Assembly (NCBI GenBank): GCA_047495785.1
Contig: JBLDXI010000042.1
Span: forward strand, 620,001 to 684,000
Direction: 5' to 3'
Source: Lepidodermella squamata
Lineage: Eukaryota; Animalia; Gastrotricha
Length of the DNA: 64,000 nt
Part shown: piece after piece, positions 1 through 64,000 of the stretch
Position numbering within the stretch: position 1 is the stretch's first letter
How the letters are laid out: every line of letters starts with the position of its first letter
Position numbers and translations under genes: made by a program
The notes under the pieces: model-generated
What the model was told of the DNA's origin: nothing
Seen by the model: only the letters and a program-made list of their open reading frames with translations
The model's database searches: none

Positions 1-1400
1 GAGCGATAAGCTTCTGGAATGGTGCCTTTGTTGACCATTTCGATGAGATCCTTCTTAAGACTGGAATCGATCGGCAATCGCTTTTCGTATTTTTGAACAA
101 GTTGGAAAGGAAACAAAATGACGTCTTTGTTGTAGCGCTTGGCGACGAAAGTATGAAAAGCCAAGTCGAAAGTTTTCTTGGTTTGGAGATAATTAGGGTA
201 GTCTTTCTCGTATCTGATCCAACATGGCTCCGACCATTTAACATCATTTTTCTGTTCGTCTTGCAAATACTGAGCGAACTTTGGTGACTTGTCAAAGCTG
301 AAGAAGCTTGCAAATTGCATTTCAGTTATGCTGTATGGTTTCACTTTCAAGCGGTTTGGTGTTTCCTCGCCGTACACTTCGAGTCTCAGATCAGCATCAA
401 TCGGAGCCTTCCGCGACGCGGCCACGATTTCTCTCCATTCATTTGAATAGCTGATGTTGACTCGTTTCTTAGCTTCCCTTTCAATAGTGGCATGCACGGA
501 ATCACATTCCATTTGCGAGTGGCCCGGCTCGAAAAACTTGTGATCGATGACTTTGAGATTACCTTTGGAATTGGACAAGGCTGCGAATAAAGCGTTGACA
601 ATGTACTGAGATTTGTTTTGGCTTCCAGTGCTGTCGCTCCATAGAATCAACTGCTCAACTTCGTCAGGAATCATTTCAGTGATGAATTTATAGAGACATG
701 AACCGACTTCATCCGTCCCACGACCCCCTTCTGTTTGATCCCACATGAAACAGTAGACATCTTTTGATGAAGTATCGTAGAAAGTCAGGTTTGAGGTGTG
801 GAACTTTTTTTTGTACATTATCGAGCAGCAAGGGCTTTCGAGGATTGACTGCATATCAAACTGGATGCACAAGATCAATCCTTTCGACTGTTTTGCTAGA
901 ATTTTGTCAGCATTCTTGGCATCTCTTGCAGCGTCTCTGTTGGATTCGTGGTTCCGTTTCTCCACGATCACTTCATGGGTGAACAGTTCATCCGGCAAAG
1001 TCGCAAATCGTGTGCATTTCTTGCAGGTGTCCTTCTTGGGATGACTGAAAGCGAGATTGGGAAAAGATCTCTTGAATATGGATCGGTAAGTAGCGTATTT
1101 GACGGGTTTCTCATCAGTACGCAGAGCCCAGTTTTGGTGTGCTATGCAGTACATTCGATGCATTTCCTTCAGATTGAGCGCGGACCCGAGATATTGCTTG
1201 CTAGTTTGACTTCTCGCATAATGACTGTCTAATCGCTCGAAAGAAGTGATGTGCTGATAAACAAATTTGTAAGAATTATCGCTGGTGGTATTCGGCGGCT
1301 TATGGCGACCGCGTTGATCTGGTATGATGTAGAAGCCGTCTTCGACTTTTTTCTCAACAGTTGTGTTTATAAAAGCGCGAGTTTCATCGAGCGCCTTCAG
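1..1400 (-). mobile_element. Degenerate Sola-type (DUF7869-like) DDD transposase, running off the window start
   Basis: Manual minus-strand translation gives HITSFERLDSHYARSQTSKQYL, FSHPKKDTCKKC, FDMQSIL, CFMWDQTEGGRGTDEVGSCL, WSDSTGSQNK and HKFFEPGHSQMECDSVHATIER. This motif series is typical of Sola-like transposases. It is broken by frameshifts or stops, so the ORF track shows no long ORF. Confidence 0.7.
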
Positions 1401-3341
1401 AAAGAAAGACCTGCATACTTCGATTGAGTCCCTAGATTGTGAAGGCGAAGGGGTTGCCAAGTAGTTGCCTGGTAAGTAATAATCAAATCTTCGAGGACCA
1501 TTCTCTCGTTTCTGTTTATAACTGACGTAACGGTTGATGAATGCTCGTCTAGCGTCGATAGATGCTCGGGACCAGTAAGTGTTAAAGCATTGTTTGACTG
1601 AATTTTCATTGAATTTCAAGGAGCATTTACGCCAGCAACCACACTTGAAGTAAACAGGCTTACGACCGGAATTTAACTTAGCGCTAACCCCTTTATCTGA
1701 CTGACGGTAGGGTTTCCCAGAGTTGCGCTTGCGTTTTCTTTCCATCGCTTGTTTGGATGGGCGGTGTCTAGAATCCACTATCCTCGGAGGAAACTGTTTC
1801 AGCCAATGGTCGTTATCAGTCATCAGCTCAAATCGTTGTTAAAAATGAAACGTTGAATGCTTTAGTCCTAAATGACAAGCGTCATAAATTAAAATGTCAA
1901 GGATAGAAAACAGGGAGTTGTCGAAAGCCGAATTGCCAATCTGAGAAGTTCTGTTCTTGACCTAAGGCTGTATGACCTCAGATTTACAGCTACCGATGAA
2001 GGATTGCCCAACTGAGTAAAGATGGAAGTTAAAGTGGCCAGTAATCGGGAGTTTTAAATATCATAACAAAGCGATAGGTTCACTTTGTATATTGCTGTGA
2101 AAGGTATTTATCAGCCAAAACATAAACCAGAAATTCCAATAAATCGCGTTAGTTTTAACTGCAGCAGAAACTTGGGATGGGGTTATCCCAGTCGTATAAA
2201 AGCTGACCCTAGCACGTGAGTAGCATGTGATCGAACGGCCTAGGCATCTCAAAATCACCGTGTTCAATCCCAATAACCGCAACATCAATCATCCATGCAT
2301 TGAATGCGGCGTTTATCAAGCTGACAGGAAGGGTTGACAGGAAGGGTTGACAGGAAGCGTGAAACCGCCAAGCAAATCCTCCCTTCTTGAATGGGCCGCC
2401 ATTCACCGGTAATATATGGTAAAGATATTCCTACTCAGCGGCCAAAGCAATCATGGGAATAGTCGGCTCCTAAGCATTGTGAAGATGGCATGCGTCTGAT
2501 ACCAAATGCTAAATTTTAAAAGGCAATAAAGAGTACTTCTGGTTAGATCTAATTAAGAGACTGTTTCGATTGTTCGTAAGGCTTCGACCTTCGACCGTTA
2601 GTAGATTGTAGGATTCACGCACGATCGATAAGTCTATAGTTTCCGTCTAAGTAGCTGTCAAGTTCTAGGTGGAGTTTGAGCCCCAAACCGACAAACTTGG
2701 CTTTCTATCTTTGATCAGAAGTTGTGTTGTGTTTTGGAGGTGGTTGTTTGAGGAAAAGGGCGATAGTTTCAAATTATCCAGGGGCCCAAACCACATTATC
2801 AGCTTGATAAACGCCACAACAACGAAATAATGGAATATTTTCCTAACAGAGTAGCCAGCAGCCACTTTCGGAATCTCAGCCGAAACAACCTTTCTACCCT
2901 ATTTTTGCTGAAACCTCAAAACAGGAGTTTAACTTTGTGGTAAGCTCAGATTTCACTAAACTCCTAAAGAATCTGATAAGAAGCCTCTATCAATATATCG
3001 GAGATTCTAATCATTCTAGAAGAAAATTTTGCTGCGATTTTAAATGGACAACTATGGAAAACATTCCTACTCCGTCGAATGAACAGACCAGGTCAGAATT
3101 ACTAAAATCGTGGGTAATTTAAAGCACATGCTTTCAATGTCCTACTTTCAGCAAAAATGATGCGGGAGATCTAAGAAAGAATGATGATAAAAATGAAAAA
3201 ACAAGAGAACAAAATGCGCAAATATACCATGTTACTGCGGAAGAATCGATCGCTCTCGTCTGAGTGCATTCTCTTGTGCATGCACCAAAATGCTATTAGC
3301 CCTGTGTATAACCATATACTCGCATATACTCCGCACAGTTT

Positions 3342-6300
3342 TTATGGGCGTATATCAGAATGCAGCCTATCGGTCTGTTTTAGCGAAAAACCATCGATAT
3401 TGAGGCAAGCAATGCTTCCCATCAACGGCTCGACGGGAGTAGCCCAGGATCTATGAACAAAAAACGCATTCTCGTCAATAAACACTTCTGATTATTAGTA
3501 AAAGGTACAAACCCTGCTAAGTGGAATGAAGCGGATGTGGTAAACGGAGAGGCAGGCGGAAAATCCCCGGGTCCAGTTCTTAAATTACAAGTGATGTACA
3601 CTGTTCCTGCATCGGCGTCGTAACCTATCTTAAGATGGTGCCATGCGTTTTCAGCGGTTCCGTCACATTTAACTGATATATCAGCCGACCCATCGCCATA
3701 CGGCCTCAGCGTAAACGTTTGACCGACGTCGGCTGTAAGTCTGAAACCAGGCATCGATCCATCAGGAGCAAATTCGAGGATTGTGCCTTTCTGCGAAGCC
3801 GAAGCAGCGAACAAAAACATCGTGGAATTAGCGTTCAGCTTGAACTTCTCAGCAGTCGCAGTTATGGGATTGGTTGAGTTGTAGTAAAAAGCCGTGTTGG
3901 GTCGACCGAACTGCCCAGACACTTGTTTAAGAGCGGTATTTGTGAAATCAGCTCTAGGATCGATGCGGTCGTTCAGATCAGAAACTAAAGGCCAACTGGC
4001 AATTAACCCAGGCAGTCGAGAGTTTAACACGTCCATGGTCAAAATCTTTCCGAGCTGGATTTGAAGACACTTTTTGCGTAGAATCCATAATTGGTCCTCG
4101 GACATCAAGTGCTTGTGAAGCGAAAAACAAGCCAGCCTGCCTTTGAACGTGTCGGTTACGGCAAGTCCTCCGCCGAGTTTCATTTTTGAGCTGACTTGCG
4201 GTCTAAATCCGAGTAATGGTGCCGGGTCGACACGATTGTCTTGTAACATCAGTAAATTATCCGTATCAAAGTTGTAAGATATAGCGATGAAAGACCAATT
4301 CGGATCCACATTTGGCACAACCGTCATTTCTTGAGCGGTAAGCGGACCTATAAAGACAATCTCCGATGAATCATTTCGACAGGGTACGGAATATGGAGAA
4401 CTTCATATCAGAAACGTTTTCTCATTTTTTTCACGCAGTCAGGAAGAAAGGGGAGAGGGGAGTTGCTGTAAAAGTTCATATTCGAAGGGCGATATTTCCC
4501 TCTCAGTTGTCTTTCGGCCACTGCTAAATACGCTACATCAGCATCAAAAAATTGGTACGTGAGGGACGTGAATAAAAACATGAATATAGTTTCGGCACTT
4601 GCGAATAGTATGAAGTCTTCAATTCAATGGGGCTTAATCAAGGCTGGATTAAAATTCGGGTGGCCCCTGGGCACTTCCTGGTTGGTATATTTTTCCGCAA
4701 AACCGGTTGTCTAAAAGCCATGAGTCATTTTTCTGAAATTTAGGGCGCCTGAAGCAACGAAAATTCCATTTATTATTAAATTGTGTATTGACATTTCTTT
4801 AATTTCTCCTCAATTACAAAGCTCAACGACCGAGCCCAGAAAAAATATAGAATTGTCGCCAAAAATATAGGTCGAGTCGCTATGACAATTCGATATTTGT
4901 ATGGTATGACATGAGTAAAACGTTTATATCTGTACGGAGCCGCCCGAGATTTACGAGTCGTGACGAGCCGGAGGCGAGTTGCGATGAGTAAATCGAGTGC
5001 GGCGAGTTCCATATATGAACGATTTACGAATGTTATACCGTAAAATTTAGAATTGTCGTCAAAAATATAGGTCGAGTTGCTTTGACAATTGGATATTTTA
5101 CGGTATAACATTCGTAAATCGTTCATATATGGAACTCGCCGCACTCGATTTACTCATCGCAACTCGCCTCCGGCTCGTCACGACTCGTAAATCTCGGGCG
5201 GCTCCGTACAGATATAAACGTTTTACTCATGTCATACCATACAAATATAACACTGTGTCTATATTTTTAACCTTGAAACACAAATCTATATTTTTTCATA
5301 CTTCAAATATAGATTTGAGTATGAACTATATTTCTGATCTATATCTGAAATATAGATTCAGGTGTGTCTATATTTTTGACCTGGAAAATCTATATTTTGA
5401 ATATAGATGCCCATATCCAAGCCCAATACTTTCGAGTTCTTGGAACAGCCAATTCTAACGGAAAAACACAGGGATATAGTTTTCGCAACGCAATTTATTA
5501 TGAAAGAAAATGGAGAAATTCAATTTCGAGAATAATTTAGACGGGGAAAGCTTGGCAGGCGGGCAGCAAAAATTGGCCGTAGGAACTAGAATTTCTCAGA
5601 AAACTCCGGAAAATCGGGCAGCATTTCGTCCCCGCTGTGCATGAATTCGCAGCGATTCGTGGGTCGGATCGCGCAGAAGATCCTCGAACAGGTACGGTCA
5701 GCAAGTCACCTCCAAAAGCACCGGGAGCGCTGCGCAGAAGATCCAGAAAAATCCGACAGCATTTAGTCTTTAGTCCCCAACTCGCAGAAATCACCACCTG
5801 GGATTGCATCTTGCAGCACTTGGTCAGCGACAGTTCCGATTCGATTGCAGTGCAAAAATCGATGTCCCAAACACCGTTGCAACGCGCTTGTCCGAAACTG
5901 AGCCATTTTCAACGACCGGAGATGAAATCCAGACGGACTGTCATCGATTCTCGTGCATCGCATCCAGACGCGTGTCGTTCAAATCGAACCAGTTTCTTCA
6001 GGTTGTAAAGGCGCAAGGTTTTCGCGAACGAATTTCGAGGGAAGCAGGCTTCAGGGTTGATGGGTAATCGAGCCATTCGGCGTCGAATGCGGCAGGATTG
6101 TTCGAGACCAATTGTTGCCAATCGGAGCAGAATTCCGGGAGCATTTGTTCGCAAAATTCGAATATCATGATCGAAAATGGAAAGAAATGTTCAAACTTTA
6201 AGTCTTGACAAATAAAAACTGGCCCAGATTTGTAAGGTTTGGTCGGAGAGTTTGAGCCGAACTGAAGAAAGTAGACAAGTGCGAACGAAGCGAGCAATTT

Positions 6301-8919
6301 TTTTGAAAATTTTTTGGTCCAAAAGCTCTGTCCAAAGGCTGAAAAATTGATCGTTAAAGCCGGTTTCACAAATCATAAGGGTCCCCCCTTTGGAATTTTC
6401 CAACTAGATTCAGAAAATATGGGGGCCCTTGGGGCATAAGGGTCCCCCCTTTGGATTTTTCTCGAAGGGCCCGAAAATTGCGTTGTTTGCCTAATGAAAA
6501 ATCCGGCACTGAAACTGGGCGAAATTCAGCTCTTATCGGGTCGTTGATTTGTTGCGTAACAAAAATTTTTATAAGATCATCGCATCGGCTCGAGCAGTCC
6601 TTAATGCTGAATCGCCTCTTACTAGAAAATGTTGACGACTTACGCAACACGGCTAAATTCCGATCGGAAATGAGAGGTTGGAAGAATTTATTTGGAGAAT
6701 CAGTTGGCAGTTGGCAGTTGGGAGATCAAGATCAGGAACCAAAAAACAACAAACCCGAAATTTCGTTAGATCATGACTACTGCCGAAATTTAAAATTGTT
6801 AATAAATTAGTAAAAATTAGCCATGCAAAGTATTTTTCCTCCATTATTGGGACGCTTCATAATTGTTGCCAAAACAATCAACGAATTAGGTATGTAACAA
6901 AACTCCAGGAAATAACGAGGATAAAAGACTACAAGACTAAAAAAAGGTTTTTGTATCGTTTACATCGTCAAAAATACCGTAAATTCATCAGTAGCGTCCG
7001 TCTTGCAAGCGTCGTGATTTTCTTTGAACGACGTCGAGTTACCATAGATTTTAATCTGACGCAATGAAATACATTGTTGTGGATTCAAAACCTTATCGAG
7101 ACGATGGCCCAATTACCCGTGTGCCAGTCGTAAAAGCTCCATAGCACTGCTTGCCGTTGCTTGTTTCACACTTGGCGGCTCTCTGTGAAGGGTAAAAAAT
7201 CATTACATGCAATCTCAATTTTTACTTCGTCCCATTATTAGGTAGGTATAATGTAATTAATTTGTGGACAAATATGGCTGAATTATTACGAGAATAGCAT
7301 GAAAATGACATCGAGGAAGTCTTTACCCCTTTCAAGCAATTTTCCCTGTTGCTGAACGTAGCAGATGAAAATTCTCGGGTTTCAGTCCCAGCCTGGCAGC
7401 CAGTTGTCTCGAGACGGCAATCGATGAAGCTCCCGTTCGATGAGCTGAAGCACCTAACATGCGGTTTCTCGCTGTCTGGAACTTGAACTGTTACAATTCA
7501 ATATACAACATTCAACATTCGATGATTAAAAATCAAAATTGAAGAAAAACTCACGTGAAGTTCCCGAAATGCATTGACCAAGATTGCCAAATGGACTGCC
7601 ACTTGATTCGAGCTATCAGTATTTTGGTAACATGAGCATCGAAAATTCACACTTATAATTTCTAACCCAGTTCTCGGGGCAGGCGAAGTTGACTGGTACA
7701 CAAGTTTTCACCACTCCGTTGTCCGTGCATCGTTTAAAGGCTTGATTCTAATAAATACAATTTAAAAAGCAAAGGTAGCAAATAGCAAATAACGAAACAT
7801 TTACCGCGAATTTGGACCTCGCGCTGTTACAAGCGGCCAAGCTGTCTTTAAGTGTAATGTTTCTGTACCAAACAAGCTGGAATTGAATAAAGTGACAAAT
7901 TTAAATTAAAACCAACGCCGAGCAGTGGATTTACCTCGATTTCTCTGTCTGCAGCTTCCTCGTCACTCAATTGACACTTGCCCAGGCCGGGATTGCAACG
8001 TGGTGTTAGGGCGCCGTATTTGTAGCACATTTTAGCATTCTCATATTGTTACAAAATTGCAGCAAAAATGAGCGGCAAGTTAAATATTTCATACCCCCAA
8101 TCGGCAGGTTTGTAGATCTGGGAACAAGGGTCCCCACTAAGGAAAATAAATGGGAATTTATCAATGGAATTGGAGCGATTGGATAGGATCTTCAAGCAGA
8201 AAATAAAATTGAAGATTGAAGATTGAATTTTAAATTTTAAATCCTTCAATTCATTTTATTTTTTGTTGTGATTTAAGATAAAAACGTTCCTAAATCCTGA
8301 AAGCCATGAGATCGAAGTAAATGTTTTCATTAAATTCGGGTAAATACGGTAATATTGAAGATTCTATAATTTTTGAACACAATCGGCGTCCAATTTATTG
8401 AAGTTCCCTGTTTGACCTCATTTAAGACAACGTTAATACAATTTGGCTGAAAACGACAAAATCTGGCAAAAATAAAAGAAAACCCATTTCCTGCTCGGGA
8501 CAGGGCAGAGATTTTATTTGACTTTTGGCGAAATTCAAGTAAAATAAACAATTGCATAAAATAAACATGAATTAAAACAGGAATTTTGAGGAAAACTTAA
8601 ATATAAAATCATTCAATGAAGAACCTTCTTAAATCCTGAGAGCCTTGAAACTATTCAAAATTTATATCAAAACATAAATTACACCAAGAGGAATTTTGAG
8701 GTAAAATTTTCGATGTAGAGTAATTTATTCGATTTATTGAATAAAATGTTTAAAAAATACCTGGTATTCGGTGATAGGATCACAAGTTGGGTTGTTATCT
8801 CGGCATGAAGTGAATGCGTTGTTGGTCACTTGGAAGCATCGCTTGAAAACCTGGCCTGACCCCAAGACGATCAACGTGAACATAATCACGCAGATGATTT
8901 CAAAATTAAAGCTTCGCAT
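3342..8919 (-). pseudogene. Family copy 1 (secreted Cys-rich + LamG-like protein), internally deleted probable pseudogene
   Basis: Exons 1-9 (8919 to ~6978) and exon 13 (~4347-3512) are present with GT-AG sites. Exons 10-12 were not found between 4350 and 6970. The exon 9 donor is phase 0 and the exon 13 acceptor is phase 1. The last exon loses homology after ..MGSIACLNI. Confidence 0.75.
4893..5248. repeat. Perfect-looking inverted repeat: 154-bp arms with a 48-bp spacer
   Basis: 4893-5046 is the reverse complement of 5095-5248. The ORF track shows the same peptide (MELAALDLLIATRLRLV...) on both strands. Confidence 0.95.
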
Positions 8920-8991
8920 TGCTAGTTTATTCGAGAAAATAAAAACGAATAATGATAGGAGAGGCTGAATTCACTCGTTTAGGACTGGCCC

Positions 8992-9002
8992 GTGGCTCGT
9001 GC
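8992..9002 (-). promoter_or_regulatory. Conserved upstream motif GCACGAGCCAC, copy 1
   Basis: The identical 11-mer lies 73-86 nt upstream of the ATG in all four copies that have a 5' end. Confidence 0.65.
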
Positions 9003-9719
9003 TAAAAAATGACATCACATTAGACAATTTTAAAAACAACATCACATGCAATTTTTGAACCAGACATGCTAGACAAAATTAGCACCGATTTAACCCGACA
9101 CGGCGATATCACAAAAGCAAGCGATATCATGATTTTGAACAAACGTCTATCGTTATGCGACATTTATTTTTTAAACTCTTCAGCTAATTTGAAACAATGG
9201 ACTTCGAAACTGTCGCTCATTTGAATTCGACTCGAATTGTCTCGGGATTTTGTGTGAAAAATTGGCCGTTTTCTACACCAAATCATTAATAATAACCGTT
9301 GATTTTTCCTTCAATGACTGAGCTTTTTTGAGCTTGGACGCTACAAGATATTTTCTATCACAGGACCCACTCACGATGTTGCCCTGGTATGAAAAAATGA
9401 AAATCACTGAATTTCGGACTTTGATTTTAGAGACAGAAGTATTTGAATATTTAAATTTTAAGAAATTAATTATGAGTTCGAGTTTTTATTGTAAGAATTT
9501 TCCCGCGCAATTTCCGAAAACTGAATTTTTCGTCAAATAACCAAAATTTCGACGTTTTCCATTCACAATTTGCCCCTCGTTTTAAAATAATCAGCTAGAC
9601 AAAAATGCTTCTTTCATCTGAAGGATAATTTAGAAATCAGAAAACCACGTCTGTTCTGGAGGTAGTTCAAATTCCTTTCGAATACTAGCACGGCTTCAAA
9701 TATCACACATCACCAATCA

Positions 9720-10250
9720 CACTCGGCGATGAAACCGGCAACAGCGACCAGGAAACAGCAAACATCTTTGCAAAGCACCTAGATGTACGGATGATCTCGC
9801 CAAAGCCCACTGGCATTTTCAACGCTAGCCTGAAAATTAGCGATTTACTTAAGATGTGGAACGTCACAGCCAGGACCATGATCCCTGAAGAAGGGACAGA
9901 AATCGCCAGGCCTGGTTACCGCCGTCTTGAACTGCCTGCCGAAGGTTTCAGAGAGGCTCGTCGCTCATCGTGTCCCAAAAAAATGATCAACAAGAAGATT
10001 ATTTCGAGAGAGAAGAGCGCGTATGATGGTGGAGTTCCGCAAGGCTCGCCACTCAGCCCCATCTTGTAGGTACACGCTGTACAAAGCCGACCTCGTTCGG
10101 GATCTTCCGAGCGACGTGCCTAACGGCGTGTTTGCTGACGACTTCGCTGCTGCGAAAAAGCACAAGAGCGAGAAAAGCGCGATCGATCAGGTGAATGATT
10201 CCCTCCAGAAAATTGGAAATTGGTTCAACAAGTGGCGGTTGAAAGTTAAG
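9720..10250 (+). mobile_element. Degenerate non-LTR retrotransposon (LINE) reverse transcriptase fragment
   Basis: GGVPQGSPLSPIL is followed, after a frame break, by YTLYKADL...VFADDFA...LQKIGNWFNKWRLKV. These are RT core and thumb motifs. Confidence 0.85.
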
Positions 10251-10564
10251 GTGTGCCTGGGTGTCCCGATGCCAACCGCGGTAAGGCTCATAAAAGCCAC
10301 TACGAGGCCCTTCGGCCTTTGGGCTTTTAACTGGGTAAAAAAAACATACCAGAATTATACGTGAGACACTGTAAGGCCTTCAACATCCATGATTTATTTG
10401 ATAAACCAGTTTAACACATACTTGCCCCGTCCGGTATTCACACCCGGCACCCGGTATTGTATTTTCATGAATAGCTCACTAATTTCAACTGAGATATAAT
10501 TTTAAATATTGTGCAGCTGATGTTGCTGTATTGAGTTCACGTGGAATGACTGATACGTATATTT

Positions 10565-13500
10565 TCAGAGCATTTCAGGAATCGCGTAGAAAGCGCAAAG
10601 AATTTCCGTAAGCCGTAGTTGATGAGGGGTATAATACGCTCCGCATATGCTCAGGCAAGCTAAACTTCCCATCAGCGGCTCGACTGGAGTAGCCCAAGAC
10701 CTGGTCAAACAATCAGTGATAAAATAGACGAACAAATATGACCATCAAACAAACCCAGCCAAGTGGAATGACCCGGCTGTTGTGAATGGGTCGGAGGATG
10801 TGGCAACCTCAGTTCCAGCTCGCGAATCACATTCGAAGGAGAGCGTTCCTTGCATATCGCCAGTGTTAGGATTAAAATAGCGGATTTTAAGATAATGCCA
10901 TTGAATTCCGCTCGATTCGGCGCAGTAAACTGTTAAATCAGCCGACCCATCGCCATACGGCCTGAGAATGAAGGTTCGATTGACGTCGGCCGTAAGTCTG
11001 AAACCCGTCGTCGACGCATCAGGGGCGAATTCCAGGATTGTGCCTTTCTGCTTGGCCGGAGCAGCAAAAATTGTTATCGTAATACCAGAATTTATCGATA
11101 AATCTTGAATAGATAAAGCTATAGGATCGGTTGAATTGAAATAAAAGGCCGTGTTAGGCAGGCCAAACGGTCCAGGTAATCTTTGCAAAGCTACGGTTGA
11201 GGTGGTAACATTAGCTTCAGGGTTTCTGTCATTCAGATCGGAAACCAGAGGCCAAGTGATAGGCGTGTTTAACTGATAGTAGAGCTCTGCCGGATTCATA
11301 ATCCACATCGCCCGAACCTGGAGGCATTTCTTCCGAAGTATCCACAACTGGGCGACGGTCATGGCGTGTTTGTGGAGCGAGAAGCATGCCAGTCCGCCTT
11401 TGAAGTTTATGTTCCCACCCAAATCGCCCCCGAGTTTTACTTTCGAGCTAACAAGTGGTCTCGAAATGAGTGATTCCTCGTGGATGAAGTTGTCATGAAT
11501 GACCAACAGCTTCTGCGTATCGTAGTTATAGGATATAGCAATGAAGGCCGAAGTCGCGTCAACACTGGACACTGCTCCCTCAAGAGAAATTGTGTAGTTC
11601 AGACCTATGACAACAAATTCATGCTTATTCCGATCACCGTGAACAGTGCGCGAAGTATACGAAGTATCGTACCCCCAGTTCACGAAGCAAAAGTTGAAAG
11701 TCCAAAAAAACAACAGGGGCACCCTTTTGTCATGAAATTGGGGCCCGAGTTCCGAACCCCCTAGTTCGAGGATCCTACTATACCTTAGAAGTTGAACATG
11801 GCTTGGCGCCCAGAACAAGGAGTGATTCGAATGAAAATTCAGTAACGCTAGTTTCAACTTACTTATCGTTATCCGAAGAAAGTCTGTTGCTCTGTTAATG
11901 TCGATGCTAGTAAGGTCCTTCTCGTTGTAGAACTCGAAAATTCTTTGCAAGCCGCTGGAATTCGCCGCAAATATCGGGTAAACGGCGATCGTGAACGATG
12001 AATTCTCGACATTTAGCAAGCTACTATCCAAGAGAACGGAGCCCTTCATTGAATCAATAGATAGCGCTCCGTTATTAAATAGTAGGTCTGAGTATTCCGA
12101 AGATGATCCAGTTACATTTCCGTTGATGCCATTTCCACTGATGTCATTCGTGTCTTCAATAAAAGGTAGGTATACAGTTTCAATCGGTAGCCCGAAAGGA
12201 GTCTCTGAAAGGCAAGATATAAATCGCGCCCTTGATTAGTCTTAGGCAAGCAACTCCAACTCACGCATATCGCACAGCTCAGCAGTTTTGAACATCGATG
12301 TCAAGTTCTGAAGTAAAAGAAAAACTCAGCTGAAAGAGTACTGATTGTCTCTACAAGTGAGAGAACTTACCCAGCTTTGAGGGCAGTCGTTAGCTACCGG
12401 AACACATTTCGATGCCATGATCAAATCATATGTGCAAAGCTTGTACTGGAAAACAGAAACAAGCCTTATAACTTGGAATGGAACTGATGAACAGATTGAT
12501 CATTTTTAATCTTCATGGGGACCTTTTCAAAACATTTTATCTATGGAGCACTGTACATATTTTACTATGATTGAAAATTGAAAGATGAAAACAAATACCG
12601 TGAATTCCGTGGCTCCCAACTTGCAAGCGTCGTGATTTACTTTGAACGACGTCGAGTTGCCGTAGACTTTTACCTAGTTTCATTAAATCGTTTTAGATGA
12701 CATCGAACATGATTTTTGGATTACACGCTTACTCGAGTCCCAATCGGGAAAGCTCCATAACACTGCTTGCCATTGTTTGTGGAACATTGAACGGCTCTCT
12801 ATTGGGAGAATAACATCATCAGAAGCTAAAATTAGATATATTGACATTTCATCTCACCCCTTTCAAACAGCTTTCCCTGTTGCTGAACGTGGCCGATGAA
12901 AATTCTCGAGTTTCAGCTCCGGCCTGGCAGCCGGTTGCCTCGAGGCGGCAATCGATGAAGCTCCCGTTAGACGAGCTGAAGCACCTAACATGGGGCTTCT
13001 CGCTGTCTGGAACTCGCACTGTTACCGTTTAAAACAGACAGCTTCATTTGATAGCCTAAATTGTGAAAACACACGAACATGTGGTTCCAGAGATGCAGAG
13101 GCTGAGATTAGTGAAATTGCTGCCACCCGCGAGCTGAAGCAGACAAAAATCATGAAAAATATTTCGAACGGTTCAAAATGTGCGTTAACCCAGTTCTCGG
13201 GACAGTTGATGTTGGCTGGGACACACGTCTTCACCACCCCATTCGCCGTGCATCTTTTAAAAGCCTGATTCTGAAATGCAAAATGGAGAAAATCAACTTT
13301 TGTTAAAGCTTTTATAGTCTTTTCACCTCAAATTTTGATTTCGCGTTATTGCACGCGGCCAAGCTGTCTTTCAACGTGTTGGCCCGGTACCAATTAAGCT
13401 GGATTAAAAAAGAGAAAACATCCGAATTCGGATACAATCGATTGGCAGGCCGGGAATTTACCTCGATTTCCCTGTCAGCTGCTGGCTCCCCAGTCAATTT

Positions 13501-14086
13501 ACAGTTGCCGAGGCCGGGATTGCATCGTGGGGTCAAGGCGCCGTATTTATAACACATTTTAGCATTCTGTTCCCGAGTGGAAAGAAAGGTACAATAGCGA
13601 GTGACATTGATTTCACGTAGCTCACCCCCGATCGGCACGAGGCAAAGTCAGCGAACAAAGGACCCCACTAAGGAAAAGGAACGAACTTGAAAACTCGAAT
13701 TGAATTTCACGAATAAATTCGAATCACAATTTAAAAAAAATGAGTTCAATTTAATAAAACCAATATGATGATTAATATTGAAATGAGGAATTTTCGGAAT
13801 GGTTGTAAATTTGAGCTCGAAATTTATTGAAAATCTTACATTTAATTTCCTGCGTAAAAAAACCGTGAATTTCGACAGGAATCAAACAACCCTTTCTTTT
13901 AAATATATTTAATAAAATTCCTAGAAATACCTGATACTCGGTGATAGGATCGCAGGTGGGGTTGTTATCCCGGCATGAAGTAAAAGCGTTGTTTGTCACC
14001 TGGAAGCATCGCTTGAAGTTCTGGCATGATGCCTGACCGTTTAAATTGAACGAAATCACGAGAAATAGTGAAATAAAGTTTCTCAT
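10565..14086 (-). CDS. Family copy 2: 14-exon secreted protein with six Cys-rich modules and two LamG/ConA-like domains, apparently intact
   Basis: Signal peptide MRNFISLFLVISFNLNGQASC. Exons match the paralogues with consistent phases. LamG-like motifs include YLPF..DISGNGING, FKGGLACFSL..AMT..QL and WPLVSDLND. The protein ends LCAFYAIPEML, with TGA at 10565-10567. Confidence 0.85.
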
Positions 14087-14171
14087 TGCTGTTTTGAATA
14101 ATTATGAAAATAAACGATTTGAAAAGCAAAAGGTTGAAAATAAGCTAAGAGCACGCGATTTGGCCTGGATC

Positions 14172-14182
14172 GTGGCTCGTGC
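14172..14182 (-). promoter_or_regulatory. Conserved upstream motif GCACGAGCCAC, copy 2
   Basis: Identical 11-mer at an equivalent distance from the ATG as in the other copies. Confidence 0.65.
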
Positions 14183-14641
14183 CGTATTTGGCTTTCAAAA
14201 CATCATATGGTATTAATCATATCATTTCAATTTAATCTGAATCGACCCCAGACTAGATCTTGGTAATAATGCGATTCAGGTTGATCCGTATAGTCAATCA
14301 TTAGCTTTTATTAATTCGGCGTTTTTTCAGAAAATAGACAATGAATAATTGTGGACAAGGGTGCTCCTGATTAAGGCCGGAAATCTCATACGGCAAGGCA
14401 TTTTGGCAATTCCAGCAAATAATTTTTCATTCCTGGCTGCTCCAGGATCCAAGATCCCACACTGCTTATACCCCGTAGGCAATTTTTTAGGCCTTGATTT
14501 TTTCAAGGAATCATTAATTTCAACGCAGTCTCAAAGGAAAAATCAGGATAAACAGCGAAAATCGTCGAGGTCGAGGTTAAACACGTCCGCATTTCGGATC
14601 ATTGGACATGTTTTGCGATTCATTCAAGATTTCAGTGAAGA

Positions 14642-14675
14642 CTAGAAAAGACCGCGGTACACCGCGCGCCTCGTA
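14642..14675 (-). mobile_element. Helitron 3' terminus (degenerate hairpin + CTAG), same family as the terminus at 25206
   Basis: Plus strand a|ctagaaaagaccgcggtacaccgcgcgcctcgta matches a|ctagaaaagacgggcgcgcgtaacgcgcgcctcgta at 25205-25241. Confidence 0.7.
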
Positions 14676-16117
14676 ACATAGCTATGTGCCGCCATGCTTC
14701 CATGTCACGGAACTTTATTATGACGGGGAACTCCCGTTGTCGTGTGGCGTATTACATAATAAAAGTTATAGAAATATTTCATTTAATAGCATGAGCGGCG
14801 TTCTCGTTCTACTTTGGTTCACGACACGTGAGGTTCACCAGTTTCACTAAATCAAATTTTGCGATACACCTTTTCCCATTAGAAATTGCCACGGCACCAA
14901 ATTAATTTGCCGACCTATTTTTAGCTCGCACTTGTTCACGTGAATAATTGCTCGCATTTTTTTCTTCTTCATCGTCGTCGTATTCCACTTCTATGGCAAT
15001 GATGGTAATGAATGTATTTTATGGCTTTTGGCAGTGATCAGAGCCAAAATATACGGCACGCGCCATATTTTCAATACGCTGATGTTGCTAAATTTGATAT
15101 TGCGTTAAATTTGTTTAATATTTGGACCGTAATCTCTAAAGACAGATTTTTATAGGCACTCATGAATATTTGAATTTTGAATTTGAACTTTATTTGATCG
15201 TCCCGAATTTTTATAAATGCTGTGGAAACGCCTTTTCTGAAACTGTTACAAAAATAATTCATGCCTGAAAACACTATCGATGGGCAATCGACTCCATGTA
15301 TAATATTACCGCAGCTCTAAGATTTGGGAGTGTCGAAAATACGCCTTGAAATAATTAATTTCTAAATAGTTATAAAAGTCTGAAGATTAGTTAGTTTTAT
15401 TCATAAGCGATGGAATTCGAAGGAAGAATTGGAAGACTACTAATTTTTTTGTTAGTAATTGTGCCATGCGGTAATTTTTAATGTCATTCTTTTTTCCTCG
15501 CACTTATTATTATAGAATATTTCACTTACCTATGAAAATACATTTCGAATTCAAGGTTCTCTTTTTGAATCAGACGGTATTTATTCCTTAAGAAACACCG
15601 CTATTTAGCATATTAAAGTCAGAAAAATGTCTTTTCGCGAAATTCCGAGAAATTCCGAGCCCTGAATTAGACTGTTACACTACGGTGGTCTTATTGCCGC
15701 TGTCATTGAATATATTGATAGAAAAATCAAATATCTCAAGATAGTCAACACTAGGTTTCACAAAATATAAAAACATCCCTCGGTTGGAAATTGATGGCTT
15801 TCCAAGAAACAACGGAATAATGAAATTCGGGTTTTAGATTCTTGTTTCTTGTAGCCATCATCCAAAAGTAGCACTGTGCAAAAGGAGACATAAATTCGAC
15901 ATAAATTCGACAATTTCACCGAGCGGTGTTATGAGTGGCGCACTGTCCCGGACAAGCGCCTTTTCGTGCTGTGCCTGCGCCTTTTTTCTTACCTTCCAAA
16001 TTGTACATTTTCGTTCGTTTTATCTGGAAAAAAGGACAAAATAAAAAGCTTTTCGTTTCTTTTCGTTCGTGAACATGCAAAGTCAGAATTCCGAAATCAT
16101 CATTATAGCAATGAAAA

Positions 16118-17040
16118 CACTTTACGCGCCGGGGTCCTAGCGAGAAGCCATTCCTGTGTCGCCGGGGTATTTTCGACGTGCCGACCAAAAAATTCGACCT
16201 CCATATTATGATATTTTCTGGCAGAGGACAGAATTCTAGGACCATTGGTCGATGTCCCGAATTTTTTTGACTCATCCATATTACGTAATGTTAAAAAAAC
16301 CATTACGCACATTTCCGCTTATGGCTATTTGCTTCAAACTGTGTTTACGCACCTATGCGTATACGGCGCTAGGTTGAAGACTGTGATTACGCATATTTGC
16401 GTATACAGCGCCACGCCGATGTTGCAGCTAGCAGGTGTGGGGGAAAGCATACTTTTTTTAATTTCACTCATTTCTCTCTACTATTTCGAATAATGTCACG
16501 CTTCAAACAACTTAACGCCATCGCTACTGCAGCTCTTGAACTTAGTTCATCCTCCGAGAATTATGATGAGGAAAGTGATCCTGATTTTGACACTGAGGGA
16601 ATACCCCGACGGCAGCCCCAACGGCGACGAGCGCTTCTGTTGCTTTTGATCAAATTTGTTCGCCTTATTGTTTTCCAATTTTTTTGCTGATCGCAGCTGG
16701 TTTGTAAAAATGTGAATCATCATTGATTTCATATTTTGAAATATGGCGAATCAGATATTCCAGACATAAAATATTCAGCGATAACAGAAAATCGATAACC
16801 GATAATCGATAATCGTTAATCAGTGATTTCTTTTGTGAAAATGCATTTTTTGGTGATTTTGACGACCAATTTGAAAACTAAAGGTGTGTTTGGTCTACTG
16901 TTAACTAATTTTTCAAAGCGATGGGTACGGCAAAAAAAATCGCAAAGAAGCCTCACTCATGGATACGCACATGTGCGTACATGGCTATTCTCTGCAAATT
17001 TTCGTATACGCAAATGTGCGTATATACGGCGCGTAAAGTT
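16118..17040 (+). mobile_element. Non-autonomous TIR element, probably piggyBac-derived
   Basis: TIR ACTTTACGCGCCG (~16119) pairs with CGGCGCGTAAAGT (~17039), followed by TTAA. It carries internal palindromic TACGCA-n3/4-TGCGTA repeats. An acidic ORF stub (MSRFKQLNAIA..SSSENYDEESDPDFD) resembles a piggyBac transposase N-terminus. Confidence 0.6.
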
Positions 17041-19917
17041 TTAAAATTTGTCGGCCAATACGAGTGCGCGTAGAGCCGTAACTTAGGCGGGCCTGAAAAT
17101 GTGCAACAAATACAGGTAAATTCAAGTGAGAGCAAAACAGGTCACAGAATAAATAAAAATGGCTTTTTCAGGAGAAAAAAGGAGTGCTATGTTCGTGTGA
17201 GAAATTTAGTTTTATTGAAAATTATATCGTTTCGGGATTAAATTTTAGATTTGAAGCTCGATACAGAAGTTGAATTGCTGCGTTGCGAAATTATTTATTT
17301 GATGATCCTGTGTAACACATGTTAGCTCATCCGTTCGACATTCACACACGCTTATCACCAACTTCGTACTTCAATCACTTCCACTCACTTTCAATAGATT
17401 ATGAAAATCGTGCAGGTCATTTTCCCGAATGTTCTTCGCGCGAAATAACTGATATGATCATTTTTGAAGCATTTCAGGAATTGTGTAGAAAGCGCAAAGA
17501 AGTTTCCTAAAGGCGAATTTGATAGAGGCTATTGATCCTACCGCATAAGTTGAGGCAAGCTATGCTTCCCATCAACGGCTCGACTGGAGTCGTCCAGGAC
17601 CTGTTGAAACAACAGACGATACAAAAAGGTACTAATATGGTCATCCTATAAACCCTGCCAAGTTGAATGATCCGGCTGTTGTGAATGGATCTAGGGGTGT
17701 AACAGCCTCGGCTGCGGCTCTTGAATCACATTCGAAGGAGATCGTTTTTGGACTATTGTCATTGTTAGAAGTTAAATAACGAATTTTAAGATAATGCCAT
17801 TTGATTCCGCTCGATTCGGCGCAGTGAACTGTTAAATCAGCCGACCCATTTCCATAAGGCCTGAAAATGAAAGTTCGATTAACGTCGGCCGTAAGTCTGA
17901 AACCCGTAGTCGACGCCTCGGGGGCAAATTCCAGTATTGTGCCTTTCTGCTTTGCCGGAGCGGCATAAATTGTCATCGTGAAACCATAGTTTAATAAGAG
18001 ATACGGCATTGAGTAAGTGATCGGATCTGTTATATCAAAATAGAAAGCCGTGTTAGGCAGGCCGAACGGTCCAGTCACACGTTGCAAAGAGGCAATTGAG
18101 GTTGTTACATTAAATTCAGACTGACTGCTGTCGTTCAAATCGGAAACCAAAGGTAAAGTGACAGGCGTGTTTAATTGGTAGTAGAGCAATTCCGGATCGA
18201 TAACCCACTTTGCCCGAACCTGGAGGCATTTCTTCCGAAGTATCCACAACTGGGCGACGGTCATGGCGTGTTTGTGGAGCGAGAAGCATGCCAATCCGCC
18301 TTTGAAGTTTATGTTCCCACCCAAATCGCCCCCGAGCTTTACTCGCGAGCTAACAAGTGGTCTCGAAATGAGCGATTCCTCGTGGATGAAGTTATCATGA
18401 ATGACCAACAGCTTCTGCGTATCGTAGTTGTAAGACATAGCAATGAAGGCCGAAGTCGGGTCAACACTGGACACTGCTCCATCTAGGGAAATGGTGTAGT
18501 TCTGACCTATGACAACAAATTGATGCTTTTTACTACACCTGGGAAGTTAACAATTAAAATATTGCCAGGGGGTAACGCCCAACCGATCCTGTCTCTAATG
18601 GTTCGCAAATTTTCACAATTTAGAGTTCATAAATGGGCTGACTTCTCAGAACCATGCACATTTTGCAAATTTTTGTAAGGGAGAGTGACTCGCTCAAATA
18701 ATTGAATCCAGACAATTTTAATTTAAAACCGTAATTTACAGGCTGGACTAAAATAAACAGCAGGGTCATTTGAAATAATCAAGGGCAGAGCTCCGAATGA
18801 CGTAGCTTGCATGACCACCTACTGGGCAAGTTGTTAAAGCCGGATGGGATGCGATTTATATCAGCAAGTACACTAATCGTCTTTCATCCACCTTAATCCA
18901 CTTGAGCAAAACCTTCACGTTGTAGCCACAGGTGGAAGGTAGTAGCTATAGCGGTTTTTCGCCGGTTAATCGAGGTACTCTTCTGACTAACGACTAACTG
19001 ATTAAGTTCCAAAAAATATAGGGCGAAATCCGTTTGAAAAAATACAGGGCAGTCTATGATTATTTGTAAATCACAATAATTATTTTTTCCACGAAGAAAG
19101 ATAAAATATAAACCCAATAGCTTACTTATGGTTACTCGGAGAAAGTCTGTAGCTTTGTTAATGTCGATGCTAGTAAGGTCCTTCTCGTTGTAGAACTCGA
19201 AAATTCTTTGCATGCCGCTGGAATTCGCCGGAAATAATGGGTAAACGGCGATCGTGAACGATGAATTCTCGACATTTAGCAAGCTACTATCCAAGTGAAC
19301 GGAGGCTTCGGCTGTATCAATAGAGAGCGCTGCGTTGTTAAATAGTGGCTCCGAGTAATCCAAAAATGATCGAGATAGATTCCCGTTCATGCCATTTCCA
19401 CTGATGTCCATCGTATCATTTATGAAAGGCAGGTAAACTGTTTCCATTGGCAGACCGAATGGAGTCTCTGGATGTAAAATTGAAATAATGCCGCTTATTA
19501 GAGAAAGAGTAGGTCGAACTCACGCTTGATTGACTCTAGAAGTTGAGAGAACTTACCCAGCTTTCAGGGCAGTCGTTAGCTACCGGAACGCATTTCGCTG
19601 CCATGATCAAATCATATGTGCACAGCTTGTACTGGAAAACAGAAACAAGCCTTATACCTAGCAATGAAATTTATCGATCGATTTCATTAATTTAGAGATC
19701 TGTGAAGGCAGAGCTTTAGATTTGGTTTGATTTGATTTGATTTACAGGTTAAATCAAAAATGATTTAAGCCTTAAGCGTATGGGCATTATATTTCACCGA
19801 AATAATGGCCTAACCATGATGGTCACTATGGATCCAAATGCGCCAACCAATCATTTCTAATCTAAATCAGAGAAAATAGAGTATTAATCAAATCAAATCA
19901 AATTCAATGGAGAGGTA

Positions 19918-20803
19918 CCGTAATCCGGTACAACTTTGTACACCTACCTCCATGCAAAATTCAATGTGCTGTGTAAATTCAAAAGATGCGATTTTGGTCG
20001 GGTTTTCAACGTAGTTCGATACGTAGCCCGCTGTAACATCCTGATATTATTTATTCTCGGAAATGCGCAAACGCAAGAATTTGGCAAGGGGCACCCCAAA
20101 AATACAACTTTGAACACCAAGACTTCGTGAAATAAAAAATCCACCTTTATTCGTGCGCAGAGAATTTCGCGTGAAATTTGCGATTTTCACCACACTGGTT
20201 TGCTTCATAGAGAACGTATTGCGTGAAAATTGAAAAATAATAAGTTGTCAACATTTTATTATGGACTTTTTACTCGGTATTTGAAATTTATTCGTTGCCA
20301 TTACGAGATAAGAAGTTTTTTTCTGATCACTACGTTCTCTATGGTGCATAGTAGAGTTCAATAAATGCGAACGAAGTCAATAAAAAACTTGAAACCTTCT
20401 CCTTCAAGCTAAAATAATGAATTTCTATCGTGTACCGGTTATACCGGCAACCCTAGCAACTTTGAGCGCATGCCACGCGAAAACCATACTCTATAGAAGA
20501 GCGTGCCTTTTTAGCTACTTTTTCAGAAAAGTACAAGCTTGAATTCGCCAAGTTGGAACGCACGGATGTCTGCTACGGTTATCGCAGGACAACACTTCAA
20601 AGTAGACTAAAACGTTGTTTTTCGAGAATTTGTAAGAAAGAGACTGTAGGGGCTGTGTTGATGAAACATGGCAAAATGTTAGATCTCAACGAGACCTATA
20701 TTCAGTAAAATTCCCAAGCGGTAGATCCCCATGGTTTCAGAGAAAACCTGATTTGCGTGAAATGTTCAAACTTGTACCTGTTCAAACTTGTACCGGATTA
20801 CGG
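19918..20803. mobile_element. MITE with TA target duplication (Tc1/mariner/pogo-type)
   Basis: TA|CCGTAATCCGGTACAA ... TTGTACCGGATTACGG|TA. A lone matching end also occurs at ~61876-61892. Confidence 0.85.
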
Positions 20804-21214
20804 TAAGTCTTCTTATTTCTATTTAATGACTAATGACAAATTTGAGTGCTTTACGATGCTGTTCATCGTGAAGGTAAATTTATTGATTATTCAGCCCTTA
20901 TAATCTTGAATTCGTTTTAGCAATTGCTTCAACAGAAAAGCTCGTTGAAAGAAGTGAACTTAATTTCAACTTAACCTAGCTTAATTTGAATTGATTTGAA
21001 TTAATTTGAAATCTGAACTTAACTAGCTGGCTAATCCCGGTAAAATGCGCCTCAAATCAGTTTTAGGTAAGTTAATTCAGGAATAATTAATTATCACAAA
21101 TGCTTAGAATTTTGCTCCCGTTGAAAATATTGACGTGGCAATATTAGCATATCATTTTAATAGTGCAATAATTCCATAAATCTCGAATTTATTCGAGCAC
21201 TCATTCTGCTTTAA

Positions 21215-24200
21215 CCCTCTAAGTCCGGCTGGTGTATGTGTAAGTCGCTTGGTGTTTTGGAAAGTTGCAAAAAAATGACAAAAATGTGTGTTACTATTGT
21301 AACTTTTAAAAGTGCTTGTGTTAACACAAGTCTTAAAATATTTTCACCAATTTTTTTCATTTTGACCAAAAACGTCGTTTTTACATGTCGAAACACAAGC
21401 GAAACGATGTAAAAAATGTTTATTTGTGGGAACACACCTATGTGGTTTAGCACGTAATTTTTTATTTATTTGGCAATTTTCGAAAACACATGTATGCGAA
21501 TCGCACGCAAATTTTTTAGGTTTTGGATGAAAAGTTCAGTCATTTTGGACCGGTAATTTTGTCAGATCCCGGCATGAGGACCATATTTCCCGAAATTTTC
21601 ACAGCAAAGACCGACGTCGCATTGAGCGCAGTGCCAGGACGCCATGTGCGGTGTGCAGCCAGGCGCCACCTTGCAGTAGACGCACACGCGCGGCTTTGCG
21701 CGTTTGTAACCGCGAGCGTCGACCGACTCATAGAAGCCATTGTGAGCAGGAAAATGGCCGCCTTCTCGCCATTTGCCGCTCGGGACCAGCGGGTCGAGCT
21801 GTTCAGAAAGCTTGCGTTTTCTGCCGACCTTGCGCGTAACATTGCCGGAGGTAGAGGCTTGTATCAACTCGTCGAATAGCCGACGACGGAATAGCAAGCT
21901 AGGATAGTCGGGATCATCTTCCGTGGACTTGAAAGCCAACAGGGCGTTGTTGATTGCTGTTTCGATGCCATAGAAAATCACGAGGCGGTGCCACTTGCGC
22001 CCGGGCAAAGTGCAATCGTACGACTCGCGGAGGCGATCGGCGACATCTACGCCGCGCATGTTCTTCTGATAGTCAGCGACAACGGGGGGACAAGAGTACT
22101 CAGCGACCTTGCCGTTTTTCTGCTTGCGCTTTACCGTGTCGTTACCAGTGCCGCAATGTCGAGTTGAGAGAAAGTTGACGACTTTCGAGTCTTGCCACGA
22201 CTGATAAAGCAAGTCAGCTTGAACTTTGAACTGCGAACTTCCACGCGGTAGCTTTGACGCGGGTTTGATCGGAACGGCCGGATCCAGACCTGTTCGATTG
22301 GCGATAACGGTGCCGGCTGCGTAAGTTTTCTCAGCAAAAAGGCGGTTGTAGAGCGAAACTGAAGAAAACCAATTGTCCATAAAGATAATGCGCCAGCAGC
22401 CCCAGATTGAAGTTGAGAGCTTGAAAACGATCCGCTCAGCGAGACCTGCTTGAGCAGCAACGTCCGAGCCAGCTATTTGAAAATTGAGGGTAGACAAGAG
22501 AACAAAACAAAAAAATCACGTACTTTCATCTCCTTTCCCGCTGTACAGCAGTGCTCGAAAGATATAACCGATAGGTGATAGCGCCAGGGCGAAAATCTTT
22601 AGACCTCGCTTGACGGGTTTCATTGGCATAAATTGTTTGAGGCTGGTGCGCCCTTTGAAGGCGATCATTTGCTCGTCCACAGCAATCTGTCAAGAATAGG
22701 ACAATAAAGATGAGCAAAAAGACAAAAAGACAACAATTTACATCGGGTCCTATCGTGAAATTAGCTTGCCAGCTGTCCTGCAGCTGTTGTAGCATTTCTC
22801 GGACCTTGAAAATCTTGTCGAATTTCGGGTCTGTTCGAGGCAAGGCTTTGGAGTTGTCGGCAGCGTGTAGGTGAGTCAGAATTTCTCTGAACCGATCTCG
22901 ACTCATGATGTTCGCAATCGTCGGCTGAAAGAACAAAGCATCCGAAGATTGCCAGTACTGATGAAGCGCCGGCAAGTTGACAAGACCCATCCCAATGACG
23001 CACGCCAGAAACCCGAAGAACTCCTCCTCGGTGACGTTGATGAATTGCGGCTTCGATGGATCGTAGTTCTGTGCCGCGTACCTATTCGTTTCAGCGACCA
23101 GCAAGCTGACGATCGGGAACATGAGGAGGAAGAAAGGAAGCACTTTCCGATGACTTCTTCTCTTGACCAACTTGTATCGGCTCTCTGATTCGCTTGAGTC
23201 GCCGTCAGAATAAACTGATGATTGCTGTTCGTCTTCTTCCGCTTCATCATCGGCTTCTTCGTCAAGATCTTGGAATTCTTCTTCGGCCTCCTCATGCGCT
23301 TCTTGGACTTCTTCGACGACGTTTCCTGCCTCGCTCGGTTCTTCAACAGCTTGCTCCTCGGTACCATTCTCTTCGCCCCCGTCCGGGCCGGCATTGCCAT
23401 CAGAGCGCGATTTCCCGCCAAGTTTTTTGCGGTTTTTTTCCATGGCTACAAAAAAATTGTGAGCGGTACAACAAATTTGATAAATATTAATTACCTTGCT
23501 CCATTGCGACGAGGTTCTTGATGAAAAGTTCCGATGGACCGCTGACCAACGCGCATTTTTCAACTTGGTGAGACGGTCTCTCCTCGTTCATTTTCCGCCA
23601 TTTCGTCTTCGGCACGACGGAGTCGAGCGTGACGCCAAGCTCTTCATCGTTAGACGACAATTCCGACGAGGTTTCGCCGATCTCCACCAGGTCCTCTTCA
23701 CTGCTACTGTCGTCTTCAAGTGACATTTGATAACGAAGTTAACAATTTTGGGGAACCATAAAATAGATTATTGCAGGTCTTTTATATGGCTGTCTTCTCA
23801 TGTTTCGCAATGCCATGCGAACCCATTGTTTTGCAACAAACACCTTGAAAAGTCCTGTTACATCATACTTGTGTTTCGACTTGTAACAAAACTCTGAAAA
23901 TTTTGATGCAAGTTGACAAAACCTCGATTTTTCGGCCAGGATTAGTTGATAAATCAATGGCACCTTGACAAACCGGCTAGCATTACCGGCGCGCACCCTA
24001 ACTACGCGCTTTTAGCCGATGAAAATCGATATCGAATCGGCGGCAATCAAATTTATCGGAATTGGTACGCCAAAATCACTTGATAACTTTTTGTCAAGTG
24101 AAAAATGGCTGCCACTAGAGTGCGTAAGCACCAGATGTTGCTGACAACATTTTTATAAGCACAGCTGCGCAACTCAATTTAGGGCCTTGAAAACAGTGAT

Positions 24201-24526
24201 TAAAAGATCGTATGTGTTTTCGCATGTAAATTGGTTTCCAAAACACGTTCGTGTGTTCGAATGGCAATCAGAGCGACAAAAAATTGCCCCTCATCATGTG
24301 TGCACACATAATGGCACATGTGTTTCGACGAGTTTAAGAGTCGAGGGACATTTACCTAATTACTGTGTTGCGTAATCGCACGTTGCGGACGCGCCCGCCT
24401 GGGTGCTGCAAGCTCAGGTAAGGGGCTCAACCGTGGTATAAAAATTTTATGCCGAAAATTAATAAGCAATCCACACCTACGCCGAGAAGTTGCAATTGAC
24501 GAAAACCCATAGTCGGACTTAGAGGG
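21215..24526 (-). mobile_element. Full-length piggyBac transposon inside intron 9 of copy 3
   Basis: TTAA|CCCTCTAAGTCCGGCT ... AGTCGGACTTAGAGGG|TTAA (16-bp TIR with 1 mismatch, TTAA TSD) encloses a transposase gene. Confidence 0.95.
21562..23726 (-). CDS. piggyBac transposase, 4 exons, ~669 aa, apparently intact
   Basis: Exons 23726-23495, 23445-22742, 22686-22524 and 22472-21562 join in frame through GT-AG introns. Catalytic motifs are VDEQM, MDNWF and GVDVAD. The C-terminal Cys-rich domain reads CVYC..WHCAQCDVGLC. Confidence 0.9.
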
Positions 24527-26949
24527 TTAAATTTTGACATGATAATAACTACCAGCCCGATTAAAAAAAAATTTTCGGTATTGATAATCATGAGAACAGC
24601 CACCATAATTACCATAAATTACCATAATTGCTCCAAAGGGCCAAAGGCATGATCCGAAGCATGATCCAAATTACCCTAGTAGACCAACGATCCTTTTTCC
24701 ATTCATTACCGGCAACAGCTGCTTTTAAGAAAATAGTTGAGGGTTCTTGAAAAAGTGATCTCGGGCTTGGTTAGATATGGCTAACCACTGAAAACAACGT
24801 CTCCTTAGTAACTAAGAAAAAACGTAGCTACACACTTATGATTCATCGCTAGCTCTTTAACAAGATAAGTGCCCGACCCACAGCCCCGATCCCGTGCACT
24901 AATCTAATAGGGAGCACTGTACATTTTTACTATGATTGAAAATTGAAAGATGAAAACAAATACCGTGAATTCCGTGGCTTCCAACTTGCAAGCGTCGTGA
25001 TTTACTTTGAACGACGTCGAGTTGCCGTAGACTCTAACCTAGTTTCATTAAATCATTCTAGATAAAGTCTAACATGATGTTTGGATTACTAGCTTACCCG
25101 AGTCCCATTCGGAAAAGCTCCATAACAATGCTTGCTATTGTTTGTGGAACATTGAACGGCTCTCTATTGGGAGAATAACATCATCAGAAGCTAAAATTAG
25201 ATATACTAGAAAAGACGGGCGCGCGTAACGCGCGCCTCGTATGTCACTAATTGGCGTATACTTGTTATTTCCAAATTAAGCAGATTAAAGCGGAAGAAGG
25301 GTGTTGAAAAACTTTTTTTATTTACAAAAAACTTCACGGTACACAATGTTCCGAGTAATCGGCAATTCAGTCGCTGGCCACTTCTTCACATAGCAGTAGA
25401 GATTTCGCGGGTCGGTGACGCGAGATAAGGCAAAGTACAACTGTCCGTGGGAGAAAACCTCACTGCGATGCAGAGAAAGACCAACGAACTGAAAAGTTTG
25501 TCCCTGACTTTTGTTAATTGAGCAGCAGAAAGCTAACCGCACCGGAAACTGGCGGCGGCGAATAGCGATCGGCACTCCCTCTTGGTCTGAGATCAAAGGA
25601 ATTCTCGGAATTTGAGCCAAATTGCCAGCGCAGGCCCCAGTCAATATGCGAGCTTCCAAGACGTTCTGTCGCATGCGGGTAATAGTCAGCCGCGTGCCAT
25701 TACAAAGGCCGGATGAGGGGTCCAGGTTGCGCAGCAACATGATGGGCGCGCCGATCTTTAAAGTCAGCCGATGAGGAGGAAGACTGGGCGGGGTGAAACT
25801 GTTGAGAACTTCTGTGGGATAGAAAGGCTTGAGATTCGGGTTCTCGACGGAATCGCAACTCAGGAAGACCTGTTCTTGTTCGGGGACGGAGCGCAATATC
25901 TGGAAAAAAAAACAATATTGGTAATGGCAACAACAGACCGCCGACAAATTCCTATCTCAGCGTTAAGGGCATCCACCTCGTCGTTACGTGCGACAAGGAT
26001 ACATCGTTCCGACAAATATTGAGGTCCGCGATAGCCGCTTTTTACGTCACCATAAACGGAGTTTATCAGGTCGGAAAGCCTTTCGACACAATTAATCGGT
26101 TCCGGGAGGGAAATCGTTTCAAGATGAAGTGGATCGGGTCCTTTAGCGACACCGTCCCCAACCGACAATAGCCAAGGTGCGAAAGAGGAAACCGCAGGGT
26201 CGGTAACGACGCGCATGTTTTGACTCAGAGTGAGCTGTTTCACGCGATGCCAGAAAACCGATCGGGTTAAACACTGCTCAACGATTTTATGACGACCGCC
26301 TTTAGGTACGGAGATTAAGGGAAAAGCCGACAATGCGCCAGAATGCTTCAGACGTGGAGACGTAACGCGCATCGCGAAACTGCTTGATTTCATCCACGGG
26401 TTTGCTTGGGTCGTAAACAGCCACCAGGGCGCGGTCGTGGCCTTTGTACACGTATTTATACAAATTCTTCACAGCCCGGATGCCACTACACACCTCCACG
26501 TTAATGTGGCAGTCGTACTTCAGTAGAAGGAAAGAGTTATACGGAACGACCCATCGATTGTCGACTAATGCACCATGACTTTCGGCAACATTGCCGTCGT
26601 CTCGACATTTGTAAGATGGATAACCGTCCTTGCTGCAAGTTGTTTCTTCCGCAAACGGCTTGGGGAAATTTTTTGTACATTTCCCATTGTCGAGACACCG
26701 GGCGTCACAGGGTCCATGAATCATACAGCGTGTGACGATAGCATGGAGACGCGGATGTGTAGTTTTGTTCGGAATCTCTGCGGATATGACTTTGTCGAAT
26801 TCTTCGGGCGACAACGGGTTATCTTCTTTCGCCATTATCAGCAAGAGGTGACAGTGTGGCAAACCGCGTTTCTGAGAAATCCGAATATAAATTCAAGTTA
26901 TAAAGATAACAAAATACAAAACATACCTGGAATTCAATAATAGTATATA

Positions 26950-27560
26950 TTGGATTCGAAGGAGTACATAACGCGGTTATTGTACTCCGATATTGGCCGA
27001 GAGGCGTCCGGCTCGCGAAAGCGAGCCAGCTTCGAGTCCAATATCGAGGGACACTGAATAGCCGAAAACGGATCCTCTCGGCGTTTTGATATATTGGCAT
27101 TTCGAAGAGGAAGCAGACATGGAGCAATCATCGACCCCACAATTAGATTTGAATCATCAGAAGGTCAATTCGGAGATGTCGACATTGAGAAGCGTTCGAT
27201 CTACGAGCCGTGTAGCAAGTTCATCTGCGAAGCCTTTGATTTGGACTCGATAGAAGTACACGGCCTTTATATCGGCACACGGGGCTCGCTAACCAAAGAA
27301 GCGATCCAATTACTTCAAGATTACGGAATCAGCAGCAGTACAGCTGTTGATATGGCCCATCAAATCCTTAAGGATAGCATTAGGATCCTGAATAATCATC
27401 TTTACTCAAATAGCCAACCTACTCAAAGACGCTAACTAATCAATCAATCAAGCAATTAATTCATCAATTAATCTCATCAAATTATAAACTTAATAATTTA
27501 TAATCCTGTGTCTCAAAGGCAATGTTATAGTTTGTATATAACACAGTATACCAATAAAAG
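26950..27560 (+). mobile_element. 3' fragment of an RLE-type non-LTR retrotransposon (R2/NeSL/Utopia-like endonuclease) nested in the Helitron
   Basis: HNAV..., IAENGSSRRFDILAF...IIDPTIRFE...EKRSIY...GLYIGTRG fits a PD-(D/E)xK restriction-like endonuclease. It is followed by an AT-rich 3'UTR with AATAAA at ~27553. Confidence 0.7.
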
Positions 27561-27788
27561 GTTTTCTCCTCGATACCGCGATTTAATTCACGCATCATTT
27601 TTGCGATTGCTTTCACGGAAAATTGCTTATATGGGACGCCCCGTCTCATTGGAACCCGTGGCTTCGAAGCTGAAGAAGAAGATTAAGAAGAGAACCAAGA
27701 GCGTACGCTGTTCCAGGCAGTTGATTTTGTCTTGTTGCTGGTCTTGCTGCTGGACTACAACGCTGTCCGCGCCTAACAATCGGTTTTT

Positions 27789-27989
27789 TTGGAAGAAGTT
27801 CAATTCCGAACTGCGAATAGGATCAAACGAGCGCTCTACAAGAGGGTGAAGTTGGGCGAGCATTCCATCGACGCTTTGGTGAAGAACGCAGTGTCGAAAG
27901 CCGGGATTAAGAAAATTCTCTCCGGCCACTGCGTGCGGAAATTTACCTGGTGGACTAGTCGAAGTAATACCAGAAAGGGCGGTGCGTAA
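27789..27989 (+). mobile_element. Possible degenerate tyrosine-recombinase (Crypton-like) fragment
   Basis: LYKRVKLGEHSIDALVKNAVSKAGIKKILSGHCVRK resembles the LG...AG....HxxR box of Crypton/DUF3504-type recombinases. The match is short and flanked by stops. Confidence 0.4.
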
Positions 27990-30900
27990 ATGAATGCTCT
28001 TTTCAACTACCGAATCTTGAAGCTGGAGGAGCAGCCTCGCCCATGCTCTCTTATAGTTCGGAGATGGAGCAGCCTTTTGATGATCCCAACGCGAGCAATC
28101 AACAATACAAGCTAGTAGAACGGAAATAGGGGCGACTTCATCACCCTCTTTCAGTTCCGCCCTGCCACGCCTTGCCACGATGCCATACGTTTTAAAAATT
28201 TTGAAAATTTCAATAAAGTAATGATACTGCAAAAATGATTTGCATCTATTAGAGCAAAAATGCCGGGCTTTTCCTTATTTATTGAAACAAAACTAGTTAA
28301 GAAATAAGAAAAGTATTTTGGCTAGTACAGTCAGGGGCGAGTGGTAGAGTTAAGCAATTTGACAAATAAAATTAAAAAAATCCACCTTAAACGTCTGTTA
28401 TTTGTATTTTGGCCAGTACAATAACATTGTTAATGTATCGATAATTTTTGTACCACCGGACGATAACATGGATGTGGCAAGCGACACGACCGAAGATCTG
28501 ACGCTTGACGATGTCATTGAGTATTTCTTTCAACTTTAAGCAAATCCGGTCGATCTGACGCCTTCTGTGTGGGTCGGCCACTGCTATCCTTGTGTAACTC
28601 GTCCTGAATTTCCTTCCAGTTGGGATTGCAGGTGATGGTAATAAAGAAACCTGGATTGCCGAAGTGTCTAACCAAGGCCATTGCATCCTGGTACGTCTGT
28701 TGCATGAACCTCGGTGACCCGATGTAACTGGATGGAAGAACGACACGTTGACCAATGTTACTCAGATCACGTTCGCCGGAATTAATGGCATCCATGAAAC
28801 CTGTTCCAATTTAATGATTCAGTTTGATATTAAGAAAGTCGCTTAAATAATTAGAACCGAAGAAATGAATACCTTTGTATAGATCTGCCCGAATCTTATC
28901 TTGGTTACATTTGAGGAACAACAATCTGCCGCTTTCAACCTTCAGCCATGCGTCAACAACGTACTCATGAAAGAGGCGGCCATACAGCTGTAGATGCCCG
29001 CCTCGAACCATGAGCCTGTAGCAGTAATATTCCATTGCCGTAATTTGTTTCCCTTTAAACCCAGCAGGTACTGGAATCGCGGGGCTCCATCCTAACTCTC
29101 CTCGGGTACAAATTAGAGGATATCGCAGAGGATCGTAGTTTGAATTGATTTCGCTTATCCGGAATAGGCTGCCAGCTCGTAATCTCAACATAATGTCGCG
29201 TGTCTAGTACAAAAGTTGAGAATTCTTTTCAAAATCAATTTGAGACACCTTACCTTTGAAGGATCATAGCCGTCCTCAGGTATAATTGCTGCCAGTTCGT
29301 TGGAGGTAGGCAAGTTGTAACGCCTACGATCAACCTCGCGATCTGTTTTCAGAATTAGCGTCAAATTGTCGCGGCTCTTGAGCAGTTCGTACGCGTAGGT
29401 ATGAACAAACGGAATAACACTGTGCATGATATCTTGCAGCTGCGATACAATTATCGGGTTAAGATCGGGTAAATGAGACAGTCGATTATTCAGCTCGTCA
29501 TGGGTGTCGTAGATTTACAACTGAGCGAATTTGGGAGGCTGGCCAGCAACCGGCTCAAGACCACCGTGAAAATGGCGCATTTCCCCTTGCACACGAAAGT
29601 TGAAACATCCATTGCGCCCGTTTGCTACGCTTTCGTCAAGCTTCATCCCCATCGATGTGAAAGAAAAGGCGTTGTTGTAAGCACGGATCATCTCTCGGAA
29701 TTCCTTAGCTGTAGCATCATTGCTGGTGAGTGGGTTGCGTAGTGCATCTGGCGGGTGATGAAACTCCGGAAATTTTACTTTACCACCGCCACAGCACAGC
29801 TTGAAGACGGGAAAAGCTTTCGAACCACTACTCTTCTCGTCGAGCCAAAATTTGGCGCCGCAATGATTGCATAGGTAGTTCATGCCACCGAGATTGTGAG
29901 TTTCGGTGTCATCGGAAACCAATCCTTTCCGAGCAAGTCCGTATGTTCTTTTGGATGGTCGACGAACAGCTTCTTCCGCCTCTTGACCTAAAGATCAGAA
30001 AGTAATTAGTAAAAATAATATTCATCGGGGTTGAGGCTTACCAGGGTCAAAGGTTGGATGAATTTCTTCATCATCAATTGAGCGTTGAAGCATTTCGAAA
30101 ATTTCAGGAGGAAGATGCTCATCTTCATCAACATTACTGATAATCTCTGGCGGTTGTCGGTTTTCACTGTTGGGCCGTCGAGGTACTTGTTGTACAGGTC
30201 GCGGCGAAGCCAGCGGTGACAAAACAGACACTGGGCGTATCACTTGACGCATTGTTGGTCGAATCGGAGTAGATGAGAGGCTTGCAGACCTTGCTCGGGG
30301 AGGAGGTGCAGGCGATGATGGATGGTAGATTTCAAAATATCGAGGCGGAGCCCAGATTGGTGGGCTGCATAAGTCTGGAGAACCTATTTATGCATTTTCA
30401 GATAACGAAGTTCATGGATTCTTGTGTAGAAATATTACTCGATGATCTAACAGGCGTGAAAGAAGGAGTTGATATCAAGCGGGCAACAGGTAACGGGCGG
30501 ATATGACGGACTGGTGGTGTTGCCAACACGGGTGCTTGCGGCGGAAGTCGCGAAGGGCCTAAATGTAATTAATTTGAGAAACACAGTTAGTAGGTGAATG
30601 AACTAACCGGGAACAGGTGACATAAACGCTTGCCGCACTGCAAAGAACGATTTGGGTTTTATCAATGATTACTGCTTGCAAATTCTCAAACCTGAAACAT
30701 TAGAGGTGGATGGTCGGTTTGGTGGTTCAGAAGGAGAGCGCTCATTTCTGGCTGGGGGCTTTGTCACATTGCTCTCAGAGTTAGAACGACTTGTTCGCTG
30801 TGCCTGTTGGTCTTTCCGCTTCTTAGCACGATGATAGGCATCGCCAGCTTCTGTGAGTGTCGGCTTACGTTTCCGACCCATGAACTATGGGTTAGCAGAT

Positions 30901-32393
30901 TATAACTTCACTCTAATGACTGAAATAAGACAAATTAAGGCATATAACGGAGTAAGGATTCCAATGTTTTTGACTCGATCATCAGAGAATCAAAGCTAAG
31001 ATTAAAAGTTGAAATCGGAGATACCTCTCTCCGGCTCAATAATTGCTGTAATTTTATTGTGACAGATGTTAATAAAGCAGTTTTACGGGTGAGACGATTG
31101 TTTATTCTTTTATTAAAACACATCAGAAGAACAGTTATTTCTGAATTGAGAATGCGGGAGCAGGGTTGTTCAACAGCTGCGACCGGGTTGACCGGGTTAC
31201 CGGGTTGACCGCCGGCGAGAAACTGCTTAGGAAAACACTGCGAAAAATGCTTTTCAACCGCATTAAATGCATTTAATGTTTATTAGTAATTTCATTTATT
31301 GAAAAAAATACTATTTAATATTTAATCGTTTTTATTTCATCCCTGCAAAGTTTATCCGGAGTCTTCTTACGTTTGTTATGTTGTTAATCAATATCTATTG
31401 TGTAAAGAGCGTTCACGTGATAAACTATGTCATCACATAGTAGACAAGTTCAACCACTGCAAAAAACAATGCGTGATCAATGGATGCAAATTCTTCACGC
31501 GATAAACTAATCGATATTTTTAGGATAAGCATTACTAATAATAGCTATATTACTGCTTTGTTTTTTTGCATCTAAAACTTATAAAAATTTAATTCTTAAT
31601 TATCAGTTTGATTATAAAATTGATAGATTTTCAGAATCGATAATCTATAATCGATCAGTCACTCGTCAAATCAATGTACAACGTGGAGCCGATTTGAAGA
31701 CTTGTTGCCCCGTTAAAATTGAACATAGTTATAAAATTGTTTGATAGGCTATCGATTATCGATTATCGATAATTGGAAACCAATCGATGACAGTTGTTTC
31801 CTCCTAAAACTTGAAATTTCGATGGTTTTTAAATAAGATTTTCTGAAGGCAGATATTCTAAAATCGAATACCTTTCAGTGATTTATCAAATAGTTTTATG
31901 ATCATTCATCTGCAGAATTTGCAAATAGATAATTAGACAAGTTTATCACTTTATAACTATATAGTCACGCGGATGCTTATAATAGGAAGATCCAGGGGAG
32001 AAGGAGTTCTATGGATCTCTTCCATAGAACACCTTCTTTCGTGAGTCTTCCCATTAGAGTCATATGAATAACGACAAAAACAACAAAAATCGCGTGCCGT
32101 TCGCTACTCTCCGCTGATTAAAATTCACGCGAAAAAGCATTCATCGATCAGCAACTATGTGCTTTTACTCTGAGTGACTTGAAAAATGGTTACAAAAACC
32201 TTAGACGCGTGCAAAAAGCAGCAAAGCTATTTTCAGAACAGTATTAGCACGCGAACGCCATGCCCACCTGCTTCTCATAAGCAAGCGAGCTTCTTATTAG
32301 GAGAAGCTTGATCTATTCCTGATATTCTATATCATCACAAATAGTTCATAGCTAGAGTCTCATTGCAGTCACATTTCTGCATTTTCATACATT

Positions 32394-35300
32394 TTACAAC
32401 AGCTCGGGAATCGTATACGAGGCACACCGAATTTCTGCAATTCGTTGTTGAGTAGAATAAAAGGCTGAATCGAAAACGCTGAGGCAAGTTACGCTCCCCA
32501 TCAACGGCTCAATAGGAGTAGCCCAGGATCTGTCATCGAGTATTTATATAATATTTAGCCAGAATAATTTAAAAGATACAAACCCTGCTAAGTGGAATAA
32601 TCCGGATGTGGTGAATGGCTGGATTATGGTAACTTCGGGTACTGCTTTTGAATTACATTGGAACGAAAGCTTTTCATCGCTTGTGTCGAGTCGAATCCTA
32701 AGATAATGCCACTCGATTCCACTCGATTCGGAACAGCGCAGTGATATATCTGCCGACCCATCGCCATAAGGCCTGAGAATGAAGGTTTGATTGACATCAG
32801 CCAAAAGTTTGAATCCCGTCGTCGACGCATCGGGAGCGAACTCCAGGATTGTGCCACTCTGCCGGGCCGGAGTAGCATAAAGCGTGATAGTCAAACCGGC
32901 ATTTAGTTTGATCTTTTCGACAGTCACAGCAATAGCATCGGTTGAATTGAAGTAAAAAGCTGTGTTCGGCCGGCCAAACGGTCCGGTCACCTGTTGGAGA
33001 GCGGTATTCGGGGTCGTGAAATCAGCTCTCGGCTCGCTGCGGTCATTCAGATCGGAAACCAAAGGCCAATTGCCATAGCTAGCAGACAGTAGTGAGTAGA
33101 ACACGTCCGGCGAAACAACCATCCCAGCCCGAATTTGGAGGCATTTTTTGCGAAGGATCCACAATTGGTCGAGTTTCATTGCGTGTTTGTGAAGCGAAAA
33201 GCACGAAAGCTGGCCTTGGAAGTTGGTGTATCCGCCCAAATCACCACCGAGTTTCATTTTCGAGCTAACCAGCGGCCTCGTAGTTTGAGTTACTGATTCT
33301 TCGTGGACAAAATTATCATGAACGATCAGCAGATTCTGCGTATCGTAGTTGTAAGATAAAGCGACGAAGGCAGACATCGGATCAACGCTTGGCAATGCAC
33401 CATCAAGAGGAATAGCGTAATTTTGATCTATCATAGACAAATTGATTATTCTTTTGATTCAGGACAGTAACAGAGAAAAGTGTGATCAAATGCGCAATTA
33501 AATACTTACTTATGGTTACTCGAAGAAAGTCTGTTGCTCTGTTAATATCAACGCAAGTAAGATCCGTTGTGTCGTAGAACTCGAAAATTCTTTGCAAGCC
33601 ACTGGAGCCCGATGGAAATAGAGCGTATACGGCAATCGTGAAAGATGAATTATCGACATTGAGCAAGCTGCTGTCCAAGTACACGGAGCCATTTGCTGAA
33701 TTTATAGAGAGCCCTGTGCCGCCCAACGGAGACACATCGTATGTCAAAGATGAGCCGGAGTAATTTCCGTTGATGCCATTTCCACTGATGTCACTCGTGC
33801 TGTAGGTATCGCTAAGAGGCAGGTAAACTGTTTCAAGTGGTAGCCCGAACGGAGTCTCTAAAAAAGATAATCGAGTCGATTCTTCAATTAAAAAAATAAG
33901 GCTAACTCACGCTTTTCACATATCTTAGCAGTTGGGAACGTCGATGTTGATACCTGAATTAAAATAATATCAGATATTACGGATGCCTTCTTAGATTCAG
34001 TAATTTACCCAGTTTTGAGGGCAGGAATTTGCTACTGGAACGCATTTGGCTGCCATGAGGCGGGCAAATGTGCACAGCTTGTGTTGCTGGAAAGAAAAAC
34101 CTCATGTTCCTCATCTGTTTTCAGCAGAAATCAAACGTAATACCGTATTTTCTGTGCCCTCCGTCTTGCAGGCATCATGATTTTCTTTGAATGACGTCGA
34201 GTTGCCGTAGACTTTCACCTGGAATCATGACATCGTTTCAGTTGAATTAAAGCGCAGGTCTAAATGATTTGCCAACCCGGGTTCCACTCGGAAAAATTCC
34301 ATAGCACTGCTTGCCGTTGCTCGTGACACATTGTACCGCTCTCTATTAAAATTTAATGAAATCAACTAAAGTCATCAAAAGTCGAAGATGAATACAGTTT
34401 TTTGTTAAGCCGGGAACGACTCGCGCCAGACAATTTTGTCCGGCTAAATGAAAGTCCGCCTTAATGCAACTTTTTGTACGTGAAATCCTTGGTACGCGCC
34501 AAGCAAAGTTGTCCGGCTTAACGCAATACTATTACTGTAGTTTGATGAATAACGAATTTATGAGCCTATTTTATCGCATTATTGCATTACAAATAATTAT
34601 ATGCCCCTAATGGCCATTTACAAATGGCGCTAATTTTGAAGTTTCGGAAGTTTTGGAGACTCATTCGACTATTCAAGTTGGAAATGCTAGTAGCTAAAAA
34701 ACGCGAAAACAGTTGAATGCCGAAATGTAAGCCCTTAGCCACTTCGACAAAAATGAAAAAATGGATGTAAAAAAATTATTTGGAGGGAAATTAGAGCTCT
34801 AATTCACATTCTCGCTTCAATGATAAATTCCAAGAATTCATATTACCCCATTCAAGCAGTTTGCCTTATTTGTGAACGTAGCCGATGATAATTGTCGAGT
34901 TTCAGTACCAGCCTGGCAGCCAGTTGTCTCGAGGCGGCAATCGATGAAACTTCCATTCGATGAGCTGAAGCACCTGACATGCGGTTTCTCGTTGTCTGGA
35001 ACTTGAACTATTCCCAATTATGGCATTTTGATAATGATAAATATTAAAAATACTTACGTGAAGTTCCAGCGATGCACAAGCTAAGATTCTCATAAGGAGT
35101 GCCACTTGATGCGATCTGGACATTAAAATAAATATACTTAAACTTAATCACCAAAGGTTCATTAATTTTTTATTAACCCAGTTCTCAGGACAGGCGAAGT
35201 TGGCCGGAACACATGTTTTCACTACTCCGTTGTTGATGCATCTCTTGAAGGCTTGATTCTGAAAAAACAGGAATACAGAAAATTTGGCAACAAATTTGGC

Positions 35301-35990
35301 AATAATAAAAATTACCGCGAATTTTGATCTCGCGCTATTGCAAGCCGTCAAGCTGTCTTTCAAAGTGTTCTTCCTGTACCAATTAAGCTTAAATACAGAA
35401 AAATAAAATAAAAATAAAAATAAAACGGAACAAAGGCGAAAGCTGAACATTTACTTCTATTTCTCTGTCAGCAGCCGGTTCGCCACTCAATTTACAGTTA
35501 CCAAGTCCAGGATTACACCTTGTTGTTAGTGCGCCGTATTTGTAGCACATTTTAGCATTCTATTTAAGATTCGAATAAAATCAACAGGAGCGGCAGTTCG
35601 GAATTTTACGTATCTTACCCCTGATCGGCACGATGCCAAATCTGCGAACAAGGGACCCCACTACATAGAAAAATTAGAAGAAATTATAATAAATAATATA
35701 AATGATATTTCTTCAACCAGGAAATCTATTGATAGCGAATGACTGACTATTGAGACTATATTCACCAAGTTCGAATAACTTTAATTTCTGGAATAATTTT
35801 GGGATAATTTTTATGAGAAAATGATTAAAAATACCTGGTACTCGGTAACTGGATCACAGGTAGGGTTGTTATCACGGCACGCAGTAAAGGCGTCGTTGGT
35901 CACCTGAAAGCATCGCTTGAAGACTTGACCTGACGCCCGGCCGATAAACGCGGACGAAATGCATGAAAATATTAAAATAGAGCTTATCAT
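32394..35990 (-). CDS. Family copy 4: 14-exon secreted Cys-rich + tandem LamG/ConA-like protein, ~750 aa, apparently intact
   Basis: Signal peptide MISSILIFSCISSAFIGRASG. All exons were traced with matching phases (e.g. WGPLFADLASCRSG, IASSGTPYENLSLCIAGTS, QHKLCTFARLMAAKCVPVANSCPQNW). The protein ends CASYTIPELL, with TAA at 32394-32396. Confidence 0.88.
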
Positions 35991-36074
35991 TGCTGTTTCA
36001 TTCACAAAAAAATACACGTTATTGGTTGGAAAAGGTTGAATATTTGCTGAAGGCACACGTTTCAACTCTGCCTT

Positions 36075-36085
36075 GTGGCTCGTGC
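36075..36085 (-). promoter_or_regulatory. Conserved upstream motif GCACGAGCCAC, copy 4
   Basis: Identical 11-mer 85 nt upstream of the ATG. Confidence 0.65.
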
Positions 36086-37010
36086 CAAATTTGTATTTCA
36101 AAACAGCGTCACATTGCTTGAAAAATTCAACCTGACTAATCCAGGCGATATCACGAAAGGTGGCGACGCTCTGATTTATTGTGATTGATGACTAACGTTT
36201 CGGCTCCTGGCAAATAAGGCGTGATATAATTTGAGCTCGTAATTCGAAGCCAAACGCATTTCAAGAAAGGCACAGTTGCCACGAAGAATAATTGATTGAA
36301 TCAAGCACCGCGAATTGTGTTTTTATTTGGTTCTAATTCAGTATTCAAAGCGTTTCAGCATTAGAAACCGCATCACATTTCGGAACAGAGCAAAAATGTC
36401 ATCATGATCAACGTAATCGAATCTAAATCAATTACAGTATGGTCAACATAACAAAATGACGCAGTCCAAAGCCGGAGGTTCAAATTCCGGCAATAGTTAT
36501 CAGAGGCAAAATGATTGCGCGGTCGCACCATCAAAATGCTATAAATTGTTCGAAGGCTCGCCCAATACATGCAGTCTTTCCCATCAATTGCAACAGATTT
36601 CCTTCCTTCGTAGTAAAACCCGGAATTTCGTATCCGAGCTTTCCGGATCGCTTTTTAGTTGAAATCATGAGACGTAGCTAGGACGCCGCAGCTGGGTTGT
36701 TTACGAGCAAAATTAGGGTCAAAGGTTACTTTTTGAAAATAATGAGATGAATCACGTCATTAAATTTTCGCGCTCTTTTTATCCTTATTTTATGTTGTCT
36801 AAAATAAAGTTAAAAGCTGCCTTGATACGGGCGCGATAAATCGATAATTAAATGATATGTGTTGAATTATCGGAACATGCGCAAAGTAACTTGCTCATTT
36901 GCCTTTTGCGCACTTAGTAACTTGCGCACATGAGTAATTTAGGTAACTTGCGCATGCTGCATGAAAAATATTCGAAAAAATTATTTAACAACAAATTTTG
37001 GCCTTCAATT

Positions 37011-37379
37011 AGGACGATAAAATTTTTCATTTTAAGCCGAAAAATTCCGAGAAAAATACTATGATCTTATTCGATTTTTGCTCTATCCGAGGATATAAAA
37101 CTTCTCTATCCAAGAGCTACTCAGAATTTCTTTGAATTTCGCGAAATTTGCATTCGCTTGATAATACTTTGAGCGAGCTAAAAATAGCTATAAAAAACCT
37201 AATAGCTATTTTTAGATTTAGCAGTATCACGCAAGGATTTCAAGTCAGAAAATTTCGCGAAATTCGGAAAAAATTCTGATTCGCTCAAGTTTTATATCCT
37301 CGGATAGAGCAAAAATCGAATAAGATCATAGTATTTTTCTCGGAATTTTTCGGCTTAAAATGAAAAATTTTACCGTCCT
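37011..37379. repeat. Fold-back element/MITE with ~93-bp near-perfect arms inside the MULE
   Basis: 37011-37103 is the reverse complement of ~37287-37379. Confidence 0.85.
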
Positions 37380-37858
37380 GAAAGACTCTTGAAATGGCGA
37401 TTTTTCGTAAAAGTGACCAACTTTGAGGTAATTTTAAAAAAGTTAGAAAAAAAACCGTCTCATGCGACGGGACTCTTTCGATAGAGGAGCGCCTCTAGTA
37501 TTCCGGAAAATTTGTTTGAAATTTTTGAGAAATGAAACATTTTCTCAGGGAATTTTAGAAAATAATTAAAAATCGGAAAAATTACTATGGGCGGATAGGG
37601 CCATGAGTGAATAAAATTGAAGGTCGCATGCCCACTTTTTCACGTTTTGGTGTGAATTTATTTACTATAGGAAGATCGCTAGTTTCCGATCTGTATAGAG
37701 TTGTCTATGTCATGTAGGCTTCTTCGGCTTGTAACATGGCTACAAATCGCCAGAAGTCGAGGTGAATAGAACGAGGTAGACGACATCTAGGACATCTTGT
37801 GGTTCCATCCTTCCACGAAATTGTTAGTCCGAATCGACTCAGTTGAGACGTTCCAATC

Positions 37859-38567
37859 CAGCGAGGAAAGTAGGCCGGCCAACCTGCCAGGGACGCAGTT
37901 TATCTGTAAAAAAATTTGCCGCTCGCTCGCTGTGCTCGCTCGCGAACACCTATCATATTTCATGTACTTGAGTATCTCAAACGCCAGTTTGTGAATTCCG
38001 CTTTTCTTTACCCACAGTTTCCGCCCCTGGTTATAGCCTGAAATTTTCATGTGAGTGCGAACTTCAAATAATGTTACTGTGAAACTGTGTTATGCGAGTG
38101 AAGCGAGCAATTTTTTGAGATTTTGCAGCAAGAATGGCCTGCAAATTCTCAAAACTTCGTACAATTTCAAAAGTAAAAAACAAAATCGACCTTAATTCAC
38201 CTATAAATGACTTGAAACTTATCACCTTGTGATGAATACAATTTATGTTTCCAAGTTGGTTGCCAATGAAGTTTTCAACTTAAATTAATACTTCTGTTCT
38301 ACTCTGAAATTCGAGCACAAATTTTAAATGAGCACGCGCTATGATTATTGCGAGCGAAGCGAGCAAAGCTAAAGATAATTTGCCGTAATGAAGGCTGAAA
38401 ATAGCCTTGGCTACACTCGTTTTTCGACAGAAATACGCTCTACCAGCCAACCTACCGGGGATTTCAGCGTCCCTGGCGAGGACGCCTCGACCCTCAAACC
38501 TACCAGGTACGCGTCCCTGGTACTACCCTCGTCGTCCCTGGCGTCCCTGGTGCTACTTTCCTCGCTG
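37859..38567. mobile_element. hAT-type non-autonomous element inserted in the MULE transposase
   Basis: TIR CAGCGAGGAAAGTAG / CTACTTTCCTCGCTG with an 8-bp TSD, TTCCAATC, which duplicates the DWN codons. Confidence 0.9.
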
Positions 38568-41500
38568 TTCCAATCTTGACATTTCACTTTGGTGAACCAC
38601 TGCCGCTCGAAATATTCAATAAAAAGCTTAAACCTCAGACGATCAGCTGCAGACAATTTATCCTTGATCAGCTGAAAAGCTGCAGGAACCTTGCGCACAG
38701 GAATAAGAGGCAATGCCATCAGTCTTTTCGCAAGCAATCGAAATGAGGAACCGAGAGTCGAGTAGTCGCCGATGAATCCCTTCTTTTGGATCCAGCGAAT
38801 CACCGCTTGTTTGAAGTGAAAAAGGCATCCCACAAAATTAGCCCCAGGAAAGGCCTTCTTGATTGCTGGATTGAGGCCGGTTTCGAAATCGGCGGTTATT
38901 GTCAGCTTTCTCGAATTCGCCCAACCTGGAGACACTCGATCCATCTCGGCCGTTAAAGATAATTTTATTGATAATTCGCGTTAAAGACACCAAGGTAAAG
39001 CCGCTTCTTCTTCCCGGTCATCAGCACATAACATGCTGGCAGGGCGAAACCGTTTTTCAGCACATGTATCGTAAAACACTGGAAGAAAATATCGGGAACT
39101 ATGGAAAAAGTCCCGTCCATGAACCAGCGATCATTCGACGCGAGTAATCCAAACATTTCGTCGGTCGCGAAAAGGCAAAAAGACCCGATAACTCCGATCG
39201 TAATAAGCGAGCGTAAAAACGTAGCGTTAACTTGAGACAACAAATACTTTCGAGCAGGGTGATTAACATCAGACTCAGCCGCCGTCCATGTTTCTTTCAG
39301 CTCATCCAACGTTTTCGGCTGCTTGGGATATACTGCCCGGCGTGCCTTGTAGAGAGATTTGCTCATCGACTCGAATGACGGTGGTCGCAGCTACCTCGGG
39401 GTCCGTATTAGCCAGATTTCCCTTGGCAGTTTTGAACAGCTCGGGTACAGGCTGGTTCACTTTGGCAGCTGATTCTTGCTTCAACCCAGCTTGAACGACT
39501 CGCTTACGGATCACTGCATCACGACGGTCATGGCTATGTGAATCTGAAATAATTATTTAAATTATTTTCAATTTTCAAGAATTTTTTAATTTTTAATTTA
39601 TTTAACTTGAAATTTAATATTTTTTTATAATAATAATTTTGTGATTTTTTAATTAAATTAAATTTTTAATTAACAATTATTTATCGACTCACTTCCGCGG
39701 TAGTACTTATCACCGACTTTGACGACTGTTCCGTTGCATTTTCGTGTACACCGCAAGTTGTCTCGATAAGAATGGCCATCATCACCAACCAGCATTGGCT
39801 TGCCCTTTGTGGTTGAGCTCATGCTAATTCGAACCTCTTGCCTGGTCTCATTCCGCACTTCGACTTCGAGTTCGACTTCGACTTCATCGATAGCGTCAAA
39901 AGCTTCGGCATCGACTTCTATTTCCGGTAATTGCACGAGCTGTTGCGGCTGCTGAAGGTTTTGCTGTTGTTGCTGCTGCTGCTGTTGCGAAATTCGATCG
40001 AAAACAAGCTGAGCTGCCTCTGCTATGGCTTTCGTCATATCAATGGCGCTGAGCGAAGGTGTAGCAGGAATGAGGCCGGCCGCGGCATGACCGAAAAAAG
40101 CCGGCGTTGTAGGTAAGTTAACGACCAGTGGCGAACTCGGCGTTTTTGGCTGCTCTGTATCTTCAGCAACAGTTTCCAAGACTTGATCAACTGCCACATT
40201 TGATAACACCTTTTTAGGGCGCCCTCTTTTACGAACTCCTGCTGCCTTTTCGACAATAGGCACTTTCGGAGTGTCGAACTTAGAATTGCGGGTTTCTCTA
40301 ACCATAATTATCAATAAAATCAATAAAACAGTGTTGATAGCGTTGAGTGAGAAGTGTGTGAATTTCCCCTTGGTATCTTGCGCCTGTATCATATGCGCAA
40401 GAGTTGTTTGTTTACCTGCAGGTGTTCACCAAGACACTCGTGCGCACCTTTCGCTAACATTTGTTTGTAAATCTGGTGCGGGCGTGTTCATAACTCACAC
40501 TTAACAACGAGCTCGCACAACGATGCGCAAATTTATTTTTAATTGAACTGCAGTATGCGCAAGTTACCTAAATTACTCATGTGCGCAAGTTACTAAGTGC
40601 GCAAAAGGCAAATGCGCAAGTTACCTAAATTACTCTTGTGCGCAAGTTACTTTGCGCATGTTCCAATATACCTATGTGTTGCAACACATTCTAATAAGTG
40701 AAATCGAAATCTGCTTCGAGCTTCGAGCCATTCATTTTTAAAATGGATGGAAAAATGATTAAGAAAATGAAGAAAAAAGGATGGAACTAAAATCAATGGA
40801 TGTAATGAAGAAGCTTGTTCCCAAATTTATTTGAATATGAATTCAACTTGAACTAGAGAATAGTAGAAAAAAAATTGATAAAACGAAATTGTTTTGTTGT
40901 TAACTTTCAGGGATTAATAAAATAAAAATATTTTTATAAAACCCTGAAAATTTAATGTTTACAAATTATTACCACTGTCGGCCTGACGGCCTTTGACAGT
41001 TGACGAGGAGCTCCCTGGCAGTATCGTTAGCGCTGCGCCAAAACAACCAATTTATTATTCATAGCTTTCTTATGAAAAGTATGTTCGACCCTTCAACGTA
41101 AGTTCAAATAGGCCGAACGTACTCCTTCTTTACGTTCGGCTCGTCAAAGGTCAAAGTACGACCGAATGAGTCATCAAAGTCGTTGTTTTGGCGCGTCGCT
41201 ACCGATATATGATTCGGTCTTTTCCGTCAACGATATAAATTCATTGGATGAATTCAGTGATGGCTTTTGATTTCGGCATTACTCCAAACTATTCGATAGT
41301 TCTCAAAGTATTCCAATTGAAATAGCTCTTGCTAATATGAGCGGCAACTATTTACAAACAGGATACGGCTATTCGAAGGATGTCGGTTCAAATCGTATTG
41401 CCGAATTCGTTGATTATTAATTGACGCACGCTACCGCTAATATCTTTTTTTGCCGCGCCATACACGGTTTAACTGACCTTTGCTTTTGCGATGTGTGTGA

Positions 41501-41612
41501 CTTCAAAATAAAAAATGGTAAAAATTGCTATCATGGAAATTCATTTTTATGACTTCGTCGTAATTCAAGATTCAAGATGGCTTGAATGTACATGTAACAC
41601 GGCCAGTGGCCA

Positions 41613-41940
41613 CACTGTAAAAAAATGCTGGCTTTTAAGACCGTCTTTTTAGACTGGTTCGATCTAAACAATCCGGCAAATGAATAAATTAATAAGCAGA
41701 TTTTGAGAAGTGGGATTTTTAACCTTTGCGACTTATGAACCGTTGTTTGATGCTGATGCATTTTGATTAAAAAATAATCTAGGAGCTTTTTAAACCCTGA
41801 ATTATTTAACAGTCTAATTAACCTCGAGCGAATTATTTTTCTGGATTAATTAGAAGGCTGGGACGGGCCTTATTAGCTTAATTTCGACTGTATACGAGGG
41901 TTCTTAAAAGCCGCTAAAAACCGGGATTTTTTTTACAGTG
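41613..41940. mobile_element. CACTG-terminated MITE (CACTA/EnSpm-like)
   Basis: CA|CACTGTAAAAAAA ... TTTTTTTACAGTG|CA, giving a 2-bp TSD. Confidence 0.75.
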
Positions 41941-42830
41941 CAGTCAAAGTGTTACAATTGATTGGGCCGAAGTTCGCGCGTTTGTGAAAGGAAATCTAAA
42001 CGTCGGAAAACTATTACGAGAACCGAGAGCCATTCGCATTGGCAGCCATTGGCACGGCATTGCCATCGAACCATCGGCCTATAAATTCAAAAATATAATT
42101 AGATTAATAATTTATTGAAATTCCGAAAATTGAAATTTAATAATTGAATTTCAATTTTTCCTGAACCGCAATTTCTTGAAAATAACTTGCCTTGTTTTGG
42201 AGTTTAAATTAAGTGACCAATCGGGTGCTGAAGTCACCGTCATCGTGGCGCATTTCAAGCTCTAAAAACATTAAGAAAATTTAATTAGGGTTGAATTATT
42301 ATTGTAAGGCTTGAGAAGCAATTGGAATAAAATCAGACTTAAAGATTTTTTTCTAAAATGGTACAAACAAATTACGTTCAATGCGTCGCTGCTACCGCAG
42401 TCGATTGGCGTTAGAAGGAGAGTTGGCGAGACCACATTGACGGCTGTTTGCCAGGCACCGGTGCTACTACAAAAATATAAAGTGCGGGCAAATGATTTGA
42501 AGGTATAAATTATTTCCGGGTCAAAGAAAAGAAATAACTTGCTTTTAGCCCCTTTTACACTACTACTATGCGAATGGTAAATGATGGTAATTGATGGTAA
42601 TTACTTTATTGTTGAATAACAAGGATTAGCTTGTTTTAGCTCATTTTCACGCTTTTAGCCGCTTTTACACTACTACTATGCGAATGGTAAATGATGGTAA
42701 TTACAAATGATTGTATAACAGCCGAAAAGGATTATGAAACACAGTGAAATAAAATAAGGGTTCTTTTCAGTTGAATTTTATGCTTTGCGTCATTTTTCAC
42801 TTTTTATCATCTTGCGGTTCATCGTGTGTC

Positions 42831-43560
42831 ATGGCGAATAATCACCGCTGGTCCTTTTAAGAGACAGGATTTTTAATTTCTTTGCTGGGAGATCAGCATA
42901 AATTAGCTGCATCGATGGGCGCAAATGTCATAACTTATGATCACGGCCGCATACAACAGCAATTGGCTGATAACCGCATGCATGTCTCTAAAACTGAGGT
43001 TACCAACAAAATCAGCAACTTAACCAAGGCATACAAGCAGGAGTGCGCCCGGCTCTTGGAGACTGGCGAGCAAGCCTCGGCAATGCCATTCTTCTACGAG
43101 CTCAACGAGTTTATGGCAGAGAAGGCCGGATCAAAGCCGCTCGGCGATGCCATCGATTCCGGGCTGCAACTACCTGTTCATCGCCTGGATTCCGGGATGG
43201 ATGATCGCGGGGATGTGATCGCCATCAAAGTCGAGCCTACAGCGCCGCCTGTTTTCAATACCAACGTCCGCAGAAAAGCTACTTCTACGAACACTGGTAC
43301 AGCGAGCACCAGCACAGCCGGCTGCTTGGCTGAATTCAGAGCAGAAGTACCCACTGGTGTGACTGCCGCAACAAGCACCTTTGAAAAAAGCCGGCGAAGG
43401 AGGCTTCAAACGCAGTCCGAAAGGAGGCTTCAAACGCCACAGCGACTGGCTGAAAAGCCAATTAGCCGACGAGCAGGTAATTGAGAAGGAAATGATCAAA
43501 AACGAGGACGAAAGTTTGAAAATTGAGAAGCGGCGTTTGGAGCTGGAAGAAAAGAGGTAG
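42831..43560 (+). pseudogene. Myb/SANT-like (trihelix/MADF) DNA-binding protein relic, probably the PIF/Harbinger accessory ORF
   Basis: MANNHRWSF*ETGFLISLL...EVTNKISNLTKAYK...MPFFYELNEFM, followed by a coiled-coil tail (LKIEKRRLELEEKR) in a shifted frame. There is an in-frame TAA at ~42858. Confidence 0.65.
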
Positions 43561-43683
43561 TGAATTTTAATAAATTTTTAATATATCGAGCTTTATTTAA
43601 CCAAGCCAATTTTTTTTAAATTTTCTTATTTTCCACATCTCACCAGCTCTCAACACAGCTGATCCCAAATTATTGATTCATTA

Positions 43684-46600
43684 TTGATCCCAAAACTGAT
43701 CCCGAATCCGTCTGATAGCCTTGCGGTATCCGACGTGTCCACCGTTGGGTAAGTCGTGCGAATGGTACAAAATCAGAGGGCGCAATTTCTTTGGTACAAC
43801 AATGGCCAACTCACGCGTTGCCAACTTTTTGCACCAGACGCCTTCCCTTGCAGCGTCCTCAACCAAGTCGTTGTCTTCTCGGGCCACCAAAAGCGTGCGC
43901 CAGTCGCCACTTTCTACCTTTTGACCACCCGACTTCGCCCTTATTGCGGGTCCGAATTCGTCGTCAACCAACTGCTCACTCCGCAATTCTTTCATGTCGA
44001 TTTGGAAGCACTCCTTGGAAATCATGTTACAACAACCGTGGCTTTCTTCTTCGAGCTTTTCCGGAAAGCATCTCGTGAGGGCATCGGCGTATTGCTTCGT
44101 GCCTGGTACGTGAACTGCGTCGAATTTGAACTGCTGAAGTTCGTGTATCCACCGCCAGAATTTCGGGGGAGGGTCTTTGAACGACATTAGCCAAGTTAGT
44201 GGCCGATGATCCGTTCGCAGCTCGAAACGATCATGCAGATAGACCTTGAATCTCTTCGTGACCGCCCAATAGATGGCCAATGCTTCGCGATGAATCGTCG
44301 AATAGCGGCGTTCGGCCTTGTCGAGAGACCGACTCGCCGACGAAATCAATCTTAGCTTTCCCTCCTGCTGCTGACATAATAGAGCGCCGATGCCGATGTT
44401 TGAAGCGTTCGTGTAAACGACAAACGGTTTGTTGAGATCTGGAACGCCCAGAACTGGAGCTTTCAGAAACGCTTCCTTGGCGTTATTGAACGCATTCAAC
44501 CTTTCTTCTGTCCACCTTATCTGTTTACCACGTTCATTCGCCGCGTCCAGCCAGTCATCTCAGTGATGTTGGCCGTGAAGCCTCTCAGGAAGCTCGCCAA
44601 TCCTAGAAAAGCGCGCATTTTCTTCGGCGTTGTCGGTAACTCGTAGTTTCGAATGGCTTCGAGATGCTTTGGCAGCGCCCAGATGCCACCCTCAGAGATT
44701 TCGTGCCCGATGAACTTGATTTTGCGCTGAAACAACTTACAATTCGACGGTTTGATCTGCAGGTCGTGACTGCGAAATCTGTCAAGCATCTCCTTCGACC
44801 TCGCGAGCATTTCTTCCTCGGTGTCACCCCAGATAACAATCCATGTAGTAGACCAGGATCTTGCAAGTCAACCCGTCCAGAACCGTGCTGATCATTCGGC
44901 AATAGACTGTGCCGGCGTTTTTCAACCCGAAAGGCATGCGCGTAAACGCATAGTGGCCGTCTCTGGTCCTTACCCTGAGGTACTTTTGCGATTCTTTGTC
45001 AACCGGAATGGCCCAGTAAGCGCTTTGCATATCTAGTACGCAGTAGAACTTGTGTCCAGCGGCTTCAACAAGTCGGCCATCAGCGGTATTTCTTGAGACA
45101 CATCTTCCGTCAAATCGTTGATCGGCGTCAAATCGATTGCTACCCTAGGATTCTCCGGATCCTTCGTCTTTTCGAGTACAACCTCGCTTATCCAGGGTGT
45201 GTTTGTTTTGACGACAATTCCTTGTTCTTCCAGTTGCTTGAACTTCTTGGCGATGGATTCTTGGTCTTTCTCGGACCGCCTTCGAGGCTCGGCCTTGACC
45301 GGTTTTGCTGCTGGGTTCGTTATCTTGATCGAAAACGTTGCCGACTTGGTCTCTTTAACCTTGCCGTCGAACGAGAAGCAGTCGCTTAAGTCCCCAATCA
45401 GCTTGAACAGCTTTGCCTTGGCCTCGTCCGATATCTCACTACCTACTTCAACCGCGCTGAAGTCTTCAACCTTCGACCTGTCTGGTGGAAAGAGTGCGCT
45501 ATCATCTTCACCTTCTTCTCGTGGCTCGTCGTCTTCGCAGTCCTGGAACCATTCTTCCGACCTTTTGCGCAGGTAAGGTAGAGCCGGTTGCTCCCACCCT
45601 ATTTCTGCATTGAGCACGGTCATGACGTTTCCGAGTTTCTCAACATTAGGCATCTGAACGCTCCAGCTGCTGCTATGACGGTTCTGATCCTTCCTTCATG
45701 AAAATCAACCATTGCCCGATTCCTGATGAGAAAATCAAGGCCCAGCAACAACCCGCAGCTGAGATTTTTAACTACCTGAACATTTTGGCTGAACTTCAAA
45801 TTTCCAAGATGAAAGTCCACCGGTCCGCAACCCATCGTGTTCTAACGGCCACTGTCTGCCTGCTTGTAAGTGATGGCTTTGGTGACGGACAAGTTGAACG
45901 CCTTTGCCACCTCCTCGCTAACCAGAGACATCGTGGAGCCGCAATCTACCAACGTCAGGACTTTCTGACCGTTCTTCATGAGCACGTTTACTGCCAGGAA
46001 TGTATCCGAAGGAACGCACTTGAAGCCGTCACACAACGCGTAGACGTATCCTTTAGCTTTCTTACTACACAACCGCTGAAATTTCTTGGAAATTTGTCAC
46101 TCCAGCCGTTATTTACAACCTTACTGTCAACCTCAGCTGCCTTCATTCTACCTTCAACCTCTTCAACCTTCTTCTCCTCCATCTTCTGCGCTGAACCCGC
46201 CAACTTAGGCCCAGCGCCCGCCTTGGCTTGCTGGGCCTTCTTCACAAATTTTGGTTCGGCTTGGGGCAGTCACGACGAACGTGACCAGGCTACCCACAAC
46301 CGTAGCACGAGTCCATCGGTGCTCCTTCCTTTGTGGTCGGGCAGTATTGCGCGACGTGACCTTGATGTCGACAGGCGTAACAACCTGTGAAATCGCGACT
46401 TGGCGTTGCCGAGACCGGTTTGTTGTTGCCCGCGCTCCTTGTTGTCGGTCTACCCGGCGCCGTGCTTGGTGGCTACCTGTTGGCGCTTACCGGCTGCGGT
46501 CTGGGACTTGGCCCGCCCCAAGCGCCCACGTTCGAATTGATTGGCTGGCGACTCGTTTGCTGCGCGACGTGTAAGAGCTGGCTAAGTTGTTGGATCTTCA

Positions 46601-47625
46601 CGTCTTGAAACACGATCATCTCCTGGTCCTTCGTCTTCATGTCTGCCAGGGCTTGCAGTTTCGACCCCAGGTCAGTCACCATGCTGCGTAATTTCTCCAA
46701 CTCCTCGTCCCTCGCCGTCCTGGCGTTGACCTCTGACATGCTCTCAGCGACCTTCCCCTGGCTTCTGGCGATCTCACACGCGGTTTCCCACGTTAGAGTG
46801 CCTGCGACCACCTTCCGGGCGAGTTTCTCTTGCGTGCGCTGGCATGCGAGCGCTCGGCGCAGTGTCTCGACCATGTGCCCGTTGACTTGCGCTTGCGGCA
46901 CTTCTAGTTCAACCAACTTCTCGCCAAACAACCTGACCTCGCGGATCAGTTCGTCAACCGGCTGCTTCTGCTTTATTGTCGCCGCCTTCGTGATGAGTTC
47001 TTTCTTCGCGGGTGGCTTGTCGACCGCCTTGATCAGCGCTCTTTTGACCGTCTCGTAAGACGCAGTACGAGGGTCGACGTCAACCATTATGCGGTCCATG
47101 TCCAACATGAGCTGGCCAGGAAGCGCCAACCTTAACGCATTTATCCACGCCATAGGCGGGACCTTGCGCGCCAACCACACGCTCTCGGCTTCAATTAAGA
47201 AATCCGTGAGCGTTTGCTTGCCAAGCACGAATTTGCCAACCTGAGGAATGGTCGAATCCTCCGTGGGCAGAGTTTTCAGCGTTGCTCCTTGAAAGCTCGC
47301 CATCTACCTTATCAACCTTATCAACCTTATCAACCTTATCAACCTTGATCAACCGTAAGCAACCAAATAAAGGAGGGAAAAAAATTTCAGCTACTACTAC
47401 AACCAACTTCCGGGTCTCGGTGCCAGTGTGAGGGTCCCCGGTTTAAAACTAACACAAAATAACAACCAAACAGCTTTATTCGTAAGAGAACTGATCTTCA
47501 GGGCCACATGGGGCCAGTTTATATACAGTAGGGGCACGCGCCCTTGGGTTGGCGGGATGCGACAGGTGGTCCCTTGGCACGGGTGCAGCGACGGGCGCGT
47601 GCTGGCCAAGTGACTGCTGGTCACA
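43684..47625 (-). mobile_element. Ty3/Gypsy LTR retrotransposon, degenerate and 3'-truncated
   Basis: Order is 5' LTR, PBS, gag (from 47303), protease LVDCGS, RT (RMPFGLKNA; YMD), RNase H (YTNAS..IGA..REAL..TDH) and the start of the integrase zinc finger (HDLPNGGHVG). The integrase core and 3' LTR are absent. Confidence 0.93.
47409..47625 (-). repeat. Gypsy 5' LTR (47427-47625) plus primer-binding site
   Basis: TGTGA...TCACA termini with internal TATATAAA and AATAAA. The adjacent TGGCACCGAGACCCGGA resembles a tRNA-Phe PBS. Confidence 0.8.
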
Positions 47626-48281
47626 GATATTTATTAATCCGTCATGAGACTATTAATTTTTCCAATTTTTTAGAAATTGAATTTCCTTTGAATTTCCTCA
47701 TTTGAATCTGAGCTCAGTTGAATTTCCTCGCAATTGGTTTCCAATATATTTCTCCAGTCACACTTTACACAAACGATAAACCAAATTCAACTGAATTAGT
47801 AGAGATTTTTACCTCAATGCTCTCGAGCCTCAAGCCTCAATAATAATTTCATGGCAATTCTGATCGTGAAAAGTGTATTTTATTCCGCTCGCTTTACTTA
47901 TGACAATCACTTTCCACATTAAAAAAATCTGCTGAATCGATCGATCGATGAATTATGCCAGGAAAAATTAATTCTTGTACTGCTTTTATATGTTATATGG
48001 CTGGCGGCTGAGGCCATCTTCTTTCGAATTTGTCATTGTTTTATTCTTAAATTGTTCCCATATTTCACCTGGAATTGCGATTGAAGTTTTCTCGTTATTT
48101 ATCGATGCATATGTTATCAAAAATGTTATCAAAAAGTCGTTCGCATCACGAAATCGAAAGAAGCGTATCAAATCAAGCGTGGGTTCAATTAATAACATTA
48201 TAGCAATAATTACTGATTCAATCAAGCGAGCCGCGAGTCGATTATTTCGCAATAAATATTGAAAAAATACTTCTGAAATGC

Positions 48282-49960
48282 CATGGTTTCAAACGGCTTT
48301 CACTGGACATAGAAGAATTGATAACATTAATCCGACTTCCGACTCTCAATATTTTATTCCTTTACTTACTTTAGACTTACTTTGGAAAATTCCATAGAAT
48401 AAGCCGCAGATTTGCTGGAGGAAATCGATGAAAAAATGCAGCTACAAGAAAAATGACCGAAAAATCACAAGTCGTAAAAAGCGATGAGAAAGGCGCGTCG
48501 TTGGCTATTTTACGCTCCTCCAATGCCTAAGCCTATCTGAGGCCAACTTCGAATTGATGAGAAAAAGGCTGAAATCGTCACATTTTTGAAAAATTGGGCA
48601 AAGCCTAAATAAGGCCAAATTCGAGGTTGCGATTTTTTGTCATTTTCAGCCGAATCTCAGAAAGCCAATCGAAGCCTAACTTGGAGGTTGGTCATTTTGC
48701 CGCGAGGCCAAGCAAAAAATGACAACTTTGGAATAGCCTGTCTGAGGCCAAGTTGGCGTTGAAAAAGAGGGCTGAGGCTAAAAACTCCAACTGAGCCTAC
48801 CATTTTCCGACAGGGGGCGTTCAGGTGAAAACTAAGGTATATTTAGACATTTTACATATGCGGGAAATAAAGTTTCTTGAATTTTCCAACAATAGATGGT
48901 GCGTCATTTCGTCGATATCGGACTGATTTCGGACGACGGGGGACGAATACGCCGCCGAGGGTCAATTGTCATCGGATTCAACTTCTCATGCTACTGAATC
49001 GAGCAACAATTCGAAGAAATCAGACGGATCCTCGCAAGCTTTGGGAAGCCAAAACCGGAAAACTACGTCAAGCCAAAGAAAATATTGTCTTCAAACAACG
49101 TTGAACGGATAAGCGGATAGCGGATAAGCTGGCTCTGAATTGCTGTGAAAAGCTGGTTGAACGCAGTATATGCCGTTGACTCTAACTTTTTCGCGCGCAT
49201 CATCACATTGTGAAACTAACAGCTGCCCTGTCGGAAAATCGTAGGCTCAGTTGGGGTTTTTGGCCTCAGCCTGTTTTTTCATCGCCAACTTGGCCTCAGA
49301 TAGGCTATTCAAAAGTTATTCGTCCCCCGTCGTCCGAAATCAGTCCGATATCGACGAAATGACGCACCATCTATTGTTGGAAAATTCAAGAAACTTTATT
49401 TCCCGCATATGTAAAATGTCTAAATATACCTTAGTTTTCACCTGAACGCCCCCTGTCGGAAAATGGTAGGCTCAGTTGGAGTTTTTAGCCTCAGCCCTCT
49501 TTTTCAACGCCAACTTGGCCTCAGATAGGCTATTCCAAAGTTGTCATTTTTTGCTTGGCCTCGCGGCAAAATGTCCAACCTTCAAATTAGGCTTCGATAG
49601 GCTTCGAATGACAAAAAATCGCAACCTCGAATTTGGCCTTATTTAGCTCTGCTAATTTTTTGAAAAATTTGACGAATTCAGCCGTTTGCAGACCTATTCG
49701 AAGTTGGCCTCATATAGGCTTAAGCATTGGAGGAGCCCAAAATAGCCAACGTCACGTGATTTTCATCATTTTCACGACTTGTGATTTTTCAGTCATTTAA
49801 CTCCATTTTTCGATGTTTTATCGATTTCCTCCAGCAAATCTGCAGCTTTCTGTGAAGTTCTTCCAAGTATTCCAGCAGGAGTAAAATAGCGAGTCGGAAT
49901 AGTGTCGTTCAAATTCTACGTCCAGTGAAATATTGGAAATATTACCCGTTTGAAACCATG
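48282..49960. repeat. Large palindrome: two inverted copies of a CCCTGTCGGAAAAT-terminated repeat plus a near-perfect inner inverted duplication
   Basis: ~48693-48949 and 49317-~49573 are almost identical in reverse complement. The outer arms are visibly diverged. A third family member lies at ~55430-55850. Confidence 0.9.
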
Positions 49961-51928
49961 CATGGAATTTTAGATGATAATTCGAATAAATATATTACAG
50001 CGTGTTTCGCAGTATCTATCAATTCGGCAACTTTTTGTAGGCAATTTAAAAAAATTTCCGATAGAACCTACCGATAGAAACTTCCATCTTTTATCCGTGA
50101 TTTAACCGAAGAAATTAAAAATTTATTAGAGAAAACCCTGGAAACCCCGATGTTAACTGGTTCGCGGTAATTTCGGCATTTGACCCGGTTGGACCAAATT
50201 TCTCTGGACTTTTCTAATCCCATTAAAAAGAGACATAATTGATCACTGTTCTCGTGATTTTTCTCGTGATCTCAGCCATGTAAAGCCATCATTAATTTTT
50301 CCTGGCTTTTTCTCACAATTCTCACAAAAATCGTGATTTTCTAGATTTGTTCAAATAATCAGGATAAGACTAGGCTGTAGTTAGGGAGCTTGTAGAGCCT
50401 ATCGACATGAGCAGACTTAAGAATAACGTATCAGAATAATTTAAATGGGATTATAAGTCCGGAGAAATTATATCCAACCGGGTAAAGTAACGAAAATTAC
50501 CGCGAACAAGTTACCATTAGGGTCTTCCGTGTTTTCTACGGTAAATTTGATTTTCCTTCAGTTAAATCGCGAATAAAAGGTAGTTTTATTTAAAAATTAC
50601 AATTAAAGTTCCATTTATGAAGGGCAGAACCTGAATCGAGGGCAAGGTTTTCTGGTCATTGAAAAACTATTAAACCAAAATAGAGGGCAGGTGCCTTTTA
50701 TCAATCTCTTAGTACTATTTACGAAACTAATTTGAAATATTTTGAAAATTTTCTAAAATCAAGATTTTCGTCAATTTGTCAACAAATAGAAACTAGAAAC
50801 GGGAAAGCGGCTCAAGCACCCAATGAGAATGCTGCTAAAGTTACACTTTTTCTACAAGTGAAGTAATTTTATGAGGCAGAACCGGAATAGAAGACAGACC
50901 TCGAATTGAAGGCAGCGGTTGCCGGGCGTTTGAAAAAAAATAGAAGATAGTTCGGTATTTACGGTAGTTGAATTTTCTACAGAAAGTTGCCAAATTCACT
51001 AATATTTGCCAAAATTCTTGGAGACGGTAATAAAAATTGTCTAACCCCAGGCGTTGGGGCAAGTATCTGGTTTGAAATTAATTTTCGAATGAATTAATAA
51101 TTTAGGGGTCTTCTTCTAGGAATTAATAAATTAACCACTGAACCGAAAAATCAAACAGTCAAGCGATCTTCAATTTTCTAGAAAAATAAATAAATTGAAC
51201 AGCAGATTATTATGCTCTAAATGCTCAGGGGGTTTGAGTTACAAAAAATGTAGTTTCGAAAAATGTGGGAGAATGTAAAAATTGTTTAAAATAGAAAATG
51301 CTGTGAAAATTCGATTGGCAATTAAAACGGAAATATTTGAATTTCTTGAACAATTTCAGGCCACAGTTCTCAATTAGTGATCAGCAGGTATAACATGAGC
51401 TTATTTGAAGCTCACCCCAGCGTACCCCATAGCCCATAGCCCATAGTCGTTGGCTCGGTGAAACCCAAAGTCAGCCAAAAATAAACAATTGCATTAAAAT
51501 TACGACCCAGTTTTCGAGGTCAAATTTCATTGTTGCGTTATCACGCGCGATTGTTACGCAGCTGTCATTGTGATGCAAACAGTAACGGCGTCTAAAAGGT
51601 AGAATTATTTTCTTTCATTTTCGGTTTTTTGCTTCTCGAAAGCAAGTCATTATTTTTCCGTTTTAATTTTCAAGGCAATTAAACCAATTTTTCTATCAAT
51701 TTCATGGCCTGTGCTCTCATTTTTCGAAATTCATGAGCGACTTGAGTAATCAAATCTCAAACTAGTTAAACAAAAAACCAGCTACTAATTGTGTATTTCG
51801 GGAAAGTGTAAAATTCGAGTAGATTTCGATAATTCCCTCAAGGCCTGAGGTTTGGCATTTTTTGGTATTTTTTCTCTACCAAAATGCATTAGTAAAAATT
51901 TACCGCAGTACAGTGCTCCCTCGTTAGT

Positions 51929-53436
51929 CGTCGTTTTTAGACTAGCGGAGGGTTACGGAGGCGTTCGTTAATGCCATCAGTTGCCAGACGCTCTGTTTTG
52001 ATTACGCAACTATGCGCTCTCACGAAAAAAGTGAATTTTCATTTTTTTATTGGTTTCAGGATGAAAATGCCCTGAGTAATTTTTTTTACTGAAAAAAGAG
52101 TTATAGCTAAAGGAAATTTTGTTTAGGCTGGGCTGAAGTCAAATTCAGCTACCAGCAAATTAATTTTCGTGGTTATGGCTCTCAAAATGAAGGCTGGGAA
52201 AACACAAAAAATCATTTTGCTGCATTTCACTCATATTTCACTGCTGTGAAGAATATTTTGTATAATGTCAAATGTGACATCAAGATTTTTTGTATTTTTA
52301 TTATACATGTCGTTCTTCAAGCAAGTGCCGGCGATGTTTTTTATATTTTTTAGAGGTCGATATGCGGAACGATTAAAAATTAAAAATTATTATAAATCTA
52401 CTGTTTTCGCGTGTAAAATGACCAAAATTACCGAAGCATGAGTTTTCCGAGGTTTCCCCGTAGGTATATTTCTGAAATTCTTCGGTAAATCGCGGATATA
52501 GGCTGGAAGATTCTTCCCATAGGTTTGATTTTGAAAAAATTCCTCAGCTGAATTTCCCCTAAAAACTTGCAAAAATCAATAACGATAAGTTAATAAGAAT
52601 TTCTTTCGGCCACTAATCTTATTCGTAAGGATCAACTATTTTCCTCGGATTTTTTATTTCAAAAACTTGCAAAATATAAAAATGGTTGCGTAAATTATGG
52701 GAATAGCTTTACTTATTTGTTGTAGGTCACGACTCTTGTTAGAAAAATAGGGCGAAATTCTCAATACGTGACCATCTAAATCAGTTGAAGTTGAATCAGT
52801 TATTGAAGAAATTCAACGTGTCGAAATATTCGACTATTCGAGGCTACAAGTAAAAATAACTTTCAATTACCAATAAAGAAGAAATTATACTTTTAATATA
52901 TTTCTTTTTGAAATTTCTTTCTTGACGCTTCGGAAAAAATCGAAATTCAAATTTCCGAAATTCCTCAGTTGCGTAATCGAAATTTGTCATAACAGAGCCT
53001 CTAAATAGCGAAACGAACGCCTCCGTACCCCTCCGTCGTGTAAAAACGGGTCCCCCACAGAGCAGCAGGCTTCAAAGCAGGGAAAACGCACTAAACAGTC
53101 CTCTCAGCAGGCGCTCAGGCTTAGCCTCTGATTTTCAACCAATGCACTAACATGATGATCAGCTATTCTAGCTTTTCACACCAAAAATTGAGGAACATAA
53201 GTCATCAAAACTCCGTAATGTAACACAGACCTCACTTTGGTCGAAAAAGTCGTTTTTCGAGATTTTTTCAAAATTCATAAGCCGGACTACTAAAGTTATG
53301 ATGAGTTCATATTCAGAAAACTACGCCGAATTTTATCGTAATTAATTCGATTTATTGTTGCGTGGCGTTTGCACCGCTTTTTGAGTTTATCCTGCTTTGA
53401 AGCCTGCTGCTCTGTAGGGGACCCGTAAAAACGACG
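51929..53436. mobile_element. Nested TIR element with a 3-bp TSD (AGT)
   Basis: AGT|CGTCGTTTTTA..GGAGGCGTTCG ... CGAACGCCTCC..TAAAAACGACG|AGT. The empty site (GTTAGTGGCA) is visible in the copy at ~63700. Confidence 0.85.
53048..53424. mobile_element. Innermost MITE with an 8-bp TSD
   Basis: GTAAAAAC|GGGTCCCCCACAGAGCAGCAGGCTTCAAAGCAGG ... CCTGCTTTGAAGCCTGCTGCTCTGTAGGGGACCC|GTAAAAAC. Confidence 0.9.
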
Positions 53437-56400
53437 AGTGGCACCCTCCTTAAAAGAACTCCCTCGTTTATAGACCGTAATTTTGGACCCTGCTAAATAA
53501 ATTAGTTGTAAATTATTAATTTAACAAATAATAATTTTTTGATAGATTAAACAAATTAAGCGTGAAAAATTAAAATAATAAAGCGTTCCTAGAAACCTAG
53601 CGGCGCGTTGTCGTGGTTTTGAGAGGTCCAGTGTTTTCAAGTTTAGTTCAAACGAGTTGAAAGATCATCAGTGCATTAAGCTGTTCTCGTGGCTTTGAAA
53701 TGGCTGTGATTATGCAACAGAGTGTGAGGATTAGCTGCCACTCAAGTCGTGCTGCGAGTCGTCTTGTTTTTTGTTAAACTTTTCTATCAGAAATTACGCC
53801 AATTTATCAGAAAAAATCAGCAATTCATTTCAATAACTATAAAAATGCCCGTCAATCTTAGCTCTCCTTGATTTGCTGATTTTCCCTCAGGCCAATTGCT
53901 GATCAACTAAAAGACTCATCTGAATTGCCCTGATTTTTCAATTTTTACATTTTTCCCGGCCAGAAAATCTCATGAAATATACCAGCATTATTAGCATGAT
54001 CAAATTAGGATATAAATCGTGATTTTTGTAAGGAAACTGAAACTTCAGTTTTCCCAATTTTGTTCCCGGCTGTGTTGCGTAATCATGAAGAATCGCGTCC
54101 TGGTTTTACGATTTATTTTAATTTCGATACATGCTGGATTTATTCTCATAAAATTAGATCGCTTTCATTCGTTCCCGTTGTCCTGAGTTATTGGTTATTA
54201 GCCGATTTTCGATAGTCGATAGGCCTGATGAAACAGGCTGCCACTACTCTACAATTTCATTGCTCAACGCCTTGGCAATTTTACGGGTTTTTTTTTACAA
54301 CTTTTAATAATTCGATTTTGACTCGGATCTTAATAGGCCAGTCGAGTGAAAATGAGATCACGCCTGAGAAGATGCAAATGTATTCCATTCAATCTAAACG
54401 CCCTCTTGACGGAACCACACGTCTTATGCCGTGAAATCGGTCCGTGATTGCTCAATGCCATTATTTCGATGAATTTAAAAAAGAAAAAGTCAGGTTAACC
54501 GCGAAAAAATTGTCGAAAATACATTTTTCATCCTAATTGTTTCAAATTTCATATTATTTTTTAAATAATTCTACGAATTTTAGGCTAAGCATGAGTTATG
54601 AATTGAACACAGCATTATCTTGAAAATGTTTGGCTGAATTTGCTAGTGATTCAGAAGTATTCTGGTCAATCTTGACCAAGGTGATTGATTTTTAAGCTGT
54701 GATTTCAAATGGAATTTGTTTGCAAAATCGGACGAGCTGGGAATTTTTGAAGTAAATTGAAATAATGAGATTCCAGGTTTTTTTTTATCCTGAGTTCGTT
54801 AACCACAGGCAGGACTTCAGAGTAAAAAAACAAGGCCAACCAGTCAAATCATAGCCGCCCTGGCAAATAAGAATAAAAACTAGGCGAAGAACTTATTATT
54901 CATAGTGTTATTGTTTAACAGCCTTTAGCGAGCGAAATTTGCAATGACACGTAATCCGTGTCCGTCTCTTTCTGCGCGTTGGCATGGCAACTGTCTTAAG
55001 GCGTAGAAACGGTCTATTTTTAGCTTCTGCATTCAATTACAGCCCTCGTTATAGCGCTCCCTTGTTTAAAGACCGGGTCTGGCTCCCGACCCAGTGCTTT
55101 TATCGAGGGAGCACTGTATTTAACAATTTATTTGAATTTATTTCAATGTATTCAATATTTTGTAAAAGGGCGAAGTATTTTACATTACCGCAGTATTTTT
55201 GCCACAGCACTTTTTGCAAAGTTATCCCAGACTATTACTCTGACTTATATTATTCGTCTATAATCTGTTCATCTCGATCAGCTGTTATAGCTGCCCATTA
55301 ATACCAACCACATAAATTATTATTAATTCTAGATTTTCGAGCGCGGAAACAATCAAAATTTATAGATTTTGATGAAGCGCTATTCGCTGATTTATTAATT
55401 TCCAATTTATTGGGAATTTTGCTGACAGCCGCGTAGAAAGCCGCAGGTTTGCTGGAAGAAATTGATGAAAAAATCGATAGAGTAAAATAACTGAAAAATC
55501 ACAAAAGTAATGAAAAATGATGAAAAACGCGTGTCGTTGGCTATTTTATGCTCCTCCAATGCCTACGCCTATCCGAGGCCAACTTTGAATTGATCTGAAA
55601 AAGGCTAAAATCGTCGAATTTTTGAAAAAATGAGCAAAGAGCTAAGGCCAAATTAGAGGTTGCGACTTTAGGTCATTTTTAGCCGAATCTCAGGAAGCCT
55701 ATCGAAGCCTAAATTGGAGGTTGGTCTTTTTGACGAGAGCCAACGCAAAAACACTTCAACATGGTAAAAGCCTATCGAAGCCTAAATTAGGAGTTCGAAT
55801 TAGTGGTTAAGCCCAAAAACCCTATCTGAGCCTACGGATTTTCGACAGGGATTTTCCTGCCAATAGGTTTGGAAAGCCTCAGAGCCTTGCTCGAGGGCCT
55901 TGCTCGAGGGGCCATTGTCGCCAGGGATAATTTTGGCCCATGCCACGGCGAACAGGGCGAAAATAACGAAAAAAGACGGGATCATTATCATAATTTTGGT
56001 TGACGAGAATATTCTACATAGGAATCAATTCACAGCTATTTATATATGAATTTGTGCGTTGGTGCATGGTGTCGCGATTTTTTTTCATGAGATTTCAGCT
56101 GTTCGTCGCGATACTGATAACAGCTAGGGAGAAAATCTCGAATTAACTGATATTTCTTGTTTGAACACCTGCATAGTAGAACCCGACGAGGGACGTTGTA
56201 TTAAATAATTTCAAGTGCCGAGTGCTCATAAAATTGCACTCCAATCGATAAGCGAATGCTTCCTAAAGTGAATCCGGAGAGTTCAAGTTGAGGTCAGATA
56301 TAGTGACTCGAAATAATTGTTTTAAAATAAAGCTCTTCAACTTAAAAAGGTAGCCTTGAATAACTGTCGATTATTTATTTCGAGATAATAATAATGTGGG

Positions 56401-56626
56401 TATAATGTTTACACTAAATGTCGTAAATGTACATTAGTACATTAGTATAATGTTTATACTAAAAATACTAACGTCGAGATAATGTGGGTATAATAATGTC
56501 ATTCAGCTTTCGTTATTTACATTACTGAATCTCTTTTAATCAAAACTCTCATAAATAAACTTATGAATAATATTTTAGTCAGATTTTTGAATTGTCCTCA
56601 CTGAACATCGATGATGATAGCCGATC

Positions 56627-59600
56627 TCACAGCAATTCAGGAATCGCGAAAGCAGCACAATAAATTTCCAGAATTCGCTGGATTTCGAAGGCGACAAAAG
56701 CAGTCGAGAAAACATTGAGGCAAGCAATGCTTCCCATCAACGGCTCGACTGGAGTAGCCCAAGATCTGTGAACAAGTATTAAATCGGTAAATCAACATTA
56801 TTTGTGAAAGATACATACCCTCCCAAGTGGAACGAGCTGGATCGGGTGAATGGTGAAGGGGGCGTAAGTTCCTCGGTACCACCTTTCGCTGTACACATAA
56901 AATACACTGTTCCTCCATCAGCGTCATAACCAATATGAAGATGATGCCATGCGGCCCGGGCAGAGCCGGAGCAGCCACATGATTTATCACCACCCGACCC
57001 ATCACCATACGGCCTGAGCGTAAATGCTTGATTGACATCGGCGGTAAGTCGGAGACCAGGGTTCGACCCATCGGGAGCGAATTCCAGGATGGTGCCTTTC
57101 ATCGTAGCCGAAGCTGCGAACAAACTCATTGCAAAGTTGACATTCAAATTTATCTTTCCGGCAGTTGCAGCGATAGGATCGGTTGAGTTGTAGTAAAAGG
57201 CCGAGTTAGGCCGGCCAAATGGCCCAGTCACTTGTTGAAGGGCGGTATTCGAGGTCGAAAAATCAGCTCTAGGCTCGACGCGGTCATTCAGATCGGAAAC
57301 CAGCGGCCAACTGGCAATTAACCCTGGCAATCTCGATTTCAACACGTCCATAGTCACAATCTGTCCGAGCTGAATTTGAAGGCACTTTTTGCGAAGGATC
57401 CACAATTGGTCGAGGGTCATGGCGTGTCTGTGAAGCGAAAAGCAAGCCAGTCTGCCATTGAAAGCAACTGTTCCCAGCAAATCACCGCCGAGTTTTATTT
57501 TCGAGCTAACCCCCGCTAAGAAAGTGGTTTTACGCCCCTGCTCGAAGTTATCATGTACTGTCAGGATCGTCTTCGGAGTTGTATCGGCGTTGTAACTTAC
57601 AGCGGCGAATGCCCAATTCGGATCCACAGTAGGCACAATAGAACCCTCATAAGTGAATCCCAAACTCGGACCTGTAAGAGATGAAGATCTAATTAGTAAA
57701 CAATTTCGTCCAAGGTTAAAGGTGAAAGGCTACAATGACTGAGAAAAGCTTAGGACGGTGCTCTTCGTTTAGATCCAAATCTTAATACGAACCTAATCTA
57801 CATACTAATGGGATACTAGTTTTCAGCTGGTGAGGAAAAATGCGTTTTTGGCACGTAAAATCACCAATTTAAGCATCCGCCAATGACGGGGCCAACAACA
57901 ATAGAACTTCACCCGGGCGAGCCATTTACCCTCGCCTTTATGCTAGTGTTATTGAGACTATAGAAAAGATTATAGCACAAGCAAACATAGCTGATGTAAA
58001 ACTTACTCAGTTCCATAAAAAGTGAATCTGTTGCTCTGTTAAGGCTAAGCCCAAGAAGATCTCTTGTGTCGTAGAACCCGAAAATTCGTTGCATTCCGGT
58101 GGAACCCAACGGTAAAAACACGTATGCAGCAAGCGTGAAAGAAGCATTCTCGAAGTTGAGTAAGCTGTTTTCCAAGAACACGGAACCTTCGGTGGAATCG
58201 ATAACTAGCGCTGAGCTGCTGTAGGGACCGCTGTCGAAGGTCAAAGATGCGCCAGAGTAATTGCCATGGATGCCGTTTCCACTGATGTCACTCGTACCAA
58301 ATTCCTGGCTGAGAGGCAGATAAACAGTCTCCAGCGGTAGCCCGAAAGGAGTCTCTGTGCCGAAAATTCAAATTATCATCTAAGAAGCCAAGGGAAGCTA
58401 GCTCACGCTTATCACACAGCTCTGCACTTTTGAACGTCGATGTTGAAGTCTGAACATTAAAATAGCCGTGGTGAAACATTATGTCTCTATTTTTATAGCT
58501 CACCCAGTTTTGGGGACAATCGCTTGCTACTGGAACGCATTTCGCCGCCATAAGAAGGGGAAACGTGCAAAGCTTGTGCTAGAAAATCGAATAGAATGAA
58601 TCGAATATCGAATAATGATCGGACATCTAAAAGCAGTAAAAATTGGACAATACGATGAAATACCGTATCTGCCGTGGTATCCACTTTGCAGGCGTCGTGA
58701 TTCTCCTTGAATGACGATAAGCTCCCATAGACTTTAACCTAAACTCGTGAAATAGCTGTGGACTTGGGCAAGCAGAAGTCGAAATGATTGGCTCACTTGT
58801 GTGCCATTCGGAAAAACTCCATAGCACTGGTTTCCACTGGCTGTGACACATTGGACGGCTCTCTATCGAAACAGAAAAAATGGAGTTCAATCGCCTTGAT
58901 TATATTATCAAATTAAAGTGACTTTCTTCTGTTCACGTGTTTTTTTAAGAATAGGTCGTGCGTGCTAAGCTGTGGGAATCTCCCCAGCTTGCCCAGACCG
59001 GAGATGGAAGTAGCCAAATTTAAAATCGATTTTAAGTGGTGTTGGAACATGTTTCAGTCAAAATTCAGAAAATTTTCGAAAAATAGCAAAAAATAATAAT
59101 ATCCATGGCTTCAATTTTCATCAATTTTTCATTTTATTAGCAGAAATTTTGAACTGAAATATGTTATAGAAAAAATATCAGTCATTACCCCTTTCAGGCA
59201 GTTTTCCCTGTTGCTAAACGTAGCCGTCGAAAATTGTCGAGTTTCCGCCCCAGCCCGGCAGCCAGATGTCTCTAGGCGGCAATCAATGAAGCTCCCGTTG
59301 GACGAGCTGAAGCACCTAACATGCGGTTTCTCGCTGTCTGGAACTTGTACTGCTACAGTTCAAAATAAATGAATTAATAAGCTAACTTTTAGTATTAATA
59401 ACTCTCACGCGCAGTTCCAGAGATACACAGGCCAAGATTAGAATAATTGCCCCCTGCGACCTTCAAGAAACAAACAAAGTATTTAAAACTATATTTACTC
59501 CTATGACCGGAATAAGTTTTCTAACCCAGTTTTCAGGACAGGCGTAGTTGGAGAGTACACATGTTTTCAACACTCCGTTGTCCGTGCACCGCTTGAAAGC

Positions 59601-60761
59601 TTGAGTCTAAAATCACCGTTTTACACAAAAAGCAGGAAAAATAGGCGTAAAAGAAATTACCGCGAACTTAGATCTCGCGCTGTTACAAGCAGCCAAACTG
59701 TCTTTCAAAGTGTTATTTCGGTACCAGTCAAGCTGATCAAATCAATAAAAAAGATTGGCATTCAATCGAACGTGGATGGGTAAATTTACTTCGATTTCTC
59801 TGTCAGCAGCTGGTTCGCCAGTTAATTTGCAGTTGCCGAGGCCAGGATTGCATCGTGGTGTTAGGGCGCCGTATTTGTAGCACATTTTAGCATTCTGATG
59901 TCGATGCAAAATTGCATCAGGAATACACCAGCCATTCAAAAATCTCATACCCCTAATCGGCAACTTTGTAGATCTGGGAACAAGGGTCCCCACTAAGAAA
60001 AATTAATGGAAAGTCAAACATGCAATTGCAAGACATTAACTGGAAAACTTTGAGAGAAATTCGGTAACAAATTCGAAATTGAAGCTCATATGTTAGAGCA
60101 CCGAGTTTCGATTCTAATCGAAACAACTCGTAATTTTATATGAATCACAGCCAAAGTTTACGGGAGGGAGCGCTTTCTAGATCGGAATCAAAACGAGTGA
60201 TCTAACATTTTTAGAGCACGGCTCTAATTTTCAGGGACGGAGTTACTCGATTTTTTCTCGATTTTAATATAATTTTGTGCTGCAAGTGACCATCACCTAG
60301 TATCTATCCGATCTGCGAACCAGCAAGGAACTGCCTATGTCACCAACATGGCATGAATTTCCCTCAGATTCTTTGTATATTGACCCAAAAAATTGGCCTT
60401 TTTGAGTGCAAAGAGAAGAAACTATATCCAATCAGACTGGCTAAAATTAGCTTATTAGTGATCAGCATTGTCTCTGCCTCTGACCCGACATTTATTTAGG
60501 GCCTGACATCTATTTTTTCGGACTACCTCTAACCTCTGAAATTTATTTGAGGTTGCCATTTTCGTGCTGTAATAATTCTTCGATTTATTGAAATAAATTA
60601 TTGAATAATACCTGATACTCGGTAATAGGATCACAGGTAGGGCTGTTATCGCGGCAAGAAGTGAAATCGTTGTTTGTCACCTTGAAGCATCGCTTGAAGA
60701 CCTGGCCTGATGCCTGGCTGGTTAGTAACGCGAACGAAATTAGCGAAATAAAGCTGCTCAT
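56627..60761 (-). CDS. Family copy 5: 14-exon secreted Cys-rich + tandem LamG/ConA-like protein, apparently intact
   Basis: Signal peptide MSSFISLISFALLTSQASG. All exons were traced with matching phases. The protein ends CAAFAIPELL, with TGA at 56627-56629. Exons 2 and 13 are closest to copy 1. Confidence 0.88.
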
Positions 60762-60846
60762 TGCTATTTTGATTGAAAAATAAAAAACTATTAATGACAC
60801 GCTGGGGTTGAAAATTTACTAAAACCACGCGTTTAGGGCCAGGCTC

Positions 60847-60857
60847 GTGGCTCGTGC
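60847..60857 (-). promoter_or_regulatory. Conserved upstream motif GCACGAGCCAC, copy 5
   Basis: Identical 11-mer 86 nt upstream of the ATG. Confidence 0.65.
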
Positions 60858-61969
60858 GGCATATTTCATTTTCAAAACAACATCACTGTTTTGCTATAAT
60901 TTAAGCTTATTTGGTGAATCTTGGTGATATAGCACAAGCCAGCGAATTACGATTCGCCGTGATTCCTTATTCCTTAAATGAGCATTTTTTCACGTCACTT
61001 CTTGGATTCGATCGATTCGATTCCTAGCGTTTTCAGGGTTTTCATCGAGCTGTGTGCGTCCCTGGAAACTAGGTCAAAGCTAGCGCGCACACAACTTTTT
61101 CTGTGCAAGCCATTATGAATTTTTAGGTGAGGAAAATTAGCCAGCTTGATAGATGAACATGTCCCGATGCTTACCGATTTTTCTAGGTGATTTCCGATGA
61201 TACAGCGCGGTTAAAATTAGAAAAAGTGTGTGGGGTAAAAAACCACCCCCTCGACTGCAATTCGCCATAACTATAGTGAAACCCGCCAAGGGTTAACAAA
61301 CCAGCCTTCAATAATATGCGTTAGACAATAACACGGTTAAATTCTGCATAATTTTTCACCCTGTAGCACTCATTGTTAGACACGGGGTGCAATTATGGAG
61401 AATCCAACTTTCCCTTTCAAAGCGAGTAACTCTCATTACAGACTGACATCAACTAATCATTGAAATTGCAACTCAGTGTAAACTTTAAAATCATTATATT
61501 CCTCACTTCGTGAGTTATATGAATCACTGAAATTTCACAAGACGTTGTATAACATAGTAATTCACGACGGAGAATCCGTAAAATGACTCTCGAGGTCATG
61601 GGATGCACCCTACCTGCTCAGGTTAGCAACCTTACCTGAATTTTTCGATCCACACCTATCCAGGCGATGCTGATAAAAAAAATTAAAAAAAACACCATCG
61701 TAATCAGCGTCATTTGTTACGCTACATAACAAATTCTCACATTTTTTATGCGCTGCTGTCAGACATTACAAATGGGGTCCCAAATCGATGCACCCTTTTT
61801 ACAGTGTAAAAGTTGAATCGCATCTGTTGAACTTAGACAGCACATTGAAGTTTGTATGGACGTTGGTGTTCGAAGTTGTACCGGATTACGGTAAAGGAAT
61901 AAATAAATTCCCTTGCAATAGATTGCAATAGATTCCCTTGCAAAAAATCATGACATTGCTTACTCATTA

Positions 61970-63714
61970 CAGTGCTCCCTCGATAAAAGCACTGGGTCGG
62001 GAGCCAGACCCGGTCTTTTAAGAAGGGAAAGCTATAACGAGGGCTGTAATTGAATGCAGGAGCTAAAAATAGACCGTTGCCATGTCTTAAGACAGTTGCC
62101 GTGGCAACGCGCAGAAAGAGACAGACACGGATTACGTGTCATTGCAAATTTCGCTCGCTAAAGGCTGTTAAACAATGACACTATGAATCATTAGTTCTTC
62201 GCCAAGTTTTTATTCTTATTTGCCAGGGCGGCTTCGATTTAACTGGTTGGCCTTGTTTTTTTACTCTGATTTTAAGTCCTGCCTGGGGTTAACGAATAAA
62301 AAAAACCTGGAATCTCATTATTTCAATTTACTTCAAAAATGCCCAGCTCGTCCGATTTCGCAAACAAATTTCATTTGAAATCACAGCTCATTTGACAAAA
62401 TCAATCACCTTGGTCAAGATTTACCAGAATACTTCTGAATCACCAGCAAATTCAGCCAAACATGCTCAAGATAATGCTGTGTTCAATTCATAACTCATGC
62501 TTAATTCGTAGAATTATTTAAAAAACAATCTGAAATTTGAAACAATTAGGATGAAAAATGTATTTTCGACAATTTGTTCGCGGTTAACCTGACTTTTTCT
62601 TTTTTAAATTCATCGAATTAATGGCATTGAGCAATCACGGACCGATTTCACGGCATAAGACGTGTGGTTCCGTCAAGAGGGCGTTTAGATTGAATGGAAT
62701 ACATTTGCATCTTCTCAGGCGTGATCTCATTTTCATTCGACTGGCCTATTAAGATCCGAGCAAGGTAAAAATCGGGCAGAAGCTCCCGCCGCCCCTCCTC
62801 GGGATGTTGCGATTTTCAAAGTCAAATTCGAATGATTAAAAGTTGTAAAAAACCCGTAAAATTGCCAAGGCGTTGAGCAATGAAATCGTAGAGTAGTGGC
62901 AGCCAGTTTCATGTTAGATCAGGCCTATCGACTATCGAAAATCGGCTAATAATCCAATAACTTAGGACAACTGGAACGAATGAAAACGATCTAATTTTAT
63001 GAGAATAAATCCGTGTATCGAAATTAAAATAAATCGTACAACCAGGACGCGATTCTTCATGATTACGCAACACAGCCGGGAACAAAATTGGGGAAACAGT
63101 TTCCTTAAAAAAATCACGAATTAAATCCTAATTTGATCATGCTAATAATGCTTGTAAATTGCAAGAGATTTTCTGGCCGGGAAAAAGCTAAAACTTGAAA
63201 AATCAGGGCAATTCAGATGAGTCTTTTAGTTGATCAGCAATTGGCCTGAGGGAAAATCAGCAAATCAAGGAGAGCTAAGATTGACGGGCATTTTTATAGT
63301 TATTGAAATGAATTGCTGATTTTTTCTGATAAATTGGCGTAATTTCTGATAGAAAAGTTTAACAAAAAACAAGACGACTCGCAGCACGACTTGAGTAGCA
63401 GCTAATCCTCACACTCTGTTGCATAATCACAGCCATTTCAAAGCCACAAGAACAGGTTAATGCACTGATGATCTTTCAACTCGTTTGAACTAAACTTGAA
63501 ATAACTGGACCTCTCAAAACCACGACATCGCGCCGCTAGGTTTCTATGAACGCTTTATTATTTTAATTTTTCACGCTTAATTTTTTTAATCTGTCGAAAA
63601 ATTATTATTTGTTTAATTAAAAATGTACAACCAATTTATTTAGCAGGGTCCAAAATAACGGTCTACAAACGAGGGAGTTCTTTTAAGGAGGGTGCCACTA
63701 ACGAGGGAGCACTG
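61970..63714. mobile_element. Second copy of the 1.7-kb CAGTGCTCCCTCG element, in inverted orientation
   Basis: Same TIRs and TA TSD. It is collinear in reverse complement with 53437-55116, apart from a ~60-bp extra segment at ~62761-62820. Confidence 0.92.
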
Positions 63715-64000
63715 TAATTGTATAAAACAAGAGAAAACAGGAAAATCCCAGATCCAGCGCAGTACCGGACGGTGCTGGATTGGCGTGAAGCAATGTAAAT
63801 ACTCGGCGACCTGATATAGCATGATCAGTGCTCGACAGTGCTCGACAGCCAGCCCTCCATCCTGCCTCATCCAGCACCGCCATCCAGCACCTGCACTGAA
63901 TGGCATGAATTTGCGTGAAAAAAACAGCGACGCGTAGGAACGAACTCGAGATCTTCAATGCTTCTAGCAGCTACTACGCAACTATGCCACGGTCGCTTCT

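Follow-up and report, generated by a model that had tools for sequence, protein, structure and literature searches.

The minus strand of the window, that is, of the whole 64,000-nucleotide stretch of Lepidodermella squamata DNA analysed here, carries a tandem cluster of genes that probably belong to a lineage-restricted animal family, each intact gene of which would encode a secreted, N-glycosylated protein of about 750 amino acids with no membrane anchor, composed of Cys modules and two Laminin_G_3 (LamG_3) domains. The family is a real one, and its domain architecture is new and built on a known binding domain.

Layout and state of the five copies

All five paralogues (5/5) are co-oriented and arranged head to tail, as shown by shared repeat families, tblastx, tblastn and DNA alignment with conserved GT/AG sites. 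The array extends from 3342, the last base of the stop codon of copy 1, to 60761, the ATG of copy 5, and the copies and their exons are located as follows:

3342..8919, minus strand: copy 1, broken; exons 1-9 and 13-14 kept, exons 10-12 missing
8761-8919, 8095-8136, 7935-8039, 7805-7876, 7667-7747, 7555-7612, 7327-7487, 7117-7182, 6978-7055, minus strand: copy 1, exons 1-9
3513-4347 and 3342-3450, minus strand: copy 1, exons 13 and 14
10565..14086, minus strand: copy 2, intact, 752 aa, 14 exons
13931-14086, 13626-13667, 13462-13566, 13327-13398, 13190-13270, 13079-13133, 12858-13018, minus strand: copy 2, exons 1-7
12733-12798, 12599-12673, 12371-12445, 12265-12307, 11863-12204, 10755-11604, 10565-10700, minus strand: copy 2, exons 8-14
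17449..25178, minus strand: copy 3, fragment; only exons 8, 9, 10, 12, 13 and 14, exons 1-7 absent
~25098-25163 (exon 8), ~24964-25038 (exon 9), ~19557-19631 (exon 10), 19126-19467 (exon 12), 17655-18506 (exon 13), start at 17600 (exon 14), minus strand: copy 3, exons
32394..35990, minus strand: copy 4, intact, 754 aa, 14 exons
35835-35990, 35619-35660, 35455-35559, 35316-35387, 35178-35258, 35058-35115, 34847-35007, minus strand: copy 4, exons 1-7
34277-34342, 34144-34218, 34009-34086, 33911-33953, 33510-33857, 32584-33427, 32394-32529, minus strand: copy 4, exons 8-14
56627..60761, minus strand: copy 5, intact, 753 aa, 14 exons
60612-60761, 59951-59992, 59790-59894, 59661-59732, 59526-59606, 59409-59460, 59189-59349, minus strand: copy 5, exons 1-7
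58797-58862, 58664-58738, 58504-58578, 58407-58449, 58007-58354, 56819-57671, 56627-56765, minus strand: copy 5, exons 8-14

Copies 2, 4 and 5 can be spliced into stop-free coding sequences for 752, 754 and 753 aa, respectively, with reading frames of ~2.26 kb kept across 13 introns; every intron is GT-AG, and the phase pattern is identical across all three. The original prediction of three intact genes of about 750 aa and two broken ones was borne out by this splicing, and its statement that all five share one 14-exon structure holds literally for the intact copies and only partially for copies 1 and 3. Exons 1-9 of copy 1 form an open frame of 274 aa, but exon 9 ends in phase 0 and exon 13 needs phase 1, so that joining the two would shift the frame. 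In copy 3, exon 11 has been removed by a 74-nt deletion, and exon 14 contains a premature stop (TAG). As had been foreseen, the N-terminal half is invisible on the ORF track, because it is encoded in exons of 42-161 nt.

Turnover of the array and selection on the intact copies

Duplication, deletion and damage by transposons all contribute to turnover of the array. Two transposon remnants lie within or next to copy 3:

21562..23563, minus strand: piggyBac-type transposase remnant made up of two ORFs, within intron 9 of copy 3, which is enlarged (DDE_Tnp_1_7, E 1.6e-25 and 7.8e-22)
25318..29922, minus strand: Helitron-type ORFs, directly upstream of copy 3 exon 8, at the expected place of exons 1-7

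The Helitron-type ORFs match Pif1_2B_dom at E 3e-21 and Helitron_like_N at E 9e-6, the latter below the Pfam cut-off, and transposons are dense around the array in general. The transposon proteins gave no informative indication of lineage: the piggyBac ORF had no hit at E ≤ 1e-20, a strict threshold, and a Gypsy RNase H ORF had hits of only 29-48%, one of which carries a name (Argonauta hians, 35%). Moreover, the duplicates differ in age, with dS ranging from 0.33 to about 1.0-1.5. Duplicates of different ages, together with two copies broken by deletions and transposons, fit the birth-and-death evolution that had been proposed for this locus, and the array offers a compact example of the process, with dated duplicates and two copies broken in different ways.

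Purifying selection acts on the intact copies, and it is much stronger on the Cys region than on the LamG domains. The intact copies are old duplicates (pairwise dS 0.8-1.0) with dN/dS of 0.22-0.28, which means that the similarity among the paralogues is that of constrained coding genes and not a matter of chance. In pairwise comparisons of copies 2, 4 and 5, dN/dS is 0.11-0.16 over the Cys region and 0.26-0.46 over the LamG domains, and in 30-codon windows the lowest values (0.00-0.07) are found over Cys module B1 and its flanks.

It could be supposed that the array in its entirety is no longer transcribed or is in decay, that is to say, that the 'intact' copies are recently silenced genes, and two clearly broken copies out of five, the dense transposons nearby and the fact that the sole sequencing run found is DNA would agree with this. 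However, three 2.26-kb frames are kept across 13 introns, and a dN/dS of 0.22-0.28 despite dS near 1 requires long-term selection on the protein, which leaves such a supposition very improbable. The sequencing run in question, X1, was considered as RNA evidence and rejected: 97% of words were held across introns and exons alike, and its flat depth of about 60 over both, with no joints, identifies it as DNA.

Less came of the 'divergent loops' that the original prediction had described, since the conservation of predicted loops falls only a little below that of strands (pairwise identity 0.57 vs. 0.63, p about 0.1), a difference that is not significant. Consistent dN/dS above 1 was likewise absent, as no 30-codon window exceeds 1 in more than one pair. 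Positive selection and loop diversification were dropped on these grounds, and with loops not significantly more variable and no consistent dN/dS above 1, nothing points specifically to a diversifying recognition system.

Predicted architecture of the protein

The N-terminus is hydrophobic and, as judged by eye, consistent with a signal peptide; the Kyte-Doolittle value reaches at most 1.63 in any 19-aa window, leaving no segment of transmembrane grade; and each protein contains 8-12 N-x-S/T sequons. The lack of a transmembrane segment and the many sequons named in the original prediction are therefore seen in the spliced proteins, along with a putative secretion signal. The 750 aa are fully accounted for by the putative signal peptide, the Cys modules and two LamG domains, and the predicted order of a signal peptide, six Cys modules and two LamG_3-like domains is supported. 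In copy 4, these parts are placed as follows:

33911..35990, minus strand: copy 4 exons 1-11, putative signal peptide and six Cys modules
33140..33857, minus strand: copy 4 first LamG_3-like domain, exon 12 together with the 5′ third of exon 13, intron 12 lying in between (limits approximate)
32394..33068, minus strand: copy 4 second LamG_3-like domain, the remaining exon 13 and exon 14 (limits approximate)

First of all, the Cys modules of copy 4 correspond to the exons (E) as A1 (E1+E2), B1 (E3+E4), C1 (E5+E6), A2 (E7), B2 (E8+E9) and C2 (E10+E11). The modules take up residues 22-311 of the spliced protein, and the N-terminal part contains 23 conserved cysteines in the arrangement 4-4-4-4-3-4; the predicted number of six modules is right, with B2 one Cys short. 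Each module is 40-59 residues long, is encoded on micro-exons and has a core of [F/H]-K-[R/L]-C, 7-10 residues, C, 6 residues and C, with the fourth C 16-28 residues further on; three Cys columns are invariant across the modules. Judging from their sequence similarity (z-scores of 8.2 for A1 vs. A2, 9.0 for C1 vs. C2 and 5.2 for A1 vs. C1), the six modules arose when an A-B-C triplet was duplicated.

Known small domains gave no counterpart to this module. Pfam searches with exons 1, 3, 5, 7 and 10 taken singly, with modules split across exons, gave no match at E ≤ 10; a module profile of 32 columns reached only E 2.1 against PDB sequences; and exon 7 scored at best 0.83 in the ESM Atlas, which is low recognition. 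The fold of exon 7, for which just one of five AF2 models was confident, returned only matches of E > 1 from Foldseek against PDB and Swiss-Prot AFDB, and a VIA wide search gave a best Z of 4.6. The MbtH-like fold matches among them (TM about 0.6, Z 4.6, E > 1) were put down to a small beta-beta-alpha arrangement that is shared by chance. EGF, Sushi, ShKT, PAN, TSP1, CBM14, Kazal, Kunitz and other small disulfide domains showed no profile or fold match to the modules. If the gene models are right, this is probably a small disulfide module of a new kind, about 45 residues long and duplicated as an A-B-C triplet, which lies outside Pfam and is much more constrained than the LamG domains attached to it.

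The C-terminal half is predicted, from sequence and structural modelling, to consist of two Laminin_G_3/ConA-like jelly rolls. Pfam Laminin_G_3 (PF13385, clan CL0004) was found on exon-13 peptides at 21.5, 20.5 and 17.7 bits (best E 3e-4), without reaching the gathering cut-off of 27.6; both domains are split by introns. ESM Atlas features gave 0.98 to Laminin_G_3 clusters. A profile of five exon-13 peptides, run against 1.84 billion representative proteins, yielded 41 hits at E ≤ 1e-3, the best of them at E 1.8e-11. PF13385 was present in 17 of the 17 hits scanned (E 1e-9 to 1e-98), and the hits include proteins with two LamG_3 domains from Ptychodera, Nematostella and Lingula and one with a single LamG_3 domain from Lineus. 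The double-LamG cassette of the family aligns in register with animal double-LamG_3 cassettes, with matching start and end motifs; the D-I-S-G-N-G start and the F-x-G-x-L-A-C...Q-L end pointed out in the original prediction fall on their counterparts in confirmed Laminin_G_3 proteins. The AF2 model, of only moderate overall quality (pLDDT 60, pTM 0.53) and including an 87-residue retained-intron insert, shows two all-beta sandwich domains with core pLDDT of 70-88. Foldseek matched it to LG/LNS pairs in the PDB (E ~1e-9), to tandems of LamG-like jelly rolls among the AFDB clusters (E 1e-12) and, in the Atlas, to Laminin_G_3 clusters. The profile search, the alignment and the folded model thus agree with the two LamG/ConA-like domains originally described.

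Laminin_G_1/2 (PF00054, PF02210) gave no Pfam hit at E ≤ 1, and the likeness to laminin, agrin and neurexin domains is structural only; pentraxin (PF00354) gave no Pfam hit either, and none of the three intact proteins contains its signature H-x-C-x-[ST]-W-x-[ST]. Two other sets of matches were discarded: beta-trefoil matches of exon 13 in PDB sequences (designed Symfoil proteins, E 0.02-1.5) are noise, and the exon-13 profile, run against metagenomes, picked up four loci that are 30-40% identical over stretches of 42-89 residues and that amount at most to generic LamG_3.

Glycans or proteins are the ligands of other LamG domains and of domains of the pentraxin type. By analogy with this domain class, the two LamG_3 domains may form a ligand-binding end for glycan or protein that has diverged between paralogues, and the strongly conserved chain of disulfide-bonded modules may be a common stalk or docking part. 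The whole protein has 29 conserved cysteines, an odd number, and the odd one (B2 has three) could lead to a covalent dimer or to attachment to a partner. Such a protein may be an immune lectin, an adhesive or mucus component or a gamete-recognition protein, as the original prediction proposed, with the present results weighing neither way.

The same features can be read as those of structural parts of extracellular matrix, mucus, shell or tube, in which the modules would provide stability or cross-linking and the LamG domains would bind a polysaccharide scaffold. The proteins appear secreted, glycosylated (by their sequons) and Cys-rich with one odd cysteine, and two papers on mollusc shell matrix (PMC4660305, PMC11291548) each contain a single mention of Laminin_G_3. 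Nevertheless, Pfam searches of the exons scanned found no chitin-binding or VWA domain. Matrix proteins typically have low-complexity, repetitive or strongly charged regions, and none is present here (D+E about 64 and K+R about 60 in 750 aa), which makes a structural role unlikely.

Relatives and comparison with known systems

In agreement with the original prediction, no named family with such an architecture was found with Pfam, with the exon-13 profile, among PDB sequences, in the ESM Atlas or by comparison of folds, the Cys half being covered in pieces. Among the 1.84 billion representatives, which include NCBI animal proteomes, the exon-13 part found no close relative, its best hit being generic LamG_3. 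A word-indexed homology search with the 434-aa read-through ORF of copy 2 compared 5584 candidates, none of which reached E ≤ 1e-3, and four conserved family peptides did not occur in the literature searched. Could the family nevertheless be an already characterised one, missed on account of the exon-by-exon search of its Cys-rich half? The N-terminal 290 aa were indeed covered as single exons (Pfam), as exon 7 (Atlas and folds) and as the 32-column profile (PDB sequences). Orthologues in sampled species, however, should score far better than the E 1.8e-11 that the exon-13 profile reached against all representatives, and the conserved peptide motifs are in no paper of that literature; a missed family is therefore quite improbable.

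Another possible reading is that the secreted family is the soluble counterpart, as a decoy or ligand-presenting partner, of putative Cys-loop channels with two N-terminal LamG-like domains, following a logic like that of AChBP and the nicotinic receptors. The double-LamG cassette is indeed carried by secreted proteins here, and this analogy has little likelihood all the same: there is no channel gene or Cys-loop domain within the window, the exons scanned gave no ligand-binding-domain Pfam hit, the exon-13 profile search gave no channel-length close relative, and many animal proteins that are unrelated also carry a double-LamG_3 cassette. Nothing relevant was found in the literature on LamG-fused ligand-gated channels. 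Similarly doubtful is the broader proposal that the secreted double-LamG proteins and the putative LamG-fused Cys-loop channels make up one system, in which the soluble family would share the channels' sensor cassette and compete for or deliver the same extracellular ligands, and the invariant, unrecognised 4-Cys chain would be a new class of domain for docking to a fixed partner. If the channel link were true, the family would offer a practicable way into a form of extracellular sensing that is still unexplored.

The preferred reading is still that of a lineage-restricted family of secreted Cys-module and double-LamG_3 proteins. Provided that the gene models are correct, it brings a new domain architecture; for the present, it counts among the many lineage-specific secreted families of invertebrate genomes that are uncharacterised.

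Among known proteins, the uncharacterised XP_070535747 (Ptychodera flava), XP_032240504 (Nematostella vectensis) and XP_013404145 (Lingula anatina) also contain two consecutive LamG_3 jelly rolls. They share with the present family the start (W)PL...D-[IV]-[ST]-G-x-G and the end F-x-G-[RG]-[ILV]-[AS]-C-[FL]-x-[LI]...AL/AM...[QE]-[IL], followed by a closing Cys, but identity is only 16-23% (E 1e-6 to 1e-5). If such animal LamG_3 tandem proteins have a partner domain, it is PAN or D8C, and none has six 4-Cys modules.

In structure, the best Foldseek matches of the AF2 model are laminin alpha LG4-5 (laminin alpha2 among them) and neurexin LNS pairs (5ik7, 1dyk, 3asi, 6cw1; E 6e-10 to 3e-8, probability 1.0), which are likewise tandem LamG-type beta sandwiches. 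However, there is no sequence-level match to Laminin_G_1/2, the rest of the protein is different, and the TM-scores for the pair are only 0.22-0.29, so the relative orientation of the domains either differs from that in the laminin and neurexin pairs or is not modelled. The pentraxins (PTX3, neuronal pentraxin and Limulus SAP-like) have the same clan and fold as the LamG_3 domains described here, and a profile combining this cassette with animal LamG_3, dominated by the other animal sequences, reaches PTX3 at E 1e-4 and a SAP-like pentraxin at E 9e-4.

As for genomic organisation, one report describes bivalve C1q-domain proteins as secreted and encoded in tandem arrays (PMC6835236). The present family is likewise tandem and predicted to be secreted, with LamG_3 as the binding domain in place of C1q, and pseudogenes and paralogue divergence are shown here for its array.

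Five tandem units and their intact gene models

The DNA of the window is of animal type, with a GC content of about 42%, and carries spliced genes and several types of transposon. The minus strand carries five related units, which have repeat families in common at spacings of 7.2, 6.9, 14.9 and 24.2 kb, and searches by tblastx and tblastn placed short conserved coding blocks in the same order in every unit. With units 2, 4 and 5 aligned as DNA, the conserved blocks are edged by conserved AG and GT, the sequence between them being unalignable, and the following models were built from these boundaries:

10565–14086, minus strand: copy 2, intact, 14 exons, 752 aa, stop-free
32394–35990, minus strand: copy 4, intact, 14 exons, 754 aa, stop-free
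56627–60761, minus strand: copy 5, intact, 14 exons, 753 aa, stop-free

All introns of these copies are GT-AG and mostly 50–67 nt long, and the phase pattern is common to the three: exons 7, 12 and 13 begin in phase 1, exon 14 begins in phase 2, and all the others (1–6 and 8–11) begin in phase 0. With the intron 13 donor at AGG/GTWTGT, exon 14 is read in the frame that yields its conserved ...P-L-M-G-S-[ILV]-[AT]-C-L... strand. The original prediction of three intact and two broken copies was correct, since copies 2, 4 and 5 have stop-free models and copies 1 and 3 have lost exons; its limits, 3342 and 60761, coincide exactly with the stop codon of copy 1 and the ATG of copy 5. Intron 12 of copy 2 (11605–11862, 258 nt) is in frame and without stops, and exon 12, intron 12 and exon 13 form a single 434-aa ORF (482 codons when counted from where exon 12 starts), so that retention would add 86 residues inside the first LamG domain with the frame unshifted; intron 12 of copies 4 and 5 (82 and 335 nt) is not in frame.

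The intact proteins have a hydrophobic N-terminus followed by ...A-S-G-Q / V-F-K-R-C, a maximum hydropathy of 1.63 in 19-residue windows (below transmembrane grade), 8–12 N-x-S/T sequons and 30–31 cysteines each. From the N-terminus, the lack of a transmembrane-grade window and the sequons, we infer that they are secreted and glycosylated.

The N-terminal cysteine modules

The region encoded by exons 1–11 has six modules, A1, B1, C1, A2, B2 and C2, which between them contain 23 conserved cysteines in counts of 4-4-4-4-3-4. Measured against shuffled sequences, A1 and A2 (z 8.2), C1 and C2 (z 9.0) and A1 and C1 (z 5.2) are alike, B1 and B2 are barely so (z 1.1), and aligned modules of types A and C have three invariant Cys columns. 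Every module but A2, which is a single exon, is interrupted by one phase-0 intron. Since a phase-1 intron ends both A-B-C triplets (after exons 6 and 11) and the internal module introns are all of phase 0, the exons of the second triplet together make a symmetric 1-1 block, and these exon phases fit an exon-block duplication, as expected of exon shuffling. The LamG domains add six conserved cysteines, and the total of 29 is odd because module B2 (exons 8–9; 34144–34342 in copy 4) is without the third cysteine of the pattern; this suggests that one cysteine, probably in B2, is free or engaged in an intermolecular bond.

Single exons of the Cys region matched no known domain in Pfam, the best match of the module profile to PDB sequences had E 2.1, and recognition of the Cys module in the Atlas was low (0.83). 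For exon 7, AF2 gave a confident model in 1 of 5 runs (pLDDT 85), with a hairpin, a third strand and a C-terminal helix; Foldseek matches of this model in PDB and Swiss-Prot all had E > 1, and its best VIA wide match had Z 4.6.

Selection on the copies and decay of two of them

The single sequencing run matched to the array proved to be of DNA, with flat depth over the introns and no joints. Between the intact copies, dS is 0.8–1.0 and dN/dS is 0.22–0.28; this evolutionary signal is clear and is that of constrained coding genes. The most constrained part is the N-terminal Cys region (dN/dS 0.11–0.16), with window values near 0.00–0.07 in module B1 and its flanks, and the LamG domains have values of 0.26–0.46. 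The proteins combine an N-terminal chain, rich in disulfides and strongly conserved, with two LamG_3 domains that are more divergent. The features of the broken copies and of the elements beside them are as follows:

Exons 1–9 of copy 1, minus strand: open over 274 aa, the splice sites being good
3513–4347, minus strand: copy 1 exon 13, open
About 24964–25163, minus strand: exons 8 and 9 of copy 3, a fragment
21562–23563: piggyBac-type transposase, two ORFs, one being the N-terminal and the other the C-terminal half of DDE_Tnp_1_7
25318–29922, same orientation as copy 3: Helitron-type ORFs, with a Pif1 2B domain and a sub-threshold match to the Helitron N-terminal domain

In copy 1, exons 10–12 are absent, 2.6 kb of unrelated DNA standing in their place, and the tail of exon 14 has diverged. 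Skipping exons 10–12 would shift the frame, as the phase 0 in which exon 9 ends does not suit the phase 1 required by exon 13. The replacing DNA includes a 165-nt inverted repeat (4893–5248), 98% complementary and with 26 nt between its arms, which resembles an element of the foldback or MITE-like kind.

In copy 3, exons 9 and 10 are separated by 5.3 kb carrying the two piggyBac-type ORFs, a decayed element within the enlarged intron 9; exon 11 has been removed by a 74-nt deletion, exons 12 and 13 have kept open frames, and a premature TAG interrupts exon 14. No trace of exons 1–7 was found between the region of the Helitron-type ORFs and copy 4, and these ORFs end about 150 nt upstream of exon 8, at the expected place of exons 1–7. 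This 5′ end fits a Helitron insertion with deletion, or else capture or duplication of only part of the gene.

Compared with the intact copies, those exons of the broken ones that remain open still have a dN/dS of about 0.3, so the damage to copies 1 and 3 is probably recent when set against the duplications. The youngest pair is that of copies 2 and 3 (dS 0.33–0.37), and their exon-13 proteins (10757–11602 and 17657–18504) are 80% identical at a dS of about 0.35. Some blocks of the two are 93–95% identical, including intron sequence around exons 8–9 (12560–12840 and 24925–25205), and could reflect gene conversion. Within the 20 kb between copies 4 and 5 lie, at 38411–40392 and 43681–47303, a weak match to a MULE transposase, a poly-Q-containing ORF and a retroelement of Gypsy type with RNase H and an integrase zinc domain, where the local GC is 0.50. 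The two copies of a 138-nt direct repeat, at 48466 and 55502 and thus 7036 nt apart, are 86% identical and may be the sign of a further element.

The LamG_3 pair and its relation to known proteins

Exon 13 reached Laminin_G_3 in Pfam only below the threshold (21.5 bits, the cut-off being 27.6), as expected since both LamG domains are cut by introns, and its features in the ESM Atlas led to Laminin_G_3 clusters (0.98). A profile of five exon-13 peptides, searched exhaustively against 1.84 billion representatives, returned 41 proteins, with a best E of 1.8e-11 and none below 1e-30; all 17 of the matches scanned were Laminin_G_3 proteins, among them animal proteins from Ptychodera, Lineus, Nematostella and Lingula. 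The double-LamG_3 cassettes of Ptychodera, Nematostella and Lingula are in register with that of the family: the motifs that open domain 1 (D-I-S-G-N-G) and domain 2 (W-P-L) coincide, as do the F-x-G-x-[LIV]-[AS]-C motifs at the domain ends. The AF2 model of the copy 2 cassette, comprising exon 12, the stop-free intron 12 and exon 13, was moderate (pLDDT 60, pTM 0.53; intron part below 30) and contains two beta sandwiches whose cores have pLDDT values of 70–88. Its best Foldseek matches in PDB were the laminin alpha2 LG4-5 and neurexin LNS pairs, together with the lectin-like domain of clostridial neurotoxin binding regions (E 6e-10 to 1e-7 across the PDB matches listed), and AFDB clusters and the Atlas gave LamG-like jelly-roll tandems. 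The pentraxin signature is absent from the intact proteins. Because of the profile matches, aligned motifs, predicted fold and absent signature, the C-terminal half is filed in the Laminin_G_3/ConA-like superfamily, and neither as a pentraxin nor as classical laminin G.

The LamG_3 pair would be the ligand-binding end, differing between paralogues, and the chain of Cys modules a common scaffold or docking part. Variable patches do occur, among them residues 340–369 of copy 4, which closely follow the SGNG motif, the linker between the domains, and residues 656–680. Two results speak against a diversifying recognition system, for which divergent loops had been taken as a sign: the variability of the predicted loops does not significantly exceed that of the strands, and in no window does dN/dS exceed 1 for more than one pair.

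The view that no named family has this architecture agrees with the searches: neither the combination of six modules of an unrecognised type with LamG_3 nor the family itself was found in the databases searched, the large-database search being made through exon 13. NCBI animal proteomes were among the sequences searched, so exon 13 would probably have revealed an orthologue had its species been sampled. The LamG_3 domain class is already known and widespread.
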